Made by a program: the position numbers and the translations under genes
Notes under the pieces: generated by a model
Databases searched by the model: none
What the model saw: the letters and a program-made list of their open reading frames with translations, nothing else
What the model was told of the DNA's origin: nothing
Part shown: positions 1 through 51,349 of the stretch, piece after piece
How positions within the stretch are numbered: position 1 is the first letter of the stretch
Layout of the letters: every line of letters starts with the position of its first letter
DNA from: an uncultured Halobacteriales archaeon
GTDB taxonomy: Archaea > Halobacteriota > Halobacteria > Halobacteriales > Haloarculaceae
Assembly: GCA_964569925.1 (NCBI GenBank)
Contig: CAZMWG010000001.1
Span: 1 to 51,349, forward strand
Direction of reading: 5' to 3'
Length of the DNA stretch: 51,349 bases

Positions 1-303
1 GTGATGAAGGTGATGCCCCGCGCGAAGTACATGAACGACCCCTTCGGCGGCCACCACGCGCTGAACTTCGAGATCTACGGCCACTTCACCTCCCCCATCC
101 GCCGGCTGTCCGACCTGATCAACCACTGGATCGTCTACACCAACGACGTCCCGGAGGACCTCGTGGCGCTGTGTGACCGGGCCAGCGAGAAGCAACAGGA
201 CGCCGAGGCCTGCGAGCGCGAGTACAAGGGCTTCCTCCAGGAGGTCGGTCTCGACCCCGCCGCCGTCAACAACCGCGGGATCGAGGTCGTCGAGGAAGAC
301 TGA
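1..303 (+). CDS. rnr: 3' end of an RNase II/RNase R family (RNB domain) exoribonuclease; the 5' part lies upstream of the window
   Basis: Open from base 1 to the stop at 301-303. The translation contains the RNB-family signature HFTSPIRRLSDLINH. Confidence 0.75.
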   Translation: MMKVMPRAKYMNDPFGGHHALNFEIYGHFTSPIRRLSDLINHWIVYTNDVPEDLVALCDRASEKQQDAEACEREYKGFLQEVGLDPAAVNNRGIEVVEED

Positions 304-479
304 CCGCGGGAGCCGCTCCCGTCTCGGTCCCCTCGACACCGTCCCCGGACGCGGGCCGCGCGGTCCTCACCGCCGCCGTCCCTCGTCCCTGTCGCCCGCT
401 AGCGCCGCCGCTCCGCGTCGACCGTCGCGGGGCCCCCACACCCCGCGGCCGCCGTGGACCGGTCACGCCCGACGGGCCG

Positions 480-839
480 TCACTCCTCGGCGCTCGCGGC
501 GACGTACCGCTCGCCCCACTCCCGCATCGCGCCGACGACGCCCTCCAGGCGCCGTCCCAGCCCGGTCAGCGAGTACTCCACCCGGACCGGTTTCTCGTCG
601 ATCACCGTCCGGTCGACCAGTCCGCGCCGTTCCAGGTCGTCCAGGCTCTCGGACAGCACCTTGTCGGAGATGCCCTCCACCTGTGTCTTCAGTTCGTTGA
701 ACCCCAGCGGTCCCCGCTCCATCAGCGCGGCGACGATCAGCGGGTGCCACTTCTTCCCGACGATCCCCGCCGTCACCGTCAGCGGACACCGCGACTCCCC
801 ACCGCGACCGAGCGCCGTGTCGTCCCCCGTCCCGTGCAT
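480..839 (-). CDS. HxlR-family winged-helix transcriptional regulator
   Basis: CPLTVTAGIVGKKWHPLIVAALMERGPLGFNELKTQVEGISDKVLSESLDDLERRGLVDR...PVRVEYSLT matches the HxlR pattern. I chose the ATG (cat at 837-839) over the ORF-track start at 992, because the extra N-terminal stretch looks non-coding. Confidence 0.85.
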   Translation of the reverse strand: MHGTGDDTALGRGGESRCPLTVTAGIVGKKWHPLIVAALMERGPLGFNELKTQVEGISDKVLSESLDDLERRGLVDRTVIDEKPVRVEYSLTGLGRRLEGVVGAMREWGERYVAASAEE

Positions 840-1067
840 GCAGTTCCCTATATGTGCTCCGACGAAATAAAAGCCCGAACACTCGACCGGCCGCTCCGCG
901 GACCGCTTCGCCCCCACCGCCGATCGCCTCGACACCGCCCCGGAGTCGCCGTCCGCCGTCGATATTTTCGTGATATCATTCTCCGAACGCACCTCGACAG
1001 TTCGGGTGGCCTCCGAGGGGGTTCGGCGAACGGTACGGCGGAAACGTTTTTGTGGAACGAACGGGTA

Positions 1068-1328
1068 GTGTCGTCCGTAGAGGTGACAGGGACCGTGTCG
1101 ACGAGCGACAGCGGTACGACGGGTATCGTCTCACGACCGTCCGGTCTCTCCCGGTACGACCTGCCGCTGGCCGTGATCCCGGCGGCGTTCCTGACGGCGC
1201 TGCTCGCGGGCGAGGCGCTGGGCGTCCCCGTCCGGACGTCGCTCCCGGCGGGTGCCGCCGTGGGTGCTCTGGCCCTCGTCGACGCGCTCTTTCTCAACCC
1301 GCCCGGAACCGACGACGGCCGGCGGTGA
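1068..1328 (+). CDS. small hypothetical membrane protein; start uncertain (GTG at 1068 or 1083)
   Basis: The C-terminal part of ORF 744..1328 has two hydrophobic stretches (LPLAVIPAAFLTALLAGEALGV, AGAAVGALALVDALFL). It is divergent from the HxlR gene. No family recognised. Confidence 0.3.
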   Translation: MSSVEVTGTVSTSDSGTTGIVSRPSGLSRYDLPLAVIPAAFLTALLAGEALGVPVRTSLPAGAAVGALALVDALFLNPPGTDDGRR

Positions 1329-1706
1329 GACGCCCCACACCCCTCGCGCGGTCGGTCGATGACCGTAGCCTTATGTGCCGTCCGTTCGTCCGCTCGTCCG
1401 TATCCGCCCGAACATGCTTCACGTCGATCCGCACGCGTCCGCCGACCGCGGCCCACGGTCCGGCGCGCCGGACGCGTCTCGCGACGAGCGCGCAGTCGTC
1501 GCCCCGAGCGGGCGCCGCCCGACCGCGTCGCTCGACCCGGTCGCCGGGTCGGGCCCGGCGGGTCGGTCGGTCCCCAATGTAGTTGGGCACACGCTTTATT
1601 CGGTTCGTCCCCGTACCCGAGGCCACCGAAAGCCGGCGTGTCGTGAACGTCTCTCCAGGAGCCTCGTCGGACGTGCGCCGGCGAACCCCGCCGGCCCGTA
1701 CACATA

Positions 1707-2663
1707 ATGGTACGTGACGACGACATCGAACTGAGCAAGTCGATCCAGCAGCGCACCGGGCGGACGTTCCACTTCGCCACCCGTCTGCTCCCCGAGCGCA
1801 TCCGCCACCCGACCTACGTGTTGTACGCGTTCTTCAGGGTGGCCGACGAGGTGGTGGACCGTCCCGACGGACCCCCGCCCGCCGAGCAGCGCGAGCGTCT
1901 GGAACAGATCCGCGAGGCGGCGCTGGGCGAGCGTGAGACCGACGACGCCGTGTTGGCCGCGTTCGACGAGTTGCGCGAGCGCCACGACATCCCCGACGAG
2001 GAGGTGAACGTCTTCGTCGACGCGATGTGTAAGGACATCGACCGGGCGCGCTACGACACCTACGAGCAGCTAGAGGGGTATATGCGGGGGTCGGCGGTCG
2101 CCGTCGGCAACATGATGACCGACGTGATGGGTCCCGAGCGGGCCGAGGCCGCCCGTCCCCACGCGGCGGCGCTGGCCGAGGCGTTCCAGCTCACCAACTT
2201 CCTCCGGGACGTCCGCGAGGACATCCACGAGTACGACCGGGTGTACCTCCCCGCGGACACCCTCGAACGGCACGGCGTCACCGAGGAGCAACTGCGCGCC
2301 GCCGAGGTCGACGAGGGGTTCCGGGCCGCCATGGAGACGGAGCTGGTCCGTACCGAACGGCGCTACCGCGAGGGCGTGGCCGGCATCCGCTATCTCCCGG
2401 CCGACTGCCAGTTCGGCGTCCTGCTGTCGGCGGTGCTGTACGCCGAGCACCACCGACTGATCCGGGACCGTGACTACGACGTCCTCACGGCAACCCCCGA
2501 ACTCACCCGCCGGCGACGGCTCTGGCTGCTGGCCAAGACCTGGTGGCACTGGCGGCGCCACAACGACCCCGAGACCGCCTTCTACGCGGCCAGCGCCATC
2601 GCCGACGAGCCCGGGACCGCCGAGTCGACCCGCGAGGTCCCCGGCGCCGAGCACCCCGTTTGA
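1707..2663 (+). CDS. crtB: phytoene synthase (squalene/phytoene synthase family)
   Basis: 318 aa starting at ATG 1707. It shows the family pattern YVLYAFFRVADEVVD ... QLTNFLRDVREDI...RVYLP, i.e. the two Asp-rich regions of trans-isoprenyl diphosphate synthases. Confidence 0.9.
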   Translation: MVRDDDIELSKSIQQRTGRTFHFATRLLPERIRHPTYVLYAFFRVADEVVDRPDGPPPAEQRERLEQIREAALGERETDDAVLAAFDELRERHDIPDEEVNVFVDAMCKDIDRARYDTYEQLEGYMRGSAVAVGNMMTDVMGPERAEAARPHAAALAEAFQLTNFLRDVREDIHEYDRVYLPADTLERHGVTEEQLRAAEVDEGFRAAMETELVRTERRYREGVAGIRYLPADCQFGVLLSAVLYAEHHRLIRDRDYDVLTATPELTRRRRLWLLAKTWWHWRRHNDPETAFYAASAIADEPGTAESTREVPGAEHPV

Positions 2664-2720
2664 GCCGTCCGGGACGGCGCCGCCGCTCGTCGGTCTCGGA
2701 CCGGAGAACCGCTGCGACGG

Positions 2721-3311
2721 TTACTTCCCGCGGCTGTCGTTGGACCGGACCGAGGGGCGGGTGTGTTCGCTGCCCTTGCCGCGCTTCCCGAGCCCGCGGT
2801 TCTTCCGGCCGGCGGGGGTGAGTCCCCGCATCGCCCGGCCGTCGTGGTCGTCGCCACAGATCCAGTTCAGGTCGTCGTCGTTCTCGATCGCGGGGTGCTC
2901 GGGGTCCACGAGGATCACCTCGTGCCACTTCTGGCTGCCGTCCTCGCCGACCCAGTAGCTCGCGAGCACCCGCAGGTTCGGGTACGTACGGGCCGCCCGC
3001 TCCTCGGCCACGCGCTGGATGTTCTTGCGCCGCGTGATCCGGGTCACGCCCTGGCGCTTCGAGCGCCGACCGGCCGTGAACCGCTCCTTGCGGGCGCCGC
3101 CCTTCCGGACGGAGACCCGCGCCAGCACGACCCCCTGCTTGGCCTTGTAGCCGAGGTTGCGTGCCTTGTCCAGCCGCGTCGGTCGGTCGATCCGCTCGAC
3201 CGAGCCCTGATCGCGCCACTCCTGTTGTCGCTGCCACTGTAACTCCGCCAGCTTGCCGTCGCCCGGGTCCTTCCAGGCGTCCCGGATGTGTGAGTAGAAG
3301 CTCCGTGCCAT
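2721..3311 (-). CDS. rpl15e: 50S ribosomal protein L15e
   Basis: MARSFYSHIRDAWKDP...QWQRQQEWR...RPTRLDKARNLGYKAKQGVVLARVSVRKGG is the archaeal/eukaryotic L15e sequence pattern. ATG at 3309-3311. Confidence 0.95.
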   Translation of the reverse strand: MARSFYSHIRDAWKDPGDGKLAELQWQRQQEWRDQGSVERIDRPTRLDKARNLGYKAKQGVVLARVSVRKGGARKERFTAGRRSKRQGVTRITRRKNIQRVAEERAARTYPNLRVLASYWVGEDGSQKWHEVILVDPEHPAIENDDDLNWICGDDHDGRAMRGLTPAGRKNRGLGKRGKGSEHTRPSVRSNDSRGK

Positions 3312-3477
3312 GGTTCTGTACGGGCGTTGCGTGGTTCAACGCCGTGTGGCGTCACATCCCGACCTGCACAGGCAGGCGCCCGCCGGTGCCCGTCCCCCAG
3401 CGAGTGACAGAAAGTCGGGGGATGGCGAACTTAAGCGGTTCGGAGTCGGTCCGGGTCCGGTCCCGGTGGACCGCCGA

Positions 3478-5481
3478 TCACTCGACCTGGTTGAACAGGT
3501 CGATCAGGTCGGTGTAGTCGATCCGACCGTTGTCGTTGTAGTCGTAGTAGGCCGCGTTGGCCTGCATCTGCTCGTTCTCCATGTTCTCGAAGTACGTCAC
3601 GACGTCGTCGTAGTCGACCCGGCCGTTGCCGTTGAGGTCCTCGTAGTAGCCGTCGCCGTCCGGGTCGGCCGCCCTCTCGGGGAACGTCGGCCCGTCGCCC
3701 GACCCGGAACCGTCGCCGGGCTCGCCGCCGTCGTCGGAGCCGTCACCCGATCCGGAGCCGTCGCCGGCGTTCGCGCCGCCCGAGACGGTCTCCATCTCGA
3801 AGGGCACCATGTCGTCTTTCGTCTCGGCCAGCGCCTGCTTGACGTACTCGCCCATGTTCGGGTTGCCCAGCAGCGTCCAGTCACAGGGCAGGTCCGTGCA
3901 GTTGTCCGGGTACGCCGACTCGTCGGTGTCGTACCAGCTCCCGTTGTCCAGGTCGAGTTCGCCCTCGGCGACGGTGAAGTCGACGTCGAACATCACCGGC
4001 AGCCAGCGGTTGTCGGCACACCAGGCGACCCAGCTGATCCGCTCGTCGGACTCCAGGGCCTCGGTCACCGGTTTGCCGTACTCGTCGGTGGTGCCCTGGC
4101 CGGTGGTCGAACCCTGCAGCCAGATGCTGACCTCCTCGCTGTCGATCCAGCCGAACTCCGTCACCGCGATCGGGTGGACCTCCTGGGCGTTCTGTATCCC
4201 CTGGGCCTCGTAGGCCTCCCAGCCGTAACAGGACTGCTCGTAGACGTCCTCGGGGGTCTCGTCCAGGAAGGGGTTGGGCACCTCCATGTACTCGTAGTCG
4301 GTGTCGTTGAGCCAGTTCTCCGTCTGGCTCACCGCGTGGCCGCCGTAGTTGTGCCACACCGCGGCGACGTCCTCGAACCCTTCCTCGTCGAAACCGCCCC
4401 AGTGCAGCGCCTGGCTCGCCTGACACCAGCCCGGCAGCCCCATCAGCATGAGCTTCCCCGGGGCGTGCTCCCGGACCTTCTCCATGATCGGCGCCGCGAA
4501 GTCCTTGCGGAACGTCTCCCAGAGGGGCTTCTGCTTGAACGCCCCACACCCCTCGACCGGACCCCAGATCCCCGGCGCCGTCGGCTCGTTGTACGGCTCG
4601 TAGATCACGTGGGGCTCGTCGGCGTACCGCTCGGCCACCTCGTCCCAGAACATGATCGTCTCGTCGACCAGCTCCTGGTTGACCTCCCAGGCCGTGTAGG
4701 GGGTGTCGTCCATGTTGTTCTCCGAGAGCCCCTGCACGAAGCCGTCGCCGGGTGTCTCCGCGCGGTACTCCGTGTCGACCCACCCCCAGGAGGCGGGCTT
4801 GTCCTCGCCGTAGTAGGTGTTCTTACACCAGTACAGCGTGTTGTCGCTCTCGTAGGGTAGGTGGTTCTCGGCGCCCGCGGGCCCGTCACCCGGCGGCTGC
4901 TCGTGCCAGTGACGGTGGTAGTCGACGATGCAGTAGACGCCCCGCTCCTTGCAGCGCTGGACGATGGGGTCGTAGTAGGTGTCGAGGTAGTCCTGCAGTT
5001 GCTCCTCGTCGAACGCCGGCGGCTGGGCCGGGATCATCTTCCGCCGGTCCGGGTCGATCTCGGGCGGCGAGTCCTCGCCGTAGCGCTCGCCGGTGTTGCC
5101 GTTGGGGTGCTCGCCGATGTCGGTCGGCTGGGCCGGGACACGGATCACGCGCGGATGCCACCCCTTCTCGTTGTTCGTGATCATGTCCAGCAGCTGGCGG
5201 GGCGTCTTCCCCCGGACGTTCTTGGTGATCGCCAGCCGCTTCGGGTCGGGGATGTTCAGTCCCCGCATCTTGAACGTCTCGTCGCTCTCGTTGACGATCC
5301 GGTTGTCGGAGCTGACGCTCAGATCCTGGAACTCCGCGATCGCCGCGGCCGCGGAACCGACCGCCCCGGTGCCCACGCCCAGCGCGATGGCGCCCGCCGC
5401 GCCCCCGCTGGCCTGCAGGAACCGCCGCCGCGTCGTGTTCGAGCCTGTTCCCCCGTTCGTCCGCTGGTTTCCGTCTGTCAT
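3478..5481 (-). CDS. secreted GH5 endoglucanase-type glycoside hydrolase with acidic G/S/D linker and C-terminal dockerin-like module
   Basis: Tat motif TRRRFLQASGG. GH5 acid/base motif VIYEPYNEP and nucleophile motif AVTEFGW. C-terminus is DPDGDGYYEDLNGNGRVDYDDVVTYF...YDYNDNGRIDYTDLIDLF. I chose ATG 5481; in-frame alternatives exist at 5517 and 5580. Confidence 0.9.
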   Translation of the reverse strand: MTDGNQRTNGGTGSNTTRRRFLQASGGAAGAIALGVGTGAVGSAAAAIAEFQDLSVSSDNRIVNESDETFKMRGLNIPDPKRLAITKNVRGKTPRQLLDMITNNEKGWHPRVIRVPAQPTDIGEHPNGNTGERYGEDSPPEIDPDRRKMIPAQPPAFDEEQLQDYLDTYYDPIVQRCKERGVYCIVDYHRHWHEQPPGDGPAGAENHLPYESDNTLYWCKNTYYGEDKPASWGWVDTEYRAETPGDGFVQGLSENNMDDTPYTAWEVNQELVDETIMFWDEVAERYADEPHVIYEPYNEPTAPGIWGPVEGCGAFKQKPLWETFRKDFAAPIMEKVREHAPGKLMLMGLPGWCQASQALHWGGFDEEGFEDVAAVWHNYGGHAVSQTENWLNDTDYEYMEVPNPFLDETPEDVYEQSCYGWEAYEAQGIQNAQEVHPIAVTEFGWIDSEEVSIWLQGSTTGQGTTDEYGKPVTEALESDERISWVAWCADNRWLPVMFDVDFTVAEGELDLDNGSWYDTDESAYPDNCTDLPCDWTLLGNPNMGEYVKQALAETKDDMVPFEMETVSGGANAGDGSGSGDGSDDGGEPGDGSGSGDGPTFPERAADPDGDGYYEDLNGNGRVDYDDVVTYFENMENEQMQANAAYYDYNDNGRIDYTDLIDLFNQVE
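3481..3666 (-). repeat. dockerin-like module coding segment (dispersed repeat, copy 1 of 9)
   Basis: DPDGDGYYEDLNGNGRVDYDDVVTYFENMENEQMQANAAYYDYNDNGRIDYTDLIDLFNQVE. Confidence 0.85.
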
Positions 5482-5560
5482 GGTGCTCGTGGCGGACCGA
5501 GTCCGCCGTCCCCCCATCCACGCGGTGGTGGATTGCGCTCCGTTGGTTGAAACGCTACTC

Positions 5561-5598
5561 GAATAAATCTTTGGAACCATTATCAGAAATATAGTTCG
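5561..5598 (-). promoter_or_regulatory. AT-rich island, candidate TATA/BRE promoter of the GH5 gene 3478..5481
   Basis: The minus strand reads cgaactatatttctgataatggttccaaagatttattc, in an otherwise ~70% GC context, 80-115 nt upstream of ATG 5481. Confidence 0.4.
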
Positions 5599-5745
5599 TG
5601 TCCGACCGCCGCGTCGCTCCGCGGGCCGACCGGTCGGCGTTCCCGACGGGGACCCGTCGTCCCGCCGTCCCCGTCGCCGGACCGTCGACGGTCCCCCGCC
5701 CGACGTCCCGGGTCGCCCCGACGCGGACGTCGGGGGGAACGGCGC

Positions 5746-7467
5746 TCAGTCCACGTCCTCGAAGAGGCCGATCAGGTCCGTGTAGTCGATCCGGCCGTTG
5801 CCGTTGTAGTCGTAGGCGCCGACGTTGTCGGTCATCGCGGGCTCGTCCATGTGCTGGAAGTAGACGACGACGTCGTCGTAGTCGATCTCGCCCGACCCGT
5901 TGAGGTCCTCGTACAGCCCGTCGCCGTCGATGTCGGCCGGCATCGCCCCGTCCATCGGCGCGACCGGACGGTCGTCGCCGTCGGTCGTCGCGGTCACGCG
6001 GCCCTTCGGCGACGCGTTCCCGGCCCCGTCGACCGCCCACACCGCGACCTCGTACTCGGCCCCGGAGTCGAGTCTCTCGACGGTCGCCGTCGTGGTCCCC
6101 GCCGGCACCGTCGTCCGGCGGCCGTCGACGGCGACGACGTACTCCGCGACCCCGCTGCCCTCGTCGCTCGCGGCGGCCCACGACACCGTCACCGACTCCT
6201 CGGTGGTCCCCGACAGGGCGAGCCCGGTCGGGGTCGTCGGCGGGCTCGTGTCCTCCTCGCCGCCGCCGACGTCCCCGTCCCCGTCCCCGTCCCCGTCGCC
6301 GCTCCCCGCGGCCGGCACGTCGACGTCCTTCTTCTCGGTCAGCCGGTCTCTCACCCACCGCCCCCAGTCGTTGGCCACCTCGTACTGGCGGTTCAGCATG
6401 CCGGGGTCCCAGTCGAAGTCGAACGACCACGCCTGCCAGTGCATCGGGTGGGCGTCGAACAGCTCCGCGAACTGGGGCCCGTAGGTCTCGGCGTCCCCCG
6501 CCAGGTACGGCGCCGCCCCGCCCCAGCCGAACTCGCTCATGAACACCGGCACCTCCTCGGCCGGCTGGCCGAAGTACTTCTCCAGGGGCCGCAGCCCCTC
6601 CTGGGTGTAGACGTGTGCCGAGTAGGTCAGGTTGTCCCCCTCGAACTCGTGTTCGGGCGCCCAGTAGGTCCACTGTGTCCACCGCGGCGACCCGATGATC
6701 ACCACGTTGCGCGGCGCGTGCTCGCGGATCGTGTCCACCCACGGCTGGGCCTCCTCGCGCCAGGTGAGCCAGGTCTCCTCGGACACCGGATCCGTCACGT
6801 CGGGTCCCCCGTCGTAGACGTCGTCCCCGGCGTACGGTTCCACCGGCTCGTTGTACACCTCGTAGAGGACGTGTGACTCCTCGGCGTAGCGGGGCGCCAC
6901 CGTCTCCCAGAAGGTCCGGATCTCCTCGTCCAGCGACTCGTCGGTGTACTTCGGCCCGCTGGGCCAGTGGCGGTGGTAGTCGAGGATGCAGTAGGTCCCC
7001 GTCTCCGCGCACTTCTCGACCGCCGGATCCACGTACTTCCGCAGGTAGCTGTCCAGTTGGTCCTGGGTGAACGCCACCGGCTGTGCCACCCCGGCGCCCT
7101 CCCGGGCGATGTCCTGGGGCTGCATCGGCACCCGGATCACGTGGGAGTGCCAGCCGTCGGAGGTGGCCATCTCGACCAGCTTCTCGGCCCGTCGCTTGTA
7201 GTAGGGCGCGTCCCGGGCCGCCCTGTAGGGGTCGACGATGTTGACACCCCGCAGGACCACCTTGTTCCCGCTCGGGTCCCGCAGCAGGTTGCCGTCTCGC
7301 TCCAACCACGGCGTGGGGATCCCCGCCCCCGCCGCCGAGCCCATCCCGCTGGCGCCGATCCCCGCGGCCGCCGCGCCCGCCGCGGCGGCCCGCACGAACT
7401 CGCGGCGCGACGTTCCCGATCGGTCGTCCTGTCCCCCCGTGTCGAACTCCGTGTCCTCGGTCGTCAT
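5746..7467 (-). CDS. secreted GH5 endoglucanase-type hydrolase - FN3 - dockerin-like module
   Basis: Tat motif SRREFVRAAAAG. GH5 motifs VLYEVYNEP and VFMSEFGW. FN3-like segment PTGLALSGTTEESVTVSWAAASDEGSGVAEYVVAV...YEVAVWAVDGAGN. C-terminus DIDGDGLYEDLNGSGEIDYDDVVVYF...YDYNGNGRIDYTDLIGLF. Confidence 0.9.
   Translation of the reverse strand: MTTEDTEFDTGGQDDRSGTSRREFVRAAAAGAAAAGIGASGMGSAAGAGIPTPWLERDGNLLRDPSGNKVVLRGVNIVDPYRAARDAPYYKRRAEKLVEMATSDGWHSHVIRVPMQPQDIAREGAGVAQPVAFTQDQLDSYLRKYVDPAVEKCAETGTYCILDYHRHWPSGPKYTDESLDEEIRTFWETVAPRYAEESHVLYEVYNEPVEPYAGDDVYDGGPDVTDPVSEETWLTWREEAQPWVDTIREHAPRNVVIIGSPRWTQWTYWAPEHEFEGDNLTYSAHVYTQEGLRPLEKYFGQPAEEVPVFMSEFGWGGAAPYLAGDAETYGPQFAELFDAHPMHWQAWSFDFDWDPGMLNRQYEVANDWGRWVRDRLTEKKDVDVPAAGSGDGDGDGDGDVGGGEEDTSPPTTPTGLALSGTTEESVTVSWAAASDEGSGVAEYVVAVDGRRTTVPAGTTTATVERLDSGAEYEVAVWAVDGAGNASPKGRVTATTDGDDRPVAPMDGAMPADIDGDGLYEDLNGSGEIDYDDVVVYFQHMDEPAMTDNVGAYDYNGNGRIDYTDLIGLFEDVD
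5749..5934 (-). repeat. dockerin-like module coding segment (copy 2 of 9)
   Basis: DIDGDGLYEDLNGSGEIDYDDVVVYFQHMDEPAMTDNVGAYDYNGNGRIDYTDLIGLFEDVD. Confidence 0.85.
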
Positions 7468-7549
7468 GGTCTCCCGTCCGGGCGTGACACGCCTTCCCCC
7501 GTGGACGTGTGATAGGCTCCCGGACGTCTATCGTTACGCTATCGAACGC

Positions 7550-7566
7550 GAGAAATAAAACGTTAC
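7550..7566 (-). promoter_or_regulatory. AT-rich box, candidate promoter of the GH5 gene 5746..7467
   Basis: The minus strand reads gtaacgttttatttctc, about 85-100 nt upstream of ATG 7467. Confidence 0.35.
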
Positions 7567-7639
7567 CGACCGACGACGGCTCCCGGCCGCCGTCGCCGAC
7601 GCCCACCCGGATCGGTGACGCGGGCCGGGGTCCCTGCGG

Positions 7640-10048
7640 TCAGTCCACGTCCTCGAACAGGTCGACCAGGTCGGTGTAGTCGATCCGGCCGTTGCCGTCG
7701 TAGTCGTAGGCGCCGACGTGGCGGGTCAGGACCGGCTCGTCCATCCGTCGGAAGTAGGTCACCACGTCGTCGTAGTCGACGTCGCCGCTCCCGTTGAGGT
7801 CCTCGTAGTGACCGTCGCCGTCCGGGTCGGTCGGTTCGGCGCCGTCGATCGGCGCCACGTCCGCGGCGGTCCGGGCGGTCGTCGTCGCGGCCGGCGACGC
7901 CGTCCCCCCGGACAGCGCGACGACCGCGATCTCGTACTCGGCCCCGGGGTCGAGCCCCGCGACGGTCGCCGTCGTCGTGTCCCCCGGGACGGTCGTCTCG
8001 CGGTCGTCGACCCGGACCGCGTACCGGTCGGCCCCGGTCCCGTCCCAGCCGACGGTCACCGACGACGCCGTCCGGGAGCGGACCGACGGACCGGCGGGCG
8101 CGGCCGGAACGGACCCCGAGCCGGTCGGCCCCTCGAACTCGATCCAGTCGAGGTTGAAACTCCCCGAGACGATCACGACCCTGAGGACGTGCCGGCCGGG
8201 CGACAGCGTGGCCGTCCCGACCGGGATCGTCCGCCACGACGACCAGCCGCCGGTCGGCCACAGGTCCCGCTCGGCGACCCGCCGGCCGTCGACCTCGACC
8301 GCGACCGTGCCGCCCGCGGCGCCGGCCGCCGCCGTGCTCACCGCGACCTCGTACTCGCCGCCGGTCGGGACCGTGACGGTGTACTCGAGCCACTCGCCGG
8401 GCGCGACGTAGCCGACGTTCGCCCCCTCGGCGCCCGCCGTCCCCAGATCGACCGCCGTCTCCCGGTCGCCGCCCCCGGCCTCGTCGCCCGGCGACTCGTC
8501 GCGGTACGCGACCCCCTGCCCGCCGACGTCGAACGCTTCGGCCTGGATCCGCCCCGGCAACTCGTGGTCGGCGTACGCCGACTGACCCGCGCTCCGGGTC
8601 AGCGTCTCGACGGTCGCCGTCGCCGGCGCCGACTCGTTGTCCGTCTCGTCGACCGCCGTGACGCTCACTTCGTAGTCGGAGTCGGGCGCCAGCCCCGACA
8701 GGGTCGTCGTCGTCTCGCCGGCGACGACCCGTTCGACGGGCTCGCCGTCGACCGCCACCCGGTAGTACGAGAGGCCAGTCGGCCCGTCGTCCGCGACGGC
8801 GCTCCACGCGACCGTCGCACCGATCTCCGTCGACTCCGTGACGGCCACCGGCTCGGGCGCGGGCGGCGCCCGCGAGTCCTCGGTCGGACTCTCCGGGGCC
8901 GACGAGCCCCGCGTCTCCGCCAACCACCGCTTGATGAACCCCCCGGCCTGGTCCCCGTCGGTCTTCAGCGTCCAGGGCTCCCCGGCCCCCTGTCCGGGCG
9001 AGTCGAAGAACGTCGGCGCCCACGAGTCGTCGAAACACCAGGCCGACCAGGAGACGTTGCCGTAGGACTCGACCCACTCGCGGAACCGCCGCCCGAACCC
9101 CGAGCTAGTACCGCGGTCGACGCTCCCGCCGTCGGGGTCCCAGCCGAACTCCGTGATCCAGATCGGCACCTCCTCCGCGGGCGCCCCGTACGTCGGGTCG
9201 AACGGTCCCTCCCCGTCGGGCCCCTCCTCCTCGGGGTAGCCGTTCGCGGGGTAGACGTGTCCCGCGTAGATCAGGTGGTCCCCGTCGAACGGCTCCTCGG
9301 GAGCCACGTTCGGAACGGACGTCCACCGCGGCGAGCCGACCACCAGCGGCGTCGCCGGGGCGTGGTCCCGCACCAGGTCCACCCACGGCTGTGCCGCCTC
9401 GCGCCAGGCCGACCACGCCGCCTCGTCGTCCCCCCAGTGGGCCGGCGTGGTCGGCTCGTTGAACAGTTCGTACAGCACGTGGTCGTCCTCGGCGAACTCG
9501 GGTGCCACCCGCTCCCAGAACGTCGTGACGACCTCGTCGGGCGGCGCGTGGTCGGCGTCGTTCTCCTCGTTGTACGTCTCCGTCGCGGCGACCGTGTACG
9601 GCCGGATCAGGTGGAGGTCGACCAGCGCGTACACCCCCCGTGTCGCGAGCCGATCCACCGTCGGCCGCAGGATCTTCTCGACGAACGCGTCCACCCCGCC
9701 GTGGTGCGTGACCGAACTCCGCGTACAGGGGATCCTGACGTGGTCCGGGTGCCAGCCCGCGCTCGCGTCCGTCGCCCGCTCGACCACCTCGACGGCCTCC
9801 TCGGGGTGCCACGACCGGGCGTAAAAGCCCGGGTCCGCCGTCGCCACCCCCCGCAGGCGGACCCGGTCGCCGGTCGGGTCGGTCAGCCACCGCCCCTCGA
9901 CGCCGAGTCGGGGCGTCGGTATCGCCGTCGCCGTCCCGCCGACGGCGCCGGTCCCGACCGCCGCCGCGGCCGTCCCCGCGGCCCGCAACAGTCGTCGTCT
10001 CGTCGTCGTCCGTCCGTCCGTCCCCGATGTGTGCTCCCCGTCGGTCAT
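7640..10048 (-). CDS. secreted GH5 hydrolase - FN3 - CBM6/35-like carbohydrate-binding module - FN3 - dockerin-like module
   Basis: Tat motif TRRRLLRAAGTA. GH5 motifs VLYELFNEP and IWITEFGW. The CBM6-like segment (about 8130-8600) reads RIQAEAFDVGGQGVAYRD...GYVAPGEWLEYTVTVPTGGEYEV...SFNLDWIEFE. Two FN3-like segments. C-terminus DPDGDGHYEDLNGSGDVDYDDVVTYF...YDYDGNGRIDYTDLVDLF. Confidence 0.9.
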   Translation of the reverse strand: MTDGEHTSGTDGRTTTRRRLLRAAGTAAAAVGTGAVGGTATAIPTPRLGVEGRWLTDPTGDRVRLRGVATADPGFYARSWHPEEAVEVVERATDASAGWHPDHVRIPCTRSSVTHHGGVDAFVEKILRPTVDRLATRGVYALVDLHLIRPYTVAATETYNEENDADHAPPDEVVTTFWERVAPEFAEDDHVLYELFNEPTTPAHWGDDEAAWSAWREAAQPWVDLVRDHAPATPLVVGSPRWTSVPNVAPEEPFDGDHLIYAGHVYPANGYPEEEGPDGEGPFDPTYGAPAEEVPIWITEFGWDPDGGSVDRGTSSGFGRRFREWVESYGNVSWSAWCFDDSWAPTFFDSPGQGAGEPWTLKTDGDQAGGFIKRWLAETRGSSAPESPTEDSRAPPAPEPVAVTESTEIGATVAWSAVADDGPTGLSYYRVAVDGEPVERVVAGETTTTLSGLAPDSDYEVSVTAVDETDNESAPATATVETLTRSAGQSAYADHELPGRIQAEAFDVGGQGVAYRDESPGDEAGGGDRETAVDLGTAGAEGANVGYVAPGEWLEYTVTVPTGGEYEVAVSTAAAGAAGGTVAVEVDGRRVAERDLWPTGGWSSWRTIPVGTATLSPGRHVLRVVIVSGSFNLDWIEFEGPTGSGSVPAAPAGPSVRSRTASSVTVGWDGTGADRYAVRVDDRETTVPGDTTTATVAGLDPGAEYEIAVVALSGGTASPAATTTARTAADVAPIDGAEPTDPDGDGHYEDLNGSGDVDYDDVVTYFRRMDEPVLTRHVGAYDYDGNGRIDYTDLVDLFEDVD
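7643..7828 (-). repeat. dockerin-like module coding segment (copy 3 of 9)
   Basis: DPDGDGHYEDLNGSGDVDYDDVVTYFRRMDEPVLTRHVGAYDYDGNGRIDYTDLVDLFEDVD. The DNA at 7636-7693 is identical to 14164-14221. Confidence 0.85.
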
Positions 10049-10110
10049 GTTCCCCCCCGCGTCCCGTCCGGCCGACGCGACGCCCGCACTCCGTGATGTT
10101 TGGGTCCAGA

Positions 10111-10134
10111 GAACGTAAATATTTCCCGGAAAAC
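10111..10134 (-). promoter_or_regulatory. AT-rich box, candidate promoter of the GH5-CBM6 gene
   Basis: The minus strand reads gttttccgggaaatatttacgttc, about 65-85 nt upstream of ATG 10048. Confidence 0.35.
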
Positions 10135-10171
10135 GGCGATACGAAGTCGGCGAGCGCCGAGTGCGGCGCGG

Positions 10172-13100
10172 TCAGGACCGGTCGATCTCCTGGAACAGTT
10201 CCACGACGTCGTCCAGGTCGATCCGGTCGTTGCCGTTGAGGTCGTAGGCCGCGACGTTGTCGGTCAGGGTCGCCTCCTCGCGGTTCTGGTAGTAGGTGAC
10301 CACGTCGTCGTAGTCGACCCGGCCGTTGGCGTTGAGGTCCTCGTGGATCCCGTCGCCGTCGAGGTCTGCCGGCACCGTCCCGTCGATCGGCGGGAGGCTG
10401 GTCACGGAGACGTCGGCCTCGCCGCCCTCGACGGTGAAGCTCCCCCCGTCGTCGTCGTCGAACCGGGTCGGCTCGACCGTCAGGTCGACGTCGCCGGCCG
10501 ACCGACCCGCGAGTCGGACCGTCGCGAGGACGGCGTCCGCCGCGCCGTCCGTCACCGATCCGTCGGGCTCGTCGCTCTCACCGACATCGACCGCGCCCAG
10601 CGTGGCGGAGGCGCCGTCCGCCGCCACCGTCGACCGGGAGATGCTGAACGCGTCCGGATGGGAGACCTCCTCGACGGTCGCCACGGACGGGTCGGAGACC
10701 GTCAGCTCGGCCTCGTATCCCGAGAGGCCGTCGGGCGCGGCCGACAGCACCACCTGCGCGGTCGTCGTCCCGCCGGTCGGCACATCGTCGTCCGAGAGCG
10801 ACAGCGACAGGGTCGGCTCGTCGGCCTCGACGACCGGCAGACCGGTCACGCGCAGCGGCTCGTCCGCGGGCTCGTCGTCGGGCGTCAGGTAGCCGAGCGC
10901 CACGCCGGTGTACACCGCGCCGGCCTCGAAGGCCACGTCGTAGCTGGCCACCGCGCTCGATCCGCCGGCCGGCCGCACCTCCAGGGTGAGGTCGGCGGCC
11001 GGGACGGTCGTCGTCGCCACCTCGCCGAACTCCAGCCCCGACACCACCGGATCGCCGCCCGCGGGCGCGACGTCCACCGCGGGGGCGTCGGGCGAGGCGT
11101 GGAACAGCGTCACCCGGGCGCGCCCCCCCGGATCGGAGCGGTCGTCGACGGTGACGTCGAGTCCGAACGCCGTCTCGCCCGCCTCCTCGCTCAGCTCTCC
11201 CTCCGCGATCACCGTGTAGCTGGTGTCGGCCTCGACCGTGTAACCGCGCTCGATCACGGTCGTGTCGGGGTCGCCCGCCGGCGTGATCCGCACGGTCCGC
11301 TCGCCGGCCGGGACGATCAGGTAGTCGCTGACGGCGCCGAAGGGCACGTCCGCCAGGGCGACCGACCCGTCGACGCGGACGTCGACGTTCGGGGCGTCGG
11401 GCGAGGCGTGGATCACCCGCACGCCGGCCTCGCCCTCCGGTTCCTCGACGACCGGCAGGCCGGTCAGCCGGAACGGCTCGTCCGCGGGCTCGTCGCCCGG
11501 CGTCAGGTAGCCGAGCGCCAGCCCGGTGTACGTCTCGCCGGCCTCGAACGACAGATCGTACGTCCCGACCGGATCGCCGCCGGCGGCGGGCCGCACCTCC
11601 ACGGTCGCCTCCGTCGCGGGGACCGCCGTCGTCGCCGCGTCGCCGAAGGCCAGGTTCGAGACCAGCGTCGTCCCGCCGGCGGTGACGATGTCCACCGCGG
11701 GGGCGTCGGGCGAGGCGTGGAACAGCGTCACCCGGGCGCCCTCGGGCTCCGAGCGGTCGTCGGTCCGCAGGCCCACCTCGAAGCTCCCGGCACCGCTCCC
11801 CGTCGAGAGTTCGCCGCGGGCGATGGCGGTGTAGCTCGTCTCCGCGGCCACCGTCACCGTCCCCTCGAAGGCGACCGTGCTCGGGTCGCCGGCGGCGGTG
11901 ATCTCGACCGTCCGCTCGCCGGCCGGAACGGTCAGGTAGTCGCTGACGGCGCCGAAGGGCACGTCCGAGAGCACCGTCGACCCGTCGACGCTGACGTCCA
12001 CGTTCGGGGCGTCGGGCGAGGCGTGGATCACCCGCAGGGAGCCCTCGCCGTCGGGCTGGGTCACCCCGTCGCCGGCCTCGACGGGCGCCATCCCGTCGAC
12101 CTCCGCCAGCGCCATCACCAGCGGCGCGGTGTAGTCGATGGCCCACTCGTTGGTGGCGTACGAGCCCAGGTCGTCGTAGTAGCCCAGCCCCTCCGGCGTC
12201 CCGGGGTCGACGTGGTCGATCGTCGAGTCCCCGCCGTAGACGGCTTCGCCGCCGGCGTACAGGTCCGAGACGTGGGGTCCCCCGACGAGCATCCCCGGGA
12301 CGAGTAGCCCCTGGCTCTCGACGATCCGGTCGTGGGGGTCGTCGGGCGAGCGCTCCCCGTAGCCCGTGACGTAGGAGTAGTTCGTCGCCGACCGCCCCAG
12401 CACGTGGTGGAGCGGCTCCAGCAGCCAGTCGCCGTTCTGGTCGCCGATGTAGTCGTCGACCGCCAGGTCGACGCCGATCGAACACTGCGCCGCCCGCGAC
12501 ACCCCGGCGCCCGCACAGCCCCAGTAGTAGTCGTACAGCCCGGTGGTGTAGGCGTCCTGCGGGCGGTTCCAGTCGCCCGAGCGGTACCGCTGTGTGACGT
12601 ACACCCGCTTCTGCATCGCCGTCGCCGCGACGTCGGCGTCGGCGCCGTCCGTGTTCGCGTACGCGATGTGGCCAAGCGAGACCGGGTTGTCCCAGCCGAT
12701 CGGTCCCGCGGGGTACGTCCCCGACTCCCCCGGGAGCGGGATCTCGGACCCGCCGGCGTTCAGGTACGGCGGCAGTTCCTCCCGGATGTACTCGTCGTAC
12801 CGCTCGTCGCCGGTGGTCCGGAGCAGTTCCGCCGCCGCCCAGTACCGGTCGGGGGCGTCCTCCTGTGCCGCCTCGATCTCCGAGAGGGACTTGGGCAGGG
12901 GGTAAGGTTCGTCGACACGGCGGGCCCGCTCGACCTGCTGCTCGTAGGACTCACGCCAGTACGGCCCGGTCCCGGCGTTCTGCCCCTCCGACATCGCCCA
13001 CACCGTCTCCGGGTGTTCGATCAGGTACCCCCAGCCCGCCTCGGCGTTCTCGAGCATCTCGTCGGCGAACGCGGGGTCGTACTCCTCGAACACCCGCGCG

Positions 13101-14098
13101 GCCATGGCGAAGGTCCCGACCGCCATCGCCGTCCCCGCCGAGGAGGTCCCGAACACGTACCGCTCCTGGTCGTCGTCCTCGGGGGCGAGGTCCATGTCGC
13201 CGAAGTCGAGCCCGCCGTTGATGTAGAACAGCGACCCGTCGGACCGCTGCATCCCCGAGAGAAACTCCAGCCCGTTCCGCACCTCCACTAACAGGTCCGG
13301 CATCGTCCCTGCGTGGGGGTCGCCCAGGCTCTCGGGCAGCGCCAGTTGCCCCGTCGAGAACGCCCCGGGGTTGCGCTCGTAGGCCAGCATCAACTGCGCC
13401 GCCGTCACCGCGTGCGTGATCGTATACTTCCCGTAGTCGCCGGCGTCGTACCAGCCGCCGGTGACGTCGACCGTGTCCCCCGGCTCCTCGTCGGCCAGCA
13501 GCTCGTCGCCGGTCAGGTAGTCGGCCTCGGCCGGCCCGGCGACGGTCGCGGTCGCGTCGTCCTCGTGTCCTGGCCCGATGTCCAGTCCCGTCACCGGGTC
13601 CCGGACGTCCGCGTTGGCGCGCTTGAGCGTGTACAGCCGGCAGACGTCGCTCAGCAGCTCCCCGTACACCTCGGCCGGCTCGCCGATCCGGAACGGGTAC
13701 GACTCGTACTCGCCCGCGACGACCCGGTAGGTCCCGGACTCCCCGAGGTCGCTGAAGTCGGCCCGCTTGACCGTGTGACCCGTGCTCGTCTTGTTCGCGA
13801 ACCCCCAGTCGTCCTCGAACGGCTCGCTCAGCGACCCCGAGTGGACGCTCTCGCCGGTCTCGGCGTCGACCACCTCGAACGACGACACCGATCCCAGGTC
13901 CGCCAGATCGGAACTCACCAGCGCGGTCTTGTGCATGTCGGCCGCGTAACCCACCTGATCGACCCGGATCGCGCGCTCCGGCCGATCGTGGTCCGCGACC
14001 GCCGACCCGGTCGCCGCCGTCCCCAGCGTCGACGCCGCGGCCAGCCCCCCGACCGTTCCCAACACCGTCCGCCTGTCCAGATTGACCTCGTCGGTCAT
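10172..14098 (-). CDS. secreted GH9 endoglucanase (Ig-like N-domain + GH9) - 4 DUF4397-type repeats - cohesin-like module - dockerin-like module
   Basis: Tat motif LDRRTVLGTVGG. N-terminal CelD_N-like segment IRVDQVGY. GH9 signatures DVTGGWYDAGDYGKY and YATNEWAIDYTAPLV. Four repeats of the type [LV]RVIHASPDAPNVDV / RVTLFHASPDAPAVD (about 10830-12040). Cohesin-like segment at about 10385-10825. C-terminus DLDGDGIHEDLNANGRVDYDDVVTYY...YDLNGNDRIDLDDVVELF. Confidence 0.9.
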   Translation of the reverse strand: MTDEVNLDRRTVLGTVGGLAAASTLGTAATGSAVADHDRPERAIRVDQVGYAADMHKTALVSSDLADLGSVSSFEVVDAETGESVHSGSLSEPFEDDWGFANKTSTGHTVKRADFSDLGESGTYRVVAGEYESYPFRIGEPAEVYGELLSDVCRLYTLKRANADVRDPVTGLDIGPGHEDDATATVAGPAEADYLTGDELLADEEPGDTVDVTGGWYDAGDYGKYTITHAVTAAQLMLAYERNPGAFSTGQLALPESLGDPHAGTMPDLLVEVRNGLEFLSGMQRSDGSLFYINGGLDFGDMDLAPEDDDQERYVFGTSSAGTAMAVGTFAMAARVFEEYDPAFADEMLENAEAGWGYLIEHPETVWAMSEGQNAGTGPYWRESYEQQVERARRVDEPYPLPKSLSEIEAAQEDAPDRYWAAAELLRTTGDERYDEYIREELPPYLNAGGSEIPLPGESGTYPAGPIGWDNPVSLGHIAYANTDGADADVAATAMQKRVYVTQRYRSGDWNRPQDAYTTGLYDYYWGCAGAGVSRAAQCSIGVDLAVDDYIGDQNGDWLLEPLHHVLGRSATNYSYVTGYGERSPDDPHDRIVESQGLLVPGMLVGGPHVSDLYAGGEAVYGGDSTIDHVDPGTPEGLGYYDDLGSYATNEWAIDYTAPLVMALAEVDGMAPVEAGDGVTQPDGEGSLRVIHASPDAPNVDVSVDGSTVLSDVPFGAVSDYLTVPAGERTVEITAAGDPSTVAFEGTVTVAAETSYTAIARGELSTGSGAGSFEVGLRTDDRSEPEGARVTLFHASPDAPAVDIVTAGGTTLVSNLAFGDAATTAVPATEATVEVRPAAGGDPVGTYDLSFEAGETYTGLALGYLTPGDEPADEPFRLTGLPVVEEPEGEAGVRVIHASPDAPNVDVRVDGSVALADVPFGAVSDYLIVPAGERTVRITPAGDPDTTVIERGYTVEADTSYTVIAEGELSEEAGETAFGLDVTVDDRSDPGGRARVTLFHASPDAPAVDVAPAGGDPVVSGLEFGEVATTTVPAADLTLEVRPAGGSSAVASYDVAFEAGAVYTGVALGYLTPDDEPADEPLRVTGLPVVEADEPTLSLSLSDDDVPTGGTTTAQVVLSAAPDGLSGYEAELTVSDPSVATVEEVSHPDAFSISRSTVAADGASATLGAVDVGESDEPDGSVTDGAADAVLATVRLAGRSAGDVDLTVEPTRFDDDDGGSFTVEGGEADVSVTSLPPIDGTVPADLDGDGIHEDLNANGRVDYDDVVTYYQNREEATLTDNVAAYDLNGNDRIDLDDVVELFQEIDRS
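10175..10366 (-). repeat. dockerin-like module coding segment (copy 4 of 9, variant second repeat)
   Basis: DLDGDGIHEDLNANGRVDYDDVVTYYQNREEATLTDNVAAYDLNGNDRIDLDDVVELFQEIDRS. Confidence 0.85.
10830..12040 (-). repeat. internal duplication (~615 bp period) encoding two A-B pairs of DUF4397-type repeats inside the GH9 gene
   Basis: gacgttcggggcgtcgggcgaggcgtggatcacccgca occurs at about 11389 and about 11999. tccaccgcgggggcgtcgggcgaggcgtggaacagcgtcacccgggcg occurs at about 11073 and about 11690. Confidence 0.9.
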
Positions 14099-14121
14099 AC
14101 GGTCGTTCCACGGACCGTGTT

Positions 14122-14141
14122 CTGAAATAATTTTCCGTAAG
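14122..14141 (-). promoter_or_regulatory. AT-rich box, candidate TATA element of the GH9 gene (near-leaderless spacing)
   Basis: The minus strand reads cttacggaaaattatttcag, centred about 32 nt upstream of ATG 14098. Confidence 0.45.
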
Positions 14142-14149
14142 AGACGGCG

Positions 14150-14167
14150 AAAAAAACCCGCCGGCGG
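14150..14167 (-). terminator. GC palindrome followed by a T7 run immediately after the mannanase-type gene stop
   Basis: The minus strand after TGA reads ccgccggcggg ttttttt. Oligo-T tracts are the usual archaeal termination signal. Confidence 0.5.
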
Positions 14168-15853
14168 TCAGTCCACGTCCTCGAACAGGTCGACCAGGTC
14201 GGTGTAGTCGATCCGGCCGTTGTCGTCGTAGTCGTAGGCCGCGACGTGGTCGGTCATGACCGGATCCTCCATCCGCTGGAAGTAGGTGACCACGTCGTCG
14301 TAGTCCGTTCGTCCGTTCCCGTTGAAGTCCTCGTAGTGGCCGTCGCCGTCGACGTCTCCCGGGACGGTCCCGTCGATCGGCGCGGGCCCGGCGTCGTCCT
14401 CCTCCGCCGGGGCGGTCGTCGCCGTCACGGTCGCGGCCGGCGACCGGCTCCCGCCCTCGGCGGTGGCCACGACGCCGATGCTGTAGTCGGTGTCCGGGTC
14501 GAGGTCGCCGACGGTCATCGACCGGACGCCCGCCGGGGCCGGGGCGCTCCGCGCCCCGATCTCGACGACGTGGCCCGCGACCGACCCGCTCGCCTCCCAG
14601 CGGACGGTCAGGCTCTCGGCCGTCCGGTCGACGACCCGCAGGTCCGACGGCGCCGCCGGGGTCGACCCGCCCGATCCCGGGTCGCCGTCGCCGCCGGACT
14701 TCTCGGCGGCGCGCTCGGTGTCGGCCTCGATCTCGGCGATCGTCGGCTCGTCGTCGAGGTGGACGGAGAAGCCGTCGTGGTTGCCACGCTTCTCCTGGAC
14801 GATCTCCCACAGCATCGCCGCGCTCGCGTCGCCCTCGTCCAGCGCGTCGTACCACGTCGCGTACGTCTCCGCGCGTTCGGGGTACTCGCCCGTGCCGCTC
14901 ACGTGGACGCCGAACTCCCCACAGTAGGCCGGCTTGCCCACCTCCTCGCGGGCGTCCCGGAGGTGCTCGCGGATCCACTCGGTCCCCCACTCGTGGGACT
15001 GGTTCCAGTGGTGGGGGTAGAGGTGGAACGTGCAGGCGTCGATCGTGTCGATCGCGTGCTGGTCGACGTACGCCGTCCCCTGTGAGCCGTCGTACGTCCA
15101 GCCGCTCTCGCCCTCCTTCCCGTCGTAGAACCCCTCCATCCCCGTCGAGACGAGGTGGTTCGAGTCGTACTCCTTGACGAGCGCCGACATCTCCTCGATC
15201 CACCCCGTCAGCGCCGCCACGCCGGCGTTCTCGACCCGGGGTTCGTTGGCGAGTTCCCACACCGCCACCGTCGGCTCCTCGCGGTACTCCCGCCCGGTGA
15301 GCGTGTTCTCCCGCGTCAGCACGTACTCGACGAACTCCCGGTACATCCGCCGGGTCTCGGCGTCCGTGTAGAAGTCGTCGTGGCTCGAGGCGGTGTCGGA
15401 CCACCGCACGTACTGGTCCATCCCGCCGTAGGCGCCCCAGTTGTCGGTGAACGGGATCACCAGCCTGATCCCGTGCTCGGCGGCCCGCTGGATCACGTAG
15501 TCGAAGTGTTCGAAGCCGGCCTCGTCGAACTCGCCCTTCGAGGGCTGCAGGCAGTGAGCGCCCCGCTGGCTGTTGCCCGAACACCACCCCCACGTCCGGA
15601 CGACGTCGAGGCCGACCCGCTCGGCCAACTCGAAGAACGCGTCGACCGCCCCCCGGTCGCGCCACGGGTCCTGTATCCAGAAGTTGTTCGTCCCGCTGAA
15701 GTAGCGGCGCTCGCCGTCGACGGTGAACTCCGTCCCGTCCCGCCGGACGAACGACGTCGGTCGCGCGGTCGCCGCCCCGGTCGCGCCGGCGCCGACGACC
15801 CCGGCGAGTCCCGCCGCCACGCCGCTTCTCAGCACGTCGCGTCGTGTGTGCAT
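14168..15853 (-). CDS. secreted GH5 beta-mannanase-type hydrolase - FN3 - dockerin-like module
   Basis: Tat motif TRRDVLRSG. FVRRDGTEFTVDGERRYFSGTNNFW and WELANEPR are typical of GH5 mannan endo-1,4-beta-mannosidases; nucleophile region is AYCGEFG. One FN3-like segment. C-terminus DVDGDGHYEDFNGNGRTDYDDVVTYF...YDYDDNGRIDYTDLVDLF. I preferred ATG 15853 over 15880 because the AT-rich box at 15887-15903 lies too close to 15880. Confidence 0.85.
   Translation of the reverse strand: MHTRRDVLRSGVAAGLAGVVGAGATGAATARPTSFVRRDGTEFTVDGERRYFSGTNNFWIQDPWRDRGAVDAFFELAERVGLDVVRTWGWCSGNSQRGAHCLQPSKGEFDEAGFEHFDYVIQRAAEHGIRLVIPFTDNWGAYGGMDQYVRWSDTASSHDDFYTDAETRRMYREFVEYVLTRENTLTGREYREEPTVAVWELANEPRVENAGVAALTGWIEEMSALVKEYDSNHLVSTGMEGFYDGKEGESGWTYDGSQGTAYVDQHAIDTIDACTFHLYPHHWNQSHEWGTEWIREHLRDAREEVGKPAYCGEFGVHVSGTGEYPERAETYATWYDALDEGDASAAMLWEIVQEKRGNHDGFSVHLDDEPTIAEIEADTERAAEKSGGDGDPGSGGSTPAAPSDLRVVDRTAESLTVRWEASGSVAGHVVEIGARSAPAPAGVRSMTVGDLDPDTDYSIGVVATAEGGSRSPAATVTATTAPAEEDDAGPAPIDGTVPGDVDGDGHYEDFNGNGRTDYDDVVTYFQRMEDPVMTDHVAAYDYDDNGRIDYTDLVDLFEDVD
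14171..14356 (-). repeat. dockerin-like module coding segment (copy 5 of 9)
   Basis: DVDGDGHYEDFNGNGRTDYDDVVTYFQRMEDPVMTDHVAAYDYDDNGRIDYTDLVDLFEDVD. Confidence 0.85.
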
Positions 15854-15886
15854 TCTCTGTCCCCCGACGATAGTTGCCATCTGAGA

Positions 15887-15903
15887 GTAGATAAAATAAA
15901 CTG
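15887..15903 (-). promoter_or_regulatory. AT-rich box, candidate TATA element of the mannanase-type gene
   Basis: The minus strand reads cagtttattttatctac, about 35-50 nt upstream of ATG 15853. Confidence 0.45.
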
Positions 15904-15961
15904 TCGGGGTGCGGATAGATGAGCCGGGATCACGTCCGACCCTCGCCCGTCGGTCGACCGA

Positions 15962-17707
15962 TCAGTTCGTCTCCCGGAAGAGATCGACCAGGTCGGTGTA
16001 GTCCAGGCGACCGTTGTCGTTGTAGTCGTAGGCGGCCGTGTGGTCGGTCATCGCCGGTTCCTCCATGTTCTGGAAGTAGGTGACCACGTCGTCGTAGTCC
16101 GTGTTCCCGTTGCCGTTGAGGTCCTCGTAGTAGCCGTCGCCGTCCGGGTCGGTCGGCGTCGCGCCGTCGATCGGACCCGGCGCGTCGGTCCCGCCCCCGC
16201 CGGTCCCCGTCGCGGTGACGGTGACCGTGGTGGTGCCGTCCGAGTCCTCCAGCGAGACCCGCTCCGTGACGATGCCGGCACCCGTCGAGACGGTGATCTC
16301 GTGTTCCCCGAGGAAGGCGCTGGTGGCGTAGGTGCCCGACGAGTCGGTCGTCCCGGACTCCTCGGTCCACCACTCGTCGTACACCAGCCCGGTCCAGACG
16401 TCGTAGCCGGGCTTCTTCTCGAAGTCACTGTCGAACAGCGGCGAGTGGGGCGGCGACCAGTGGAGGTCGTCCCAGAAGCCCCACATGAGGAACTGCTCGA
16501 CCGCGGGGTGGCTGAACGTCGTCTTCAGGAACTTCCGGAAGTACTCCGCCTTCGCCCGCTCGTCGAGCAACTGCTGGGAGCTCTGCGCGAAGTCGAACTC
16601 CGTGATCCGGATGCCGGTGTCGGGGACGGCCTCGGCGAAGTGGTTCAGATCGGCCATCAGCCGCTCCGGCGGGAGTCGCCGGTCCTCGCCGTTCGTGACC
16701 TTCATGTGGGACTGCATTCCCATCCCGGCGAGGTCGACGCCGCTGTCCTGGATGTGCTGTGCCCAGTTGGGGAACCAGGTCTTGGCGAAGTCGTACTCCG
16801 CGGTGAGCACGTTGAAGTCGTTGATCGCCAGCCCGACGTCGTCGGGCGCGACCTCGTCGGCCTTCTGGTACCAGTCGGCCATGATCGGCGACTTCCAGGG
16901 GACGACTTCTCCCTGCCAGAGCTTCTCCCGGTTGATCCGGTCGCCGTACACCCCGGTCTGGATCCAGTTGGCCCCGTCGTCTCCGGCCATCGCCTCGTTG
17001 ACGACCTCCCACTCCATGATGTCGTCGCCGTAGTGGGAGATGATGTCCTCGATGTGTTGCATCGACCGCTCCCGGATCGTCTCGGCGTCCCGGTCGTCGA
17101 TCGCCCGGTTGACGTCCTGCGGGATCGCGCCGACGTCACGGCGCCCCCAGATGCAGACGTGGCCCCGCACGTCGAAGCCGTTCTCCAGCAGCCGCTCCGT
17201 CGCCGCGTCCGCCCGCTCCTGGTCGCGCTCCCAGAACGCCCACTTGTGGGCGTTCTCCAGCACCGCGGTGTTGAACAGGTCGTTCGTGACCCGGCGGTAC
17301 TTGTCCCGGACCGCGTTCGACACCTGGTTGCCGTTCTTGTCCTCGCCCCGCACGTACATGTCGGCGTTGACGGCGGTCCCGAAGTGGAAGTCGTGTTCCT
17401 GCATCGAGACCGACACCTGCGCGTCCGGGATCGCCCGCCCGGACCCGTCCTCGACGACGACCTCCAGGTCGCCCATACGGTGGTCCTCGATGCGGCTGTC
17501 GGCGGCGGCCTCCCAGCCGCCGCCGTCGGACTGTGCCGCCGCCCGTCCGGTGGACATCCCCCGGACGAGGCCGGCGACCCCCAGCGCGCCCGTCGCGCGC
17601 AGCAGGTCCCGCCGGCCGACACGGCCGTCGACGACCCCAGCCGGCAGGTGGTCGGATCCGTCGTTCGATGTCTGTTCCTCGATCGTCGGGTCGGTGTCGC
17701 GTGTCAT
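15962..17707 (-). CDS. secreted GH10 xylanase-type hydrolase - small beta domain - dockerin-like module
   Basis: Tat motif GRRDLLRATG. GH10-like motifs LENAHKWAFWE, RGHVCIWG, WEVVNEAM (acid/base) and RITEFDF (nucleophile). C-terminus DPDGDGYYEDLNGNGNTDYDDVVTYF...YDYNDNGRLDYTDLVDLF. Confidence 0.85.
   Translation of the reverse strand: MTRDTDPTIEEQTSNDGSDHLPAGVVDGRVGRRDLLRATGALGVAGLVRGMSTGRAAAQSDGGGWEAAADSRIEDHRMGDLEVVVEDGSGRAIPDAQVSVSMQEHDFHFGTAVNADMYVRGEDKNGNQVSNAVRDKYRRVTNDLFNTAVLENAHKWAFWERDQERADAATERLLENGFDVRGHVCIWGRRDVGAIPQDVNRAIDDRDAETIRERSMQHIEDIISHYGDDIMEWEVVNEAMAGDDGANWIQTGVYGDRINREKLWQGEVVPWKSPIMADWYQKADEVAPDDVGLAINDFNVLTAEYDFAKTWFPNWAQHIQDSGVDLAGMGMQSHMKVTNGEDRRLPPERLMADLNHFAEAVPDTGIRITEFDFAQSSQQLLDERAKAEYFRKFLKTTFSHPAVEQFLMWGFWDDLHWSPPHSPLFDSDFEKKPGYDVWTGLVYDEWWTEESGTTDSSGTYATSAFLGEHEITVSTGAGIVTERVSLEDSDGTTTVTVTATGTGGGGTDAPGPIDGATPTDPDGDGYYEDLNGNGNTDYDDVVTYFQNMEEPAMTDHTAAYDYNDNGRLDYTDLVDLFRETN
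15965..16150 (-). repeat. dockerin-like module coding segment (copy 6 of 9)
   Basis: DPDGDGYYEDLNGNGNTDYDDVVTYFQNMEEPAMTDHTAAYDYNDNGRLDYTDLVDLFRETN. Confidence 0.85.
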
Positions 17708-17765
17708 CGTCGTGTTCCGTGTTGCGCTCCGCGCGTGCCGTCCGCTCTCTCGCCCCCGCGGGCGG

Positions 17766-19601
17766 TCAGTCCACGTCCTCGAACAGGTCGATCAGGTCGC
17801 CGTAGTCGACCCGACCGTTGTCGTTGTAGTCGTAGGCGGCCGCGTGGTCGGTCATCGTCGGCTCCTCCATGTGCCGGAAGTAGGTGACCACGTCGTCGTA
17901 GTCCACCTCGCCCGACCCGTTGAGGTCCTCGTAGTGGCCGTCGCCGTCGACGTCTCCCGGGACGGTCCCGTCGATCCGGGCGACCGTCGACGCCACCGAC
18001 AGGGTCGCGTCGGTCGTCGCCACCGCCATCTCGTCTCCCTCGTCGTCGTCGAGGCCCCGGACGGCGACGCTCACGTCGGTCTCGCCGGCCGACCGGCCCG
18101 CGAGGGTCACGGTCGCCAGCGGCACGTCCTGCGCGCCCGCCTGGACCGCCCGGGTGAGATCCGCCGTCTCGATGCTGGCCGACGCTCCCCCGACCTCGCC
18201 GTCCCCGTCGACGGCGTCGAGCCCCCCCGCGGGGTCGATCGACGCCACGGCCGCGACCGACGGGTCGGACACCCGGACGTCGAGCGCCGTCCCGGACACC
18301 CCCGCCGGCGCCTCGGACAGCACGACGGTCGCCGTCGTCTCGCCGCTCCGGTCGACCCCGTCGCTCGCCAGTTCGACCGCCACCGTCGACTCGTCGGCCT
18401 CGTCGCCGTCGGTGGCCGCGCCCGTCCGGGCGGCCGGGGACTCGTTGCCGGCACCGTCCACGGCCCGCACCGACACCCGGTAGCTCCGGCCGGCGGCCAG
18501 CCCGTCGACCGTCGCCCGGGTCCGGCCCGCCGGGACGGTCGTCTCCTCGCCGCCGGCCCGGACGACGTACCGCTCGACGCCGGTGCCGTCGTCCGTCGCG
18601 GCGTTCCACACCGCCTCGATCGACGACTCGGTGGCCGCGGGAACGCGCACGTTCGAGGGCGGCGTCGGTGCCGTCGCGTCCGGCGCCGCGCCGGCGCCCG
18701 ACTCCCCGCCGTCCGAGCCCCCGTCGACCTCGCTCTCGTAGGTCGTCCCGTTGACGGTGAGATCACACTGCCGGTAGGTGACCTCTCCCTGCGCGCCGGG
18801 CCAGTACTCGTTGCCCAACTCGATCCCGGTGAGCAGGAGGTCCTCGCGCACGCCGTGGCGTTCGGTCATGAACTCGATCACCTCCGCGAGGTCGACCGTT
18901 CCGGCGCTCATCCCGCCGCTCACGCGGAAGACGTGGAAGTCGGCGTCCGTCCCGCCGGTGATCGACTCCGCCCAGTAGTCGACCGTGTTGCCGAACCGGT
19001 CCGTCCAGACGTCCCGTTCGGCCGAACCGTGGCTGTGTCCGCCGCCCCAGTCCAGCAACAGCATGATCTCGTGGGTGATCGGCGGGCTCGACCCCGGTTC
19101 GCCGTCCAGCAGCCACCACTCCTCGGCCCAGTCCCACTCGCCGCCCGACACCGACAGGTCGGCGTCGACTTCCAGGACGAGTTCGTCGACGTCGCCCCGC
19201 CGGATCGGGAACTCGTCGGCCCCGCTGTGTCTCCCCCACGGCCGCGCACCGCAGAACACTTCGGGGTAGTTGATCTTGGGAGGCTCGTCGGGCCCCGACC
19301 GCGCGATCCCGGTGGCGTCGAACTCGTAGCCGAAACCGCCGTCGGCTCGCTCCCAGATACACTGCCGGGCCGGCTCCAGACTCCACTGGTTGTCCATCAG
19401 CGTCCACGTCTCGCCGACGTCGATGGTGCCACCCCCTGTGTCGCACTTCTCCGTGACCCGCTCGGCGGCCCCGAGACCGCTCGCGCCGAGTCCGAGCCCC
19501 GCGGCCCCTACGGCCGCGCCGGCGCGCAGGAACCGCCGTCGGGACGTTCCCCCCGACGCCGTGTCACCTGTCCGTTCCGTCCGTTCGTCGTCCTCTCTCA
19601 T
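17766..19601 (-). CDS. secreted GH12 endoglucanase-type hydrolase - FN3 - cohesin-like module - dockerin-like module
   Basis: Tat motif SRRRFLRAGAAVG. GH12-like pattern MDNQWS...HEIMLLLDW...GIELGNEYW. One FN3-like segment. Cohesin-like segment at about 17990-18390 (VAVELASDGVDRSGETTATVVLSEAPAGVSGTALDVRVSDPSVAAV...LATVTLAGRSAGETDVSVAVRGLDDDEGD). C-terminus DVDGDGHYEDLNGSGEVDYDDVVTYF...YDYNDNGRVDYGDLIDLF. Starts at ATG 19601. Confidence 0.8.
   Translation of the reverse strand: MREDDERTERTGDTASGGTSRRRFLRAGAAVGAAGLGLGASGLGAAERVTEKCDTGGGTIDVGETWTLMDNQWSLEPARQCIWERADGGFGYEFDATGIARSGPDEPPKINYPEVFCGARPWGRHSGADEFPIRRGDVDELVLEVDADLSVSGGEWDWAEEWWLLDGEPGSSPPITHEIMLLLDWGGGHSHGSAERDVWTDRFGNTVDYWAESITGGTDADFHVFRVSGGMSAGTVDLAEVIEFMTERHGVREDLLLTGIELGNEYWPGAQGEVTYRQCDLTVNGTTYESEVDGGSDGGESGAGAAPDATAPTPPSNVRVPAATESSIEAVWNAATDDGTGVERYVVRAGGEETTVPAGRTRATVDGLAAGRSYRVSVRAVDGAGNESPAARTGAATDGDEADESTVAVELASDGVDRSGETTATVVLSEAPAGVSGTALDVRVSDPSVAAVASIDPAGGLDAVDGDGEVGGASASIETADLTRAVQAGAQDVPLATVTLAGRSAGETDVSVAVRGLDDDEGDEMAVATTDATLSVASTVARIDGTVPGDVDGDGHYEDLNGSGEVDYDDVVTYFRHMEEPTMTDHAAAYDYNDNGRVDYGDLIDLFEDVD
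17769..17954 (-). repeat. dockerin-like module coding segment (copy 7 of 9)
   Basis: DVDGDGHYEDLNGSGEVDYDDVVTYFRHMEEPTMTDHAAAYDYNDNGRVDYGDLIDLFEDVD. Confidence 0.85.
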
Positions 19602-19651
19602 ACCTGAATCCCCCGTGTGCCGGTACGCGGTACTTGATTTCGCTTCCTCGC

Positions 19652-19688
19652 ACAAATATTATTCGATAAAAAACACGAAAGAATATGC
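19652..19688 (-). promoter_or_regulatory. AT-rich island: T-run terminator of the GH5 gene 19714..22203 plus candidate promoter of the GH12 gene
   Basis: The minus strand reads catattctttcgtgttttttatcgaataatatttgtg. It lies between the stop at 19714 and ATG 19601. Confidence 0.45.
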
Positions 19689-19713
19689 GCCGGACCGCGG
19701 CCGTCGTCGGCGG

Positions 19714-22203
19714 TTACTCGCTCGCTTCCTGGACTTCCTCGTACAGCGAGACGAGGTCGCTGAAGTCGATCCGGTCGTTGTCGTTGTAGTCGTAGGCGTC
19801 GACGTGGTCGGTCATCGCCGGCTCCTCCATGTAGTCGAAGTAGGTGACCACGTCGTCGTAGTCCAGGCTGCCGTTGCCGTTGAGGTCCTCGTAGTCGCCG
19901 TCGCCGTCCGGGTCCTCGGGGACCGCGCCGTCGATCTCGGTGAGGTCCGTCCCCTCCGGCGTGCCGACCGTCAGCATCGCCTCGGTCACCTGGACGTCGA
20001 TCGCCCCGGCGTTCCGGTCGTTCTCCATCCGCTGGACCGCCACGGCGACGCCGGTCTCGCCGGCTGACTGCCCGCGCAGCGTGACGCTACCGAGTTCGAC
20101 GTCGGTCGCGCCGGCCTGGACAGCCCCCCCCGAGTCGGCCGCCTCCAGCACGGCCGAGGAGCCGTCCGACGCAAGTTCGACCGGCCGAGTGAGCGAGTCG
20201 AGGTCGCCGTACATCCCGTTCTCGATGGTGGCGACGTCGGTGTCCTCGACGCTGACCTTGATCTTGTAGCCGCTCAGCCCGTTCGGCAGTTCGGACACCA
20301 TGATCGCCGCCCGGACCATCCCGCCGGGGGTCACCGTCTCGGTCTGTTGCTCGATCGACAGCGTCGGACCGCCGTCGCCGCCGGTCTCGCCGCCGTCGCC
20401 GCCCCCGCCGTCGTCGCCGCCCCCGCCGTCGTACGCGTCGGTGCTGGCCGACGCCATGACGGGGTCGGAGACGTTGCCGGCCTCGTCGACGGCCTGCAGC
20501 GTCATCTCGTAGTCGGTGTCCGGGTCGAGCCCCGACACCGTCGCCTCCGTTCCGGAGACGGTCTTCATCATCCCCTGGAACCCGATCTGGTAGCTGTCGA
20601 CGCCGCCGCCGACGTCGTCGGGGTCGGTGCTCGGCGACCACGACAGCGAGACGCTCGTCGCCGTCGTCCCGGTGACCGAGACGTTCGACGGCGCCGTCGG
20701 CGGCGTCCGGTCCTGCCGCGGGGTCGGGTTCCCGCCACCGCCGCCGGTGTCCTCACACTCGGACTCGGCGACCGGAAGGTCCTGGTCGGCCCGGGCCGCC
20801 AGGAACTCCTTGTACCAGCGGGCGTGGAACTCCTCGTAGGGCTGGAGGGTCTCGAAGTTCTGCCCCTGGAAGAACGCCGGCGACCAGGTGTGATCGAAAC
20901 ACCAGGCCCCCGGGTGGACATCGTAGTTGTTGAAGAACTGCTCGTACTCCGGGGCCTCCGTCTCGGTCGTGCCGTCGATGAACCCGAAGTCGTTGGCGCC
21001 CCCGCCCTCGGCCCAGCCGAACTCGTTGAAGAAGACGGGCGCCTGCTCGGCCGCCGGCCCGTAGTAGTCGCCCATCGGCGAGAGCGTGTCGTGGGTGTAC
21101 CGGTGGCCGTTGTAACACATGTTCGTGATGTCGCTGTAGGTCGACCCCACGTCCATGAGTTCCATCTCGCTGGCCCAGTAGGTGTACTGGCTCCAGCGGG
21201 GCGACCCCAGCGTCTTCACGCTGCCCGGCGCGTTCTCCTCGACGATCTTCACCCACGGCGCGGCCCGTTCGAGCCACAGCCGCCAGTAGGGCTTGGCCCG
21301 CTCGGAGAGGACGTCCGTGTCGTTGCCGGCCTCGTCGCCGCCGCCCGCCGGCGGCTCGTCCGGATGCCCCCAGTCGCCCGCGTACGGGCCCGTCGGCTCG
21401 TTGAAGACGTCGAAGATGATGTGGGGCTCGTCGGCGTACCGGTCCGCGACCGTCTCCCAGAACATCGTCAGCTCCGAGTCCAGTTCCTCGGCGTGGGTCT
21501 CGTACCAGGCGTCGTCGGGCGACCCCTCGAGGCCCTGGATCTCCGAGACCTGGTCCGCGCCGTGCCACAGCACGCCGCGCTCGCCACACATCCCCTGGTC
21601 GTACTGGAAGGTCTCGTTCTGACAGCGAGGCCACTGGCTCACCTCGTCGGCGTACTGGGGCTGGTGGAAGATGGGGAAGTGTCGGTGGTAGTCCAGCATC
21701 AGGTAGACGCCCCGCTCCTTGGACATCTCCACCAGCGGGTCGACGAACCGCTCCAGATACCGGGTCAGCTCCGACTCGTCGAACGACCCCGGCAGGATCG
21801 GTCCCCAGTTGTCCTGGTGTTTCATGTTCGTCGTCCGACCCGCCACCTCGGCGCTGATGTCCTGGGGCTGCATCGGCAGCCGCAGGTACGTGTTCGCCCA
21901 CTCCTCGCTCGTGGCCATCTCCAGCATCTCCTCGGCGGTCGCCCCGCGCCAGTTGCGCTGGGCCCGCGACGGGTCGATCAGGTTTACCCCCCGGAGGATA
22001 ACCTGGTTCCCGCAGGGGTCGACGAGCTCGTTCCCCTCGCGCTCGAGCTGGGGCGTCGGGATCCCGTCGGCGGCCGACGAGGCCGCGTTCCCGACGACCG
22101 ACGAGCCCAGCGCCAGCCCGGCGGTCGCCGCGCTGACCCCCTTCAGCACCGTCCGCCGTGTGGTCGTGTTCTGTGCCGTCCCGTGACTGTGTTCGTCCGT
22201 CAT
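19714..22203 (-). CDS. secreted GH5 endoglucanase-type hydrolase - FN3 - cohesin-like module - dockerin-like module
   Basis: Tat motif TRRTVLKGVSAATAG. GH5 motifs IIFDVFNEP and VFFNEFGW. One FN3-like segment. Cohesin-like segment at about 19965-20370 (LSIEQQTETVTPGGMVRAAIMVSELPNGLSGYKIKVSVEDTDVATI...LGSVTLRGQSAGETGVAVAVQRMENDRN). C-terminus DPDGDGDYEDLNGNGSLDYDDVVTYF...YDYNDNDRIDFSDLVSLY. Starts at ATG 22203. Confidence 0.9.
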   Translation of the reverse strand: MTDEHSHGTAQNTTTRRTVLKGVSAATAGLALGSSVVGNAASSAADGIPTPQLEREGNELVDPCGNQVILRGVNLIDPSRAQRNWRGATAEEMLEMATSEEWANTYLRLPMQPQDISAEVAGRTTNMKHQDNWGPILPGSFDESELTRYLERFVDPLVEMSKERGVYLMLDYHRHFPIFHQPQYADEVSQWPRCQNETFQYDQGMCGERGVLWHGADQVSEIQGLEGSPDDAWYETHAEELDSELTMFWETVADRYADEPHIIFDVFNEPTGPYAGDWGHPDEPPAGGGDEAGNDTDVLSERAKPYWRLWLERAAPWVKIVEENAPGSVKTLGSPRWSQYTYWASEMELMDVGSTYSDITNMCYNGHRYTHDTLSPMGDYYGPAAEQAPVFFNEFGWAEGGGANDFGFIDGTTETEAPEYEQFFNNYDVHPGAWCFDHTWSPAFFQGQNFETLQPYEEFHARWYKEFLAARADQDLPVAESECEDTGGGGGNPTPRQDRTPPTAPSNVSVTGTTATSVSLSWSPSTDPDDVGGGVDSYQIGFQGMMKTVSGTEATVSGLDPDTDYEMTLQAVDEAGNVSDPVMASASTDAYDGGGGDDGGGGDGGETGGDGGPTLSIEQQTETVTPGGMVRAAIMVSELPNGLSGYKIKVSVEDTDVATIENGMYGDLDSLTRPVELASDGSSAVLEAADSGGAVQAGATDVELGSVTLRGQSAGETGVAVAVQRMENDRNAGAIDVQVTEAMLTVGTPEGTDLTEIDGAVPEDPDGDGDYEDLNGNGSLDYDDVVTYFDYMEEPAMTDHVDAYDYNDNDRIDFSDLVSLYEEVQEASE
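19717..19914 (-). repeat. dockerin-like module coding segment (copy 8 of 9)
   Basis: DPDGDGDYEDLNGNGSLDYDDVVTYFDYMEEPAMTDHVDAYDYNDNDRIDFSDLVSLYEEVQEASE. Confidence 0.85.
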
Positions 22204-22331
22204 CGTGTGTTCGTGTGGACTGTCCGACCGGTCGGACCCCCCTCCCGGTCCGCGCGTCCTCGCGCTCGTTCGTCGCACTGTACCCCCCACCGGACCCGAG
22301 CCACGACGGCCCGGGTCCGACGCCTCCGGAC

Positions 22332-25300
22332 CTACCCCGACATCTCCTCGAACAGCGAGACCACGTCGGCCAGATCCAGGCCGCCGTTGCCGTTGAAGTC
22401 GTAGGCCTCCGGGTGGGACGTGATCGCCTCGTCGTCGCGCTCGTAGTAGTACTGGATCACGTCCGTGAACTCCACCTCCCCGTTGGCGTTGAGGTCCTCG
22501 TACAGCCCGTCGTCGTCGATGTCCTGGGGCGTGATCCCGTTGATCGGCGAGACGCCGCCGGTGTCCGTCTCCTCGGTCACCGACAGGACCGCGGTCACGT
22601 CGCCGACCGACATCGGGTTGCCGTCGTCGTCGTCGAACTTGCCCGTCGACAACACGAGCTCCGTGCTGCCGGTCGACTCGGCGTCGAGCGTGACCGTCGC
22701 CAGCGTCACGTCGGCGGCGCCGGGCTGGACCTCCTGGCCGAGGTCGGTCCCGTTCATCGACACCGAGCCGCCGTCGTCGGCCACGCTCGCGCCGCCGATC
22801 ATCCCCCCGCTGCCGAAGGCGCTGGTGACGCCCGCGTCCGTGATCGTCGCCACCGCCGGGTCGGCGACCTCGAGGGTGGCGTTGAACCCGGAGATGCCCG
22901 TCGGCGCCGACGGCAACAGGATCGTCGCCTCGACGGTCCCGCCGGGCGCGGCCTCGGCGGGCGACAGCGCTAGGTCGACGCCCTCGCCGTCGACGCCGCC
23001 GCCGACCGTCCCGTCGTCGTCGCCGGGCTCGCCGTCGTCGGAGCCGTCGTCGGCGTCGTCCTCGTCACCGCCGGAGTCGCCCCCGACGACGAGGGTCGTC
23101 GTCGTCTCCCCCGGCGACGTCAGCCCGCCGTCGTCGTCGGTGAGCCGGTCGACCGACAGCGAGAGGTCGACGTCGCCCTCGCTCTCGCCGGCCAGCGTGA
23201 CCGTCGCCAGCGTGACGTCCGTGGCGCCGGGCTGGACCGCTCCGCCGAAGTCGATGCCCGTCGCCGTCATCGAACCCTCGCCCACGTCGGCGCCGCCGGC
23301 CGGCCCCTGGAACCTCTCGAGCAGCCCGCCGTCCGCGATCGTCGCGATCGACGTGTCCGAGACCTCGAACGCGAGGTCGAAGCCGGCCACCCCCTCCGGG
23401 GCGGCGCCCAGCACCAGTTCCGCGTCGACGGTCCCGCCGGCGGGGACGTCGTCGGCCTCGAGGTCGACCGAGAGGTCGCCGTCGCCGGCGTCGTCCTCGT
23501 CGTCGGAGCCGTCGCCCGTGCCGTCGCCGGCGTCGCCCTCGCCGCCCTCCGTCTCGACGGAGAGCGGGGCGCTCGCGCTCGTCGACATCCGGCTCCCGTC
23601 GCCCATGTCGACGTTCGCCTCGACGGAGACGTCCGCCTCGCCGGCGGCCTCGCCGACGAGGGTCACCGTCCCCAGGTCGACGTCCACGGCGTCCGGCTGG
23701 ACGGCGTTGTTGACGTCGCCGCCACGCAGCGTCGCCGTGGCGCCGTCGCCGCTCACGGTCGCCGAAGTCGGCTGGAACGACCCCGGGATCGTCGCCGAGT
23801 CGACGGTGACGACGTCCGTGTCGCTCACGGTCAGGTCGAGGTAGAAGCCGGTCATGTTCCCGGCCATCGACGGGAGTGTGATCGTCGCCGCGACCTCCTC
23901 GCCCGGCGCGACCGTGTCCGAGGCCAAGTCCAGCGAGACGCCCGAACCGTCCCCGGTCCCGTCGTCGCCGCCGCCGGCGTCGTCCTCACCCTCGTCGCCG
24001 GCGCCGCCGTCACCGACGACGAGCGTCGACGAGCCGCTCGCCGACGCCTGGCTCCCGTCGGCCAGGTCCATACTGCCCGCCGCGGACACCGACGCTTCGC
24101 CCTCGCCCTCGACGGTCATGGTGACCGTCGCCAGCGTGACGTCCGTGGCGCCGGCGGGGACGTCGTCGTTGACGTCGCCGCCGCGGAAGGAGGCGAAGGC
24201 ACCGCCGTCGGCGACGGAACTCTCGGCGAACCGGAACCAGTCGGCGGTCTCGATCCCGGTGATCGTCGCCACCGACGTGTCGTCGATCGAGACCTCGACG
24301 TCGAAGCCGGTCGGGTTCCCGGCGATCGACGGGAGGACGACCGTCGCCTCCACCTCGTCGCCGGGTTCGGCACCCGACGGGAGGTCGACGACGAGTCCGT
24401 CGCTCGCGGTGCCGTCCTCCCCGTCGTCGGAGCCGTCGTCGCCGGAACCGTCGTCGACGCCGCCGTCACCGACGACGATCGTCGACGAGCCGCTCGCCGA
24501 GACCCGACCGCCGTCGGCCAGGTCCATGCCACCGGTCGCCGTCAGGGAAGCTTCCCCCTCGCCCTCGACGGCCAGCGTGACCGTCGCGAGCGGCACGTCG
24601 GTGGCGCCGGCGGGGACGTCGTCGTTGACGTCGCCGCCGCGGAAGGAGGCGGAACCCCCGTTGTCGGCGACGGAACTCTCGGCGAACCGGAACCAGTCGG
24701 CGGTCTCGATCCCGGTGATCGTCGCCACCGACGTGTCGTCGATCGAGACCTCGACGTCGAAGCCGGTCGGGTCCCCGGCGATCGACGGGAGGGTGATCGT
24801 CGCCTCCACCTCGTCGCCGGGCTCGGCTCCGGACGGCAGCCCGACCGCCAGCCCGTCGCTCGCGGTGCCGTCCTCCCCGTCGCCGGCGCCGCCGTCACCG
24901 ACGACGATCGTCGACGAGCCGCTCGCCGACGCCTGGCTCCCGTCGGCCAGGTCCATACTGCCCGCCGCGGACACCGACGCTTCGCCCTCGCCCTCGACGG
25001 TCATGGTGACCGTCGCCAGCGTGACGTCCGTGGCGCCGGCGGGGACGTCGTCGTTGACGTCGCCGCCGCGGAAGGAGGCGAAGGCACCGCCGTCGGCGAC
25101 GGAACTCTCGGCGAACCGGAACCAGTCGGCGGTCTCGATCCCGGTGATCGTCGCCACCGACGTGTCGTCGATCGAGACCTCGACGTCGAAGCCGGTCGGG
25201 TTCCCGGCGATCGACGGGAGGACGACCGTCGCCTCCACCTCGTCGCCGGGTTCTGCACTCGACGGGAGGTCGACGACGAGCCCGTCGCTCGCGGTGCCGT

Positions 25301-26687
25301 CCTCCCCGTCGTCGGAGCCGTCGTCGCCGGAGCCGCCGTCGTCGGTCGCGACGGCCAGCGTGGCGCTCGCGCTCATCGAACTCCTGGCACCGTCCGCCGT
25401 GTCGACGTCGCCGGCGGCCGACACCGCGGTCTCGCCCTCGCCCTCGCCGGCCAGGGTGACCGTCGCCACCGTGACGTCCGTGGCGCCGGCGTCGACGGCG
25501 TTGTCGACGTCGCCGCCCCGGATCGACACCGAGGAGCCGTCGGCGCTCACGCTGCTGGCGCTGGGCTTGAGCAGTTCCGACGGCGTCGCGTCCGCGATCG
25601 TTGCCACCGACGGGTCCTCGACGGTCACCGTGGCGTCCATGCCGGTCATGTCGCCCGACACCTCCGGCACGACCAGCCGCGCCTGGACCTCCTCTCCGGG
25701 CGCGACCGTGTCGGCTGGCACCTCGAAGCTCGCCGACAGCCCCTCGTCGGAGCCGGCGGCGATGGTCGCCGTCGCCGTCGCGGCGGCCGACTGGTTGCCG
25801 GCGCCGTCGACGGCCGTCACGGCGACGTCGTACGTCGTCCCCGCAGACAGGCCGTCGACCGTCGCCTCGGTGGTGTCGCCGCCGACGTTCATCGCGGTGT
25901 CCCCGACCTCGACGATGTAGTGGTCGACGCCGGTCCCCTCGTCGGTCGACGCGGACCAGGAGAGCGTGACGCTCGACTCGGTCGTGCCGGTCGCCGCGAG
26001 GTTGCCCGGCGTCGACGGGCCACTGGTGTCCTCGCCGGGATCCGGCGTCGGCTCGGGCGCCCCGGAGCCGCCGCCGGCCGACCCGGCGGCAAACCGCATC
26101 TCGTCGATCTCGACGGCACCCGAGCCGTTCGCTCCCTCCCAGAAGTTGAACCGCACCGACGGCAGCGACGACCAGTCGGCGTCGACCGCCGACAGCGGCA
26201 CCGAGACCGTCGAGAAGGAGGTGCCGATCGACCCGTCCGCGACGTCCCCGAACGTCTCGACGACGCCGCCGAGCTTGATCGCGAAGTGGCTCCCCTCGCC
26301 GCCCTCGTCGCCCCGGATCACGAACTCCAGGCGCTCGTAGTCGGAGACGTCACGCCCGACGTTGCTGCCGAACCAGCCGGCGTTGTCGTACTCCAGGCGC
26401 AACGCGCCGTCGACGACCTCGCCGTTGCCGCCGCCGTTGGCGAAGCCGCCCGCGTCCGCCCAGTTACCGATGTCGTTCCCCTCCGGCCACGCCGGGTCGC
26501 CGTCGTAGTCGTTGACGAGCAGCCCCTGCGCGGACTCCTGTGCCGCCACCGTTCCGGCGCCCGCGGCGAGCAGTCCCGTTCCGGCGGCCGCGGCCTGCAT
26601 GAACGTCCGCCTCGAGGCGTCGTACCCGCCGTCGACCCCTGACGTGGTCCGATCTGTCGGTTCTGTGTTCCCTGTGTCGTTGGTCAT
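22332..26687 (-). CDS. scaffoldin-like protein: Tat signal - CBM-like beta-sandwich domain - FN3 - seven cohesin-like modules joined by acidic linkers - divergent C-terminal dockerin-like module
   Basis: Tat motif SRRTFMQAAAAGTG, starting at ATG 26687. Seven ~130-aa modules share the pattern [LV]..[DE]L......PG..V.A.[IV].LP.....G[FM]......V.D..VATI ... GATDV.LATVT[LM]...EGE. They sit at about 25345-25745, 24905-25290, 24475-24860, 24020-24405, 23555-23940, 23085-23475 and 22580-22980. C-terminus DIDDDGLYEDLNANGEVEFTDVIQYY...YDFNGNGGLDLADVVSLF. Confidence 0.85.
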   Translation of the reverse strand: MTNDTGNTEPTDRTTSGVDGGYDASRRTFMQAAAAGTGLLAAGAGTVAAQESAQGLLVNDYDGDPAWPEGNDIGNWADAGGFANGGGNGEVVDGALRLEYDNAGWFGSNVGRDVSDYERLEFVIRGDEGGEGSHFAIKLGGVVETFGDVADGSIGTSFSTVSVPLSAVDADWSSLPSVRFNFWEGANGSGAVEIDEMRFAAGSAGGGSGAPEPTPDPGEDTSGPSTPGNLAATGTTESSVTLSWSASTDEGTGVDHYIVEVGDTAMNVGGDTTEATVDGLSAGTTYDVAVTAVDGAGNQSAAATATATIAAGSDEGLSASFEVPADTVAPGEEVQARLVVPEVSGDMTGMDATVTVEDPSVATIADATPSELLKPSASSVSADGSSVSIRGGDVDNAVDAGATDVTVATVTLAGEGEGETAVSAAGDVDTADGARSSMSASATLAVATDDGGSGDDGSDDGEDGTASDGLVVDLPSSAEPGDEVEATVVLPSIAGNPTGFDVEVSIDDTSVATITGIETADWFRFAESSVADGGAFASFRGGDVNDDVPAGATDVTLATVTMTVEGEGEASVSAAGSMDLADGSQASASGSSTIVVGDGGAGDGEDGTASDGLAVGLPSGAEPGDEVEATITLPSIAGDPTGFDVEVSIDDTSVATITGIETADWFRFAESSVADNGGSASFRGGDVNDDVPAGATDVPLATVTLAVEGEGEASLTATGGMDLADGGRVSASGSSTIVVGDGGVDDGSGDDGSDDGEDGTASDGLVVDLPSGAEPGDEVEATVVLPSIAGNPTGFDVEVSIDDTSVATITGIETADWFRFAESSVADGGAFASFRGGDVNDDVPAGATDVTLATVTMTVEGEGEASVSAAGSMDLADGSQASASGSSTLVVGDGGAGDEGEDDAGGGDDGTGDGSGVSLDLASDTVAPGEEVAATITLPSMAGNMTGFYLDLTVSDTDVVTVDSATIPGSFQPTSATVSGDGATATLRGGDVNNAVQPDAVDVDLGTVTLVGEAAGEADVSVEANVDMGDGSRMSTSASAPLSVETEGGEGDAGDGTGDGSDDEDDAGDGDLSVDLEADDVPAGGTVDAELVLGAAPEGVAGFDLAFEVSDTSIATIADGGLLERFQGPAGGADVGEGSMTATGIDFGGAVQPGATDVTLATVTLAGESEGDVDLSLSVDRLTDDDGGLTSPGETTTTLVVGGDSGGDEDDADDGSDDGEPGDDDGTVGGGVDGEGVDLALSPAEAAPGGTVEATILLPSAPTGISGFNATLEVADPAVATITDAGVTSAFGSGGMIGGASVADDGGSVSMNGTDLGQEVQPGAADVTLATVTLDAESTGSTELVLSTGKFDDDDGNPMSVGDVTAVLSVTEETDTGGVSPINGITPQDIDDDGLYEDLNANGEVEFTDVIQYYYERDDEAITSHPEAYDFNGNGGLDLADVVSLFEEMSG
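22335..22523 (-). repeat. dockerin-like module coding segment (copy 9 of 9, scaffoldin-borne, most divergent)
   Basis: DIDDDGLYEDLNANGEVEFTDVIQYYYERDDEAITSHPEAYDFNGNGGLDLADVVSLFEEMSG. Confidence 0.8.
22580..25745 (-). other. array of seven cohesin-like modules within the scaffoldin gene
   Basis: Seven ~130-aa units separated by D/G/S/E-rich linkers. Approximate boundaries are given under the scaffoldin CDS. Confidence 0.8.
24001..25340 (-). repeat. three tandem ~430-450 bp repeats encoding scaffoldin cohesin modules 2-4
   Basis: 24001-24455 matches 24886-25340 at an offset of 885 bp. Within that, 24024-24368 and 24909-25253 are identical over 345 bp. The middle copy (about 24475-24880) is diverged by roughly 10%. 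Confidence 0.95.
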
Positions 26688-26746
26688 TCTTCCCCCCCAG
26701 CGTGCGTCTCCGCACTGAGGTACCCACATCGTTCGTGGTGTCCATA

Positions 26747-26783
26747 CCATAAAAAAATAGCGGTAGATAGTGAAATATAATCG
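26747..26783 (-). promoter_or_regulatory. AT-rich island: T7 run downstream of the anchor gene plus candidate promoter of the scaffoldin gene
   Basis: The minus strand reads gattatatttcactatctaccgctatttttttatgg, 60-95 nt upstream of ATG 26687. Confidence 0.45.
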
Positions 26784-26816
26784 GTTCGGCGGTCGACGGT
26801 CGGCCGGCGTCCCGGG

Positions 26817-27470
26817 CTACAGGATCTCGCGCAGGCCGACGCCCGCGAGCACGACGACCCCGAGCAACACCGTCGCGATCGCCATCGTCGCGACCAGCCC
26901 CGGCGTGCCGGAGCCACCCGGGGACCCGGAGCCGTTCGCCGACTCCGTCCCGTCCGCCGATCCACCCGCCGACCCGCCCGCCGTGGGGTTCCCGACCACG
27001 AGGGACCCGTTCCGGACCGACCGGGCCGCCGACTCGCCGACGTCGTTGTCCAGTTCGACCGTCGACGCCTCCAGCGAGACGACCGACTCGGTGTCTCCCC
27101 GGACGGTGACGGTCCCCAGGGTCACCGCCCCGGTCCCGTTTCCGACCGTGTCGTTGAGGTCGATCCCCCTGAGGTAGATCCGTCGGTCGTCGACGACCCG
27201 TACGTTCGTCAGCAGCATCTCGTCGTTGACCGATCCGCCGACGATCGTCGCGTTCGGCCCGACGGCGACGCTCAGGTTGTACCCCGCCAGCCCGTTCGGC
27301 GCCTCCGTGAGGGTCACCGTCACCGTCGTCTCCCCGCCCACCGGCACCTCGCCGTCGCCGACTTCGAGCGTCGGCCCGTCCTGTGCGACCGCCGCCGTCC
27401 CCGCCCCCGCCGCGGCGACCGCCAGCACGGCCGCCACCGCCCCGATCGTCGCCCCGCGAACGCTGTGCAT
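26817..27470 (-). CDS. cell-surface anchored single-cohesin protein: signal peptide - cohesin-like module - G/S-rich stalk - PGF-CTERM-like transmembrane anchor
   Basis: The N-terminal signal MHSVRGATIGAVAAVLAVAAAGAGTAAVAQ has no twin arginine. The cohesin-like body reads LEVGDGEVPVGGETTVTVTLTEAPNGLAGYNLSVAVGPNATIV...GAVTLGTVTVRGDTESVVSLEASTVELDNDVGE. The C-terminus GSGSPGGSGTPGLVATMAIATVLLGVVVLAGVGLREIL resembles the archaeosortase PGF-CTERM signal, with PGL in place of PGF. Confidence 0.8.
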   Translation of the reverse strand: MHSVRGATIGAVAAVLAVAAAGAGTAAVAQDGPTLEVGDGEVPVGGETTVTVTLTEAPNGLAGYNLSVAVGPNATIVGGSVNDEMLLTNVRVVDDRRIYLRGIDLNDTVGNGTGAVTLGTVTVRGDTESVVSLEASTVELDNDVGESAARSVRNGSLVVGNPTAGGSAGGSADGTESANGSGSPGGSGTPGLVATMAIATVLLGVVVLAGVGLREIL

Positions 27471-27490
27471 GGTTCGATCGTCCCTTCTCT

Positions 27491-27534
27491 AACGAACTGT
27501 AATAAACCTTTTTGCAACGTTCGAAAGGCAAAGA
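27491..27534. promoter_or_regulatory. AT-rich divergent intergenic region: candidate promoters for the anchor-cohesin gene (-) and gene 27535..28632 (+)
   Basis: aacgaactgtaataaacctttttgcaacgttcgaaaggcaaaga. The whole intergenic space is only 64 bp. Confidence 0.4.
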
Positions 27535-28632
27535 TTGAGTACGACGGGGCAGAAAGATGGGGAGAGGGGTGACACAGACGTGAACCGAGTCACGCGAACG
27601 ATCGATCGGCTGAGGCGTCCGGAGTACACCGGGGAGAACAGGTGCCTGCCCTGTACCGTCGTCAACGCGGCCCTCGCGGCTCTCGCGGCTACCGGCGTCG
27701 GGTCCGGGCTGGTGGTCGCCGGCGTGTCGGCGGCGTACGCGGCCGGCGTCGCCGCCGGGGTCCTCGGGGTCTCCGCGGTCTCCATCTACCTCCGGGGGTA
27801 TCTCGTCCCCGGGACGCCGGCGCTCACGAAGCGGTACTTCCCGCCGTGGCTACTCTCCCTGTTCGGCAAGGACCCGGAGCCGTCCGCGGGAACCGAGGGG
27901 GGCGCGATCCGGGCGGACGCGGCGATCGGCGCCGACGCCGAACCGGCCGACGGGTCGGACGACCGAGCGGCCGACGAGCCCGACGGCCAGGGGGCCCGGG
28001 ACGGAGCGACCGAACGCGCCGCCGACCCGTCCGCGAGCGACGACGACCCCGACGACGGAGCCGACGACGCGTCGGGCGCCGCGCCGCCCGACGACCGCGT
28101 CGTCGCGCTCGACGTCGAGGCGTTGCTCCTGGACGCCGGGATCCTCGTCGAACACCGCGACGGCGAGGACCTCCGCCTGGAGTCGGCGTTCGCCGCGGCG
28201 CTGTCGGACCGCGCCGCGGCCGTCCGGGAGGCCGACGCCGACCGTGCGGCGCTCAGAGAGGTCCTGGGCGCCGACGAGGACGTCGAGATCGAGTTCGAGG
28301 AGCACGGCGACGCGTTCCGCGCGGAGAGCGACGGACTGCTCGTGGGCACCTGGGAGTCCCGGGCGGCGTTCGTCGGCGACGTCGCGGCCGGCCGCCTGCT
28401 GGCCGACCGGCTCCCGGCCTGGGAGTCGCTGTCGGCCGCCCAGCGGGGCGAACTGCTCCAGGGTGCGCGCCTGTTCCTCGAGGAGTGTCCCGGCTGTGAG
28501 GGGCCGCTGTCGTTCGACACCGCGACCGTGGAGTCGTGCTGTACCACCCGCGAGGTCGCGGCGCTGAACTGCGACGACTGCGAGCGGCGGCTGTTCGAGG
28601 CGCCGGTGCGCGAGGACGCGGCCGCGGACTGA
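27535..28632 (+). CDS. hypothetical protein: N-terminal membrane segments, acidic low-complexity centre, C-terminal Cys cluster (zinc-ribbon-like)
   Basis: The track start at 27535 is TTG; an in-frame GTG at 27580 is an alternative. Two hydrophobic segments (VVNAALAALAATGVGSGLVVAGV, AAGVAAGVLGVSAVSIYL). C-terminus ECPGCEGPLSF...SCCTTREVAALNCDDCERRLFE. Confidence 0.6.
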   Translation: MSTTGQKDGERGDTDVNRVTRTIDRLRRPEYTGENRCLPCTVVNAALAALAATGVGSGLVVAGVSAAYAAGVAAGVLGVSAVSIYLRGYLVPGTPALTKRYFPPWLLSLFGKDPEPSAGTEGGAIRADAAIGADAEPADGSDDRAADEPDGQGARDGATERAADPSASDDDPDDGADDASGAAPPDDRVVALDVEALLLDAGILVEHRDGEDLRLESAFAAALSDRAAAVREADADRAALREVLGADEDVEIEFEEHGDAFRAESDGLLVGTWESRAAFVGDVAAGRLLADRLPAWESLSAAQRGELLQGARLFLEECPGCEGPLSFDTATVESCCTTREVAALNCDDCERRLFEAPVREDAAAD

Positions 28633-28793
28633 CCCGACGGCCCGTCGCCGTCGGACCGCGCTTCGACCGTCGACGGACGCCGCCGTCGGTTCCGTGGCCG
28701 GAGGCCACGCCATCTGCCCCGTGGCCGGGAGCCACGCCGCCGTCCCCCGCCGGAGGGGACGACCCTTTGTCCGTGCACCTCGTCGTCGGGGTG

Positions 28794-29723
28794 ATGGCAG
28801 TCTCGCCGGTCGCGGTCGATCTGGCGCTGGTCGCCGTCGCCGTCCTGGCCCTGGGGGTCGGCGCGGCGTGGTTCGTCGCCGGCGCCGGCCGGCTCGCCCG
28901 CCGTGCGGGCGTCCCCGGGCTGGTCGTCGGGCTGACGGTGGTCGCCTTCGGCACCTCGGCGCCGGAGTTCGCCGTCACGGTCGAGGCCGCGCTCGTGGAA
29001 GCCGCCGACATCTCCGTCGGCAACGTCGTCGGCTCGAACGTGCTCAACCTCGGGTTCGTCCTCGGCGGGGTGGCGCTGGTGCGCGCGCTGCCGACCGCGC
29101 CCGACCTGGTCCGCCGGGACGCGCCGGTCCTGATCGGCACGACGCTGCTGGTCGCCGCCCTGCTCTGGAACGGCCGTGCCGGTCGTCTCGAGGGACTGCT
29201 CCTGCTGGTCCTGCTGGTGGTCTATCTCGCCGTCCTGGTGCGGACCGGCAGCGACCGGATCCGCGCGGACCCCTCGACCGACGCCGGTCCGCTGGACGTC
29301 GTCCGCGCGCTCGGCGGGCTCGCGCTCGTCCTCGGCGGGGCCCGCCTGCTCGTGTTCGCCGCCTCCGACGTCGCCCGGGCCGCCGGCGTCTCCGAGTGGA
29401 CGATCGGCGTCACGATCGTCGCAGCCGGCACCTCCGCTCCGGAGTTCGTCACGTCGCTGGTCGCGGCCCGCCGGGGCCGGACGGCCCTCTCGGCGGGCAA
29501 CCTCGTGGGCAGTTCCGTCTTCAACTTCCTCGGGGTGCTCGGCCTCGCGGCGGCGATCCGGCCGCTCCCGGTGTCGCCGGCCGCGCTGGAGGGGCTGGCC
29601 GGACTGCTGGTCATCGTCGTCGTCGCCACCCTCCTCTTCCGGTCGAACGACGTGCTCTCGCGGGCCGAGGGCGGCGTGCTGGTCGCGCTGAACGCCGTCG
29701 ACTGGCTGCTCGACCTACTGTAG
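28794..29723 (+). CDS. Ca2+/cation antiporter (CaCA, YrbG-type sodium/calcium exchanger family)
   Basis: Both alpha-repeat signatures are present: GTSAPEFAVT...GNVVGSNVLNLGFVLG and GTSAPEFVTSL...GNLVGSSVFNFLGVLG. I chose ATG 28794 inside ORF 28536..29723. Confidence 0.9.
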   Translation: MAVSPVAVDLALVAVAVLALGVGAAWFVAGAGRLARRAGVPGLVVGLTVVAFGTSAPEFAVTVEAALVEAADISVGNVVGSNVLNLGFVLGGVALVRALPTAPDLVRRDAPVLIGTTLLVAALLWNGRAGRLEGLLLLVLLVVYLAVLVRTGSDRIRADPSTDAGPLDVVRALGGLALVLGGARLLVFAASDVARAAGVSEWTIGVTIVAAGTSAPEFVTSLVAARRGRTALSAGNLVGSSVFNFLGVLGLAAAIRPLPVSPAALEGLAGLLVIVVVATLLFRSNDVLSRAEGGVLVALNAVDWLLDLL

Positions 29724-30092
29724 GAACTCCAGACACGCCTCCCGGAACTCCGGCAGCGTGACCGGCGTCCCGCTCTCGACCTTGACCGTCACGCCCCGGC
29801 CCCCCTCCAGGTAGAGGTGGATCGCCGTCGAGCCCTCGTACTCGACGACGAGCGACCGGGCCGCCCCCAGGTGGAAGTAGACGTCCTCGACGTGGTCGCG
29901 GTTGAACACGGCCATCGACCGGTGGACGATGGTGTCCAGTTCGCGGTCGCTCAGCTCCGTCTCCAGGTCCTTCCGGATGTACCGCACGACGTACGCGTAC
30001 CGGTCGCTGTCGAAGGAGGCGACCCACCGCAGCGAGTCGCCGACCCGCTCGTCCAGTCCCTCGATCAGCGCGTCGTAGTCCGGGGAAGCCAT
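29715..30092 (-). CDS. conserved-looking hypothetical cytoplasmic protein (125 aa)
   Basis: Clean ATG ORF with haloarchaeal acidic composition (MASPDYDALIEGLDERVGDSLRWVASFDSDRYAYVVRYIRKDLE...). No family recognised. Confidence 0.6.
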   Translation of the reverse strand: MASPDYDALIEGLDERVGDSLRWVASFDSDRYAYVVRYIRKDLETELSDRELDTIVHRSMAVFNRDHVEDVYFHLGAARSLVVEYEGSTAIHLYLEGGRGVTVKVESGTPVTLPEFREACLEFLQ

Positions 30093-30149
30093 AGCCGTGT
30101 AGTCGCGCCGCGTCGAGATAAACCCGCGTGAGCGCCGGGGCCCGGTCGC

Positions 30150-31853
30150 TCACAGGGCGACGGCCACCAGGAAGAGGACGAACACGACCGCCAGCAGGAG
30201 GACGCTCCGCCCGAAGGCGTCCCGCGGCGCGGTCTCGTCGGTCGCGTCTCCCAGCCCCACCGCCAGGCCCGCCGCCGCGGCACGGTCGGCCGCCGCGGCG
30301 ACCGCGGTCCCCGCCACCCCGACGCCGCCGGCGACGGCCCGCGTCGCGGCGGCCCCCGTGGGGTGGTAGACCGCGTCGAGGTCCGGAACGGTCCCGACCC
30401 GACTCAGCGGCGCCCGGAGGAGGACGAACGCGACGGCGCCCGCCCCCAGGATCCCGCCGGCCTTGACGAACTGGCTGGACCCGAACGGCTCCGCGGCCGC
30501 CGTCGACCCCGGCAGGACGGCGAAGCCGACGCCCGGGAGGAGGCCGAGAACGACACACGGGACGGCGAGTGCGACCATCGCTGCCCGGACGGCCCGGGGG
30601 CCGGGCAGCGACCCGTCGACGGCCGCGGCGTCGGCCGGCGGGGCCCGGAGGAAGACGTAGTAGCCGAACTTGGCGAACGAGACGACGGTGCCGACGCTGC
30701 CGGCGATCAGCGCCCACCACAGCGCCTCCAGGCCGGCCGCGTCGGCGGCGTCGATCACCATCCCCTTGCTGACGAACCCGTTGAACCCCGGGACGCCGGC
30801 GATGGCCGGCGCGGCGACCAGGAAGGCGCCGAAGGTCCACGGGAGCCGCCGGGCCAGCCCGCCGAGCCGTTTCAGGCTCCCGGTGCCGGCCCGGACGATC
30901 ACGACGCCGGCGATCGCGAACAGCAGGCTCTTGTAGAGGACGTTGTTCAGCAGGTGGGCGGCGGCGCCGGCGACGCCCAGCGGCGACCCGATCCCGACGC
31001 CGGCGACCATGAACCCGACCTGGGAGACGACGTGGTAGGCGAGCAGTCGCCGGAGGTCCGTCCCGAGGACGGCGTAGGTCACGCCCACGAGCAACATCGC
31101 CCCGCCGAGGTAGGCCAGGACGAGCCGACCGTCCGGCACGGCCCGCGCGAGCGCGTACACGCCGACCTTGGTGGTACAGGCCGCCAGGACGACGCTGGTG
31201 GCGACGTCCGGCCGGGGGTAGGTGTCGGGCAGCCAGACGTGCAGGCCGACGAAGCCGACGTTGAGCCCGATCCCCACCAGCCCGACGGCGCCGGCGATCC
31301 CCCCGCCCAGTCCGTCGCCGAACAGGAAGGTACCCGTGGCGACGTAGCGGACGGCCACGGCGGCCAGCAGCGCCACCCCGCCGACCTCGTGGTAGACGGC
31401 GTACCGCAGGGCCGCCCGGGCGGCGTCGTCGTCGCCGGTCGCCCACACCAGCACGGTGGCGCCGACCGCGAGCAGTTCCCAGCAGACCAGAAGTGTCAGC
31501 CAGTCCCCGGCCAGCACGGCGCCCAGACCGGCGCCGAGGTAGGCCAGCGACAGCGCGGTCCCTCGCCGGGGAGTGTCGACGCCCCGGCCGTAGAGGACGG
31601 CGACGGCGGAGACGAACGCGAGCGCCAGGCCGACGGTCCGGGAGAGCGGGTCGACCGCGAACGGGACGACCTCGAAGCCGAACAGGCTCGCGCGCAGGTG
31701 GGTGCCCGCGGGGACGAGCGCGACCTGGAGGGTCGCCAGGGCGGCGAGCCCCGCGCCGGCGACGGTCCCGACCCGGCGCGGCAGCGTCGCCACCAGAGCA
31801 GCCCCGAGCAGGACCGGCACGGCCGGCGGGACCGCGGTCAGGGGGTCAACCAC
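30150..31853 (-). CDS. mrpD: Mrp-type cation/proton antiporter, MrpD/NuoL-M-N-like subunit (third paralogue)
   Basis: 567-aa polytopic membrane protein with proton-conducting transporter motifs (WLPDTYP, HLLNNVLYKSLLF). Its GTG start at 31853 overlaps the upstream stop by 8 nt. Confidence 0.85.
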   Translation of the reverse strand: MVDPLTAVPPAVPVLLGAALVATLPRRVGTVAGAGLAALATLQVALVPAGTHLRASLFGFEVVPFAVDPLSRTVGLALAFVSAVAVLYGRGVDTPRRGTALSLAYLGAGLGAVLAGDWLTLLVCWELLAVGATVLVWATGDDDAARAALRYAVYHEVGGVALLAAVAVRYVATGTFLFGDGLGGGIAGAVGLVGIGLNVGFVGLHVWLPDTYPRPDVATSVVLAACTTKVGVYALARAVPDGRLVLAYLGGAMLLVGVTYAVLGTDLRRLLAYHVVSQVGFMVAGVGIGSPLGVAGAAAHLLNNVLYKSLLFAIAGVVIVRAGTGSLKRLGGLARRLPWTFGAFLVAAPAIAGVPGFNGFVSKGMVIDAADAAGLEALWWALIAGSVGTVVSFAKFGYYVFLRAPPADAAAVDGSLPGPRAVRAAMVALAVPCVVLGLLPGVGFAVLPGSTAAAEPFGSSQFVKAGGILGAGAVAFVLLRAPLSRVGTVPDLDAVYHPTGAAATRAVAGGVGVAGTAVAAAADRAAAAGLAVGLGDATDETAPRDAFGRSVLLLAVVFVLFLVAVAL

Positions 31854-33444
31854 CGGGGAACACCTCCGTCGCCGCCGTCCGGGCCAGCTCCCAGAACGGC
31901 GTCAGGTCCGGGACCACCCCCAGCACGACCGCCCCGGCGGCGGTGAGCACCACCGGCACCACCAGCAGCGGCGAGGCCTCCGCCAGCGGGCCCGGCCGCT
32001 CCCGCGGACCGTCGGCCGGCGTCCTCTCGACCGGGTCCCCGGCGTCGCCCCCGTCGGGAGCGGTCGGCGCGGAGTCGCCCGCGCCGGCCGCCGGATCGCC
32101 GCCGGCCAGGGGCCGGAACCCCGCGGCGGCGTCCTCGCCGACGAACGCGATCAGCAGGATCGGCCAGAGGAAGAGTAGCTTCAGGAGTCCGGCCAGCAGG
32201 AGGACGGCGACGAACAGCGGCGCGCCGGCGTCGAGCGCCCCCAGGACGAGGTGGAACTTGCTGACGAAGCCGGCCACCCCCGGCAGCGCCACGAGCCCGG
32301 CGCTGGTGACGGCGAAGGCTGCCATCGTCGCCGGCAGGCGGCGCGCGGCCCCGCCCAGGCGGGAGACGTACTCGACGCCGGTCTCGGCGTAGATCGTCCC
32401 GGCGGCCAGGAAGAGCGTGATCTTCATGAACGCGTGGGCGACCAGGTGGAGGAAGGCGCCGAAGACGGCCGTCGGGGTGAGCAGCGCCACCCCGAGCACG
32501 ATGTAGGACAGTTGGCTCACCGTCGAGTACGCCAGCCCGCGCTTGAGTTTGTCCTGGCGGAGCGCGAGGACGCCCGCCACGAGCATCGTCGCCGCGGCGG
32601 CGACCGCCAGCGGGTCCGCCAGCCCCAGCGTCCGGACGGCGTCGGCGCCGAACACGAACAGCACGACCCGCGCGAGCCCGAAGACGCCGCTCTTGACCAC
32701 CGCCACGGCGTGCAACAGCCCCGAAACCGGGGCGGGCGCGACCATGGCGGCCGGGAGCCAGGCGTGCAGCGGCACCAGCGCCGCCTTCACCCCGAAACCC
32801 GCGACAAGCAGCGCGAACGCGACGGTCGCCAGCAGCGGGTCGGCGGTCAGCCCCGCCAGCCCGCCCGGGGTGAAGCCGGTCGACCCGGTCGCCGCGTAGA
32901 CGAGGACGATCCCGGCCAGGATCGCCACCCCGCCGGTCAGCGTGTACGCGAGGTAGGTCCGGCCGGCGGCGCGGGCCTCGCCGGTGCCGTAGTGGGTCAC
33001 CAGCGGGTAGGTGGCGACGGTCAGCACCTCGTAGAAGACGAAGAGGGTGAGCAGGTTCGCCGCCAGCGCGACCCCCATCGCCGCGCCGACGCTCGCGGCG
33101 AACGCCGCGAAGTACCGGCCCGCGTCGTCCTCGTCCAGCACCCTGACGTAGCCGGCGCTGTAGACGCTGGCGAGCAGCCACAGCGTCGCGGCCAGCAGGG
33201 CGAACAGGGCCCCGAAGGCGTCGACGCGCAGGGCCAGCGGGACTCCCACGACCAGCGAGCCCAGCGCCGTCTCGGGCGCGGCGCCGGCGAGCGCGGCGTC
33301 GGCGGCCAGCCCGGCGCCCGCCAGGGTGAGCAGGGCCGCCAGCAGCGTCCACCCCTCCCGGAGGCGGGGCCGGTCGGCGCTCGCGAGGATCGGGACGACC
33401 GCCGCGAACGGGACCGCGACGACGGCGACCGGGAGCAGGCTCAC
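31846..33444 (-). CDS. mrpD: Mrp-type antiporter, MrpD/NuoL-M-N-like subunit (second paralogue)
   Basis: Only the C-terminal 532 aa of ORF 31846..34776 look real (VSLLPVAVVAVPF... HAWLPAAMVAPAPVSGLLHAVAVVKSG...HLVAHAFMKITLFL). The GTG at 33442-33444 overlaps the stop of the upstream gene (GTGA). Confidence 0.85.
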   Translation of the reverse strand: MSLLPVAVVAVPFAAVVPILASADRPRLREGWTLLAALLTLAGAGLAADAALAGAAPETALGSLVVGVPLALRVDAFGALFALLAATLWLLASVYSAGYVRVLDEDDAGRYFAAFAASVGAAMGVALAANLLTLFVFYEVLTVATYPLVTHYGTGEARAAGRTYLAYTLTGGVAILAGIVLVYAATGSTGFTPGGLAGLTADPLLATVAFALLVAGFGVKAALVPLHAWLPAAMVAPAPVSGLLHAVAVVKSGVFGLARVVLFVFGADAVRTLGLADPLAVAAAATMLVAGVLALRQDKLKRGLAYSTVSQLSYIVLGVALLTPTAVFGAFLHLVAHAFMKITLFLAAGTIYAETGVEYVSRLGGAARRLPATMAAFAVTSAGLVALPGVAGFVSKFHLVLGALDAGAPLFVAVLLLAGLLKLLFLWPILLIAFVGEDAAAGFRPLAGGDPAAGAGDSAPTAPDGGDAGDPVERTPADGPRERPGPLAEASPLLVVPVVLTAAGAVVLGVVPDLTPFWELARTAATEVFPGG

Positions 33445-34913
33445 GGCGCCACCTCCGCGGCCGGCCGGAGGAACTCGACCAGTTCGGCCGACAGCAGCCC
33501 CAGCGCCAGCCCGACGGCCACCGTCGCGACCGTCGCGGCGACGGCGACCGTCGAGGTGGTCGACCGCTCGCTCCGCGCGGCCGACGCCCGGTCGGGGTCG
33601 TCCCGGCCCTCCAAGTAGAGCCGCTGGATCAGGCGCCCGAAGTATGAAAGCGACAGCAGCGTGCTGAGAAGCACCGCCGCCGCGACGACCGGCGCGCCGG
33701 CCTCCACCGCCGCGAGGACGACGTACCACTTGCCGAAGAACCCCACGAGCGGCGGGATGCCGACCAGCCCGAGCCCCAGCGCCGCCAGCGCCGCGCTGGC
33801 GGCCGGGAACCCGTCCGCGGCGCCGGCGTAGTCGTCGACGGTGCGGGCGCCCGACCCCCGCTCGATCAGGCCGGCGGCGGCGAACGCGCCGGCTTTCAAC
33901 ACCGCGTGACCGACCAGGTGGACGACGCCGGCGACGACCCCCGCCGGGGTGCCCAGCGCGATGCCCCCGAGCGCGATGCCGAACTGCGAGACGCCCGAGT
34001 ACGCGAGCATCCGGCGCACGTCGGGGGTCCACAGCGCCAGGACCGCGCCGGCGACGACGCTGACGACCGCCCCCACCCGCAGGACGGTTCCGACGGTCGG
34101 GACGGCCGCCAGCAGCGCCAGCCCGAACACCGACAGCAACAGTCGCACCAGCGCGTAGGCGGCGACCGTCGACACCAGCGCCGCGAGCACGGCCGCCACG
34201 CCGGGCGGGGCCGCGCCGTAGGCGTCGGGCTTCCAGCCGTGGACCGGGAACAGCGCCATCTTCACCGCCAGGCCGGCGACGATCAGCGAGAGCGCCGCCA
34301 CGGGGAGCCGTCCGTCGAGCCCGACCGCCGCCAGTTCCGTCGCCAGCGCGCCCATGTTGAGCGTCCCGGTGGCGGCGTAGAGGTAGCCCACGCCCAGCAG
34401 GTACAGCGACGCCCCGACGGTCCCCACGAGCAGGTAGTGCAGCGCCGCCGGCGCGGCGTCGCGCCCGTCGCCCAGCGCCACCAGCGCGTAGGCCGACAGC
34501 CCGGCTATCTCCAGGAAGACGTAGAGGTTGAACACGTCCCGGGTGACACAGATGCCGGTGAGCCCCGCGATCAACAGCAGGTGGAGGACGTAGCCGGTCG
34601 CCGACCGGACGCCGGTCCGCCGGAGGTACGCCGTCCCCCACAGCCCGGTCCCGGCGATCAGGGCCACGACCGTCGCCGAGAGCCGGTCGGCCGCCAGTTC
34701 GATCCCCAGCGTCGCCGGGAGGTCGCCGACGACCAGCCCCAGCGGTCCGGTCGTCGCCACCCGCCACGCCACCCACGCCGCCAGGCCGACCTGTCCGAGC
34801 AGGGCCACCCCCGCCACCGGCGCGCCGACCCCCCGGACCCGGCGGGCCAGCAGCGTCACCGCCGCCGCCGCCACGACCGGGAGCGCGACCAGCGCCGCGA
34901 GGACGTCGCTCAC
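33441..34913 (-). CDS. mrpD: Mrp-type antiporter, MrpD/NuoL-M-N-like subunit (first paralogue)
   Basis: 490-aa polytopic protein (HGWKPDAYGAAPPGVAAVLAALVS...HLVGHAVLKAGAF). Its GTG start at 34913 overlaps the mrpC stop. Confidence 0.85.
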   Translation of the reverse strand: MSDVLAALVALPVVAAAAVTLLARRVRGVGAPVAGVALLGQVGLAAWVAWRVATTGPLGLVVGDLPATLGIELAADRLSATVVALIAGTGLWGTAYLRRTGVRSATGYVLHLLLIAGLTGICVTRDVFNLYVFLEIAGLSAYALVALGDGRDAAPAALHYLLVGTVGASLYLLGVGYLYAATGTLNMGALATELAAVGLDGRLPVAALSLIVAGLAVKMALFPVHGWKPDAYGAAPPGVAAVLAALVSTVAAYALVRLLLSVFGLALLAAVPTVGTVLRVGAVVSVVAGAVLALWTPDVRRMLAYSGVSQFGIALGGIALGTPAGVVAGVVHLVGHAVLKAGAFAAAGLIERGSGARTVDDYAGAADGFPAASAALAALGLGLVGIPPLVGFFGKWYVVLAAVEAGAPVVAAAVLLSTLLSLSYFGRLIQRLYLEGRDDPDRASAARSERSTTSTVAVAATVATVAVGLALGLLSAELVEFLRPAAEVAP

Positions 34914-35398
34914 GTCTCGCCCTCCCGAGGGCCGGCGGCCCCGCCGTCGTCGCCGTCCCTGCCGTCGCGATCCGTCCCCCCGTCGGCCGCGGAGGGCACC
35001 CCCTGTCCGTCGCCGTCCTCGGAGGAGTCCGTGGTCCGCCCCGGGTCAGGGGGCGGCGACGCGCCGAACCCGACCGCGCTGGCGTCGACGGTCCCTCGCT
35101 CGGCGTGGATCCGGACGATCAGCGCGGCGGCCAGCCCGGTGACGCTGACCCCGACGACGATGGCGGTGAGCACGAGCACCTGCGGGAGCGGGTTGGCGTA
35201 GGGGCCGCCGCCGTCGACGATCAGCGGCGACCGGCCCCCCTCCCGGACCGCGACGGCGACCAGCACGAGGAAGATGCCGGTCTGGAAGAGGTTGAGCCCG
35301 ACCACTTTCCGCACCAGACTCTCGTCGTCGACTAGGACGAACAGCCCCAGCCCCGACAGGACGACCGCGACGACGTACGGGAGACGCTCGACGATCAC
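34910..35398 (-). CDS. mrpC: Mrp antiporter subunit C (NuoK-like) with acidic C-terminal tail
   Basis: LNLFQTGIFLVLVAV...LPQVLVLTAIVVGVSVTGLAAALIVRI is the MnhC/NuoK pattern. GTG start at 35398. Confidence 0.85.
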   Translation of the reverse strand: MIVERLPYVVAVVLSGLGLFVLVDDESLVRKVVGLNLFQTGIFLVLVAVAVREGGRSPLIVDGGGPYANPLPQVLVLTAIVVGVSVTGLAAALIVRIHAERGTVDASAVGFGASPPPDPGRTTDSSEDGDGQGVPSAADGGTDRDGRDGDDGGAAGPREGET

Positions 35399-35874
35399 CG
35401 CGACCCCTCCGCGAGCGAGAGCAGGAGCACGACGACGGTGCCGGCGACGGTGGCGCCGATGCCCAGTTCCACCAGTTCGATCGCGTAGACCACCGCCTTC
35501 GGCACCGGGAGGACCCCGATCTCGAGGACGCGCCCGCCGAAGGCCAGCGGGGCGAACGCGACGACGGCGAACACGACCACGCCGGCGACGGCGGCGACCG
35601 TGAGCGCGCCGGCGTCGATCCAGCGGCCGGTCTGGTCGACGCCGAAGGAGAAGGCCACCGCCACCAGCGCCGCCGCGACGACCACCCCGCCCTGGAACCC
35701 GCCGCCGACGGAACCGGTCCCGTGGAACATCGTGAACAGGCCGAAGGTGACGGCGAAGGGGACGACCAGGCGCACCGTCGCGGTGACCACGGGCGTCTCG
35801 GGCGAGCGCCGGTCCGTCCGACCGGTGGGCTCCGAGCGGGGCGGTCGGCCCCCGCTGGCCCCGTCGTCGCTCAC
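35395..35874 (-). CDS. mrpB: Mrp antiporter subunit B (MnhB domain)
   Basis: The C-terminal part of ORF 35395..36093 reads FHGTGSVGGGFQGGVVVAAALV...AIELVELGIGATVAG. The GTG at 35872-35874 overlaps the upstream stop. Confidence 0.8.
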   Translation of the reverse strand: MSDDGASGGRPPRSEPTGRTDRRSPETPVVTATVRLVVPFAVTFGLFTMFHGTGSVGGGFQGGVVVAAALVAVAFSFGVDQTGRWIDAGALTVAAVAGVVVFAVVAFAPLAFGGRVLEIGVLPVPKAVVYAIELVELGIGATVAGTVVVLLLSLAEGSR

Positions 35875-36410
35875 GTCACCACCTCCCGGTCGAAGACCAC
35901 CAGCACGGCGATCCCGGCGGCGAAGACGACGACCACCTCGCCGAACGTGTCGAACCCGCGGAAGTAGACCAGCACCGCCGTGACGACGTTCGACACGCCC
36001 AGTCCGGGAGAGTCGGCGAGGTACTCCGGCGCCACGCGGGCGAAGGCGGGGGCGGCGGGGTCGCCGACGGCCGGCAGCGCGGGCACCGTCCACAGCAGCC
36101 CCGCGACGACCCCCGCGGCGACCAACGCCGACCGGGGGTCGACCGACCGGAGTGACCGGACCGTCCGGTCGCGGCCCCCGCTCCCGGTCCGCACGACCAC
36201 GACGAGGAACAGCGCGGTCGTGACGCCGGCGCCGACCGCCGCCTCGGTCAGGGCGACGTCGGGCGCCCGGAACACCCCCCAGAGGATCGCCATCGTGAGG
36301 CTGTAGACGCCGAAGGTCACGAGCGTCGCCGTCGGGTCCGCGAGCGCGACCACGGTCAGCGCCGTCACCACCAGCAGCGCCAGCAGCGCCACCACCAACG
36401 GGTCGGTCAC
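35871..36410 (-). CDS. Mrp antiporter membrane subunit, DUF4040 / MrpA C-terminal-like
   Basis: LTMAILWGVFRAPDVALTEAAVGAGVTTALFLVV and NVVTAVLVYFRGFDTFGEVVVVF match the MrpA C-terminal / MnhB-N pattern. GTG start at 36410. Confidence 0.8.
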   Translation of the reverse strand: MTDPLVVALLALLVVTALTVVALADPTATLVTFGVYSLTMAILWGVFRAPDVALTEAAVGAGVTTALFLVVVVRTGSGGRDRTVRSLRSVDPRSALVAAGVVAGLLWTVPALPAVGDPAAPAFARVAPEYLADSPGLGVSNVVTAVLVYFRGFDTFGEVVVVFAAGIAVLVVFDREVVT

Positions 36411-36817
36411 GACTCGCCCCCCTCGACGGAGCCGGACGACCGTGAGTCCGGGTCGCCCGCGCCGTCGGTCCCGCCGGGCTCGCCGCGGTCGCCAGCGCCG
36501 TCGGTTCCGCTCGACTCCCCGGCGTCGCCCGCGCCGAGGACGGGCTCGTACCCCTCGACGTCGGCCGCCCGGACCACGGCGTGGGTGGCCGTCGGGGTGG
36601 TGACCGAGACGAACGCGAGCAGGGCCAGGAGCTTCACGGCGTCGCCGCCGGCCAGCGCCGCGGCGGCCACCGCCAGAGCGGTCCCGAGCGTGTCGCCCTT
36701 CGAGACGGCGTGCGAGCGGGCGTAGAGGTCGGGCAGGCGCGCCAGCCCGACCGTCGCGAGCCCGAACAGGAGGACCGCGCCGGCCGCGCAGGCGGCCGCC
36801 AGGGTCGCCCGGATCAC
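36407..36817 (-). CDS. mrpG: Mrp antiporter subunit G with acidic C-terminal tail
   Basis: LFGLATVGLARLPDLYARSHAVSKGDTLG...FVSVTTPTATHAVVRAA is the MnhG pattern. The GTG at 36815-36817 overlaps the mrpF stop. Confidence 0.8.
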   Translation of the reverse strand: MIRATLAAACAAGAVLLFGLATVGLARLPDLYARSHAVSKGDTLGTALAVAAAALAGGDAVKLLALLAFVSVTTPTATHAVVRAADVEGYEPVLGAGDAGESSGTDGAGDRGEPGGTDGAGDPDSRSSGSVEGGES

Positions 36818-37089
36818 AGCACCCCTCCGCGCTCGACGGCGTACCGGGCCAGCCCCAGCGACAGCGAGAAGTTCAACAGCGCGTACACGATCGCCACGTC
36901 CAGCAGTCCCGGCTCGTCGAGCCCGACCGACAGCAGGACGAGCACGGTGACCGTCGCGGTGCCGACCCCGTTGACCGCCACGACGCGGTCCGGGAGGGTC
37001 GGGCCGACGACCACACGCCCGAAGCACAGTGCCGCCAGCACCACCACCGCCAGCGCGGCGCCGACCAGGGCGTCGTCGACGCCGATCAC
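36814..37089 (-). CDS. mrpF: Mrp antiporter subunit F
   Basis: The 91-aa C-terminal part of ORF 36814..38103 reads GPTLPDRVVAVNGVGTATVTVLVLL...LDVAIVYALLNFSLSLGLARY, the MnhF pattern. The GTG at 37087-37089 overlaps the mrpE stop. Confidence 0.8.
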   Translation of the reverse strand: MIGVDDALVGAALAVVVLAALCFGRVVVGPTLPDRVVAVNGVGTATVTVLVLLSVGLDEPGLLDVAIVYALLNFSLSLGLARYAVERGGVL

Positions 37090-38000
37090 CGGCCGGCACC
37101 CCCGGTCGCCGCGCCGTCTCGATCCTCCCCGTCCTCGGGCACCTCGCCGCCGTCCGTGGCGGCCGGCGGCGTCGGGTGGCCGGCCGCGGCGGCCTCGCGC
37201 CCGGCGAAGACGTACCGGATCGCGCGGAACAACCGTCCCTCGAGCAGGTCGGCCCTGGAGCCGGCGGTGAGCGTGTGGACCACGAGCGTCGACCCGTCGA
37301 CGTCGACCGCGACCGTCCCCGGGGTCAGGGTGACGGCGTTGGCGACGGCGGCTCGTTCGAGGTCGGAGTCGGCCGCGATCGCCAGTCGCTCGACCGAGGG
37401 GTCGATCGGCAGCCGCGGGTCGACCAGCACGAGCGCGAGCGACAGGTTGGCGGCCACCACCGCCCACGCCACGTAGGGCAGGACGACGACCGCACGGGCG
37501 AGTCGGCGGAGCGTCGTCGCCGTCGGCCGGGCGACGAGGGTCACGCGGCCCAGCAGCGCCGCGACGAGGACCCCCGTCGCGACGCCGGTGACGAGGTCGA
37601 ACGGGGTCGGCTCGCCCAGCAGGAGGTAGAAGCCCGTCGAGAGCAGGAACACCGTGCCGCGGGTCACGAGCCCGGAGGTCCCCAGCAGGCGATCCCGGCT
37701 CCGACGGGCGGGTGCGACGGCGGTCACGGGACGGTCGGGGAGCCGTTCGCGGAGGGCGCGGGCGTCGAACGGGAGGCCGGGACCCAGCACCACCCGGTCG
37801 AGGTTCGCCGCCGCCAGCGCCGCGCTCGCCGTCTCGAGGTCGAACGGCTCCACGACGGTCCCGCCCCCGGTCTCCGTCGCGGGGTCTCCGGCGGGGCCGA
37901 ACACCACGAGGTCCTCGGGGTCGACGCCGGCCCGTCGCCCGACCCGCTCGAGGTCGGCGGCGTCGGCGACGACCGCGCCGACGCGGACGTCCGTCTCCAT
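37086..38000 (-). CDS. mrpE: Mrp antiporter subunit E with ~130-aa N-terminal soluble extension
   Basis: The MnhE-like core reads FYLLLGEPTPFDLVTGVATGVLVA...AWAVVAANLSLALVLVDPRLPIDP...ANAVTLTPGTVAVDVDG..LVVHTL. ATG at 38000. It is the first gene of the operon. Confidence 0.8.
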   Translation of the reverse strand: METDVRVGAVVADAADLERVGRRAGVDPEDLVVFGPAGDPATETGGGTVVEPFDLETASAALAAANLDRVVLGPGLPFDARALRERLPDRPVTAVAPARRSRDRLLGTSGLVTRGTVFLLSTGFYLLLGEPTPFDLVTGVATGVLVAALLGRVTLVARPTATTLRRLARAVVVLPYVAWAVVAANLSLALVLVDPRLPIDPSVERLAIAADSDLERAAVANAVTLTPGTVAVDVDGSTLVVHTLTAGSRADLLEGRLFRAIRYVFAGREAAAAGHPTPPAATDGGEVPEDGEDRDGAATGGAGR

Positions 38001-38166
38001 CGACCGGTACGTCCGGCGGCCGGCGCTTTACTCTTCGGGCGACGCCGGCGCCGGGGGCCGCCGCCCGCGGCGGCGCCGATCGCTCGTGGATCCGGACGGC
38101 CACGTCCCGGCGGACCCCGAACGATACGGCCGTGTTTTATTGTCCGGCCGGGACCCAGGTCCGGGT

Positions 38167-39126
38167 ATGCCGACGGTAGTCGCCAGCGACGACCCGATGA
38201 TCGACGCGGACCGCCTGCGCGAACGCCTCGACGCGACCGTCCGGGTCGTCGACACGGCGGCGGGACCGCTCGCCGAGGTCGTCGGGGACGCCGACGCGCT
38301 CGTGGTGGACGTGAACACGGCGGTCGACGCCGCGGCGCTGTCGGAACTGTCGCTGACGGTCGTCGCCCGGGCCGGGGTCGGCGTGGACAACGTCGACGTG
38401 GCGGCGGCCGCAGAGGCCGGCACCGTGGTCACGAACGTCCCCGACTACTGCCGCGAGGAGGTGGCGACCCACACGCTGGCGCTCCTGCTCGACTGTGCCC
38501 GCAACGTGACGGGCTACGACCGCGACGTCCGCGCGGGTGGGTGGGGCTGGGAGCGGGGGCCCGCGCTGGGGCGGCTCTCCGAGGAGCGACTCGGCCTGAT
38601 CTCGTTCGGACCGATCGCCCGCCGACTGACGGAGGCGGTGTCGGGGATCGGCGTGGAGGTGGTCGCGAACGACCCGTACGTCGACCCGGAGACGATGCGC
38701 GAGCACGGCGTCGAGCCGGTCGACCGCGAGGAGTTGCTGGAGACCGCACGGTACGTGGTGACGCTGGCGCCGCTGACCCCCGAGACCGAGGGGATGATCG
38801 ACGCGGACGCGCTCGACCGGATGCGCGAGGACGCCGTCCTGATCAACACCGGCCGGGGCGGGCTGATCGACGAGGCGGCCCTGGCGGCGGCGCTCCGGGA
38901 GGCGGGTGGCATCGCCGCGGCGGGACTCGACGTGCTGCGCGAGGAACCCCCCGGCGAGGACGCGCCGCTGGTGGGGCCGGACGACTGCGTGGTCACGCCA
39001 CACGCCGCCTGGTACTCCGAGTCGGCGCGGGACGACCTCAACGACGGCGTCGCGGCGAACGTCGCGGCCGCGCTGGCCGGCGAGACCCCGCCCGACCGGA
39101 TCGACCCCGACGCGGACTGGCTGTAG
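38167..39126 (+). CDS. D-isomer-specific 2-hydroxyacid dehydrogenase family protein (CtBP/PGDH-like)
   Basis: RAGVGVDNVDVAAAAEAGTVVTNVPDY, the NAD-binding region LGLISFGPIARRL, and INTGRGGLIDEAAL...DVLREEP...TPHAAW are the family signatures. ATG at 38167. Confidence 0.85.
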   Translation: MPTVVASDDPMIDADRLRERLDATVRVVDTAAGPLAEVVGDADALVVDVNTAVDAAALSELSLTVVARAGVGVDNVDVAAAAEAGTVVTNVPDYCREEVATHTLALLLDCARNVTGYDRDVRAGGWGWERGPALGRLSEERLGLISFGPIARRLTEAVSGIGVEVVANDPYVDPETMREHGVEPVDREELLETARYVVTLAPLTPETEGMIDADALDRMREDAVLINTGRGGLIDEAALAAALREAGGIAAAGLDVLREEPPGEDAPLVGPDDCVVTPHAAWYSESARDDLNDGVAANVAAALAGETPPDRIDPDADWL

Positions 39127-39177
39127 CGCGGTCGCGGAGCGGGGCCGGCGACCCACACGCGACCGCCGATCGACCGC

Positions 39178-40629
39178 CTACCGGTTACGGTAGACGGTCT
39201 TGGTGGTGGTGTAGAACTCCAGCGCGGCGTCGCCCTGCTCGCGGTAGGTGTTGGTCGAGGAGCGCTTCATCCCGCCGAACGGGACGTGTAGCTCCAGCCC
39301 GGTGGTCTTCTCGTTGATCTTGACGACGCCGGACTCGACCTCGTCGACGAACGCCTCGACGCGGTCGTGGTCGTTGCCGACGACGCTGGCCGAGAGGCCG
39401 TACTGGGAGTCGTTGGCGACCTCCAGGGCCTCCTCGAAGGAGCTCACCTCGATCACCGAGAGGACGGGGCCGAAGATCTCCTCCTGTGCGATCCGCATGT
39501 CGGTGGTGACGCCGGAGAAGACGGCCGGCGAGACGAAGTGGCCGTCGGCGTACTCGCCGCCCTCGAGACGCTCGCCGCCGGTCTCGAGGGTAGCTCCCTC
39601 CTCGACGCCGACCTCGACGTAGTCGAGGGTCCCCTCGAGTTCGTCGGCGGTGACCTGTGGCCCCATGTCGACGCCGTCCTCGAGCCCGTGGCCGATCTCG
39701 ATCGACTCCGCGCGGTCGACGATCCCCGCGACGAACTCGTCGTGGACGTCCTCGTGGACGATCGCGCGGGAGTTGGCGGTACAGGCCTGGCCGGTGACGC
39801 CGAACGCGCCGGCGGCGGCGATGTCGACGGCCTCGTCGACGTCGGCGCTGGGGAGGATCACCGAGGGGTTCTTGCCGCCCATCTCGGCCTGGGCGCGCTT
39901 GGTGTCCGCGACGGCCTGCTCGTAGACCAGGTGGCCGACCTCGGAGCTCCCGGTGAACGAGACCACGTCGACGTCCTCGTGACCGGTCAGCGTCGACCCG
40001 ATCTCGCTGCCCGAGCCGTAGACCAGGTTGACAACCCCGTCGGCGATCCCCGCGTCGTCGAGCGCTCGGACGAGCCCGCCGGCGGCGCCGGGCGCGACCT
40101 CGGCGGGCTTGAGCACGACCGTGTTGCCGGCCGCCAGCGCGGGCGCCAGCTTCCAGGCCGGGATCGCGATCGGGTAGTTCCAGGGGGTGATCAGCGACGC
40201 CACGCCCTGGGGCTCCTTGCGGATCTCGATCCGGCCGTCGCCGCCGCTGGAGCTCTTGATCCGACCCCCGAGGTCCATCGCCTTCTCCCCGTAGTAGTAG
40301 AAGATGTCGACCGCGCGACCGACCTCCCCGGCGGCCTCGGCGCGGGTCTTGCCCTCCTCCCGGACGAGCAACTCGGTCAGCTCCTCGCGACGGTCGTCGA
40401 GCAGCTTCGCCGCGTCCCGGAGCACCGACCCGCGGGCGGGCGCCGGCGTCCCCGCCCACTCGTCGGTGGCGTCGGCCGCCGCCGCGACCGCCCGCTCGGC
40501 GTCGCCCTCCGTCGACGCCGGATACTCCCCGACGACCTCGCCCGTGTTCGCCGGGTCGACGACCTCCGTCGTCCCGCCGTCCTCGGCCTCGCCCCACTCG
40601 CCGTCCACGTAGTTGTGGTGGTGCGACAT
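39178..40629 (-). CDS. NAD(P)+ aldehyde dehydrogenase; resembles haloarchaeal alpha-ketoglutarate semialdehyde (2,5-dioxovalerate) dehydrogenase
   Basis: ALDH signatures ITPWNYPIAIPAWKLAPALAAGNTVVLKP, the catalytic region EMGGKNP and GQACTANSR. The C-terminus VKINEKTTGLELHVPFGGMKRSS matches my recollection of the KGSADH-type subgroup. The family call is firm; the substrate call is not. Confidence 0.85.
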   Translation of the reverse strand: MSHHHNYVDGEWGEAEDGGTTEVVDPANTGEVVGEYPASTEGDAERAVAAAADATDEWAGTPAPARGSVLRDAAKLLDDRREELTELLVREEGKTRAEAAGEVGRAVDIFYYYGEKAMDLGGRIKSSSGGDGRIEIRKEPQGVASLITPWNYPIAIPAWKLAPALAAGNTVVLKPAEVAPGAAGGLVRALDDAGIADGVVNLVYGSGSEIGSTLTGHEDVDVVSFTGSSEVGHLVYEQAVADTKRAQAEMGGKNPSVILPSADVDEAVDIAAAGAFGVTGQACTANSRAIVHEDVHDEFVAGIVDRAESIEIGHGLEDGVDMGPQVTADELEGTLDYVEVGVEEGATLETGGERLEGGEYADGHFVSPAVFSGVTTDMRIAQEEIFGPVLSVIEVSSFEEALEVANDSQYGLSASVVGNDHDRVEAFVDEVESGVVKINEKTTGLELHVPFGGMKRSSTNTYREQGDAALEFYTTTKTVYRNR

Positions 40630-40797
40630 GGGCGACTCTGCGACTCCCCGTCACTTACCAGTTCCTATCGGGTGGACGGCCCGTGTCCCCGGCGGGCGAC
40701 GATCCGGCCGGTCCGCGGGGCTCCTCCCGTCGACTCTCGCCCGTCGCGCCGGCGAGCGGCCGTCAGGACCAAGTGGTCTCGGCTCGCCGGGAGCGGT

Positions 40798-41652
40798 ATG
40801 CGTTACTTCCACACGGAGGACGGACACCTGCTGGCCGACGACGGCGACGCCGTCCGGGACCTGACGGCGGTGACACCGCGGCTGGACTCGTTCGGGACGC
40901 TCGCCCGCGCCGCCGCGCTGACGGACCGATCGGTCGACGCGGTCGCCCGTCGCTCGCTGGACGACGCGCCGACGGTCGACCCGGAGGCCGTCGCGTTCGA
41001 CGTCCCGGTGGCGACACCGGAGGTGTGGGCGGCGGGGGTGACCTACGAGATCAGCGAGAGCGCCCGCGAGGAGGAGAGCGGCACCCCGGACGTCTACATG
41101 CAGGTGTACCGCAGCGAGCGTCCCGAGCTCTTCCTCAAGGCCACCCCGTCCCGGACCGTCGGCCACGGCGACGAGGTGGGGGTACGGGGTGACTCCGAGT
41201 GGGACGTCCCCGAGCCGGAACTGGCGATCGTGCTCCACGACGGCGAGATCGTCGGCTACACGATCGGCAACGACGTCTCCAGCCGGTCGATCGAAGGGGA
41301 GAACCCCCTCTACCTCCCGCAGGCGAAGGTGTACGACCGCTCCTGCTCGGTCGGGCCCTGCGTCGCCTCGACGGAGACGGTCCCCGATCCCCACGCGCTG
41401 GACATGTCGATGACCGTCGAGCGGGACGGCGAACTCGTCTACGAGGGCGCGACCAACACCGACGAGATGGTCCGCAGCTGCGAGGAGCTGGTGGCCTACC
41501 TCCGCCGGCACAACGAGCTACCGGAGCTGACCGTCCTGTTGACCGGCGCGACGCTCGTCCCCGAGGAGGGGTTCACCCTGCGACCGGGCGACCACGTCGC
41601 GATCGACGTCGAGGGGATCGGCACCCTGGAGAACGGCGTCCGGACGGTGTAG
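40798..41652 (+). CDS. fumarylacetoacetate hydrolase (FAH) family protein; possible 2-keto-3-deoxy-pentonate dehydratase
   Basis: FAH-fold pattern ELFLKATPSRTVGHGDEVGVR...VPEPELAIVL...IVGYTIGNDVSSRSIE...LYLPQAKVYD. ATG 40798 lies inside ORF 39367..41652. The gene is divergent from the ALDH gene. Confidence 0.8.
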   Translation: MRYFHTEDGHLLADDGDAVRDLTAVTPRLDSFGTLARAAALTDRSVDAVARRSLDDAPTVDPEAVAFDVPVATPEVWAAGVTYEISESAREEESGTPDVYMQVYRSERPELFLKATPSRTVGHGDEVGVRGDSEWDVPEPELAIVLHDGEIVGYTIGNDVSSRSIEGENPLYLPQAKVYDRSCSVGPCVASTETVPDPHALDMSMTVERDGELVYEGATNTDEMVRSCEELVAYLRRHNELPELTVLLTGATLVPEEGFTLRPGDHVAIDVEGIGTLENGVRTV

Positions 41653-41725
41653 CGGTCGGGACGGGGCGGCGTCGGCCGTGATCCCGGGGGGAGCGCTTTT
41701 TACCGACCGCCTCCACCTCCTCCCG

Positions 41726-42310
41726 ATGGCCGACGACTCCGGGGGGAGGACGCCGAAGGTCGCCCGCGTCGCCGAGCGCTACGGGCTTGAGGACCTCCCC
41801 GAGCGACTGGAGGCCCGCTGGACGGCCCCCGACGGCGACAGCCTCCGGGAACTGGCCGAGGTCTTCGACCGCGAGGTGCTCGCGGCCGCGCTGGACGACG
41901 CCGACGCCGCCCCGATCGACCACGACGTCGAGACGGTGTACCGCCGGCTCGTCGACGACGAGGTCAGCGAGGGGGTCCGCACGCGCACCCGTCGACGCCT
42001 CGAACGAGAGGGGCTCGACGTCGCGGCCGTCCTCGAGGACTTCGTCTCCCACCAGGCGGTCCACAGCTACCTCCGGGACCACCGCGGCGTCGAGAAGCCG
42101 AGTCCCGACCCGGAGGAACGCCGCCGCCGGGTCCGGGATCGCGTCCGGAAGCTACGCAACCGGACCGCCGCCGTCTCCGAGGACGCCGTCGCCACCCTCC
42201 AGCGCGAGGGGGTCGTCCCCGAGGGCGAGGTCGACGTCCTCGTCGACGTGCGGGTACTCTACCGTGAGTCAGGAGAACGATACGAGATCGGTGAACTACT
42301 CGACGAGTGA
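41726..42310 (+). CDS. conserved haloarchaeal protein, RdfA-like (rod-determining factor family); tentative
   Basis: KVARVAERYGLEDLPERLEARWTAPDGDSLRELAEVFDREVLAAAL resembles the N-terminus of the haloarchaeal RdfA family, from memory only. ATG 41726 sits about 25 nt after a T-rich box (gcgctttttacc, 41693-41704), suggesting a leaderless mRNA. Confidence 0.55.
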   Translation: MADDSGGRTPKVARVAERYGLEDLPERLEARWTAPDGDSLRELAEVFDREVLAAALDDADAAPIDHDVETVYRRLVDDEVSEGVRTRTRRRLEREGLDVAAVLEDFVSHQAVHSYLRDHRGVEKPSPDPEERRRRVRDRVRKLRNRTAAVSEDAVATLQREGVVPEGEVDVLVDVRVLYRESGERYEIGELLDE

Positions 42311-42619
42311 GTCCGCGACGGTTCCCGGGCGACGGGAGAAAGTAAAGGAAATCGTAGTATGTCAGGAAAAACTAGAGCGAGGTGACGGCAAGTGTCTGTA
42401 TCCGTGAACCCGCGCCGGAAACGCGGCCCCGGGCTCGCGTCGGAGCGATCGAGTGTCGACGACAGCGGCGCGGAGAAGCGAAAAGAGAGAGAGGTACGTC
42501 CCGCCCCTCCCGGTGGTAGGAAGTGTACGAGATCCGGCCGAACTGGTGACGGCTGTCTTACCGCTCGTCGGTAGTCCAAGACAGCTTACCTGTCCATCGA
42601 CGGGGTTCGGACGCGGGCC

Positions 42620-42641
42620 GTTACAGCCGTACGGCTGTCAC
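42620..42641. promoter_or_regulatory. perfect 16-bp palindrome ACAGCCGTACGGCTGT within the element GTTACAGCCGTACGGCTGTCAC
   Basis: Read directly at 42623-42638. A related copy lies at 44584-44607. Confidence 0.4.
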
Positions 42642-42877
42642 GGGACGGCGGCCCGACGAGGGCGGCGATACGCTCGTCGTACCCGGACAGGTCGGCGCGG
42701 AAAGCCCGCGTTGTCCGGGTTCACGCGACGAGGTAACTCGGCTCCGTGTACCGTTCGCATACGTTTCGTACTTCTGACTGTTATCGACGGTAAGTCGGAA
42801 AATCGGGGGTACTGGGGTCTTACTCCGGTGGACGGTCGTATCGGTTTTTGGCAGTTACGTGTCAACCGACGGTCGCA

Positions 42878-43717
42878 ATGGTCGGAGACAAACCACTCAG
42901 AACGCTCCTGCTGGCGCTTGCGGTAGTCGCACTGTCGGGGTTGTTCGTCGCCGCGGGCCCCGTGGCGGCACAGACGGATCAACCCACAGAGACCCCCGAC
43001 GAGAACGTCTCGGAGGGCGAGAACGTGACACAGGTGCGGGCGGTCCACGTCTCGCCGGTCCTCCCGAACGTCGACGTGTTCGTGGAGGGTGAACCGCTCG
43101 GGACGAACGTCACCTTCGCGGACGTGACCGAGTACCTCGAGGTCGAGCCCGGCGACAACGAGTTCACGGTGACCGTCAACGAGACCGGCGAGCAGATCCT
43201 CGAACGGACGGTGCCCATAGAGGAGAACGTCAGCTACACGCTGCTGGCGGTCGGGACGCTCGGCGAGGACGAGACGGTACAGTTCCAGCCGATCCTGCTG
43301 CGGGACGACATCGAGCGTCCCAGCGCGGAGAACGCCTCGCTGCGCTTCATCAACGCGGCACCCGACGCGCCGCCGCTGAACCTGACGATCCGTGAACTGG
43401 ACGCCACCGCCGCGGCGAACGTCTCGTTCCGCGGCGACAGCGGCTACGCCACCCTGCCCGCCGGCAACTACACCCTCGACGTGACGAACGCCGAGACCGG
43501 CGACCTCGTGGTGACCCGGAACGTCTCCCTCGAAGGTGGCACGGTCAGTTCGGCGATCACCGTCGGGTTCGTCGACCCCGAAGCGGCCGGCGTCGACTTC
43601 CCGGTCGCGGTCGCGCTGACCGACGACGCGCAACTTCCCGACGCGGGCAACGCGACCGCCACGCCGACCGAGGGCGAGGAGGAGGCGACGCCGACGCCGG
43701 CGCCCGCCGGCGAGTGA
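42878..43717 (+). CDS. secreted DUF4397-domain protein, rich in N-glycosylation sequons
   Basis: Sec-type signal MVGDKPLRTLLLALAVVALSGLFVAAGPVAAQ. Two DUF4397-type repeats (VRAVHVSPVLPNVDVFVEG..., LRFINAAPDAPPLNLTI...). 11 N-x-S/T sequons in 279 aa. Acidic T/P-rich tail. Confidence 0.8.
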   Translation: MVGDKPLRTLLLALAVVALSGLFVAAGPVAAQTDQPTETPDENVSEGENVTQVRAVHVSPVLPNVDVFVEGEPLGTNVTFADVTEYLEVEPGDNEFTVTVNETGEQILERTVPIEENVSYTLLAVGTLGEDETVQFQPILLRDDIERPSAENASLRFINAAPDAPPLNLTIRELDATAAANVSFRGDSGYATLPAGNYTLDVTNAETGDLVVTRNVSLEGGTVSSAITVGFVDPEAAGVDFPVAVALTDDAQLPDAGNATATPTEGEEEATPTPAPAGE

Positions 43718-43810
43718 TCTGACGACGCCCCGGAGCGGAGACCGACGGCCGGCCCGCGACGACGGTCGGTCGGCGACGAGCGGTCGACGGACGACGACCG
43801 GTCGCCCTTC

Positions 43811-44314
43811 TCAGTCGGCCGCGGCGCGCGGTCCGCGCCGCGGTCGGCCCACCTTCGAGACGGCCAGCGACGCCACCGCCAGCGCCCCCAGCACCGTGCC
43901 GTAGGTGACGTGGGCGGCGAGTCCGAGCGCGGTCCAGTCGGGCACCGGGTGGGGGACGCCGACGGCCCCGGCCCACAGCGGGAAGACGACCCCGCCCGCG
44001 ACCGCCTCGAGCAGGACGCCGTAGCCGATCCCGGCGACGACGACGGTCCGGGGGTCGGCCGCCCGCAGCGACGAACACAGGAGCGCCGCGACGAAGACGA
44101 ACGCGAGGACGACGCCGACGAGCAGGTGGACGAGCCAGCCGGCCGCGACCGTCGGCACCCCGACGAGCGCGCCGACCGTCGCCATCGACCCGGCGACGCC
44201 GTCGACGATCAGCCCCATCGCGCCCGCGGCGACGAGGCCGCTCGCCGCCGTGGCCAGCCAGACCCGCCGCGGCGCGGCCGTGGCCGCCCGGAGACCGTAG
44301 CGCTGTAGTCCCAT
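43811..44314 (-). CDS. hypothetical integral membrane protein (4 predicted TM segments)
   Basis: 167 aa starting at ATG 44314, with hydrophobic segments separated by short loops. No family recognised. Confidence 0.6.
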   Translation of the reverse strand: MGLQRYGLRAATAAPRRVWLATAASGLVAAGAMGLIVDGVAGSMATVGALVGVPTVAAGWLVHLLVGVVLAFVFVAALLCSSLRAADPRTVVVAGIGYGVLLEAVAGGVVFPLWAGAVGVPHPVPDWTALGLAAHVTYGTVLGALAVASLAVSKVGRPRRGPRAAAD

Positions 44315-44583
44315 CGTCGGCGCCTTGGGACCACGCCCTCAAACCCGTAGTTGCCATCTCGCCCACAGTAACCGGTCACTCGACGCGGCCGTCCGGGCGC
44401 CGGCCGCGGTAACCCGGACCACTCGACGCGGCGCCGACCGTCCCCGACGCCGGCCGGCCGCGGACGAGCGCACGGCCGGCCCCGACCGCGCGACAACCCG
44501 GCCTTACTCCGCGACACCGCCCGTGCCCGACGCGGAATCCGCCGGTACCCCACACCGCCGCTGTCGGGCGGTTTCCGGATCAT

Positions 44584-44607
44584 CGTTACGGCCGTACGCC
44601 TGTAACG
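44584..44607. promoter_or_regulatory. imperfect palindrome CGTTACGGCCGTACGCCTGTAACG, related to the element at 42620-42641
   Basis: 18 of 21 core positions are shared with the 42620 element. It lies in the 653-bp gap between divergent genes 43811..44314 (-) and 44968..46752 (+). Confidence 0.4.
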
Positions 44608-44967
44608 TCGGCCACGTCGCGGATAACGCGACGCTACCGCTCGCGACGGGCCGCCGGCGGGCCCCGACCGCGACCCGTCGGTCCCGTCGCGGCCGCCCGG
44701 CTCCCGTCCGTCGGCCGTCTCCCGTCGCTCACCTGGCGGCCGTCCCCCGCCCGCGCGCCGGCGACGGAGCGAGAGACGGGGACGGCGCGCGGGCGGGGGA
44801 CGACGGAGCGCGATCCCGACGACCGCGGGGTGGGGACGCCCGGGACCGCCGGACGCGGCGGCCGCGACCGACCGGTCCGTTCCCGGCCCGCAACGGCCGA
44901 CCAGCCGAACCCGACCGGCCTCGACCGGGCAGGAACCGTGTTGTACCGGCCGGCGCTACCTCCGTCG

Positions 44968-46752
44968 ATGTCCGACCAGCGCCGCGAGGCCGGGGAGCGT
45001 CCGCCGTCCGCGCTCCGGTCCGTCGAGACGGACGCCGTCCTCTCGGTGTCCGACGAGGGTCGAGTCGAGACCTGGAACGACCGCTGTGCCCGGACGTTCG
45101 GCGTCCGGGCGGCGGCCGCCGTCGGCGAGCCGTTCCGGGCGCTGTTCGCCGACCCCGACCGCGCGACGGCGCTCCTGCGGGCCGCGCGCCGGGACGGGCG
45201 CATCGAGACAGAGGCCCGGCGGCGGGGCGAGGAGTGGCTCCGGATCGCCGTCGTCGCCGCCCCCGAGGGGTTCGTCGTCGTCGCGTCGGCCGGCCGCGCG
45301 GACCGCGAGGGCGGGGACGGTCGACGCGACGTCCGCCGACGGATCGAGGCGCTGGTCCGGCGGGTGCTGGTCGCCACGGCCCCCGAGACCGTCGACCGGA
45401 CGCTGGCCGCCGGGCTGACGGCGCTGTTCGGCGCCGACGCCTGGGTGGCCGACCGGGACCCCGACCTCTCGCTGCGGGCGGGCGAGGAGACGCCGGCCTA
45501 CCGCGACGCGCTCGCCGCGTCGTCGCTCCCCGGAACGGCGCGGGCAGCTCCGGGCGCGGGCGCGGAAGCCGACGGCACCGATTCGCATCCCGACGGCTCG
45601 CACCCGGCCGGGCCGGAGTCGGAGCCGGACAGTCCGAGCTCGGGCGACGTGGATCCCGACGGCGCCGACTCCGACGACCCGGGGCACCCGGACCCGGTCC
45701 GGTTCGTCTCCGACGGCGTCGACGACGACCCGCGGATCCCCGAGCGGCTCCGCCGGGCGGCCGCCCGACGGGGGTACCGGTCGCTGGCGCTGCTCCGGCT
45801 GACCGACGGCCGGACGGACCACGGGTTGCTGGCCGTCCACGCCGAACGGTCCGGCGCGTTCGGCGCGGCCGAGCGGGCGGCCCTGGCGACGCTCGCCGTC
45901 GCCGCCGGGACGGCGCTGGAGGCGTCGCGCCGGCGTCGACTGCTGCTCTCGGACCGGGTCGTCGAGCTGGAGCTGGCGCTCGCCGACCCGGCCGGCCGGG
46001 CGGACGCCGCGTTCGCGGCGCTGGCCGCCCGGTGTGGCCCCTGTCGTCTCGAGGACGTGGTCCCCGGCTTCGAGGCGGCGCCGCTGCAGTTTCTCGCCGT
46101 CGAGGCCGACCCCGCCACGGTCCGGGCGGCGGCCGAGCGGGTCGACGCGGTCGAGGACCACCGGTTCCCGGGCGACGGCGGCCCGGACGGTGCCGGCGAT
46201 CGAACGGACGACACGGGCGAGGACGCGCCGGACGCGAGCGGCCCGGACGTCCCGCGCGACGACGACACCGCGGCACGCCCGGTCGACGGCGAGACCGCCC
46301 CGCCGAGCGCCGCGCCGACGCGCGTCGAGGTGTGGACGGGTCCCGAGGAGCTGCTCGACCGGCTGATCGACGCCGGCGCCGTGGTGCGCGAGGCGGTCGG
46401 CGGGCCGGACGGCTGCCGGGTGACCCTGGAGACCACCGCCGACGCGACGCCGGACCTGTCGGCGCTGCTGGAGCGGCGGTTCCCCGCCTGGCGGCTCGCG
46501 GGCAAGCGGCCGGCCGACCGGCCGGAGCCGGCGGCGGCCGCGGCCGACGCGATCGAGGCGCTGCTCACCGACAAACAGCTCGCGGCGCTGCGGACGGCCT
46601 ACCGGGCGGGGTACTTCGACAACCCGCGGGGCAGCACCGCACAGCAGGTCGCCGCCGACCTCGACATCTCGGACACGACGCTGTTCCAGCACCTCCAGGT
46701 CGCCCAGCGCAAGCTCGTCGAGCGGACCCTCTACCGGCGCGACGACCCCTGA
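44968..46752 (+). CDS. Bat-like transcriptional regulator (PAS - GAF-like - HTH_10)
   Basis: The C-terminus LTDKQLAALRTAYRAGYFDNPRGSTAQQVAADLDISDTTLFQHLQVAQRKLV is the haloarchaeal HTH_10 (bacterio-opsin activator type) DNA-binding domain. There is an N-terminal PAS-like segment. ATG at 44968. Confidence 0.85.
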   Translation: MSDQRREAGERPPSALRSVETDAVLSVSDEGRVETWNDRCARTFGVRAAAAVGEPFRALFADPDRATALLRAARRDGRIETEARRRGEEWLRIAVVAAPEGFVVVASAGRADREGGDGRRDVRRRIEALVRRVLVATAPETVDRTLAAGLTALFGADAWVADRDPDLSLRAGEETPAYRDALAASSLPGTARAAPGAGAEADGTDSHPDGSHPAGPESEPDSPSSGDVDPDGADSDDPGHPDPVRFVSDGVDDDPRIPERLRRAAARRGYRSLALLRLTDGRTDHGLLAVHAERSGAFGAAERAALATLAVAAGTALEASRRRRLLLSDRVVELELALADPAGRADAAFAALAARCGPCRLEDVVPGFEAAPLQFLAVEADPATVRAAAERVDAVEDHRFPGDGGPDGAGDRTDDTGEDAPDASGPDVPRDDDTAARPVDGETAPPSAAPTRVEVWTGPEELLDRLIDAGAVVREAVGGPDGCRVTLETTADATPDLSALLERRFPAWRLAGKRPADRPEPAAAAADAIEALLTDKQLAALRTAYRAGYFDNPRGSTAQQVAADLDISDTTLFQHLQVAQRKLVERTLYRRDDP

Positions 46753-46900
46753 CGCGCCGGACGACGTGCGGGCGGCGGGGGCGGACCACCGGAAGTCGAG
46801 AGCGGCGACACCCGGCGACGTGAGCGCCGGCGTCGAGTCGAACGCGCCCGCTCGGGGCGGGACCCTCCGTACGTAGGCTTCCCGACGGTCCGGTGTGCGT

Positions 46901-46924
46901 TCGGTACCTCGGTATCTCGGTACC
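46901..46924 (+). repeat. three tandem 8-mers TCGGTACC-TCGGTATC-TCGGTACC upstream of the large Bat-like regulator
   Basis: Read directly. They lie 39-62 nt upstream of ATG 46963. Confidence 0.6.
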
Positions 46925-46962
46925 CAACGTATGTGGCCCGACCGCGTACCACAGGGGACTGC

Positions 46963-49900
46963 ATGTCACGATCTCATCCCGGTCTGAGCGACCGGTTCCC
47001 CGAGGCGGTCATCGAGTACGCGGCCGAGGGGGTGCTCGCGGTCGACGGGGACGGGACGGTCGTGTTCACCAACCCCGCCGCCGACCGACTGCTGGCCGAC
47101 GAGGTCCGGGAGCGGGGAGAGGACCCGGTCGGCGAGCCGATCGCGGCGTTCGGACCGGACGACGAGAGCGACGCCGCGGGGCCGTCGGCCGACGGCGACC
47201 CCGGACCGCTCGCGGGCGCGACGGCGACCGCGGCGGCAACCGACCGGCTGACCCCGCCCGAGGAGTTCGTCGCGGCGACGTTCGACGCCGACGAGGAGCG
47301 GACCGGTCGGATCGGCCTCCGGGGTGCCGACGGCGGGATCGTGCCGGCGGCGGCGTCGGCCGCCCCCGCCGAGATCGACGGCCGGCGGCACGTCCTGTTG
47401 TTCCTCCAGGACGTCGGCGACCGGCTCCGGCGCGACGCCGAGTTGCGGGGGTACGAGGAGGTCGTCGAGACCGTGGGCGACGGCATCTACCGGCTCGACG
47501 CCGACGGCCGGATCGTCGCCGTCAACGACGTGGTCGTCGAGCAGACCGGGTACGCCCGCGAGGAACTGCTGGGCGAGGACATCTCCCTGCTGCTCGACGA
47601 CGAGGACATCGTCGCCTGCGCGGAGGCGATCCGGGAGCTGCTGACCGACGACGACCGCGAGACCGCGACGCTCCGGTTCGACGTCCACGCCGCCGACGGC
47701 CGTGCGATCCCCTGCGAGGCACAGATGACGGCGCTGACCCGCGACGGCGAGTTCCGGGGGACCGTCGGGCTCGTGCGGGACGTCTCCGGACGGGTGGAAC
47801 GGGACGCCGAGATACGGCGCCAGTCGGCGGCGATCGAGGCCACCTCCGACGGGATGGCGATCCTCGACGCCGAGGAGCGGTACGTCTACGTCAACGAGGC
47901 CCACGCGGAGATCTTCGGCCACGAGCCCGGCGCGCTGGTCGGGGAGTCCTGGCACCGACTGTTCGGGGAGGACGAGGGCGACCGAGGGCGCGGGGACGGC
48001 GCCGACGCCGGCGACGGGACCGGGCGGCTGACGACGGAGGTGTTGCCGGCGGTGCGGGCGACCGGCGACTGGCGCGGCGAGGTGACCGGCCGGCGCCCCG
48101 ACGGCACGACGTTCCCCGGGGAGCTGACGGTGACGGAGCTGAACGACGGCGGGCTGGTGTACGCGGTCCGGGACGTCACCGAGCGGAAGGCCCACGTCCG
48201 GAAGCTGGAGGCGCTGACGGAGGTGACCGGCGGGCTGATGACGGCCGGCTCGCCCGACGAGATCGCCCGCCGTGCCGTCGAGGCCGTCGACTACGTGCTC
48301 GGGTTCTCGGTGAGCTGTGTCCGGCTGTTCGACGACGAGACCAACGCGCTCGAACCCGCGGCGACCAGCGACGAGGCCCGCCGGCTCGTCGAGCGGTGCC
48401 CGGGGTTCGACCTGGACCGGTCGGCCGCCGGTCGCGCCTTCCGCCGGGGCGAGCGCGTCGAGTCCGTCGTCGAGGACGACCTCCGGGCGGGCGAGCGGGT
48501 CGACGTCCACCTCCCGCTGGGCGACCGCGGGACGCTGAGCGTGTTCACCGACCGCCCCGCGGTCGACGAGGCCGACCTCCACCACCTGGAGATGCTGGCC
48601 GCGGACGTGACGACGGCCATCGGCCGGGCCGAGCGGGAGACCCGGTTGCGGCGCAACGAGCGGGAGTTGCGCCAGCACCGCGACGAGCTGGAGACGCTCA
48701 ACCGGATCAACACGCTGATCAGCGAGCTGATCCGCCAGCTGGTCGCCAAGACCACCCGCGAGGAGATCTACCGCACCGTCTGTGACCGGCTGGCCTCCTC
48801 GCCGTTCTACGAGAGCGCCTGGATCGGCGCCGCCGAGACCGCCGACGGCCGGATCGACCCCGTCGCCGAGAGCGGCCTCGACGAGGGGTACCTCCAGGTG
48901 ATCGAGCGCCTCCCCGTGGAGTATCTCGCCAACGGCGTCGTCGCCGAGGCGATCCGGACCGGCGAGTTCCAGCTGGTCCACCAGTACGTCGCCCACGAGG
49001 GCGGGATCGGCGCCGACGTCACCCGCGACGCCGGTGCCGCCGACGAGACCGGAGCCGGCGCCGACGGGGTCCACGACGGTGCCCGCGAGACCCGTGACAG
49101 CGATGCGGGCGACGGGACCGACGACGTCGGTACCGCCGAGGACCGACCGGGCGTCGACGAGGTCCGGCCGGGCGGCGTCGGTGTGGAGGACGGAACGGGC
49201 GGCGTCGGTGTGGACGACGACACGAGCGGCGTCGGTGTGGAGGACGGGACGGGTATCGACGGCGCGGACGGCGAGCGGGTCGGCGGTGTCGACGGCGCGG
49301 ACGGCGAGCGGAGCGTCGAGACGGTCGCCGCCATCCCGCTGTCCTACGGCGACCGCACCCACGGCGTGCTGGTCGTCGAGGCCCGCCGGGACGACGTGTT
49401 CAGCGACACCGCCCGGACCGCCCTCTCCGTGCTGGGCGACGCCGTCGGCTTCGTGATCACGGCGGCACTGCACCGGGAGCTGCTCCACTCGGACGTGGTC
49501 GTGGAGCTCGAGTTCGCGATCGCCGACGACCGCTGTCTCCCGGTCGCGGTCTCGGGCGAGTTGGGCTGTCGCTGTCGCCTGGAGAAGGTCACCCCGCTGG
49601 GCGAGGGCGACTACCGGCTCTACCTCCAGTTCGAGGGGACCGACCCCGACGCCGCGGTCGAGGCCCTCTCGCGGGCCGACGCGGTCTCGGACTGTCGGCT
49701 GGTCCGCGAGTCCGAGGGCGAGCCGACGTTCCTGGTCGAGGTGACCACCGCCGAGACGGTGTTCCCGGCGCTGCTTGAGGTGGGGGCCAGCGCCCCCGTG
49801 CTCGTCGCCGAGGAGGGTGAGGGTCGACTCACCGTCGAGGTCTCCCCGACCACCAACGTCCGGGACGTCGCCGAGCGGCTCCGGGAGCTGTACCCCGAGG

Positions 49901-50175
49901 CGGAGATGCGCCGCAAGCGTGAACTCGACCGGCCGGTCAAGACCACCACGGAGTTCCGCCGCGGGCTGCGCGACCGGCTCACGGAGAAACAGCGCCTGGC
50001 CATCGAGACCGCCTACGTCGTCGGCTACTACGACTGGCCGCGCCAGCAGAACGCCAAGGAGATCGCCGCCTCGCTCGACGTCTCCGCGCCCACCTTCCAC
50101 CAGCACCTCCGCAAGGCCGAGCGGAAGCTCGTCGACGCCTTCTTCGACGACCCCGGGCCGCTCTCCGAGGAGTGA
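46963..50175 (+). CDS. large Bat-like sensor regulator (3 PAS - GAF - GAF-like/Bat domain - HTH_10)
   Basis: Three PAS-like blocks (e.g. GDGIYRLDADGRIVAVNDVVVEQTGYAREELLGEDI, SDGMAILDAEERYVYVNEAHAEIFGHEPGALVGESW). The C-terminus LTEKQRLAIETAYVVGYYDWPRQQNAKEIAASLDVSAPTFHQHLRKAERKLV is an HTH_10 domain. ATG at 46963. Confidence 0.85.
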   Translation: MSRSHPGLSDRFPEAVIEYAAEGVLAVDGDGTVVFTNPAADRLLADEVRERGEDPVGEPIAAFGPDDESDAAGPSADGDPGPLAGATATAAATDRLTPPEEFVAATFDADEERTGRIGLRGADGGIVPAAASAAPAEIDGRRHVLLFLQDVGDRLRRDAELRGYEEVVETVGDGIYRLDADGRIVAVNDVVVEQTGYAREELLGEDISLLLDDEDIVACAEAIRELLTDDDRETATLRFDVHAADGRAIPCEAQMTALTRDGEFRGTVGLVRDVSGRVERDAEIRRQSAAIEATSDGMAILDAEERYVYVNEAHAEIFGHEPGALVGESWHRLFGEDEGDRGRGDGADAGDGTGRLTTEVLPAVRATGDWRGEVTGRRPDGTTFPGELTVTELNDGGLVYAVRDVTERKAHVRKLEALTEVTGGLMTAGSPDEIARRAVEAVDYVLGFSVSCVRLFDDETNALEPAATSDEARRLVERCPGFDLDRSAAGRAFRRGERVESVVEDDLRAGERVDVHLPLGDRGTLSVFTDRPAVDEADLHHLEMLAADVTTAIGRAERETRLRRNERELRQHRDELETLNRINTLISELIRQLVAKTTREEIYRTVCDRLASSPFYESAWIGAAETADGRIDPVAESGLDEGYLQVIERLPVEYLANGVVAEAIRTGEFQLVHQYVAHEGGIGADVTRDAGAADETGAGADGVHDGARETRDSDAGDGTDDVGTAEDRPGVDEVRPGGVGVEDGTGGVGVDDDTSGVGVEDGTGIDGADGERVGGVDGADGERSVETVAAIPLSYGDRTHGVLVVEARRDDVFSDTARTALSVLGDAVGFVITAALHRELLHSDVVVELEFAIADDRCLPVAVSGELGCRCRLEKVTPLGEGDYRLYLQFEGTDPDAAVEALSRADAVSDCRLVRESEGEPTFLVEVTTAETVFPALLEVGASAPVLVAEEGEGRLTVEVSPTTNVRDVAERLRELYPEAEMRRKRELDRPVKTTTEFRRGLRDRLTEKQRLAIETAYVVGYYDWPRQQNAKEIAASLDVSAPTFHQHLRKAERKLVDAFFDDPGPLSEE

Positions 50176-50493
50176 CCGATCCCCGTCCCGACGGCGGCGC
50201 GGCGGTCCCCGGAACGACCCGGTTCGGCGCCGCCGTGGGGTGGTCGGGGCCCGGAGGGGGTTCGAGCGGATGGGGTTCCGGAAGACGGGTCCGCGAGGAT
50301 CGGGACCCCGAGCCGGGTTCGAGCGGATCCGGTTCCGTGGTCGAGTTCGCGAGCCCGAGTTAGGCTCCGCCGGCGGACGGCGTTAGGCCCCGGGCTCTCG
50401 GCGGGTGGTCCCGTCTCTCCGATACCCACTCTCCCGTCCCGCCGGCGACGACACGGAGGTCCACGACGAGCGAGACACGACGGTGGGGACGAT

Positions 50494-51300
50494 ATGTACC
50501 ACAGGACGACGCTGACGCTGCTGGTGGCGGCCCTGCTCCTCGCGAGCCCGGCCGTCGCGGCGGCGGGCGCACAGACAGAGGTGGAGTCGGACGACGACGG
50601 CCTGGACGTCGAGCGCGACGGCCAGGAGGTCGAGGTGAACGGGGGCGATCTGGAGGTGACCGACGACGACGCCGATCTCGACCTGGAGATCGCCGCCGAC
50701 GGCGACACGGTCGACGTCGAGAGCGGCGACGCGGAGATCGAACAGGACGACGGCGACGTGGACGTGGAGAACGCCGCCGAGGACCTGGAGTTCGAGACCG
50801 AGGACGGCGGCACCGTCGTCGAGGTCGAGAGCGACGACGTGGAGATCGAACGGGACGGCGGCGACGTCGAGGTCGAGCGCGACGGCCTGTCCTTCGAGGT
50901 CGACGACGACGGCGACCTGGAGGTCGAGAGCGCCGCGGGTCCCGCCGACGTCGAGGTCGACGACGACGGCGACCTGGAGGTCGAGTTCGACGGCGGCGAG
51001 ATCGAACTCGGCGAGGACGACGCGCTGGAGGTGACCTTCGACGACGGCGTCGACTTCGAGACCGACGGCGACGGCGACGTCGAGTTCGAGACGGTCACCG
51101 CGGAGATCGAACAGGACCGTGACGAGTTGGACGTCGAGTTCGACGCCGACGACCTCGACTTCGAGAACGACGGCGACGGCGACGTCGAGTTCGAGACCGT
51201 GGACGTCGACGTGACGGTCGACGGCGACGAGATCGAGGTGGACCTCTCCGGACTGAACGTCGAGACCGACGGCGACGACACGGAGGTCACTGCCGACTGA
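50494..51300 (+). CDS. secreted polyacidic repeat protein (hypothetical)
   Basis: Signal peptide MYHRTTLTLLVAALLLASPAVAAAGAQ is followed by about 240 aa that are mostly Asp and Glu. The pattern alternates acidic and hydrophobic residues (DGDLEVE, DGDVEVE, DGDGDVEFETV twice). Confidence 0.7.
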   Translation: MYHRTTLTLLVAALLLASPAVAAAGAQTEVESDDDGLDVERDGQEVEVNGGDLEVTDDDADLDLEIAADGDTVDVESGDAEIEQDDGDVDVENAAEDLEFETEDGGTVVEVESDDVEIERDGGDVEVERDGLSFEVDDDGDLEVESAAGPADVEVDDDGDLEVEFDGGEIELGEDDALEVTFDDGVDFETDGDGDVEFETVTAEIEQDRDELDVEFDADDLDFENDGDGDVEFETVDVDVTVDGDEIEVDLSGLNVETDGDDTEVTAD

Positions 51301-51349
51301 CCGGCCCGTCGACGACCGGACTCCGTACCGCCCGCGCCGGTTCGCGCGC

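What the first reader, a model, noticed from the sequence alone, without database searches (positions are those of the whole stretch)
3478..27470. 24-kb co-directional cluster encoding what looks like a complete cellulosome-type (cohesin-dockerin) system in a haloarchaeon
Ten consecutive minus-strand genes appear in this transcription order: surface-anchored single-cohesin protein, 7-cohesin scaffoldin, GH5, GH12, GH10, GH5 mannanase-type, GH9, GH5-CBM6, GH5, GH5. All eight enzymes and the scaffoldin end in the same ~62-aa module (D.DGDG.YEDLNGNG..DYDDVVTYF ... AYDYN.NGRIDYTDL..LF). That module has the defining dockerin architecture: two duplicated calcium-loop-plus-helix segments of the form D.N.NG..D..D followed by a hydrophobic helix. 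In total there are 11 cohesin-like modules and 9 dockerin-like modules. The scaffoldin-first, enzymes-after order mirrors the cip-cel type clusters of cellulolytic clostridia. The enzyme set covers cellulose, xylan and mannan, but I saw no GH48-type exoglucanase. Cellulosomes are established in anaerobic bacteria. To my knowledge, archaeal cohesin and dockerin modules have been reported only as isolated modules, not as an enzyme-loaded multi-cohesin scaffoldin with its own anchor.
Basis: partly seen in the sequence, partly recalled or inferred. Interest (0 to 1): 0.95.

Follow-up and report, generated by a model that had tools for sequence, protein, structure and literature searches.

The report
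Cellulosome-like enzyme cluster in a haloarchaeon
An uncultured salt-loving archaeon carries a gene cluster that looks like a complete cellulosome: a membrane-anchored docking protein, a seven-socket scaffold with a sugar-binding module, and eight plant-fibre-degrading enzymes with matching plugs; such machines are so far known only from anaerobic bacteria and fungi.

Summary
Ten consecutive minus-strand genes (3478-27470) encode an anchor protein, a scaffoldin and eight glycoside hydrolases: four GH5 cellulases, one GH5 mannanase, GH9, GH10 and GH12. Together they hold exactly 11 cohesin-like and 9 dockerin-like modules, and the rest of the window holds none.

- **Cohesin:** Pfam's Cohesin model barely sees the modules. 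An AlphaFold model returns almost only cohesins from the PDB (E 7e-9, TM 0.82).
- **Dockerin:** all nine C-terminal modules match Pfam Dockerin_1 over its full length.
- **Scaffoldin:** its N-terminus carries an unannotated beta-sandwich module, probably a CBM11/CBM30-like carbohydrate-binding module.
- **Host:** an uncultured Halobacteriales archaeon, probably Haloarculaceae.

Syntenic clusters occur in Halomicrobium urmianum, Halomontanus rarus TS33 and two metagenome contigs. Halococcoides cellulosivorans, which grows on cellulose, has a stand-alone scaffoldin-like gene.

The papers I could search describe such clusters and note the dockerins, but read them as substrate-binding. None mentions cohesins or a cellulosome.

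Cohesin-dockerin pairs also end non-cellulolytic secreted proteins in more than 20 cultured haloarchaea, so the modules themselves are not new. The enzyme-loaded multi-cohesin scaffoldin is. No binding has been tested.

The parts
26817..27470 (-). Anc: 217-aa anchor protein. It has an N-terminal Sec-type signal peptide, one cohesin module (26976-27386), a Gly/Ser linker and a C-terminal transmembrane helix (TPGLVATMAIATVLLGVVVLAGVGLREIL).
   Evidence: Sequence. Cohesin membership. It groups with the anchor cohesins of H. urmianum and locus L031. It gives no PGF-CTERM hit, whereas relatives do. The only near-identical homologues are in two other metagenomes.
22332..26750 (-). Sca: scaffoldin of 1472 aa. 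The true start may be M8 or M22, and the twin-arginine motif is at residue 46. Domain order is CBM-like module, FN3, seven cohesins, divergent dockerin.
   Evidence: The protein has a single member in the 5.8-billion-protein database.
26058..26555 (-). N-terminal beta-sandwich module of Sca, about 160 aa, probably a carbohydrate-binding module (CBM11/CBM30-like). In this window it occurs only in Sca. In other haloarchaea it sits at the C-terminus of free cellulases and xylanases.
   Evidence: Homologues. AlphaFold model: pLDDT 70.8, pTM 0.71. Foldseek top hits are CBM11 1v0a (E 4e-4, TM 0.55), then CBM30, CBM29, CBM28 and CBM4. Pfam CBM_11 reaches only E 0.22. No PDB sequence hit. Present in every scaffoldin of the related loci.
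22557..25748 (-). Seven tandem cohesin modules of Sca: 25332-25748, 24882-25292, 24453-24863, 23997-24407, 23538-23954, 23067-23489 and 22557-22991. Asp/Gly/Glu-rich linkers separate them.
   Evidence: Copies 2 and 4 are 96% identical at DNA level over 300 nt.
22338..22532 (-). Sca dockerin, the divergent scaffoldin type. It is 40-51% identical to the enzyme dockerins.
   Evidence: Dockerin_1 E 8e-4 when scanned alone. It groups with the H. urmianum scaffoldin dockerin, apart from all enzyme dockerins.
19714..22290 (-). GH5 cellulase with domain order FN3, cohesin (19948-20379), dockerin (19729-19923).
   Evidence: Its cohesin has orthologues in H. urmianum, L030 and L031.
17766..19655 (-). 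GH12-like endoglucanase with domain order FN3, cohesin (17976-18398), dockerin (17769-17963).
   Evidence: GH12 support from PDB hits only. The syntenic homologues carry weak precomputed Pfam Glyco_hydro_12 hits. The cohesin-dockerin part is the region that was modelled and matched cohesins.
15962..17707 (-). GH10 xylanase with a dockerin (15965-16159).
   Evidence: Pfam Glyco_hydro_10 E 1e-36. Dockerin.
14168..15880 (-). GH5 endo-beta-mannanase with FN3 and a dockerin (14171-14365).
   Evidence: Match to solved GH5 mannanase 8gf3 at E 3e-79. Also.
10172..14098 (-). GH9 cellulase. Domain order is CelD_N Ig-like domain, GH9 domain, four DUF4397 repeats, cohesin (10394-10825), dockerin (10181-10375).
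   Evidence: Pfam Glyco_hydro_9 E 1e-66 and DUF4397 x4 E 2e-74. Also.
7640..10048 (-). GH5 cellulase with domain order FN3, CBM6/CBM35, FN3, dockerin (7643-7837).
5746..7467 (-). GH5 cellulase with FN3 and a dockerin (5749-5943).
   Evidence: Its Dockerin_1 score of 24.7 bits is above the 22.9 cut-off even in the full-length scan. Also.
3478..5580 (-). GH5 cellulase with a dockerin (3481-3675).
   Evidence: The isolated dockerin scores 27.9 bits against Dockerin_1.
27535..28632 (+). Divergently transcribed DUF8054 membrane and zinc-ribbon protein. It is a conserved neighbour of the cluster. Whether it belongs to the system is uncertain.
   Evidence: It occupies the same position next to the anchor or scaffoldin gene in L001, L027, L030 and L031. 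Sequence.

Best explanation
The cluster most likely encodes a cell-associated, cellulosome-like multi-enzyme complex adapted to high salt.

**Shown here.**
- Eight secreted hydrolases cover cellulose (GH5 x4, GH9, GH12), xylan (GH10) and mannan (GH5 mannanase). Each ends in a two-loop calcium-binding dockerin.
- One secreted protein, Sca, carries seven cohesin-fold modules, a CBM-like beta-sandwich module and a dockerin of a different sequence class.
- One small protein, Anc, carries a single divergent cohesin and a C-terminal membrane helix.

**Inferred.**
- The enzyme dockerins plug into the Sca cohesins in a calcium-dependent way.
- The CBM-like module targets the loaded scaffoldin to the polysaccharide.
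- The Sca dockerin binds the Anc cohesin, holding the complex on the cell surface. Released sugars would then be captured next to the cell.
- The extra cohesins carried by GH9, GH12 and one GH5 enzyme give further docking sites. Ten non-anchor cohesins would serve eight enzyme dockerins, allowing branching or enzyme-on-enzyme assembly.
- Most genes appear to have their own promoter, so complex composition could be tuned.
For: **Cohesin fold.**
- The AlphaFold model of the GH12 cohesin-dockerin region has pLDDT 81.5.
- Almost all of its top 50 Foldseek PDB hits are cohesins. These include C. perfringens 2jh2 (E 7e-9, TM 0.82), C. acetobutylicum CohA2, A. cellulolyticus ScaB, C. thermocellum CipA 1anu and 1aoh, and A. 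fulgidus 2xdh.
- A sequence profile of the 11 modules hits R. flavefaciens cohesins 5m2o and 5aoz at E 2e-4 over their full length.

**Dockerin.**
- All 9 modules match Pfam Dockerin_1 across the model (best E 2.4e-7). It is the only family that all nine match.
- The model shows no helix before loop 1, then loop-helix, linker, loop-helix.
- The two calcium-binding loops start 32 residues apart and show internal duplication.

**Two specificity classes.**
- Enzyme dockerins are 57-82% identical to each other but 40-51% identical to the Sca dockerin.
- The Sca dockerins of the window and of H. urmianum group together, apart from the enzyme dockerins of both organisms.
- The anchor cohesins of the window, H. 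urmianum and L031 group together.

**Conservation.**
- The layout of DUF8054, anchor, CBM-like multi-cohesin protein and a run of dockerin-bearing GH5, GH9, GH12, GH10 and mannanase genes recurs in four other loci. They are H. urmianum CP084090, H. rarus TS33 CP119796 and two contigs of metagenome 3300059813.
- Halococcoides cellulosivorans, shown to grow on cellulose (PMC10267330), has a protein with a CBM-like module, three cohesins and a dockerin.

**CBM-like fold.**

**Export.** Twin-arginine motifs and acidic pI values.
Against: - No binding, localisation or expression data exist. Every interaction is inferred.
- The Pfam Cohesin model fails. Only 2 of 11 modules give weak hits, best E 0.0026.
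- The dockerin profile scores canonical EF-hand proteins better than solved dockerins when searched against the PDB (E 7e-6 against 5e-3).
- The anchor's C-terminus is not a recognised PGF-CTERM signal.
- In L031 an anchor-clade cohesin coexists with a scaffoldin that has no dockerin. The pairing of Sca dockerin with Anc cohesin is therefore not obligatory.
- The grouping trees are neighbour-joining trees without support values, built on 25-38% identity.
- Cohesin-dockerin pairs also end phosphatases and other proteins in many haloarchaea. The modules are therefore a general device, not one specific to cellulose degradation.
- The CBM-like model is of only moderate quality (pLDDT 70.8, TM about 0.55).
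- The scaffoldin repeats are very similar, so the copy number in a metagenome assembly could be wrong.
Confidence: 0.75

Rival explanations
1. The modules are a generic haloarchaeal surface-display system rather than a discrete cellulosome. Cohesin-dockerin modules simply tether many kinds of secreted proteins to single-cohesin, PGF-CTERM-anchored surface proteins. The multi-cohesin protein is then just a larger display rack, without enzyme synergy or substrate targeting.
For: - Cohesin-dockerin pairs end PhoX-like and PhoD-like phosphatases and beta-helix proteins in more than 20 cultured haloarchaea.
- Hundreds of proteins of about 210-260 aa with a single cohesin exist, some with a true PGF-CTERM signal.
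- In H. rarus and L031 the scaffoldin has no dockerin, while a membrane-anchored single-cohesin protein is present.
Against: - The multi-cohesin proteins carry a CBM-like module in all six loci examined, and it is found only in them.
- In five of those loci they sit directly beside runs of dockerin-bearing hydrolases with complementary specificities.
- That combination is the defining logic of a cellulosome.
- This rival overlaps the main explanation more than it excludes it.
Confidence: 0.12
2. The dockerin-like modules are calcium-binding stability or substrate-binding modules, which is the reading used in the haloarchaeal literature. The cohesin-like modules are inert Ig-like spacers. No protein-protein docking takes place.
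For: - Sorokin et al. 2024 and a 2026 paper interpret the type I dockerin of haloarchaeal hydrolases as taking part in substrate binding.
- EF-hand models also match the module.
- The Pfam Cohesin model does not recognise the beta-sandwich modules.
Against: - Foldseek returns cohesins specifically rather than generic Ig domains, and does so at high rank.
- Cohesin-like and dockerin-like modules co-occur systematically in the same loci and genomes.
- Two dockerin classes and a separate anchor cohesin class are conserved across genera.
- I know of no dockerin shown to bind polysaccharide. This rests on my own knowledge, not on a test here.
Confidence: 0.06
3. The cohesin-dockerin pairs act mainly on themselves. 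Either the dockerin folds back onto the adjacent cohesin of the same chain, or proteins carrying the pair polymerise head-to-tail into chains. The scaffoldin would then be secondary.
For: - In GH9, GH12, GH5_d and Sca, and in all the non-cellulolytic haloarchaeal proteins, the cohesin lies immediately upstream of the dockerin, with a linker of only 10-25 residues.
- The GH5_d-type cohesin carried by an enzyme is conserved as an orthologue in four loci.
Against: - Five of the eight enzymes have a dockerin but no cohesin, so they need a partner on another protein.
- Sca offers seven cohesins but has only one dockerin of its own.
- I could not inspect inter-domain contacts in the model. Its pTM is only 0.61.
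Confidence: 0.07

Closest known systems
Clostridial cellulosomes, such as Acetivibrio (Clostridium) thermocellum CipA with OlpB/SdbA, and the Ruminiclostridium cellulolyticum cip-cel cluster
   Same: - A non-catalytic scaffoldin carries tandem cohesins and a carbohydrate-binding module.
- The enzymes end in duplicated calcium-loop dockerins.
- The scaffoldin has a second, divergent dockerin, and a separate cell-bound cohesin protein exists. This is the type I / type II hierarchy.
- The gene order is scaffoldin first, then enzymes.
- Cellulases, a xylanase and a mannanase are combined.
   Different: - The host is an archaeon and an extreme halophile.
- The proteins are very acidic (pI about 4.1) and mostly exported through the Tat pathway.
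- The anchor is a C-terminal membrane helix, or a PGF-CTERM signal in relatives, instead of SLH domains or sortase.
- The scaffoldin module resembles CBM11/CBM30 rather than CBM3.
- There is no GH48 enzyme and no X-module before the scaffoldin dockerin.
- Three enzymes carry their own cohesin.
- Cohesin sequences are too divergent for Pfam PF00963.
Ruminococcus flavefaciens and Acetivibrio cellulolyticus cellulosomes, which use adaptor scaffoldins and enzyme-borne modules
   Same: - The best sequence-profile matches of the window's cohesins are R. flavefaciens cohesins 5m2o, 5aoz and 5lxv.
- Proteins that carry both a cohesin and a dockerin act as adaptors in those systems (my own knowledge).
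- A scaffoldin that also contains a GH domain exists in A. cellulolyticus ScaA (GH9; my own knowledge). Its parallel here is the H. rarus protein with GH5 and eight cohesins.
   Different: - In the window the cohesin-dockerin pair sits at the C-terminus of catalytic enzymes, not on dedicated adaptor proteins.
- Sequence identity to the bacterial cohesins is only 12-21%.
Non-cellulosomal archaeal cohesin and dockerin modules, such as the Archaeoglobus fulgidus cohesin (PDB 2xdh)
   Same: - It is an archaeal cohesin fold. 2xdh is among the Foldseek hits (E 2.6e-6).
- The window's cohesin family also includes methanogen proteins from Methanofollis and Methanogenium.
- The family also includes cohesin-dockerin pairs on non-cellulolytic haloarchaeal proteins.
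   Different: - Those are single modules, or pairs on proteins unrelated to polysaccharide degradation.
- They are not associated with a multi-cohesin scaffoldin loaded with glycoside hydrolases.
Published haloarchaeal and natronoarchaeal glycoside hydrolase clusters (Sorokin et al. 2024, PMC10963439; Elcheninov et al. 2023, PMC10267330)
   Same: - They are the same kind of locus, with runs of Tat-exported GH5, GH10 and GH9 genes.
- The published list includes a 1,755-aa protein annotated GH5/CBM6 followed by a 258-aa protein annotated as an S-layer glycoprotein.
- TS33, which is Halomontanus rarus, is one of the genomes discussed there. Its locus, L028 here, contains eight cohesins and an anchor cohesin.
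   Different: - Those papers do not mention cohesins, scaffoldins or cellulosomes.
- They treat the type I dockerin as a putative substrate-binding module.
- The window's cluster is the most elaborate of the loci I examined. It has seven cohesins, a scaffoldin dockerin, an anchor and eight enzymes.

Membership tests
Cohesin module (Pfam PF00963; nine-stranded beta-sandwich jelly roll) | Significant match to the Cohesin sequence family | tested here: not met
   In Pfam only 2 of 11 modules give weak hits, best E 0.0026, against a gathering cut-off of 24.1 bits. A profile of the 11 modules does reach R. flavefaciens cohesins in the PDB at E 2e-4 over their full length.
Cohesin module (Pfam PF00963; nine-stranded beta-sandwich jelly roll) | Cohesin three-dimensional fold | tested here: met
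   The AlphaFold model has pLDDT 81.5 and shows 8 strands of three or more residues. Almost all of the top 50 Foldseek PDB hits are cohesins of types I, II and III, with E down to 7e-9 and target TM up to 0.82.
Cohesin module (Pfam PF00963; nine-stranded beta-sandwich jelly roll) | Binds a dockerin | not testable with these tools
   This needs ELISA, ITC or a co-crystal. No complex prediction was available.
Dockerin (Pfam PF00404, type I-like) | Sequence match to the Dockerin_1 model | tested here: met
   All 9 isolated modules match, with best E 2.4e-7. Member 1 scores 27.9 bits against a cut-off of 22.9 and covers model positions 1-54 of 57. In full-length scans only one protein exceeds the cut-off.
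Dockerin (Pfam PF00404, type I-like) | Two duplicated segments of about 22 residues, each a 12-residue calcium-binding loop followed by a helix, with no helix before the loop | tested here: met
   The loops read DLNGNGRVDYDD and DYNDNGRIDYTD. Their starts are 32 residues apart and 10 of 17 positions are identical between the two segments. In the model, helices lie at residues 167-176 and 199-209, short linker helices at 180-189, and no helix at 146-166.
Dockerin (Pfam PF00404, type I-like) | Calcium-dependent folding and cohesin binding | not testable with these tools
   Only the coordinating Asp and Asn residues at loop positions 1, 3, 5, 9 and 12 can be seen in the sequence.
Cellulosome (scaffoldin-based multi-enzyme complex) | Non-catalytic scaffoldin with multiple cohesins | tested here: met
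   Sca has seven cohesins and no catalytic domain.
Cellulosome (scaffoldin-based multi-enzyme complex) | Several dockerin-bearing polysaccharide-degrading enzymes | tested here: met
   Eight glycoside hydrolases each end in a dockerin.
Cellulosome (scaffoldin-based multi-enzyme complex) | Substrate-targeting carbohydrate-binding module on the scaffoldin | tested here: inconclusive
   The N-terminal module has a beta-sandwich fold closest to CBM11, CBM30, CBM29 and CBM28 (E 4e-4, TM about 0.55, pLDDT 70.8). It has no significant sequence-family match. Binding has not been shown.
Cellulosome (scaffoldin-based multi-enzyme complex) | Attachment to the cell through an anchoring cohesin protein | tested here: inconclusive
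   Anc has a signal peptide, a cohesin and a C-terminal transmembrane helix. The Sca dockerin and the Anc cohesin each belong to a separate sequence class. The pairing is inferred, and L031 is a counter-example.
Cellulosome (scaffoldin-based multi-enzyme complex) | Physical assembly of a high-molecular-weight complex with enhanced activity on cellulose | not testable with these tools
   This requires biochemistry on a cultured carrier such as H. urmianum, H. rarus TS33 or H. cellulosivorans.
PGF-CTERM / archaeosortase A substrate (TIGR04126) | Match to the PGF-CTERM sorting-signal model at the C-terminus | tested here: not met
   The window's Anc gives no hit even at E<=10. Positive controls do match: P0103 at 30.1 bits, above the cut-off, and the H. 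rarus anchor at 21 bits.

The most novel reading that the evidence does not exclude
Extremely halophilic archaea assemble true cellulosomes. These would be hierarchical, with enzyme dockerins binding scaffoldin cohesins and the scaffoldin dockerin binding a membrane-anchored cohesin. Cohesins carried by the enzymes themselves would allow branched or self-extending assemblies. All of this would work at multimolar salt. The cellulosome would then be neither restricted to Bacteria and anaerobic fungi nor tied to anaerobiosis, if these organisms are aerobes as most cultured haloarchaea are (PMC10267330). The wider haloarchaeal cohesin-dockerin system would be a general modular surface-display system from which the cellulosome was built.
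Probability: 0.6. Interest if true: 0.9.

Novelty: new variant of a known kind. Interest (0 to 1): 0.85.

Why it matters
**Scope of the cellulosome concept.** Cellulosomes are textbook machines of anaerobic Firmicutes and some anaerobic fungi. A 2025 review of the field does not mention archaea at all. An archaeal, hypersaline version would extend the concept to a third domain. It would also change how cellulose turnover in salt lakes and salterns is understood. Comparative genomics of cellulose-degrading haloarchaea has so far left the mechanism open (PMC10267330).

**Reinterpretation of published annotations.** It would change the reading of the 'type I dockerin' labels in the haloarchaeal literature, where the module is treated as substrate-binding.

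**Applications.** It would provide salt-stable, highly acidic cohesin-dockerin pairs. These would be new parts for designer cellulosomes and protein scaffolding in high-salt or low-water processes.

**Testability.** The question can be tested directly. Cultured strains carry the same system: Halomicrobium urmianum, Halomontanus rarus TS33 and Halococcoides cellulosivorans.

Tried and rejected
- **Pfam and NCBIfam on the full-length proteins.** No Cohesin or PGF-CTERM hit, and only borderline Dockerin_1 hits. Scanning isolated modules and using structure prediction resolved this.
- **Homologue searches.** The search with the whole scaffoldin was dominated by FN3 and CBM-like hits and found no close orthologue. 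The anchor search found only near-identical metagenome copies. The profile search of 1.84 billion representatives was what revealed the family.
- **Pfam for GH12.** No hit, so PDB sequence hits were used instead.
- **PDB sequence search with the CBM-like profile.** Nothing found.
- **Exact-sequence look-up of P0036.** Failed. The longer cluster member P0184 worked.
- **Literature search mixing genus names with cohesin and dockerin.** It returned only unrelated haloarchaeal papers.
- **Bacterial origin, considered because the window is 68-78% G+C.** Rejected. The window encodes L15e, Bat/HTH_10 regulators and an acidic proteome, and its best L15e relatives are Haloarculaceae.
- **Single-operon reading.** Rejected. 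Eight of the ten genes have their own AT-rich TATA-like box, and at least one T-run terminator-like hairpin lies inside the cluster.
- **Strict co-variation of scaffoldin dockerin with anchor-type cohesin.** Tested across loci and only partly supported. L031 breaks the rule.

Full report
**1. The observation**

The region 3478-27470 contains ten consecutive minus-strand ORFs. In transcription order they are:
- Anc, 26817-27470, 217 aa
- Sca, 22332-26750, 1472 aa
- GH5 with FN3, 19714-22290
- a GH12-like protein with FN3, 17766-19655
- GH10, 15962-17707
- a GH5 mannanase with FN3, 14168-15880
- GH9 with four DUF4397 repeats, 10172-14098
- GH5-FN3-CBM6-FN3, 7640-10048
- GH5 with FN3, 5746-7467
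- GH5, 3478-5580

Pfam supports GH5, GH9, GH10, CBM6 and FN3. The mannanase matches a solved GH5 mannanase at E 3e-79.

The GH12 assignment is weaker. Pfam gives no hit. The domain aligns over its full length to PDB 7mks (E 2e-5) and to Thermotoga Cel12A (E 0.01), and the EIM and E-x-G-x-E-x-W motifs are conserved. Syntenic homologues elsewhere carry weak Glyco_hydro_12 hits.

BLASTP with the anchor's roughly 140-aa module finds ten further copies at E 3e-13 to 3e-8. Seven are in Sca, and one each is in GH5_d, GH12 and GH9. HMMs built from the modules find exactly 11 cohesin-like and 9 dockerin-like modules in a six-frame scan of the whole window, and none outside the cluster. The seven scaffoldin copies are also visible as tandem DNA repeats 430-507 nt apart. 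No GH48 is present.

**2. What the modules are**

*Cohesin.* Pfam's Cohesin model essentially fails. Only 2 of 11 modules give hits, and the best E is 0.0026. A profile of the eleven modules does reach Ruminococcus flavefaciens cohesins 5m2o and 5aoz at E 2e-4 over their full length.

Structure settles the question. I modelled the cohesin-dockerin C-terminus of the GH12 protein with AlphaFold2, using a nine-sequence alignment. The model has pLDDT 81.5 and pTM 0.61. Searched against the PDB, almost all of its top 50 hits are cohesins. They include:
- C. perfringens 2jh2 (E 7e-9, TM 0.82)
- C. acetobutylicum CohA2
- A. cellulolyticus ScaB
- R. cellulolyticum 1g1k
- C. thermocellum CipA 1anu and 1aoh
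- type II cohesins
- the archaeal A. fulgidus cohesin 2xdh

*Dockerin.* When scanned alone, all nine C-terminal modules match Pfam Dockerin_1 across nearly the whole model. The best E is 2.4e-7, and the one member shown in detail scores 27.9 bits against a cut-off of 22.9. EF-hand models also match, but only on single loops. A PDB profile search scores EF-hand proteins somewhat better than solved dockerins. Three features favour a dockerin:
- The two 12-residue loops (DLNGNGRVDYDD and DYNDNGRIDYTD) start 32 residues apart.
- The two segments are internally duplicated, with 10 of 17 positions identical.
- The model has no helix before loop 1, then loop-helix, short linker helices, loop-helix.

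*Scaffoldin N-terminus.* Roughly residues 66-231 of Sca have no significant Pfam or PDB sequence match. They are homologous to the C-terminal module of many haloarchaeal free cellulases and xylanases, such as a Halorhabdus sp. SVX81 GH5. The model is of moderate quality (pLDDT 70.8, pTM 0.71). It is a beta-sandwich whose best PDB neighbours are carbohydrate-binding modules: CBM11 1v0a (E 4e-4, TM 0.55), CBM30, CBM29, CBM28 and CBM4. I read it as a probable carbohydrate-binding module of an undescribed family. This is inferred, not shown.

*Anchor.* Anc has a Sec-type signal peptide, one cohesin, a Gly/Ser linker and a C-terminal hydrophobic helix. It is not recognised by the PGF-CTERM model. 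Relatives are recognised: P0103 scores 30.1 bits and the H. rarus anchor 21 bits.

*Export and salt adaptation.* All eight enzymes and Sca have twin-arginine motifs. All ten proteins have a pI of 4.05-4.40 and almost no lysine.

**3. Host and surroundings**

- The window encodes ribosomal protein L15e (2724-3311). Its best named relatives are Haloarculaceae MAGs at 85-86% identity and Halomicrobium salinisoli at 83%.
- It also encodes Bat-type HTH_10 regulators, an Mrp antiporter subunit and a phytoene/squalene synthase.
- The anchor has only near-identical copies, in a JGI metagenome (3300042552) and a Logan assembly (SRR8816318).
- The host is therefore an uncultured member of the Halobacteriales, probably Haloarculaceae, with an unusually high G+C content of 68-78%.
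- Eight of the ten genes have an AT-rich TATA-like box 20-35 nt upstream of the start codon, in otherwise GC-rich spacers. GH5_d and GH10 do not, and may be co-transcribed with the gene ahead of them.
- A GC hairpin followed by a T-run lies just after the mannanase gene.
- The cluster is therefore co-directional but probably not one operon.

**4. Related loci**

A profile search of 1.84 billion cluster representatives found 1893 relatives of the cohesin module, 1121 of them at E<=1e-10. Three groups matter.

(a) *Single-cohesin proteins.* There are many proteins of 210-260 aa with one cohesin. Some have a true PGF-CTERM signal and so resemble the anchor.

(b) *Cohesin-dockerin pairs on other proteins.* In more than 20 cultured haloarchaea the pair sits at the C-terminus of non-cellulolytic secreted proteins. 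These include PhoX-like and PhoD-like phosphatases and beta-helix proteins in Halobaculum, Haloplanus, Natrinema, Salinigranum and others. The family also reaches methanogens. Cohesin-dockerin is therefore a general archaeal secretome device.

(c) *Scaffoldin-type proteins.* The table compares the window with the other loci.

| Locus | Anchor | Scaffoldin | Dockerin-bearing enzymes next to it |
|---|---|---|---|
| Window | 217 aa, cohesin + TM helix | CBM-like + FN3 + 7 cohesins + dockerin | 8 (four GH5 cellulases, GH5 mannanase, GH9, GH10, GH12) |
| Halomicrobium urmianum CP084090 (L027) | 199 aa, cohesin + TM helix | WP_225333374.1, CBM-like + 5 cohesins + dockerin | GH5-FN3-cohesin-dockerin; GH5-dockerin |
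| Halomontanus rarus TS33 CP119796 (L028) | 239 aa, cohesin + PGF-CTERM | WP_276252472.1, GH5 + 8 cohesins + CBM-like, no dockerin | two GH5, GH5 mannosidase-type with FN3, GH10, all with a dockerin; a further GH5 cut by the locus end |
| Metagenome 3300059813 contig (L031) | 259 aa, cohesin + C-terminal hydrophobic stretch | CBM-like + 4 cohesins, no dockerin | GH5-FN3, GH5, GH9, GH12, GH5 mannanase, GH5, GH10, all with a dockerin; a further GH5 cut by the locus end |
| Metagenome 3300059813 contig (L030) | none seen | CBM-like + FN3 + 2 cohesins, no dockerin | two GH5-FN3, GH9, GH12, GH5 mannanase, GH5, GH10, GH5 mannanase-PKD, all with a dockerin |
| Halococcoides cellulosivorans CP028858 (L029) | not examined | WP_108380911.1, CBM-like + 3 cohesins + dockerin | none; the gene stands alone |

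In L027, L030 and L031 a divergent DUF8054 gene flanks the cluster, as it does in the window. H. cellulosivorans has been shown to grow on cellulose (PMC10267330). In all six loci the CBM-like module is found only on the multi-cohesin protein. This recurrence across at least four genera is the strongest argument that the arrangement is functional.

**5. Specificity classes**

- The enzyme dockerins are 57-82% identical to each other. They are only 40-51% identical to the Sca dockerin.
- In a neighbour-joining tree, the Sca dockerins of the window and of H. urmianum pair together. They lie outside the enzyme dockerins of both organisms.
- Several enzyme dockerins pair as orthologues across the two organisms.
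- The anchor cohesins of the window, H. urmianum and L031 form one group.
- The GH5_d-type cohesins carried by enzymes form a group conserved in four loci.
- This mirrors the type I / type II division of clostridial cellulosomes. It suggests that enzymes dock on Sca and that Sca docks on Anc.
- There are two caveats. The trees have no support values and rest on 25-38% identity. In L031 an anchor-group cohesin coexists with a scaffoldin that has no dockerin, so the anchor may also accept enzyme dockerins directly, as it plausibly does in H. rarus.

**6. Mechanism**

*Shown:* the domain architectures, folds, export signals, two dockerin classes and conserved synteny.

*Inferred:*
- Calcium-dependent docking of up to seven enzymes on Sca.
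- Targeting of the complex to substrate by the CBM-like module.
- Attachment of the complex to the cell through the Sca dockerin and the Anc cohesin.
- Use of the three enzyme-borne cohesins as extra docking sites. Ten non-anchor cohesins would serve eight enzyme dockerins.

The short linker between cohesin and dockerin in the pairs leaves two other behaviours open: cis-binding, or head-to-tail polymerisation. I could not test these.

**7. Comparison with what is known, and novelty**

Functionally and architecturally this is a cellulosome. It has a scaffoldin with a CBM-like module, dockerin-bearing enzymes, a second dockerin class and an anchoring cohesin. It differs from known cellulosomes in these ways:
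- domain of life
- salt adaptation and Tat export
- type of anchor
- type of carbohydrate-binding module
- absence of GH48 and of an X-module
- cohesins carried by enzymes
- cohesin sequences beyond the reach of the Pfam model

In the searchable literature I found no paper that combines cohesin or cellulosome with haloarchaea in this sense.
- The 2023 comparative genomics paper on cellulose-degrading haloarchaea does not mention cohesin or dockerin.
- A 2025 cellulosome review does not mention archaea.
- Sorokin et al. 2024 describe the TS33 and Natronoglomus hydrolase cluster. Their list includes a 1,755-aa protein annotated GH5/CBM6 and an adjacent 258-aa protein annotated as an S-layer glycoprotein. 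They note type I dockerins but interpret them as substrate-binding. A 2026 paper repeats that reading.

The loci are therefore public and partly described, but the cellulosome interpretation appears to be new. Subscription-only literature was not searchable, so earlier description cannot be excluded.

**8. Verdict**

I classify the finding as a new variant of a known kind. Confidence that the cluster assembles a cohesin-dockerin multi-enzyme complex is about 0.75. Confidence in the specific link from the Sca dockerin to the Anc cohesin is lower, about 0.55. Interest is 0.85. Decisive experiments are feasible in cultured carriers.

Noticed in passing
window 27535-28632 (+); also L001 515-1606, L027 8216-9079, L030 1702-2583, L031 2376-3266: A DUF8054 protein is the divergently transcribed neighbour of the anchor or scaffoldin gene in five independent loci. 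It has two predicted membrane helices and C-terminal CxxC...CxxC zinc-ribbon motifs. The conserved position suggests a functional link, perhaps as a sensor or regulator.
   Followed up: partly
window 10172-14098 (-), about residues 670-1090 of GH9; and window 42848-43717 (+): The GH9 enzyme carries four DUF4397 repeats between its catalytic domain and its cohesin. A separate secreted protein made only of DUF4397, with many N-glycosylation sequons, lies 15 kb away. The role of DUF4397 here, whether spacer or binding module, is unknown.
   Followed up: no
window 23968-24267 and 24853-25152: Scaffoldin cohesins 2 and 4 are 96% identical at DNA level over 300 nt, and copy 3 is 85% identical. This points to a recent tandem duplication. 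It also means the copy number of seven could be affected by collapse or expansion of repeats during metagenome assembly.
   Followed up: partly
L003-L024 (genome-contig loci), match at about 10001-10620 in each: Cohesin-dockerin pairs sit at the C-terminus of PhoX-like and PhoD-like phosphatases and beta-helix proteins in more than 20 cultured haloarchaea, including Halobaculum, Haloplanus, Natrinema, Salinigranum, Halocatena and Halegenticoccus. This suggests a general surface-display or oligomerisation system across the haloarchaeal secretome.
   Followed up: partly
intergenic spacers within window 3478-27670: Eight of the ten genes have an AT-rich TATA-like element (TTATWTTTC-like) 20-35 nt upstream of the start codon, in otherwise 70-80% G+C DNA. 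This would fit leaderless, individually promoted transcripts. GH5_d and GH10 lack the element. A hairpin with a T-run, CCGCCGGCGGGTTTTTTT, follows the mannanase stop codon near 14150.
   Followed up: partly
window 39181-40629 (-) and 40780-41649 (+): An aldehyde dehydrogenase and a fumarylacetoacetate-hydrolase-family protein lie next to each other. They could be the alpha-ketoglutarate semialdehyde dehydrogenase and 2-keto-3-deoxyxylonate dehydratase of the haloarchaeal oxidative pentose pathway. That would fit use of xylan breakdown products.
   Followed up: no
window 22332-26750 (-), N-terminus: The database gene call for Sca (P0001, 1422 aa) starts at M51, which removes the SRRTF twin-arginine motif. 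M1, M8 or M22 is a more plausible start. GH5_d (a GTG start against an internal ATG at residue 29) and GH12 (a TTG start against an ATG at residue 18) have similar start-codon ambiguity.
   Followed up: no
window 50494-51300 (+): A 268-aa secreted protein is made almost entirely of acidic D/E/V/G repeats such as DGDLEVE and DVEFET. Its function is unknown.
   Followed up: no
window 44830-46749 (+) and 46933-50175 (+): Two large regulators lie 17-23 kb from the cluster. The first has Pfam HTH_10 and BAT hits with weak PAS and GAF hits. The second looks similar by eye from its translation and was not scanned. I did not test whether either controls the cluster.
   Followed up: no

What the first reader, a model, noticed from the sequence alone, without database searches (positions are those of the whole stretch)
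10175..22523. Two dockerin sequence classes that differ at the positions which set specificity in bacterial dockerins
I aligned the nine modules by eye. In seven enzymes, positions 10-11 after each calcium loop are YD in repeat 1 (RVDYDDVVTYF) and YT, YG or FS in repeat 2 (RIDYTDLIDLF). The scaffoldin dockerin has FT (EVEFTDVIQYY) and LA (GLDLADVVSLF). The GH9 dockerin is a hybrid, with YD in repeat 1 and LD in repeat 2 (RIDLDDVVELF), and it also shares the LNANG loop and the YY motif with the scaffoldin. In clostridial dockerins these positions are the main cohesin-recognition determinants. By analogy, the scaffoldin, and possibly GH9, may be directed to a different cohesin than the other enzymes.
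Basis: inference. Interest (0 to 1): 0.7.

Follow-up and report, generated by a model that had tools for sequence, protein, structure and literature searches.

The report
Two dockerin classes, haloarchaeal cellulosome cluster
A salt-loving archaeon carries a bacterial-style cellulosome gene cluster, and the scaffold protein's docking module differs from those of the enzymes on the exposed face of one helix, which suggests (but does not prove) that it plugs into a separate membrane-anchored receptor.

Summary
Three of the nine lie outside the stated coordinates.

Seven enzyme dockerins form a tight group (63-81% identical). The scaffoldin dockerin is the outlier (40-52%). GH9 is intermediate.

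I found syntenic clusters in Halomicrobium salinisoli and H. urmianum. Across the 17 dockerins of the three genomes:
- The scaffoldin dockerins form a clade with 98% bootstrap support.
- They have seven strictly class-specific columns, all in repeat 1, at loop/helix positions 9, 10, 11, 14, 15, 18 and 19. This is the exposed half of helix 1.
- Repeat 2 is barely discriminating.
- The L at repeat-2 position 10 of GH9 is not conserved.

On the cohesin side, a small membrane-anchored protein encoded directly upstream of the scaffoldin in all three genomes carries a separate cohesin class. The cohesin fold is supported by AlphaFold2 plus Foldseek.

The best reading is a two-tier system like clostridial type I/type II: enzymes bind the scaffoldin, and the scaffoldin binds the anchor. 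No binding was or could be tested.

I found no published description of a haloarchaeal cellulosome. I rate this a new variant of a known kind.

The parts
22338..22523 (-). Scaffoldin dockerin (class 2). Repeat-1 loop and helix read DLNANGEVEFTDVIQYYYE; repeat 2 reads DFNGNGGLDLADVVSLFEE.
   Evidence: It is 40-52% identical to the other eight dockerins and 70% identical to the H. salinisoli scaffoldin dockerin.
10181..10366 (-). GH9 dockerin, intermediate between the classes. Repeat 1 is enzyme-like (DYD); repeat 2 has L at position 10 (IDLDDVVELF).
   Evidence: It is 56-61% identical to the seven enzyme dockerins and 52% to the scaffoldin dockerin. It groups with the scaffoldin clade at only 63% bootstrap.
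3481..3666 (-). GH5a dockerin (enzyme class, YD / YT). Outside the finding's stated range.
5749..5934 (-). GH5b dockerin (enzyme class, YD / YT). Outside the stated range. It is the only one of the nine above the Pfam Dockerin_1 gathering score.
   Evidence: 24.7 bits against a cut-off of 22.9
7643..7828 (-). GH5c dockerin (enzyme class, YD / YT). Outside the stated range.
14171..14356 (-). GH5d dockerin (enzyme class, YD / YT)
15965..16150 (-). GH10 dockerin (enzyme class, YD / YT)
17769..17954 (-). Dockerin of the GH12-like enzyme (enzyme class, YD / YG)
   Evidence: The orthologue in H. salinisoli carries a Pfam GH12 hit.
19729..19914 (-). GH5e dockerin (enzyme class, YD / FS)
26817..27470 (-). 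Candidate anchor protein (217 aa): signal peptide, one cohesin (window 26955-27380), a Gly/Ser-rich linker and a C-terminal hydrophobic helix. Its gene lies directly upstream of the scaffoldin gene.
   Evidence: AlphaFold2 gave pLDDT 84.9. The top 21 Foldseek PDB hits are all cohesins, with TM-scores of 0.65-0.75. Separate cohesin clade. No PGF-CTERM HMM hit.
22332..26750 (-). Scaffoldin (1472 aa): Tat signal, an N-terminal module also found on haloarchaeal GH5 enzymes, FN3, seven cohesins and the C-terminal dockerin. The cohesins are at 25323-25739, 24885-25286, 24456-24857, 24000-24401, 23526-23939, 23070-23480 and 22575-22982.
10391..10813 (-). Enzyme-borne cohesin of GH9, immediately before its dockerin
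17967..18389 (-). Enzyme-borne cohesin of the GH12-like enzyme
19945..20364 (-). Enzyme-borne cohesin of GH5e

Best explanation
The cluster encodes a two-tier cohesin-dockerin assembly in a haloarchaeon.

Proposed mechanism:
- The eight glycoside hydrolases carry 'enzyme-class' dockerins. In repeat 1 they have D9-Y10-[D/S]11 ... V14, and in repeat 2 they have Y/F at position 10. These dock onto the seven scaffoldin cohesins, and probably also onto the related cohesins carried by GH9, GH12 and GH5e.
- The scaffoldin's own dockerin is a second specificity class. Its signature is written on the exposed face of helix 1 (E9-F10-T11, I14, Q/K15, Y18, E/Q19), plus L10 in repeat 2.
- This second class docks onto the divergent single cohesin of the small membrane-anchored protein encoded directly upstream, which tethers the whole complex to the cell surface.

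What is shown: the two dockerin classes, their conservation across genomes, the location of the signature, the two cohesin classes, the cohesin fold, and the conserved anchor-scaffoldin gene adjacency.

What is inferred: that these modules bind each other at all, that the classes differ in specificity, and which cohesin is the partner of which dockerin. The apparent hybrid nature of GH9 is most likely a lineage-specific substitution rather than a third specificity.
For: Dockerin classes:
- Nine dockerins align without gaps. The scaffoldin dockerin is 40-52% identical to the rest, against 63-81% within the seven-enzyme group.
- Syntenic clusters exist in H. salinisoli (L015) and H. urmianum (L067), with gene order anchor, scaffoldin, GH5e, GH5a and so on.
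- Their scaffoldin dockerins keep VEFTDVI(K)F(Y/D)Y and (I/L)DLDDVVSLF.
- The scaffoldin-dockerin clade has bootstrap 0.98.
- Seven strictly class-specific columns all lie at repeat-1 positions 9, 10, 11, 14, 15, 18 and 19. This is the highest count among all 680 possible triples, and the clustering has P about 5e-5.
- The buried positions 12, 13, 16 and 17 do not separate the classes (position 13 is fully invariant), so the signature occupies the solvent-exposed half of helix 1 (read directly from the alignment).

Cohesin side:
- The modules are cohesins. The profile of all 11 hits Ruminococcus flavefaciens cohesins in the PDB at E = 3e-4 over their full length. The AlphaFold2 model has pLDDT 84.9. 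The top 21 Foldseek hits are all cohesins, including the Archaeoglobus fulgidus cohesin 2xdh.
- The anchor cohesins of the three genomes form their own clade. They are 23-36% identical to every scaffoldin or enzyme-borne cohesin.

Analogy and established knowledge:
- Elsewhere in haloarchaea, a protein ending in cohesin plus dockerin sits next to a gene for cohesin plus PGF-CTERM (PhoX loci L017-L019; Halogeometricum borinquense pHBOR02). This fits the idea that neighbouring genes encode cognate pairs.
- Positions 10 and 11 of each dockerin repeat are specificity determinants in bacterial dockerins (PMC8063739).
Against: - No binding data exist. The single-sequence AlphaFold2 run of an anchor-cohesin/scaffoldin-dockerin fusion was uninformative (pLDDT 48).
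- The comparators amount to only two independent lineages: the window organism, and two closely related Halomicrobium species.
- The class-specific positions are also the positions that vary most among archaeal dockerins in general. Surface drift after an old duplication could therefore produce part of the pattern.
- Repeat 2 of the scaffoldin dockerin is nearly the same as repeat 2 of several Halomicrobium enzyme dockerins (IDLDDVV against IDFDDVV). If helix 3 mediates binding, the classes could overlap in specificity.
- The 12 anchor-specific cohesin columns are scattered rather than concentrated on strands 8-3-6-5.
- In Clostridium thermocellum, single-cohesin surface proteins such as OlpA and OlpC bind enzyme dockerins (titles of PDB entries 3ul4 and 4dh2). 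The anchor here could do the same.
- The H. salinisoli scaffoldin reading frame is broken twice.
Confidence: 0.5

Rival explanations
1. There is one promiscuous specificity. All nine dockerins bind all eleven cohesins. The scaffoldin dockerin is simply an older paralogue whose surface has drifted, and scaffoldins can then chain onto each other and onto enzymes to form networks.
For: - The discriminating columns coincide with columns that are highly variable among archaeal dockerins in general.
- Repeat 2 is almost shared between the classes.
- Anchor-specific cohesin columns are not concentrated on a recognisable binding face.
- Enzymes that carry both a cohesin and a dockerin already imply daisy-chaining.
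Against: - The scaffoldin-specific residues are conserved between the window and Halomicrobium (E, F, T, I and Y are invariant), while the corresponding enzyme-class residues are invariant too (D, Y, V in 14 of 14).
- 70% identity between orthologues, against 42-55% to paralogues, argues for constraint rather than drift.
- A separate anchor cohesin clade exists.
Confidence: 0.22
2. There are two specificities, but with different partners. The anchor cohesin tethers individual enzymes directly, as OlpA and OlpC do in C. thermocellum. The scaffoldin dockerin targets the enzyme-borne cohesins, or a cohesin encoded elsewhere in the genome such as a PGF-CTERM cohesin protein.
For: - H. urmianum has a second stand-alone cohesin with PGF-CTERM far from the cluster (P0038).
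- In the cohesin tree this protein groups with the anchor clade.
- Cohesin types are reversed in Pseudobacteroides cellulosolvens (PMC8063739), so architecture alone does not fix the pairing.
Against: - The anchor and scaffoldin genes are adjacent in all three genomes.
- Enzyme-borne cohesins group with scaffoldin cohesins, not as a separate class.
Confidence: 0.15
3. GH9 carries a genuine third, hybrid specificity that lets it dock either on the scaffoldin or directly on the anchor.
For: - In the window, GH9 shares L at repeat-2 position 10, LNANG, Y at column 26 and R at column 29 with the scaffoldin dockerin.
- It joins the scaffoldin clade in 63% of bootstraps.
Against: - H. salinisoli GH9 has F at that position and LNGNG.
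- Its repeat 1 is fully enzyme-class at all seven signature columns.
- There is no DNA signature of exchange with the scaffoldin dockerin (70-75% identity).
Confidence: 0.12
4. The modules are not an assembly system. The 'dockerins' are calcium-binding or substrate-binding tails, as proposed for haloarchaeal glycosidases, and the beta-sandwich modules are Ig-like spacers.
For: - Published haloarchaeal genome papers describe the dockerin as taking part in substrate binding (PMC10963439; PMC13260240).
- The Pfam Cohesin model does not reach its gathering score on any of the 11 modules, and Dockerin_1 reaches it on only one of nine.
Against: - The fold search returns almost only cohesins, many of them solved in complex with dockerins.
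- The PDB profile match is to cohesins.
- Seven tandem cohesins on a non-catalytic protein, with a dockerin on every enzyme of the cluster, is the defining cellulosome layout.
Confidence: 0.05

Closest known systems
Clostridium (Acetivibrio) thermocellum cellulosome: type I enzyme dockerins on CipA cohesins, and the CipA type II X-dockerin on SdbA/OlpB/Orf2p anchors
   Same: - A non-catalytic scaffoldin with tandem cohesins and a substrate-binding-like module.
- A dockerin on every enzyme.
- A divergent scaffoldin dockerin.
- A separate cell-surface protein with a divergent cohesin.
- The class difference includes positions 10-11 of a dockerin repeat.
   Different: - The host is an archaeon and an extreme halophile.
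- There is no X module before the scaffoldin dockerin (a 17-residue linker follows cohesin 7).
- The anchor has no SLH domains and carries a C-terminal transmembrane helix instead.
- Every dockerin has an extra N-terminal DxDGDGxYE motif overlapping loop 1.
- The enzyme class has aromatic Y at position 10 rather than Ser-Thr.
- The class signature is on helix 1 only, not on both repeats.
Archaeoglobus fulgidus non-cellulosomal cohesin and dockerin (PDB 2xdh), and the cohesin/dockerin proteins of ANME and methanogenic archaea
   Same: - These are archaeal cohesin and dockerin modules.
- The predicted anchor cohesin matches 2xdh (TM-score 0.70).
- The same DxDGDG plus two-repeat dockerin is common on PKD-repeat proteins of Methanoregulaceae.
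   Different: Those systems are not linked to glycoside hydrolases. They also lack a multi-cohesin scaffoldin with a dedicated anchor.
Haloarchaeal two-gene modules: an enzyme ending in cohesin plus dockerin, next to a cohesin-PGF-CTERM protein (PhoX loci L017-L019; Halogeometricum borinquense pHBOR02 HBOR_RS16020/16015). These are uncharacterised.
   Same: - They use the same module families.
- They have the same cohesin-then-dockerin tail as GH9, GH12 and GH5e here.
- The anchor gene lies next to the gene for the dockerin-bearing protein.
   Different: - They have a single enzyme and no scaffoldin.
- The anchor uses PGF-CTERM, whereas the window's anchor has no PGF-CTERM HMM match.
Acetivibrio cellulolyticus ScaA and Pseudobacteroides cellulosolvens (an enzyme-bearing scaffoldin; reversed cohesin types)
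   Same: - Proteins that combine a catalytic module with cohesin and dockerin.
- Multi-tier assembly in which dockerin classes do not cross-react (PMC8063739).
   Different: They are bacterial and anaerobic, and they anchor through SLH domains. The enzyme-borne cohesins here are single modules placed directly before the dockerin.

Membership tests
Dockerin (Pfam PF00404 Dockerin_1) | Two tandem segments of about 22 residues, each a 12-residue EF-hand-like loop with D/N at positions 1, 3, 5, 9 and 12, followed by a helix | tested here: met
   All nine modules have DxNxNGxxDxxD-type loops at columns 10-21 and 42-53, with D/N at 1, 3, 5 and 12. At position 9 the scaffoldin has E in repeat 1.
Dockerin (Pfam PF00404 Dockerin_1) | Score above the curated Pfam gathering threshold | tested here: inconclusive
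   One of nine passes (24.7 against 22.9 bits). Five score 16.9-21.5 bits. Three, including GH9 and the scaffoldin, have no hit at E <= 0.01.
Dockerin (Pfam PF00404 Dockerin_1) | Calcium-dependent folding and binding to a cohesin | not testable with these tools
   This needs protein biochemistry at high salt.
Cohesin (Pfam PF00963) | Nine-stranded beta jelly-roll of about 140 residues that resembles solved cohesins | tested here: met
   The AlphaFold2 model of the anchor module has pLDDT 84.9 and pTM 0.77, with nine main strands plus a short extra strand at residues 10-12. The top 21 Foldseek PDB hits are all cohesins, at E 1.5e-7 to 7.5e-6 and TM-scores 0.65-0.75.
Cohesin (Pfam PF00963) | Sequence-profile match to known cohesins | tested here: inconclusive
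   The Pfam Cohesin model matches only 2 of 11 modules, with best E = 0.0028, below the gathering score. The profile of the 11 modules does hit R. flavefaciens cohesins 5m2o and 5aoz at E = 3e-4 over their full length. A homologue in H. urmianum is named a cohesin domain-containing protein by NCBI.
Cellulosome (scaffoldin-based multi-enzyme complex) | A non-catalytic scaffoldin with several cohesins, plus several dockerin-bearing glycoside hydrolases | tested here: met
   The scaffoldin has 7 cohesins. GH5 x5, GH9, GH10 and a GH12-like enzyme each carry a dockerin.
Cellulosome (scaffoldin-based multi-enzyme complex) | Demonstrated assembly of the enzymes on the scaffoldin | not testable with these tools
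   No experimental data were found, and no paper in the library describes a haloarchaeal cellulosome.
Type II (X-dockerin) anchoring dockerin of C. thermocellum CipA | An X module immediately upstream that forms an X-Doc unit | tested here: not met
   Cohesin 7 ends near residue 1392 and the dockerin starts at 1410. Only a 17-residue linker lies between them. The module is therefore a functional analogue at most, not a member.
Type II (X-dockerin) anchoring dockerin of C. thermocellum CipA | No cross-reaction with the cohesins that bind the enzyme dockerins | not testable with these tools
   This is inferred only from sequence classes.
PGF-CTERM / archaeosortase-anchored surface protein | A C-terminal PGF motif, transmembrane helix and basic tail that match TIGR04126 | tested here: not met
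   The window anchor has no NCBIfam hit at E <= 10, whereas related cohesin proteins P0038 and P0040 do hit PGF_CTERM. The window protein ends in ...GTPGLVATMAIATVLLGVVVLAGVGLREIL.

The most novel reading that the evidence does not exclude
This is part of the first cellulosome outside anaerobic bacteria and fungi: an aerobic, extremely halophilic archaeal complex. It would have independently evolved a two-tier cohesin-dockerin code, with the anchoring specificity written on the exposed face of helix 1 of the scaffoldin dockerin (positions 9-11, 14-15, 18-19). That dockerin would bind in a single orientation to a transmembrane-anchored cohesin, and the pair would work at saturating salt.
Probability: 0.4. 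Interest if true: 0.8.

Novelty: new variant of a known kind. Interest (0 to 1): 0.62.

Why it matters
If the two classes really have separate partners, haloarchaea build a hierarchical, cell-attached cellulosome. That design is so far known only from anaerobic Firmicutes and gut fungi. A 2025 cellulosome review does not mention archaea at all, and the 2023 comparative study of cellulolytic haloarchaea does not mention cohesins or dockerins.

It would explain how cellulolytic haloarchaea attack insoluble cellulose. It would also provide two orthogonal cohesin-dockerin pairs that are active in multimolar salt, which are useful parts for designer cellulosomes in ionic-liquid or brine processing.

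The short list of seven signature positions makes the specificity question directly testable by mutagenesis.

Tried and rejected
- **Pfam and NCBIfam scans** of the nine proteins and the 11 modules gave no cohesin call above threshold. I therefore had to establish the fold by structure prediction.
- **Homology search with the whole scaffoldin** was swamped by FN3 and by the N-terminal module.
- **The genome scan with GH9** mostly hit DUF4397 repeats. It returned only one true GH9 relative, from a Halococcoides MAG (L001), which has a dockerin (FP / LQ) but no cohesin.
- **The metagenome scan with scaffoldin-type dockerins** returned only distant archaeal dockerins (52% identity or less), because the DxDGDGLY pattern is too common.
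- **AlphaFold2 of an anchor-cohesin / linker / scaffoldin-dockerin fusion**, run without an alignment, gave pLDDT 48 and pTM 0.40. It says nothing about pairing.
- **Concerted evolution of enzyme dockerins within each species** was considered, but bootstrap support is only 0.14-0.21, so I do not claim it.
- **The scaffoldin type as the ancestral haloarchaeal dockerin** was considered. Identities to general haloarchaeal dockerins are 37-58% for both classes, so there is no signal.
- **Gene conversion between the GH9 and scaffoldin dockerins** was considered. DNA identity is 70-75%, which is not above background.
- **Mapping anchor-specific cohesin columns onto the 8-3-6-5 binding sheet** gave scattered positions and is inconclusive.
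- **Exact look-ups** of the window scaffoldin, P0166 and P0315 found no contig.

Full report
**Setting**

The window has 68-78% G+C. It carries a row of ten minus-strand genes whose products have Tat or Sec signals and are very acidic. In transcription order (descending window coordinates) they are:
- a 217-aa protein, 26817-27470
- a 1472-aa non-catalytic protein, 22332-26750
- GH5e, 19714-22290
- a GH12-like enzyme, 17766-19655
- GH10, 15962-17707
- GH5d, 14168-15880
- GH9, 10172-14098
- GH5c, 7640-10048
- GH5b, 5746-7467
- GH5a, 3478-5580

The closest syntenic clusters are in Halomicrobium salinisoli and H. urmianum, with about 50% identity for the enzymes. The source is therefore a haloarchaeon of that neighbourhood.

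**The observation**

A motif search and a six-frame HMM scan find exactly nine dockerins, one at the C-terminus of each enzyme and one on the large non-catalytic protein. They align over 62 residues without gaps. Each starts with a DxDGDGxYE motif that overlaps the first calcium loop. The two 12-residue loops occupy columns 10-21 and 42-53.

Counting from the first Asp of each loop, positions 10-11 read as follows:

| Dockerin(s) | Repeat 1 | Repeat 2 |
|---|---|---|
| Five enzymes (GH5a-d, GH10) | YD | YT |
| GH12-like | YD | YG |
| GH5e | YD | FS |
| GH9 | YD | LD |
| Scaffoldin | FT | LA |

Two corrections apply: three of the nine dockerins lie outside the stated range, and positions 10-11 are inside the loop motif rather than after it.

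Pairwise identity separates the groups:
- the seven enzymes: 63-81% among themselves
- GH9: 56-61% to those seven and 52% to the scaffoldin
- the scaffoldin dockerin: 40-52% to all others

**Are the partner modules cohesins?**

Pfam and NCBIfam do not call them. The eleven beta-rich modules of about 140 residues are clearly homologous to one another. There are seven in the large protein, one each in GH9, GH12 and GH5e, and one in the 217-aa protein.

- Their joint profile hits Ruminococcus flavefaciens cohesins in the PDB over their full length (E = 3e-4).
- An AlphaFold2 model of the 217-aa protein's module is confident (pLDDT 84.9).
- Its top 21 Foldseek matches in the PDB are all cohesins, with TM-scores of 0.65-0.75, and include the Archaeoglobus fulgidus cohesin.
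- A full HMM scan of 1.84 billion representative proteins finds 1906 members of this cohesin family, many with several copies.

The large protein is therefore a scaffoldin. The 217-aa protein is a candidate anchor made of a signal peptide, one cohesin, a Gly/Ser linker and a C-terminal hydrophobic helix. It does not match the PGF-CTERM model, unlike related single-cohesin proteins of other haloarchaea.

**Is the class difference more than noise?**

H. salinisoli (L015) and H. urmianum (L067) have the same gene order: anchor, scaffoldin, GH5e-like, GH5a-like, and in H. salinisoli also GH9 and GH12.

Their scaffoldin dockerins read ...NGQVEFTDVIKF(Y/D)YQR...NG(R)(I/L)DLDDVVSLF. Their enzyme dockerins read ...DY(D/S)D(V/I)V... 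and ...D(Y/F)(D/A)D....

Across the 17 dockerins of the three genomes:
- The three scaffoldin dockerins form a clade with bootstrap 0.98.
- The window scaffoldin dockerin is 70% identical to its H. salinisoli orthologue. This is the same level as orthologous enzyme dockerins (60-72%), so it is under comparable constraint.
- Seven columns are strictly class-specific: 18, 19, 20, 23, 24, 27 and 28. The scaffoldin residues are E, F, T, I, Q/K, Y and E/Q. The enzyme residues are D, Y, D/S and V, followed by three variable positions.
- No other triple among the 680 possible has more than four such columns, and 620 have none.
- All seven fall within eleven consecutive columns (P about 5e-5 among 45 variable columns).

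These columns are loop/helix positions 9, 10, 11, 14, 15, 18 and 19 of repeat 1. At 100 degrees per residue, positions 10, 11, 14, 15, 18 and 19 cover one half of helix 1. The other half holds the calcium ligand at position 12 and the hydrophobic positions 13, 16 and 17. None of these four columns separates the classes (position 13 is fully invariant).

It is wider than 10-11, however.

Repeat 2 behaves differently. Only position 10 is a near-signature (L against Y/F), and position 11 overlaps between the classes.

**GH9**

In the window, the GH9 dockerin shares L at repeat-2 position 10, LNANG, Y at column 26 and R at column 29 with the scaffoldin dockerin. It joins that clade in 63% of bootstraps.

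Several points weigh against a special role:
- Its repeat 1 is enzyme-class at all seven signature columns.
- The H. salinisoli GH9 dockerin has F at repeat-2 position 10 and LNGNG.
- LNANG is absent from the Halomicrobium scaffoldin dockerins.
- DNA identity gives no sign of exchange with the scaffoldin dockerin (70-75%).

I treat the hybrid appearance as lineage-specific.

**The cohesin side**

The anchor cohesins of the three genomes form their own clade. They are 41% identical between the window and H. salinisoli, and 23-36% identical to every scaffoldin or enzyme-borne cohesin. The enzyme-borne cohesins group with scaffoldin cohesins.

So there are two dockerin classes and two cohesin classes. 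The gene for the odd cohesin sits next to the gene for the odd dockerin in all three genomes.

Elsewhere in haloarchaea a simpler version recurs. An enzyme ending in cohesin plus dockerin is followed by a gene for cohesin plus PGF-CTERM. Examples are the PhoX loci L017-L019 and Halogeometricum borinquense pHBOR02. This fits the idea that neighbouring genes encode partners.

**Mechanism proposed**

Enzyme-class dockerins load the enzymes onto the scaffoldin cohesins, and probably onto the related enzyme-borne cohesins. The scaffoldin-class dockerin plugs the loaded scaffoldin into the membrane-anchored cohesin.

This is the logic of the clostridial type I/type II split, where positions 10 and 11 of the repeats are accepted specificity determinants (PMC8063739). 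It is not membership of the type II family. There is no X module, no SLH anchor, and the sequence signature is different.

Every binding step is inferred. My only attempt at a predicted complex, a fusion run without an alignment, failed (pLDDT 48).

Weaknesses:
- There are only two independent lineages.
- The signature positions are also the most variable ones in archaeal dockerins generally.
- Anchor-specific cohesin residues are scattered.
- Repeat 2 is almost shared between the classes.
- Single-cohesin surface proteins in C. thermocellum bind enzyme dockerins (PDB titles).
- The H. salinisoli scaffoldin frame is broken twice.

**What is known**

The dockerin type with DxDGDG plus two repeats is common in Euryarchaeota, for example on PKD-repeat proteins of Methanoregulaceae. 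Archaeal cohesin-dockerin pairs are known from A. fulgidus and are noted in ANME genomes.

For haloarchaea I found:
- The 2023 comparative genomics paper on cellulolytic haloarchaea never mentions cohesin or dockerin, and calls the mechanism almost unknown (PMC10267330).
- Two later papers note a type I dockerin on haloarchaeal glycosidases and ascribe substrate binding to it (PMC10963439; PMC13260240).
- A 2025 cellulosome review has no occurrence of 'archaea'.
- Searches combining cellulosome, scaffoldin or cohesin with haloarchaeal terms found nothing else.

The library is limited to open-access papers, so I cannot exclude prior description elsewhere.

**Verdict**

Noticed in passing
window 3478-27470 (minus strand): The whole gene row has the layout of a complete cellulosome in a haloarchaeon: an anchor, a scaffoldin with 7 cohesins, and eight dockerin-bearing glycoside hydrolases (GH5 x5, GH9, GH10, GH12-like). 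I found no published description. Orthologous clusters exist in Halomicrobium salinisoli (CP084466.1) and H. urmianum (CP084090.1).
   Followed up: partly
window 10391-10813, 17967-18389, 19945-20364; L015; L017 9560-9934; L068 3950-4606: GH9, GH12 and GH5e each carry a cohesin directly before their dockerin, and this is conserved in Halomicrobium. The same cohesin-dockerin tail occurs on unrelated haloarchaeal enzymes (PhoX, a DUF4350 protein, a 5'-nucleotidase). In the PhoX loci (L017-L019) and the H. borinquense DUF4350 locus (L068) a cohesin-PGF-CTERM gene lies next to it. This looks like a general, uncharacterised haloarchaeal surface-display or daisy-chain device.
   Followed up: partly
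window 24000-24401 versus 24885-25286 (also 24456-24857): Scaffoldin cohesins 2 and 4 are 99% identical in protein, and cohesin 3 is 84% identical to both. This points to a recent tandem duplication inside the scaffoldin. Cohesins 1-5 form a subgroup distinct from cohesins 6-7, which resemble the enzyme-borne and Halomicrobium cohesins.
   Followed up: partly
window 11000-12200 (GH9 residues about 665-1090); also ORF 42848-43717 (+): The GH9 carries four DUF4397 repeats (Pfam E = 1.8e-74) between the catalytic domain and the cohesin. These are absent from the GH9 of H. salinisoli (864 aa) and of a Halococcoides MAG (742 aa). A separate secreted protein with a DUF4397-like sequence (not scanned against Pfam) is encoded at 42848-43717.
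   Followed up: no
window 26050-26530 (scaffoldin residues about 75-225): The N-terminal scaffoldin module (LLVNDYDGDPAWP...IDEMRFA) is homologous to C-terminal modules of GH5 cellulases from Halorhabdus and from metagenomes (P0002, P0003, P0006). It is probably an undescribed or newly described carbohydrate-binding module.
   Followed up: no
L015 9131-10210 (H. salinisoli CP084466.1): The H. salinisoli scaffoldin reading frame is interrupted twice, inside cohesin 6 and just before the dockerin, so the dockerin is annotated as a separate 69-aa protein (P0047). This is either a sequencing error or a pseudogene. The H. urmianum orthologue (WP_225333374.1) is intact.
   Followed up: no
window 7643-7735 versus 14171-14263: The second halves of the GH5c and GH5d dockerin coding regions are 94-98% identical in DNA, well above the 73-87% typical among enzyme dockerins. 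This suggests local gene conversion or a recent duplication.
   Followed up: no
all nine dockerins, just upstream of column 1 (e.g. window 22524-22550): A conserved pre-dockerin motif P-(I/M)-(D/N)-G-x-x-P-x-D precedes the DxDGDG motif in eight of the nine proteins (GH5a differs). Together with DxDGDGxYE it forms an N-terminal extension that is not part of the Pfam dockerin model.
   Followed up: no
P0167 (WP_276252472.1, Halomontanus rarus / Halovivax sp. TS33): This protein is a GH5 cellulase fused to eight cohesins and a C-terminal copy of the scaffoldin-type N-terminal module, with no dockerin. It is an enzyme-scaffoldin hybrid in a different haloarchaeal family.
   Followed up: no

Follow-up and report, generated by a model that had tools for sequence, protein, structure and literature searches.

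The DNA analysed here, a stretch of 51,349 nucleotides (the window), derives from a haloarchaeon and contains a cluster in which eight co-oriented genes encode dockerin-bearing enzymes of the families GH5, GH9, GH10 and GH12. All genes of the cluster lie on the minus strand (Table 1). Three of these enzymes, GH12, GH9 and GH5e, carry a cohesin-like module in addition to the dockerin. The rest of the enzyme cluster spans 3478-17707 on the same strand, and there the GH9 gene sits among five dockerin-only enzymes.

Table 1. Genes and modules of the cluster, with positions given within the window (Coh, cohesin; Doc, dockerin).
Feature	Position	Strand	Remarks
GH12 gene	17766-19655	-	longest ORF, TTG start; Tat signal, GH12 (by homology), FN3, Coh, Doc
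GH12 cohesin-fold module	17991-18389	-	aa 423-555 of ORF 17766-19655; HMM envelope
GH12 dockerin-like module	17769-17975	-	aa 561-629; C-terminal, 5 aa past cohesin
GH9 gene	10172-14098	-	Tat signal, CelD_N, GH9, 4x DUF4397, Coh, Doc
GH9 cohesin-fold module	10400-10816	-	aa 1095-1233
GH9 dockerin-like module	10181-10387	-	aa 1238-1306; 4 aa past cohesin
GH5e gene	19714-22290	-	Tat signal, GH5, FN3, Coh, Doc
GH5e cohesin-fold module	19963-20367	-	aa 642-776
GH5e dockerin-like module	19729-19935	-	aa 786-854; 9 aa past cohesin
GH5a gene	3478-5580	-	dockerin, no cohesin
GH5b gene	5746-7467	-	dockerin, no cohesin
GH5c gene	7640-10048	-	dockerin, no cohesin
GH5d gene	14168-15880	-	dockerin, no cohesin
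GH10 gene	15962-17707	-	dockerin, no cohesin
Scaffoldin (Sca) gene	22332-26750	-	Tat signal, N-terminal domain, FN3, seven cohesins, C-terminal dockerin
Sca cohesins	25347-25745, 24897-25286, 24468-24857, 24012-24401, 23553-23945, 23082-23480, 22575-22985	-	
Sca dockerin	22338-22544	-	divergent, C-terminal, 10 aa past last cohesin
Putative anchor (Anc) gene	26817-27470	-	Sec-type signal, one cohesin, Gly/Ser linker, C-terminal PGL motif and hydrophobic helix
Anc cohesin	26991-27380	-	divergent; 'anchor-type' HMM 87.8 bits vs 46.8 tandem-type

In the case of GH12, the true start is likely the ATG at 19601, where the database protein P0001 (611 aa) begins. Pfam gave no direct match for its catalytic domain, and the family was called via homologues: P0002, which is 50% identical, has PF01670, and relatives at NCBI are named 'GH12 family'. 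An earlier note on this DNA had placed the cohesin-like module of GH12 at 17990-18390 and those of GH9 and one GH5 at about 10385-10825 and 19965-20370, each directly before the C-terminal dockerin. The modules were found at these places, and linkers of 4-9 aa agree with the proposed order.

The GH12 module was modelled with AF2 (pLDDT 87.6, pTM 0.80), which gave nine strands. In a Foldseek comparison of this model with the PDB, the best 32 matches were cohesins throughout, with a probability of 1.00 and TM values of 0.66-0.80. They include enzyme-borne cohesins (Clostridium perfringens GH84C and GH33) as well as a cohesin of Archaeoglobus fulgidus. AF2 and Foldseek thus assign to the GH12 module the nine-stranded beta-sandwich (jelly-roll) that characterizes cohesins. 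A generic Ig, Big or CARDB spacer was rejected, as the first match to a non-cohesin fold came at rank 33. When the tandem of both modules (Coh-Doc) was modelled (pLDDT 88.9), Foldseek again returned cohesins.

Sequence comparisons led to the same assignment. The three enzyme modules obtained 82-93 bits (E 1e-21 to 1e-24, Z=1e6; GH12, 92.3 bits) with an HMM for which nothing but the seven scaffoldin cohesins was used, and 83-106 bits with HMMs derived exclusively from other genomes. At the sequence level, the similarity of the enzyme modules to cohesins is far above chance. The curated threshold of Pfam Cohesin (PF00963) was not reached: the three enzyme modules were unmatched even at E<=10, and one scaffoldin module alone gave a match, whose 18.0 bits fell short of the cut-off (24.1). 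A profile of the enzyme modules found weak cohesin matches among PDB sequences (5lxv_A, E=0.014; 5m2o_A, 0.039; 5aoz_A, 0.054). The identity of the enzyme-borne cohesins is 28-41% to the Sca cohesins, a range comparable to the 34-42% between Sca c6/c7 and c1-c5, and 28-30% to Anc, which scored 47 bits with the Sca-only HMM. Judged by these comparisons, the enzyme-borne cohesins belong to the same sequence population as the scaffoldin sockets.

Finer distinctions among the cohesins were less clear. With HMMs from other haloarchaea, the GH9 cohesin leaned weakly to the anchor-type (106 bits vs 85 for the tandem-type), and for GH12 and GH5e the difference was below 1 bit. The Sca cohesins were ambiguous between both types, so that Anc alone could be assigned clearly and GH9 weakly. 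In a neighbor-joining (NJ) tree the GH9 cohesin clusters with membrane-anchor cohesins, but the cohesin and dockerin trees are poorly resolved and robust in no more than two respects, the clade of scaffoldin dockerins and the divergent position of Anc. Regarding the exposed residues of the enzyme-borne set, a crude conservation test with ambiguous strand parity gave 0.29 for the presumed dockerin-binding sheet (strands 8-3-6-5) and 0.37 for the other sheet.

The dockerin modules were analysed in the same way. All nine in the window scored 82-96 bits (GH12, 86.8 bits) with an HMM made only of archaeal dockerins from other genomes. With Pfam Dockerin_1 (PF00404; cut-off 22.9 bits), GH12 stayed below the threshold at 20.1 bits, GH5b exceeded it at 24.7, and GH9 and GH5e had no match at E<=0.01; archaeal relatives obtained 25.8-36.5 bits. 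Because Pfam gives no Cohesin match and only marginal Dockerin_1 matches, 'cohesin-like' and 'dockerin-like' are fitting terms for these modules.

Across the nine modules, the D, N, G and D residues of the two loops, DLNGSGEVDYDD and DYNDNGRVDYGD, are invariant. Their layout is that of two-loop Ca-binding dockerins (two duplicated segments in a C-terminal module, each with a 12-residue loop that has D or N at positions 1, 3 and 5 and D at 12, then a helix), and in the AF2 tandem a helix follows each loop (residues 165-174 and 197-207). Ahead of both lies an extra invariant DxDxDGxxED loop, a departure from classical dockerins. Among PDB sequences, EF-hand proteins matched the dockerin profile with E values starting at 6.6e-6, and the matches to solved dockerins had E values of 0.002-0.009. 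The dockerin ends 0-4 aa from the C-terminus in the three Coh-Doc enzymes. Their dockerins group with those of the ordinary enzymes, GH9 standing partly apart and having an Arg in common with the scaffoldin dockerins.

Next to the enzymes lies Sca, in which the seven scaffoldin sites of the earlier note were counted as seven cohesins. The dockerin of Sca in the window and in Halomicrobium salinisoli has a signature of its own, conserved across the two genera. The N-terminal domain of Sca gave a faint CBM_11 match (E=0.23) and no match among PDB sequences, and no CBM family could be assigned to it; the same domain also terminates cellulases of other haloarchaea (P0003, P0039, P0058). Anc had no PGF-CTERM match in NCBIfam, and Anc-like proteins of other archaea terminate in explicit PGF motifs. 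By their sequences, the genes encode what distinguishes a cellulosome, namely a non-catalytic multi-cohesin scaffoldin together with several dockerin-bearing glycoside hydrolases. Altogether, putative anchor, scaffoldin and enzymes are predicted from the genes to make up a haloarchaeal cellulosome-like system. No description of such a haloarchaeal system was found in the literature searched, in which the work of Peer 2009 was represented by papers citing it.

Concerning export, the N-terminal region of GH12 (SRRRFL), GH9 (DRRTVL) and GH5e (TRRTVL) has a twin-arginine motif with a hydrophobic stretch after it. Such motifs occur in all nine dockerin-bearing proteins, and Anc has none. HMM support for Tat was obtained for GH5e (TIGR01409, 17.4 bits vs a cut-off of 16.7) and was weak for the others. 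Thus the Tat signals noted earlier are present as motifs throughout, but they do not set these proteins apart, as about half of the secreted proteins of haloarchaea leave the cell via Tat (PMC3387779).

Related clusters with the same parts were found in H. salinisoli and Halomontanus rarus, and the parts list in haloarchaea comprises an anchor cohesin, a scaffoldin with 7-8 cohesins and dockerin-bearing cellulases. The cluster of H. salinisoli is syntenic, with Coh-Doc on GH5e, GH9 and GH12 and a dockerin only on the remaining enzymes. Between the window and this species, orthologues are 40-54% identical in their cohesins and 51-63% in their catalytic parts, and in GH9 and GH5e neither the catalytic domain nor the dockerin diverges as fast as the cohesin. 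Coh-Doc is also present in more distant orthologues of GH5e and GH9 (P0068, P0079). P0064 has Coh-Doc although it is 70% identical to GH5b, which has the dockerin only; P0067 and Hs_GH5x (67% identity) are another orthologue pair that differs in the presence of the cohesin. As five enzymes of the cluster have the same dockerin and no cohesin, and as close orthologues differ in the cohesin, the dockerin is independent of it.

To describe this arrangement beyond the window, a cassette was defined in which a secreted protein has a dockerin at its very C-terminus and one cohesin about 5-30 aa ahead of it. GH12, GH9 and GH5e are of this kind, with linkers of 5, 4 and 9 aa. An exhaustive search of representatives gave 486 protein clusters matching Coh-Doc at E<=1e-30, and 134 of the 148 best representatives end in Coh-Doc; a word-indexed search with a cohesin profile gave only 10 and missed known relatives. 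The carriers include PhoX, PhoD, nucleases, beta-helix proteins and PKD proteins. Across 81 loci we counted 43 Coh-Doc ORFs, and the median linker of 60 tandems was 14 aa. Coh-Doc-Coh-Doc and Coh-Coh-Doc architectures occur as well. Coh-Doc is therefore a stereotyped cassette, common on unrelated secreted enzymes of Archaea. The earlier remark that catalytic subunits are rarely built this way applies to bacterial cellulosomes and not to Archaea.

In 27 loci, a gene for a membrane-anchored cohesin lies directly downstream of the carrier gene. No membrane-anchored single-cohesin gene lies directly behind GH12, GH9 or GH5e in the window, whose sole anchor-type gene, Anc, is upstream of the scaffoldin and does not adjoin these three. 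In a tree, tandem and anchor cohesins form two separate, old and long-conserved paralogous clades. Their identity is 36% within a locus and 31% across loci; with values so nearly equal, and with two old paralogous clades, this comparison is uninformative on binding partners.

Folds, homology, domain order, conservation and gene context are results of the analysis. From these, and by analogy with known systems, we infer every binding step and every choice of partner in what follows. The enzyme dockerin would bind a cohesin, either one of the seven on Sca or that of another enzyme, and the differently patterned dockerin of Sca would bind Anc, the putatively membrane-anchored single-cohesin protein encoded by the neighboring gene. 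The cohesins of GH12, GH9 and GH5e would then be free as additional sockets for enzyme-type dockerins. A docked enzyme could carry further enzymes piggy-back, the extra sockets could lift the enzyme load beyond seven, and the three enzymes could build head-to-tail chains or mini-complexes independent of the scaffoldin. That the enzyme-borne cohesin is such an extra socket, as part of an X-Coh-Doc cassette for piggy-back or head-to-tail assembly, we regard as somewhat more probable than not. The adaptor or head-to-tail polymerizer suggested in the earlier note is thus the best reading, with a precedent in Amy4 of Ruminococcus bromii (PMC4611034). Several observations speak against it: the presumed binding face showed no extra conservation in the crude test, the cohesins of GH9 and GH5e evolve fast, Pfam Cohesin is unmatched in the three modules, and the dockerin profile fits EF-hand proteins at least as well as it fits solved dockerins.

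Some of these same observations would be expected if the cohesin-like module bound nothing in trans and formed a rigid structural dyad with the dockerin, acting as its spacer or stabilizer or holding the enzyme at a distance, much like the X module of bacterial type II X-dockerins. The short linkers (4-9 aa against the median of 14 aa), the confidence of the AF2 tandem (linker pLDDT 78-85, pTM 0.67), the lack of excess conservation on the presumed binding face in the crude test and the pace at which the cohesin outruns its neighbors in GH9 and GH5e are all consistent with this. Nevertheless, we consider such a dyad unlikely: five enzymes of the cluster have the dockerin with no cohesin before it, orthologues have or lack the cohesin while the dockerin stays, the modules fall, by sequence, inside the spread of the cohesins of Sca, and those have to be sockets, and dockerin binding by enzyme-borne cohesins has experimental precedents in R. 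bromii Amy4 and C. perfringens.

Binding in trans could also follow a second specificity, in which the enzyme-borne cohesins take the scaffoldin-type dockerin in place of enzyme dockerins, or take dockerins encoded elsewhere in the genome. In the first case, each docked GH12, GH9 or GH5e would bring in another complete scaffoldin, giving a branched network of dendritic poly-cellulosomes. The conserved signature of the Sca dockerin in two genera, the anchor-type lean of the GH9 cohesin with its NJ grouping, and the Arg common to GH9 and scaffoldin dockerins point in this direction, but the supporting trees are poorly resolved, GH12 and GH5e have no anchor-type preference, and the 27 pairs of carrier and anchor genes make the adjacent Anc, by analogy, the obvious partner of the Sca dockerin. 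A second specificity is in our view quite improbable. Finally, the dockerin might fold onto the cohesin of its own chain, which would inhibit or protect it until a scaffoldin cohesin displaces the enzyme-borne one. Having both partners on a single chain would favor this, the Amy4 cohesin does recognize the Amy4 dockerin, and the protection could cover cytoplasmic folding and the export of folded proteins via Tat. On the other hand, a linker of 4-9 residues and the conserved N-terminal extension of the dockerin give it little freedom to swing round to the side of its own cohesin, and proteins with Coh-Doc-Coh-Doc or Coh-Coh-Doc fit intermolecular assembly better. The auto-inhibition raised in the earlier note has therefore lost ground, and we judge such self-capping to be very improbable.

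The preferred reading, an extra socket on the enzyme, can be set beside several known systems. In C. perfringens, cohesin and dockerin are, as far as known, on separate enzymes, and no scaffoldin is known in this system. The structures closest to the GH12 module come from its GH84C and GH33 enzymes (2jh2, 2w1n, 2vo8; TM 0.75-0.80), where the cohesins sit on catalytic glycoside hydrolases, in 2w1n beside FN3 as in GH12 and GH5e here. The carriers differ, being bacterial toxins or mucin-degrading enzymes, and identity to the GH12 module is 11-19%. Closer in architecture is Amy4 of R. bromii, a GH13 enzyme of the 'amylosome', which likewise has a cohesin and a C-terminal dockerin on a catalytic subunit. 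Its cohesin binds the dockerins of Amy4, Amy9 and Amy10 (PMC4611034), multimers and enzyme-on-enzyme complexes are predicted, and a separate cohesin, Sca2, serves as cell-surface anchor (PMC4611034). In contrast to the window, R. bromii belongs to the bacterial Firmicutes; its substrate is starch, its anchor is of the sortase kind, and a single enzyme has this layout. No seven-cohesin scaffoldin has been described there, whereas the window has three cellulases beside one, is archaeal and has Tat motifs.

Bacterial adaptor or catalytic scaffoldins, such as ScaA and ScaB of Acetivibrio cellulolyticus, also combine cohesins and a dockerin on one chain and thereby extend the complex (PMC4959524). 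The C-terminus of Clostridium thermocellum CipA (CohI9-X-DocII, PDB 3kcp) aligns across both parts of the tandem model, and the Sca of the window, too, ends in Coh-Doc. However, adaptor scaffoldins are non-catalytic and have several cohesins, different Coh and Doc types and an X module in between, whereas in the window a single cohesin directly precedes the dockerin on ordinary enzymes. GH12, GH9 and GH5e were rejected as bacterial-type adaptor scaffoldins, since they are catalytic, their dockerins group mostly with those of ordinary enzymes and their cohesins lie within the Sca range, with no sign of a separate specificity.

Among Archaea, A. fulgidus (Bayer 1999; PDB 2XDH) has cohesin and dockerin proteins as the window does, and 2xdh was matched in fold with a TM of 0.73; the species is cited as a further, presumed case of multimerizing cohesin and dockerin (PMC4611034). 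The widespread X-Coh-Doc relatives of the window proteins belong to the 'non-cellulosomal' class of archaeal cohesin-dockerin proteins (Peer 2009). Papers citing that work (PMC9012536, PMC5244752) report for archaea no large multi-cohesin scaffoldins, no link to cellulose and an unknown function. The window differs in having the cassette on cellulases and a seven-cohesin scaffoldin alongside. ANME archaea have many dockerin-bearing secreted proteins, some combining one dockerin with up to five cohesins, but their cargo is mostly substrate-binding proteins with no cellulases, and the proposed role is cell adhesion or syntrophy (PMC9012536).

A broader and more tentative proposal, which we find possible and would not call probable, is that the Coh-Doc tail serves Archaea in general as a device for self-propagating display, with head-to-tail enzyme chains on the cell surface, that was elaborated into a cellulosome. 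A membrane-anchored cohesin would take the dockerin of an X-Coh-Doc protein, whose cohesin would take the next. In haloarchaea, multiplication of the cohesin within one protein would have produced a true cellulosome, which the three Coh-Doc cellulases may leave open-ended or branched beyond the seven sites.

In textbooks, cellulosomes are machines of anaerobic bacteria and fungi. A 2025 review presents them in the same way, and archaea appear in it only by way of the cohesin-dockerin pair of A. fulgidus employed in engineering (PMC12484212). The three Coh-Doc cellulases connect a cellulosome-like system with the very common archaeal pair of X-Coh-Doc and anchor genes. For H. salinisoli and H. 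rarus there are named strains with sequenced genomes, so direct experiments may be possible, and salt-stable cohesin-dockerin pairs would be of use in building designer enzyme complexes. Should the enzyme-borne cohesins prove to be live sockets, they would provide a simple, testable rule for the open-ended stacking of enzymes and would explain the purpose of the widespread archaeal Coh-Doc tandem. If the display device proves true, this would be an archaeal cellulosome with no precedent in the literature searched, and hundreds of 'non-cellulosomal' archaeal cohesin-dockerin proteins would gain a function.

The minus-strand cluster of the window reads as a complete cellulosome-like haloarchaeal system, with an anchor cohesin protein (Anc), a seven-cohesin scaffoldin that carries its own dockerin, and eight dockerin-bearing GH5, GH9, GH10 and GH12 enzymes. 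The G+C content of the window is ~72%, the proteins of the long minus-strand ORFs are very acidic and carry twin-arginine signals, and the closest homologues belong to Halomicrobium, Halosimplex, Natrinema and other Halobacteria, which marks the host as a haloarchaeon. All nine co-oriented gene products share a conserved C-terminal module of ~69 aa, in which a helix follows each of two DxNxNGxxDxxD loops. The scaffoldin holds seven ~133-aa repeats, and GH12, GH9 and one GH5 (GH5e) each have one repeat of this type immediately ahead of that module. In the case of GH12, the catalytic part gave no direct Pfam match and was identified by homology (P0002, 50% identical, has PF01670).

Positions of the features discussed (window unless another record is named)
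Feature	Position	Strand	Description
Putative cellulosome-like cluster	3478-27470	minus	Anchor, scaffoldin and enzymes
Nine co-oriented genes	3478-26750	minus	Five GH5, one GH9, one GH10, one GH12-type, one 1472-aa non-catalytic protein (scaffoldin)
Anc	26817-27470	minus	217 aa; directly upstream of scaffoldin; eleventh, divergent cohesin copy
Scaffoldin N-terminal domain	26076-26537	minus	aa ~72-225, begins LLVNDYDGDPAWPEGNDIGNW
Scaffoldin cohesins 2-4	23553-25286		Closely similar repeats
Scaffoldin dockerin	22338-22544		H. salinisoli (L081) counterpart 2301-2504
GH9 dockerin	10181-10387		H. salinisoli (L081) counterpart 9606-9794
Extra DxDxDGxxED loop	17928-17957		Example
DUF4397 repeats of GH9	10830-12100		Four; aa ~665-1090
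Separate secreted DUF4397 protein	42848-43717	plus	Outside the cluster
Na+/Ca2+ exchanger family gene	28536-29723	plus	~1 kb from Anc gene
H. salinisoli cluster	CP084463.1		After scaffoldin: GH5e-Coh-Doc, GH5-Doc, GH9-Coh-Doc, GH12-FN3-Coh-Doc, GH5-Doc, GH10-Doc, GH5-CBM6-Doc, FN3-Doc, GH5-Doc
Halomontanus rarus variant cluster (L082)	CP119796.1, 10001-16420		GH5 catalytic domain fused to eight cohesins
Carrier and anchor gene pairs	~10600-11400 per locus		27 archaeal loci (e.g. L002-L019, L041, L075)

Scaffoldin cohesins 2, 3 and 4 are mutually 85-98% identical, against 34-48% for the remaining ones, which indicates a recent internal duplication. The N-terminal domain of the scaffoldin showed no significant family or PDB match (faint CBM_11 at E=0.23); it reappears as the C-terminus of the haloarchaeal cellulases P0003, P0039 and P0058 and is therefore a candidate for a new cellulose-binding module. 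Anc combines a Sec-type signal (no RR motif), a cohesin, a Gly/Ser linker, a C-terminal PGL motif, a hydrophobic helix and a basic tail. Its cohesin is of the anchor type (87.8 bits with the anchor-type and 46.8 with the tandem-type HMM), and the protein looks like a PGF-CTERM/archaeosortase anchor; its C-terminus gave no NCBIfam match. The neighboring exchanger gene (Pfam Na_Ca_ex, E=2.4e-52) adjoins a cluster whose dockerins presumably need Ca2+, a proximity that may be coincidence. In GH9, DUF4397 repeats lie between catalytic domain and cohesin, and are absent from the Halomicrobium salinisoli orthologue; DUF4397 is also linked to a cohesin-dockerin (Coh-Doc) tandem in P0063.

The ~69-aa C-terminal module has a double Ca loop of the EF-hand type. 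Pfam Dockerin_1 scored 16.9-24.7 bits on the window modules (cut-off 22.9), with no match at E<=0.01 for GH9 and GH5e, and a profile search of the PDB matched EF-hand proteins (from E=6.6e-6) to much the same degree as solved dockerins (E=0.002-0.009). The loop-helix arrangement, with no entering helix ahead of the first loop, the C-terminal site on secreted hydrolases, the co-occurrence with cohesin arrays and the above-threshold Dockerin_1 scores of relatives (25.8 and 36.5 bits) nevertheless make 'dockerin' the sensible reading. Unlike classical dockerins, the window dockerins have an extra invariant DxDxDGxxED loop right before the first canonical Ca loop, which may be a third Ca site of this archaeal family. 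The scaffoldin dockerins have a signature of their own (EFTDVI.YYY.R and DL.DVVSLF), common to the window and H. salinisoli, that suggests a second specificity; its Arg also occurs in the GH9 dockerins of both genera, at a position occupied by Met in the other enzymes.

Pfam is nearly blind to the repeat: Cohesin matched none of the three enzyme modules and only one scaffoldin repeat, at 18 bits, below the cut-off of 24.1. Structure prediction decides the matter in favor of cohesin. The GH12 module was predicted with nine strands (pLDDT 87.6, pTM 0.80), and its best 32 matches in the PDB are all cohesins (TM 0.66-0.80); at their head are those borne on the C. perfringens enzymes GH84C and GH33, and the A. 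fulgidus cohesin 2XDH is among them. A chance likeness is excluded, because independent HMMs, built from the scaffoldin only (82-93 bits) or from other genomes only (83-106 bits), recognize all three modules. Thus, the earlier note's assignment of cohesin-like and dockerin-like modules to GH12, GH9 and one GH5 is confirmed, positions included, by HMMs and predicted fold.

Scanning of the tandem against species-representative genomes gave contiguous matches in many haloarchaeal genera, methanogens, other archaeal MAGs and a few bacteria. Carriers include PhoX phosphatases, PhoD, staphylococcal-type nucleases, beta-helix/NosD proteins and PKD proteins; the PhoX family (~890 aa) occurs in Haloarcula, Halorientalis, Halorubrum, Halopiger, Halomicrobium and others, and 68 different Pfam families were matched among 41 carriers. 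The 81 loci examined contain 43 Coh-Doc, 8 Coh-Coh-Doc and 4 Coh-Doc-Coh-Doc ORFs, with a median gap of 14 aa between cohesin and dockerin. In 27 archaeal loci, the gene of a secreted carrier ending in the tandem (PhoX, PhoD, nuclease, others) has as its direct 3' neighbor a second gene, whose product combines signal peptide, one cohesin, linker and membrane helix; several of these products show an explicit PGF motif. In the PhoX loci, tandem and anchor cohesins form two separate old clades, each kept across genera. Four bacterial MAG loci (L037, L049, L057, L070; Thermotogae, Fraserbacteria) encode ~475-490-aa proteins with only a signal peptide and Coh-Doc-Coh-Doc, the architecture expected of self-assembling chains.

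The H. salinisoli cluster is syntenic. Its scaffoldin has a dockerin and at least five cohesins, and its cohesin-bearing enzymes are of the same three types as in the window. Between window and H. salinisoli orthologues, cohesin identity is 54% (GH12), 40% (GH9) and 41% (GH5e), compared with 51-63% for the upstream parts and 58-67% for the dockerins; by this measure the enzyme-borne cohesin is retained between genera, yet two of the three enzymes show a somewhat looser constraint on it. The tandem is also terminal in the more distant GH5e and GH9 orthologues P0068 and P0079. P0064, 70% identical to the dockerin-only GH5b of the window, ends in Coh-Doc, and the same difference separates P0067 from the H. 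salinisoli protein Hs_GH5x; apparently, the cassette can be gained or lost among orthologues. In H. rarus, a third genus, the fusion ends in the domain that begins the window scaffoldin; next come the gene of a 239-aa protein that combines a Tat signal, a single cohesin and an evident PGF-CTERM, and dockerin-bearing GH5 and GH10 genes.

We propose that Anc would tie the whole system to the membrane, with the scaffoldin dockerin, which has its own signature, as the natural partner of its cohesin; this pairing would mirror the carrier-plus-anchor gene pairs. The eight enzyme dockerins would occupy the scaffoldin cohesins. The cohesins of GH12, GH9 and GH5e are most probably extra sockets with enzyme-dockerin specificity, as their identity to scaffoldin cohesins (28-41%) matches the range of cohesins 6 and 7 against 1-5 (34-42%), compared with only 28-30% to Anc. 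Such sockets would let more than seven enzymes load by piggy-backing, let the three enzymes form head-to-tail chains, and permit small complexes that lack the scaffoldin. We infer all the binding steps, and rate live sockets slightly better than an even bet.

A pure spacer, or a rigid dyad with the dockerin, would suit the short, stereotyped linker, predicted fairly confidently (pLDDT 78-85, pTM 0.67), and a presumed binding face showing no excess conservation of exposed residues in a crude test. It is less likely, because five neighboring enzymes (GH5a-d, GH10) carry the same dockerin without a cohesin and the orthologues named differ solely in its presence. Self-capping, in which the dockerin sits on its own cohesin, is also less likely, given a linker of merely 4-9 aa. 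A bacterial-type adaptor scaffoldin was ruled out as identity of the three proteins: they are catalytic, with a single cohesin and no demonstrable second specificity.

In function, the nearest analogue is the GH13 enzyme Amy4 of R. bromii, which has both modules and whose cohesin binds the dockerins of Amy4, Amy9 and Amy10; A. fulgidus proteins were named as further multimerising pairs (PMC4611034). The interpretation in the earlier note is partly supported: its socket-plus-plug layout holds, and the adaptor or polymer role is plausible, with Amy4 as precedent. Its view that catalytic subunits built this way are unusual fails for Archaea, where the tandem is widespread on unrelated secreted carriers: among 1.84 billion representative proteins, an exhaustive profile search found 486 clusters at E<=1e-30 (2993 at E<=1e-10), and 134 of the 148 best representatives end with the tandem at their extreme C-terminus. 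Nor are the Tat signals a special feature, being ordinary in haloarchaea, where about half of the secreted proteins leave by this route (PMC3387779).

In structure, the cohesins on C. perfringens enzymes come nearest. In kind, the nearest relatives are archaeal cohesin-dockerin proteins termed 'non-cellulosomal', which papers citing Peer 2009 describe as having no large scaffoldins and no known function (PMC9012536; PMC5244752). In open-access text, we found no paper linking cohesin, dockerin or scaffoldin with haloarchaeal cellulases, nor one describing a cellulosome-like system in haloarchaea; neither cohesin nor dockerin is mentioned in a 2023 study that compared the genomes of cellulolytic haloarchaea, and the word 'archaea' is absent from a 2025 cellulosome review. 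Altogether, the feature is a known kind of archaeal cassette in a new setting, on cellulases, inside an apparently undescribed haloarchaeal cellulosome. These cellulases thereby tie a module pair that is widespread in Archaea to a system that allows tests of its role.

Follow-up and report, generated by a model that had tools for sequence, protein, structure and literature searches.

A candidate scaffoldin with seven divergent cohesin modules in a haloarchaeal glycoside hydrolase gene cluster

Does a haloarchaeon build a cellulosome, and do the repeated modules of its scaffoldin recruit one set of partners or two? The question is raised by an open reading frame in a 51,349-nucleotide stretch of DNA from an uncultured Halobacteriales archaeon (GCA_964569925.1 CAZMWG010000001.1:1-51349; the whole stretch is called the window here), for which the original prediction had proposed a scaffoldin with seven cohesin-like modules in two sequence classes. 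In textbooks, cellulosomes belong to anaerobic Firmicutes, and anaerobic fungi have an analogous system; to our knowledge none has yet been described outside anaerobic bacteria and fungi, and archaeal cohesins and dockerins have been regarded as "non-cellulosomal". A search of the literature on archaeal and haloarchaeal cellulosomes found no such description. Taking sequence, predicted structure and gene context together, we put at roughly three in four the probability that this open reading frame is the gene for the primary scaffoldin in a cellulosome-like multi-enzyme complex at the cell surface, in a haloarchaeon of the Halomicrobium / Haloarculaceae type.

The longest form of the scaffoldin open reading frame spans 22332..26750 on the minus strand (stop codon 22332-22334) and encodes 1472 aa from the first ATG; a start at 26687 corresponds to Met22 and gives the 1451 aa previously reported. 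The protein is extremely acidic (19% D+E). Its Tat-type signal region (26538..26687, minus strand, aa 22-71) contains the twin-arginine motif SRRTFMQAAAAG, read from the sequence at aa 46-57, in which SRRTFM (aa 46-51) precedes a hydrophobic stretch; the Pfam TAT_signal model did not reach E 0.1 on the scaffoldin. The further layout was as first described, with a CBM-like domain, one FN3 domain (25785..26015, minus strand, aa 246-322; PF00041, E 1.7e-14) and seven repeats, to which a C-terminal dockerin, missing from the earlier description, has to be added (aa ~1401-1472; Pfam Dockerin_1, E 1e-3). Pfam and NCBIfam searches of the scaffoldin found the FN3 domain only and no catalytic family, in agreement with its proposed non-catalytic nature, and the gaps left after domain accounting are all too small for a catalytic domain.

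The CBM-like beta-sandwich domain (26076..26537, minus strand, aa 72-225) was assigned from weak Pfam and Foldseek CBM matches. Pfam CBM_11 matched it weakly (E 0.21), and the top Foldseek PDB matches of its low-confidence AF2 model (pLDDT 62) were all CBMs: CBM29 was the best (TM ~0.6, E 7e-5), followed by CBM4, CBM11 and CBM30 (top matches E 7e-5 to 1e-3, TM 0.5-0.6). Homologues of the domain occur in haloarchaeal GH5 cellulases and in the other scaffoldins described below; a word-indexed homologue search gave one match, and a profile of the domain gave no meaningful match in the PDB. Given the pLDDT of 62, carbohydrate binding by aa 72-225 is at most suggested.

Each of the seven repeats, of about 130 aa as predicted, was scored at E 1e-48 to 1e-60 by a module HMM made from these seven. 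All are encoded on the minus strand: M1 (25347..25745, aa 336-468), M2 (24897..25286, aa 489-618), M3 (24468..24857, aa 632-761), M4 (24012..24401, aa 784-913), M5 (23553..23945, aa 936-1066), M6 (23082..23483, aa 1090-1223) and M7 (22575..22985, aa 1256-1392), the last of which abuts the dockerin directly. The repeat is visible in the DNA as 7 copies with a spacing of 429-507 nt. The HMM and a window-wide six-frame scan also returned the expected total of 11 modules, seven in the scaffoldin and four elsewhere (in a GH9 protein, in a protein originally labelled "GH12", in the GH5 enzyme at 19714-22290 and in a 217-aa anchor).

The fold was modelled for M6, and M1-M5 were assigned to it through their 34-39% identity to M6 and the HMM they have in common. 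The AF2 model of M6 (pLDDT 93.9, nine strands) is a cohesin jelly-roll; a fold unrelated to it is what the original prediction had named as evidence against itself. Cohesins make up 33 of the best 35 Foldseek matches in the PDB, headed by the C. perfringens cohesin 2jh2 (E 1.2e-9, TM 0.79); the A. fulgidus cohesin 2xdh was matched at TM 0.72, and C. thermocellum 1ohz, 1anu and 1aoh are among the matches. Sequence models were less sensitive: Pfam Cohesin gave no match at E<0.1 on the whole scaffoldin and none on M6 alone, and no module reached the gathering score, M2 being matched over the full length of PF00963 at E 0.0035 (18 bits vs a cut-off of 24.1); two other members of the module HMM family exceed this threshold, with 25.7 and 36.2 bits. 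A profile of the 11 modules found R. flavefaciens cohesins in the PDB at E ~1e-3 (5m2o and 5aoz with full-length matches, 5lxv with a match confined to the N-terminal 78 profile positions), and hhalign aligned the N-terminal cohesin signature of the modules to CipA Coh7 (E 0.006). Since structure and profile searches recover the modules, the silence of Pfam and NCBIfam is not counted against cohesins. The model and the profiles thus give good support to reading the scaffoldin repeats as divergent cohesins, remote homologues with no curated Pfam member among them, and the proposal of a scaffoldin candidate with cohesin-like modules is likewise well supported.

The gene is part of a co-directional cluster of 24 kb, all on the minus strand, in which an anchor gene is followed by the scaffoldin and by eight dockerin-bearing proteins: five GH5, one GH9, one GH10 and one without assigned catalytic family. 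The anchor (26817..27470, 217 aa) consists of a signal peptide, a cohesin (26991-27380), a G/S-rich linker and a C-terminal transmembrane helix. The helix is certain, archaeosortase processing less so: the C-terminus (...GTPGLVATMAIATVLLGVVVLAGVGLREIL) has PGL in place of PGF, and NCBIfam gave no match on this protein, from which the canonical PGF motif is absent. Small haloarchaeal proteins homologous to the anchor are widespread, and one of them is labelled PGF-CTERM and has a Pfam Cohesin match. Downstream of the scaffoldin follow a GH5-FN3-cohesin-dockerin enzyme (19714..22290), a protein with an unassigned catalytic domain, FN3, cohesin and dockerin (17766..19655), a GH10-dockerin enzyme (15962..17707), a GH5-FN3-dockerin enzyme (14168..15880), an enzyme with CelD_N, GH9, four DUF4397 domains, cohesin and dockerin (10172..14098), a GH5-CBM6-FN3-dockerin enzyme (7640..10048), a second GH5-FN3-dockerin enzyme (5746..7467) and, as the last gene of the cluster, a GH5-dockerin enzyme (3478..5580). 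The GH12 label given earlier to the 17766..19655 protein was not reproduced by Pfam; its N-terminal domain matches 7mks in the PDB weakly (E 3e-5). Two features that define a scaffoldin system are present: several cohesins on one non-catalytic polypeptide, secreted as its Tat motif indicates, and dockerin-bearing glycoside hydrolases in the same organism, in this case directly downstream.

Nine dockerins were found in the window, all C-terminal, EF-hand-like and with two D.N.NG..D...D loops each; the repeats DLNGNGxxDYDDVVxYF and DYNxNGRIDYxDLxxLF are present in 9/9 sequences, and Pfam Dockerin_1 (PF00404) scores range from 16.9 to 24.7 bits, on both sides of the 22.9 cut-off. More than one subtype exists in the cluster: an enzyme type, a GH9 variant and a divergent scaffoldin type (22335..22550, minus strand), which has FT at recognition positions 10/11 of repeat 1 and LA at those of repeat 2. 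Between the window and Halomicrobium urmianum, the dockerins of the scaffoldins share 67% identity, vs 37-50% to any enzyme dockerin (37-49% for the dockerin of the window scaffoldin). At 38 of 78 loci seeded on the dockerin alone, a cohesin module lies within 10 kb, and this genetic linkage holds across Halobacteria and Methanomicrobia. The linkage bears on a reading without any complex, in which the repeats would act as Ig-like spacers in a glycoprotein that is secreted or associated with the S-layer, and free enzymes would have the "dockerins" as tails that bind Ca2+ or substrate. We consider it very improbable: Pfam does not call the modules cohesins, but their fold is specifically that of cohesins, generic Ig domains not being what it matches best, and cohesin-dockerin binding is reported to have been demonstrated experimentally for the archaeon A. 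fulgidus. Published annotation leans the other way, an anchor homologue having been annotated as "S-layer glycoprotein" and the dockerin taken to participate in substrate binding (Sorokin et al. 2024, PMC10963439), a reading of the dockerin repeated in PMC13260240; neither paper mentions cohesins, so the cohesin alternative was not weighed there. Recent genomic papers label such genes "GH5/CBM6", "S-layer glycoprotein" or "substrate-binding dockerin", and cohesins are mentioned in none of them.

A search of species-representative genomes with the whole scaffoldin gave no close relatives, whereas one with a dockerin alignment gave matches. Similar unannotated clusters were found in two cultured species, H. 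urmianum and Halomontanus rarus TS33, which share with the window the module family, the CBM-like domain and the order of anchor, scaffoldin and dockerin enzymes. In H. urmianum, the anchor is followed by an orthologous scaffoldin (WP_225333374.1, "beta strand repeat-containing protein"; CBM-like domain, five cohesins and a dockerin), a GH5-FN3-cohesin-dockerin enzyme and a GH5-dockerin enzyme; it differs from the window in having five modules, all with the acidic turn discussed below, and just two downstream enzymes. The Halomontanus scaffoldin, unlike that of the window, is catalytic, with an N-terminal GH5, eight non-acidic modules, a C-terminal CBM-like domain and no dockerin; a PGF-CTERM single-cohesin anchor with a canonical MPGFGV... 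tail comes next, and dockerin-bearing GH5 and GH10 genes are neighbours. The lack of a dockerin in this scaffoldin means that the hierarchy of scaffoldin dockerin and anchor cohesin is not universal.

The module family is widely distributed in Euryarchaeota, and it commonly stands beside a dockerin. A gene encoding a PhoX phosphatase with cohesin and dockerin, followed by a single-cohesin anchor gene, is conserved in many haloarchaeal genera, in keeping with a general use in surface display; the cohesin-dockerin tandem is conserved among exoenzymes of unrelated kinds, PhoX and a nuclease being examples; and in 31 of 35 archaeal open reading frames bearing both domains the module ends <=10 residues before the dockerin, a closeness also seen in M7 and in the three window enzymes that carry a cohesin. 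Such regularity would fit a role of the dockerin-adjacent modules (M7 and those of the GH9, GH5 and "GH12" proteins) as rigid dockerin supports, comparable to the X-module of type II X-dockerins, which would leave only the free-standing modules and the anchor as receptors. We regard this as unlikely. The dockerin-adjacent modules give no sign of degeneration: they are 33-41% identical to M6, have the common motifs and carry the acidic turn as anchors do, and the "GH12"-borne module falls, at 100% bootstrap, into one group with the modules of the H. urmianum scaffoldin.

M1-M5 share the motif RGGDV[ND][ND]..V..GATDV.LATVT and end in [VM]D[TLM][AG]DG, without an acidic turn; M6 and M7 carry it (DRLTDDDGG and GKFDDDDGN), as do the modules of the GH9 protein (TRFDDDDGG), the "GH12" protein (RGLDDDEGD) and the anchor (VELDNDVGE), all the motifs being found as originally quoted. 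The proposed two sequence classes survive in part: M1-M5 (class I) form a clade with 84.5% bootstrap, whereas "class II" is a grade and not a clade. Differences between the classes are few and mostly in loops; among them are the beta8-beta9 turn, two one-residue indels on either side of the hairpin and an Arg in strand 6. The equivalence proposed between the acidic turn and the clostridial one holds as topology, the beta8-beta9 turn lying at the site of CipA GGFANNDL, without a residue-level alignment; it was judged from the order of the strands and from how far the turn lies from the C-terminus, because hhalign covered the N-terminal half of the module (strands 1-4).

The original prediction took this split to suggest two dockerin specificities, under which class I would recruit one defined set of partners and class II, made up of M6, M7 and the modules borne by enzymes, another. 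The M1-M5 clade, the loop location of the differences, the correspondence of the turn by strand order with the CipA ANNDL residues and the multiplicity of dockerin subtypes agree with that idea, but we find it doubtful. The acidic turn is the default state among haloarchaeal cohesins of the module family, in anchors and enzyme-borne modules alike; in the module tree across genomes, modules group by protein and not by class; and the H. urmianum scaffoldin has acidic-turn modules only, whereas the Halomontanus scaffoldin and its anchor have exclusively non-acidic ones, so that either turn state can serve as a general receptor. Only the window protein, of these three scaffoldins, combines both turn types. 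No dockerin feature was found that follows the class split, and covariation between cohesin turn and dockerin residues gave no usable signal in PhoX-anchor pairs or in the three cellulase clusters. A charge pairing between a dockerin Arg and the cohesin acidic turn was considered and dropped, as H. urmianum enzyme dockerins lack the Arg and its cohesins are acidic.

The M1-M5 group is better described by its history. M2, M3 and M4 are joined at 100% bootstrap, M2 and M4 having 98% aa identity and M3 being 85% identical to both; the range of 85-98% points to simple amplification. In DNA, M2 and M4, each taken together with its linker, show 98.2% identity over 449 nt, including an exact run of 345 nt, a repeat at which the module copy number could depend on the assembly. 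As judged from sequence, M1-M5 is a young tandem expansion, and the split between M1-M5 and M6-M7 is most simply read as history: M6 and M7 would retain the ancestral acidic beta8-beta9 turn of the family, as it occurs in the tandem of cohesin and dockerin that archaeal exoenzymes share, and from the M1-M5 amplification two acidic residues and a strand 8 residue would have disappeared. The distinction between the enzyme dockerins and the divergent dockerin of the scaffoldin appears, at the level of sequence, to be a better-supported specificity split than that between M1-M5 and M6-M7.

We thus favour a primary scaffoldin onto which the enzyme dockerins would plug through its cohesins with Ca2+. 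The scaffoldin's own dockerin probably binds the anchor cohesin, which would tether the complex to the membrane; the CBM-like module would keep it on beta-glucan, and the cohesins on three of the eight enzymes may permit branching or enzyme-on-enzyme stacking. The boldest form of this proposal, to which we give slightly less than even odds, is that the locus encodes the first true archaeal cellulosome, aerobic and working at saturating salt, with cohesins missed by annotation, a hierarchy of anchor, seven-site scaffoldin and enzymes with enzyme-borne branching, and at least two, possibly three, orthogonal specificities, one of them a recent product of the M1-M5 amplification. What is new is a full anchor-scaffoldin-enzyme cluster in a haloarchaeon, matched by syntenic versions in two species that are in culture. 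This suggests that Archaea, too, use the cellulosome strategy and that it works at 3-5 M salt; the degradation of cellulose and mannan by haloarchaea would then be read differently. Salt-stable, orthogonal cohesin-dockerin pairs could be of practical use in designer enzyme assemblies. As cultured relatives with complete genomes exist, the cellulosome hypothesis is directly testable.

Among known systems, the Archaeoglobus fulgidus cohesin has the same fold as the window modules (2xdh, TM 0.72), and archaeal non-cellulosomal proteins, of which Peer et al. reportedly made a survey in 2009, can likewise carry cohesin and dockerin on one protein. There, one or two modules sit on proteins that have nothing to do with breaking down polysaccharides, whereas the window has a scaffold of seven cohesins and a CBM-like domain, encoded within a cellulase/xylanase gene cluster. 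The best structural match, the cohesin of C. perfringens GH84C (2jh2 / 2w1n), is enzyme-borne like some of the window cohesins, an arrangement that permits enzyme-enzyme complexes in that bacterium; its enzymes act on host glycans and not on cellulose, and we know of neither a multi-cohesin scaffoldin nor a membrane anchor cohesin there. The scaffoldin cohesins of Ruminococcus flavefaciens (5m2o, 5aoz, 5lxv) are the best sequence-profile matches, at very low identity, in a bacterial system of the anaerobic rumen with sortase-linked anchoring. The closest parallel in architecture is with the clostridial scaffoldins (C. thermocellum CipA and C. cellulolyticum CipC), which are also non-catalytic and secreted, with a run of cohesins and a CBM, to which the CBM-like domain of the window protein may correspond; CipA likewise ends in a dockerin of a type other than that of the enzymes, and the gene order in the window, with an adjoining gene for a putative anchoring cohesin protein and dockerin-bearing GH5, GH9 and GH10 enzymes downstream, is cip-cel-like. 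The window system differs from the clostridial ones in its archaeal host at saturating salt, its acidic protein, its cohesins below the Pfam threshold and its CBM-like domain, which is not CBM3 and has CBM29, CBM4 and CBM11 as nearest folds on a low-confidence model. It has no X-module before the scaffoldin dockerin, which is abutted by a cohesin in its place; it has a C-terminal transmembrane/PGF-CTERM-type segment in the anchor instead of SLH repeats, export by the Tat route, and three enzymes with a cohesin of their own.

The scaffoldin gene (22332-26750, minus strand) is a single ORF of 1472 amino acids with three start candidates (Met1, Met8 or Met22); the start at 26687 in the original prediction is Met22 of this longest ORF and yields the 1451 amino acids proposed. 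The database gene call (1422 aa) begins within the twin-arginine motif and probably lacks part of the N-terminus. The protein includes: a Tat-type leader (SRRTFM, aa 46-51); an N-terminal domain of about 150 aa (aa 72-225); one FN3 (aa 246-322); seven repeats of about 130 aa (M1 to M7, from N- to C-terminus) separated by D/G/S/E linkers; and a 70-aa C-terminal dockerin. The FN3 is the sole Pfam/NCBIfam match and neither database returned a catalytic family, in agreement with the non-catalytic nature originally proposed. In the scaffoldin, glycine makes up 16% of the residues, aspartate and alanine 12.6% each, and lysine 0.2%; the predicted proteins of the window (G+C about 72%) are strongly acidic, and the nearest named relatives belong to Halorhabdus, Halococcoides and Halomicrobium, which identifies the source as a haloarchaeon. 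The anchor and scaffoldin genes are 66 nt apart (26751-26816, minus strand), and this gap harbours an AT-rich, TATA-like element (TTATATTT, 26773-26780) whose centre precedes the first scaffoldin ATG (26750) by about 26 nt, a placement that would fit a scaffoldin transcript of its own, possibly a leaderless one.

Homologues of the aa 72-225 domain were found in a Halococcoides MAG protein, a Halorhabdus GH5 cellulase (two copies) and the scaffoldins of Halomicrobium urmianum and Halomontanus rarus TS33. Pfam gave only CBM_11 at E 0.21; the AlphaFold2 model was of low confidence (pLDDT 62), and all its leading Foldseek matches were CBMs (CBM29, CBM4, CBM11, CBM30; TM 0.5-0.6). "CBM-like" describes this domain fairly, and it may bind carbohydrate.

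The seven repeats were used to build an HMM, which was run on the neighbouring proteins and in a six-frame scan covering the entire window. Each repeat scored between E 1e-48 and 1e-60, four further modules were detected (in the GH9 protein, the 17766-19655 protein, the GH5 protein at 19714-22290 and the 217-aa anchor), and the scan found none beyond these eleven, the number first counted; every motif quoted at that time was present in the modules. The DNA shows the repeat as well, its seven copies lying 429-507 nt apart. M4 and its linker (24012-24460) share 98.2% DNA identity over 449 nt with M2 and its linker (24897-25345), including a 345-nt exact run, which points either to duplication in the very recent past or to a spot where short-read assembly could misjudge module number.

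AlphaFold2, given the 11-module alignment, modelled M6 as a nine-strand beta-sandwich (pLDDT 93.9). Cohesins made up 33 of the top 35 Foldseek PDB matches to this model, and no unrelated fold was seen: the best was the GH84C cohesin of C. perfringens (2jh2, E 1.2e-9, TM 0.79), and the others include C. thermocellum OlpA and CipA cohesins, those of A. cellulolyticus, C. acetobutylicum and R. flavefaciens, and the Archaeoglobus fulgidus cohesin 2xdh (TM 0.72). The sequence evidence for homology is weak but consistent: the module profile matches R. flavefaciens cohesins (E about 1e-3, two of them full-length), M2 scores E 0.0035 with Pfam Cohesin, under its threshold, and hhalign aligned strands 1-4 with CipA Coh7 (E 0.006). 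Other proteins retrieved with the module HMM pass the Pfam Cohesin cut-off. On this evidence the modules have a cohesin fold and are remote cohesin homologues, forming part of a divergent branch in archaea mostly missed by curated models.

The scaffoldin is the second of ten co-directional genes (3478-27470, minus strand; gaps of 41-172 nt), which encode, in transcription order: the anchor (26817-27470); the scaffoldin; GH5-FN3-cohesin-dockerin (19714-22290); an unassigned domain with FN3-cohesin-dockerin (17766-19655); GH10-dockerin (15962-17707); GH5-FN3-dockerin (14168-15880); GH9-4xDUF4397-cohesin-dockerin (10172-14098); GH5-CBM6-FN3-dockerin (7640-10048); GH5-FN3-dockerin (5746-7467); and GH5-dockerin (3478-5580). 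The four DUF4397 repeats of the GH9 enzyme (Pfam E 1.8e-74) lie between the catalytic domain and the cohesin. The GH12 label first given to the 17766-19655 protein was not borne out, Pfam matching nothing in its catalytic part (aa 1-330) even at E 1; the sole match there is a weak one to PDB 7mks/7mkr (E 3e-5), deposited as "Glycoside hydrolase, family 6". In the anchor, a signal peptide precedes a single cohesin, which a G/S-rich linker joins to a C-terminal membrane helix; the protein's tail reads PGL, not PGF, and the NCBIfam search gave no PGF-CTERM call, whereas its Halomontanus homologue has the canonical PGF tail. Close upstream of the cluster, beyond an unassigned ORF (27535-28632), there is a Ca2+/Na+ antiporter gene (28536-29723, plus strand; TIGR00367, E 3e-61), followed by a Mrp-type cation antiporter operon (region 29611-38103). 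Dockerins require Ca2+, and a tie to this antiporter is speculative. A PAS/GAF/BAT/HTH_10 regulator of the bacterio-opsin-activator type (46933-50175, plus strand) lies about 20 kb from the cluster and agrees with the haloarchaeal source.

All nine dockerins of the cluster are C-terminal, each with two loop-helix repeats of canonical form (DLNGNGxxDYDDVVxYF and DYNxNGRIDYxDLxxLF). Identity is 59-81% among the seven ordinary enzyme dockerins and 55-61% between these and the GH9 dockerin, and the scaffoldin dockerin reaches only 37-49% with any enzyme dockerin of the window. Positions 10/11 of each repeat, the specificity positions of clostridial dockerins, read YD / YT (repeats 1 / 2) in most enzymes and FT / LA in the scaffoldin; repeat 2 deviates in three enzymes (LD in GH9, YG in 17766-19655, FS in 19714-22290). 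The H. urmianum scaffoldin dockerin is 67% identical to that of the window and only 45-50% to those of its own enzymes, and the scaffoldin-type dockerin thus forms a separate lineage that is conserved. This lineage is the best evidence here for a putative second specificity, most simply that of the scaffoldin dockerin for the anchor cohesin.

The original prediction placed a second specificity in the cohesins, based on two sequence classes. The classes themselves were recovered: M1-M5 form a clade (84.5% bootstrap; 100% for M2/M3/M4) with M6 and M7 outside, the latter equally near the enzyme-borne modules and M1-M5. They differ in few features: Gly17 to D/E, altered Pro29 and Gly31, Arg at position 75 (strand 6), N/D at position 80, the turn DD to [TLM][AG], and one-residue deletions at the end of strand 8 and the start of strand 9. 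The argument from the position of the acidic turn is reasonable, since the DDDG residues form the beta8-beta9 turn of the M6 model, which, judged by the order of strands and how far it lies from the C-terminus, corresponds to the GGFANNDL motif confirmed in CipA cohesins; residues of that motif are reported to touch the dockerin in the 1OHZ complex. The step to two specificities is weakened because anchors and tandem modules across haloarchaea have an acidic turn (D[DA][DE][DGN]G) as the family default, because related scaffoldins are single-state (acidic throughout in H. urmianum, non-acidic throughout in Halomontanus and its anchor), and because M1-M5 are a young amplification, as the near-identity of M2 and M4 with their linkers shows. 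The most economical reading is that the state of M6 and M7 is ancestral and that of M1-M5 derived, the product of a recent expansion; on these comparative grounds, two cohesin specificities seem somewhat improbable.

The exhaustive profile search retrieved 1891 representative proteins (E <= 1e-3), and the dockerin-seeded genome scan 187 confirmed loci, nearly all from Halobacteria and Methanomicrobia. Linkage between cohesin module and dockerin is tight: a cohesin module lies within 10 kb in 38 of the 78 dockerin-seeded archaeal loci (L001-L078), and 35 ORFs carry both domains, the cohesin ending at most 10 residues ahead of the dockerin in 31 of them. The same fixed tandem occurs in the window, in the scaffoldin (M7/dockerin, 22335-22985) and three enzymes, and could serve head-to-tail chaining or an X-module-like role. 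A recurrent haloarchaeal pair consists of a PhoX alkaline phosphatase of about 900 aa with this tandem, immediately followed by a single-cohesin membrane protein of about 270 aa (L012, 7457-10992; L018, 7457-11029; L025, 7526-10961; L003, 6746-10979; and about 20 more); in one genome (Haloarchaeobius) the first gene encodes a nuclease instead. From this recurrence, the cohesin-dockerin pair of modules in haloarchaea appears to be general equipment for keeping exoenzymes at the cell surface, which supports the anchor role proposed for the single-cohesin protein of the window. Two- and three-cohesin proteins with a different turn (GTE[AD]G, GDEDN) adjoin very large (1400-2300 aa) dockerin-bearing proteins in Haloarcula rubra (L073, 7931-14900), Haloferax prahovense (L075) and Salinirubellus litoreus (L076).

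The original observation was confirmed: domain architecture, fold, gene order and conservation were shown, and in silico support for reading the protein as a scaffoldin is strong. In the proposed assembly, the eight enzymes would dock in a Ca2+-dependent manner on the seven scaffold cohesins, the distinct scaffoldin dockerin would dock on the anchor cohesin, the CBM-like module would target the substrate, and the three enzyme-borne cohesins would give branching. Alternatively, the dockerin-adjacent modules may play an X-module-like supporting role, a possibility raised by the near-absence of linker between module and dockerin.

No description of an archaeal or haloarchaeal cellulosome, or of cohesin plus dockerin in haloarchaea, was found in the mostly open-access literature searched. 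The comparative genomics of haloarchaeal cellulose metabolism (PMC10267330) mentions neither domain; the Natronoglomus paper (PMC10963439) states that dockerin takes part in substrate binding, repeated in PMC13260240, and lists a "GH5/CBM6, 1755 aa" and an "S-layer glycoprotein, 258 aa", which are evidently the homologous pair. Proteins with at least five modules are rare, and two are located in cellulase clusters of cultured species. The H. urmianum protein (WP_225333374.1, annotated as "beta strand repeat-containing protein") has a CBM-like domain, five cohesins and a dockerin, in a cluster syntenic with that of the window (anchor, scaffoldin, GH5-FN3-cohesin-dockerin, GH5-dockerin). In Halomontanus rarus TS33 (CP119796.1; L079, 10001-16420), GH5, eight cohesins and a C-terminal CBM-like domain form a "catalytic scaffoldin" without dockerin, directly followed by a PGF-CTERM single-cohesin protein and neighboured by dockerin-bearing GH5, GH5-mannanase and GH10 genes, whereas the window scaffoldin is non-catalytic and ends in a dockerin. 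These cultured relatives make a haloarchaeal cellulosome directly testable; as a system, it would be a new kind of cellulosome, archaeal and halophilic, that current annotation misses.
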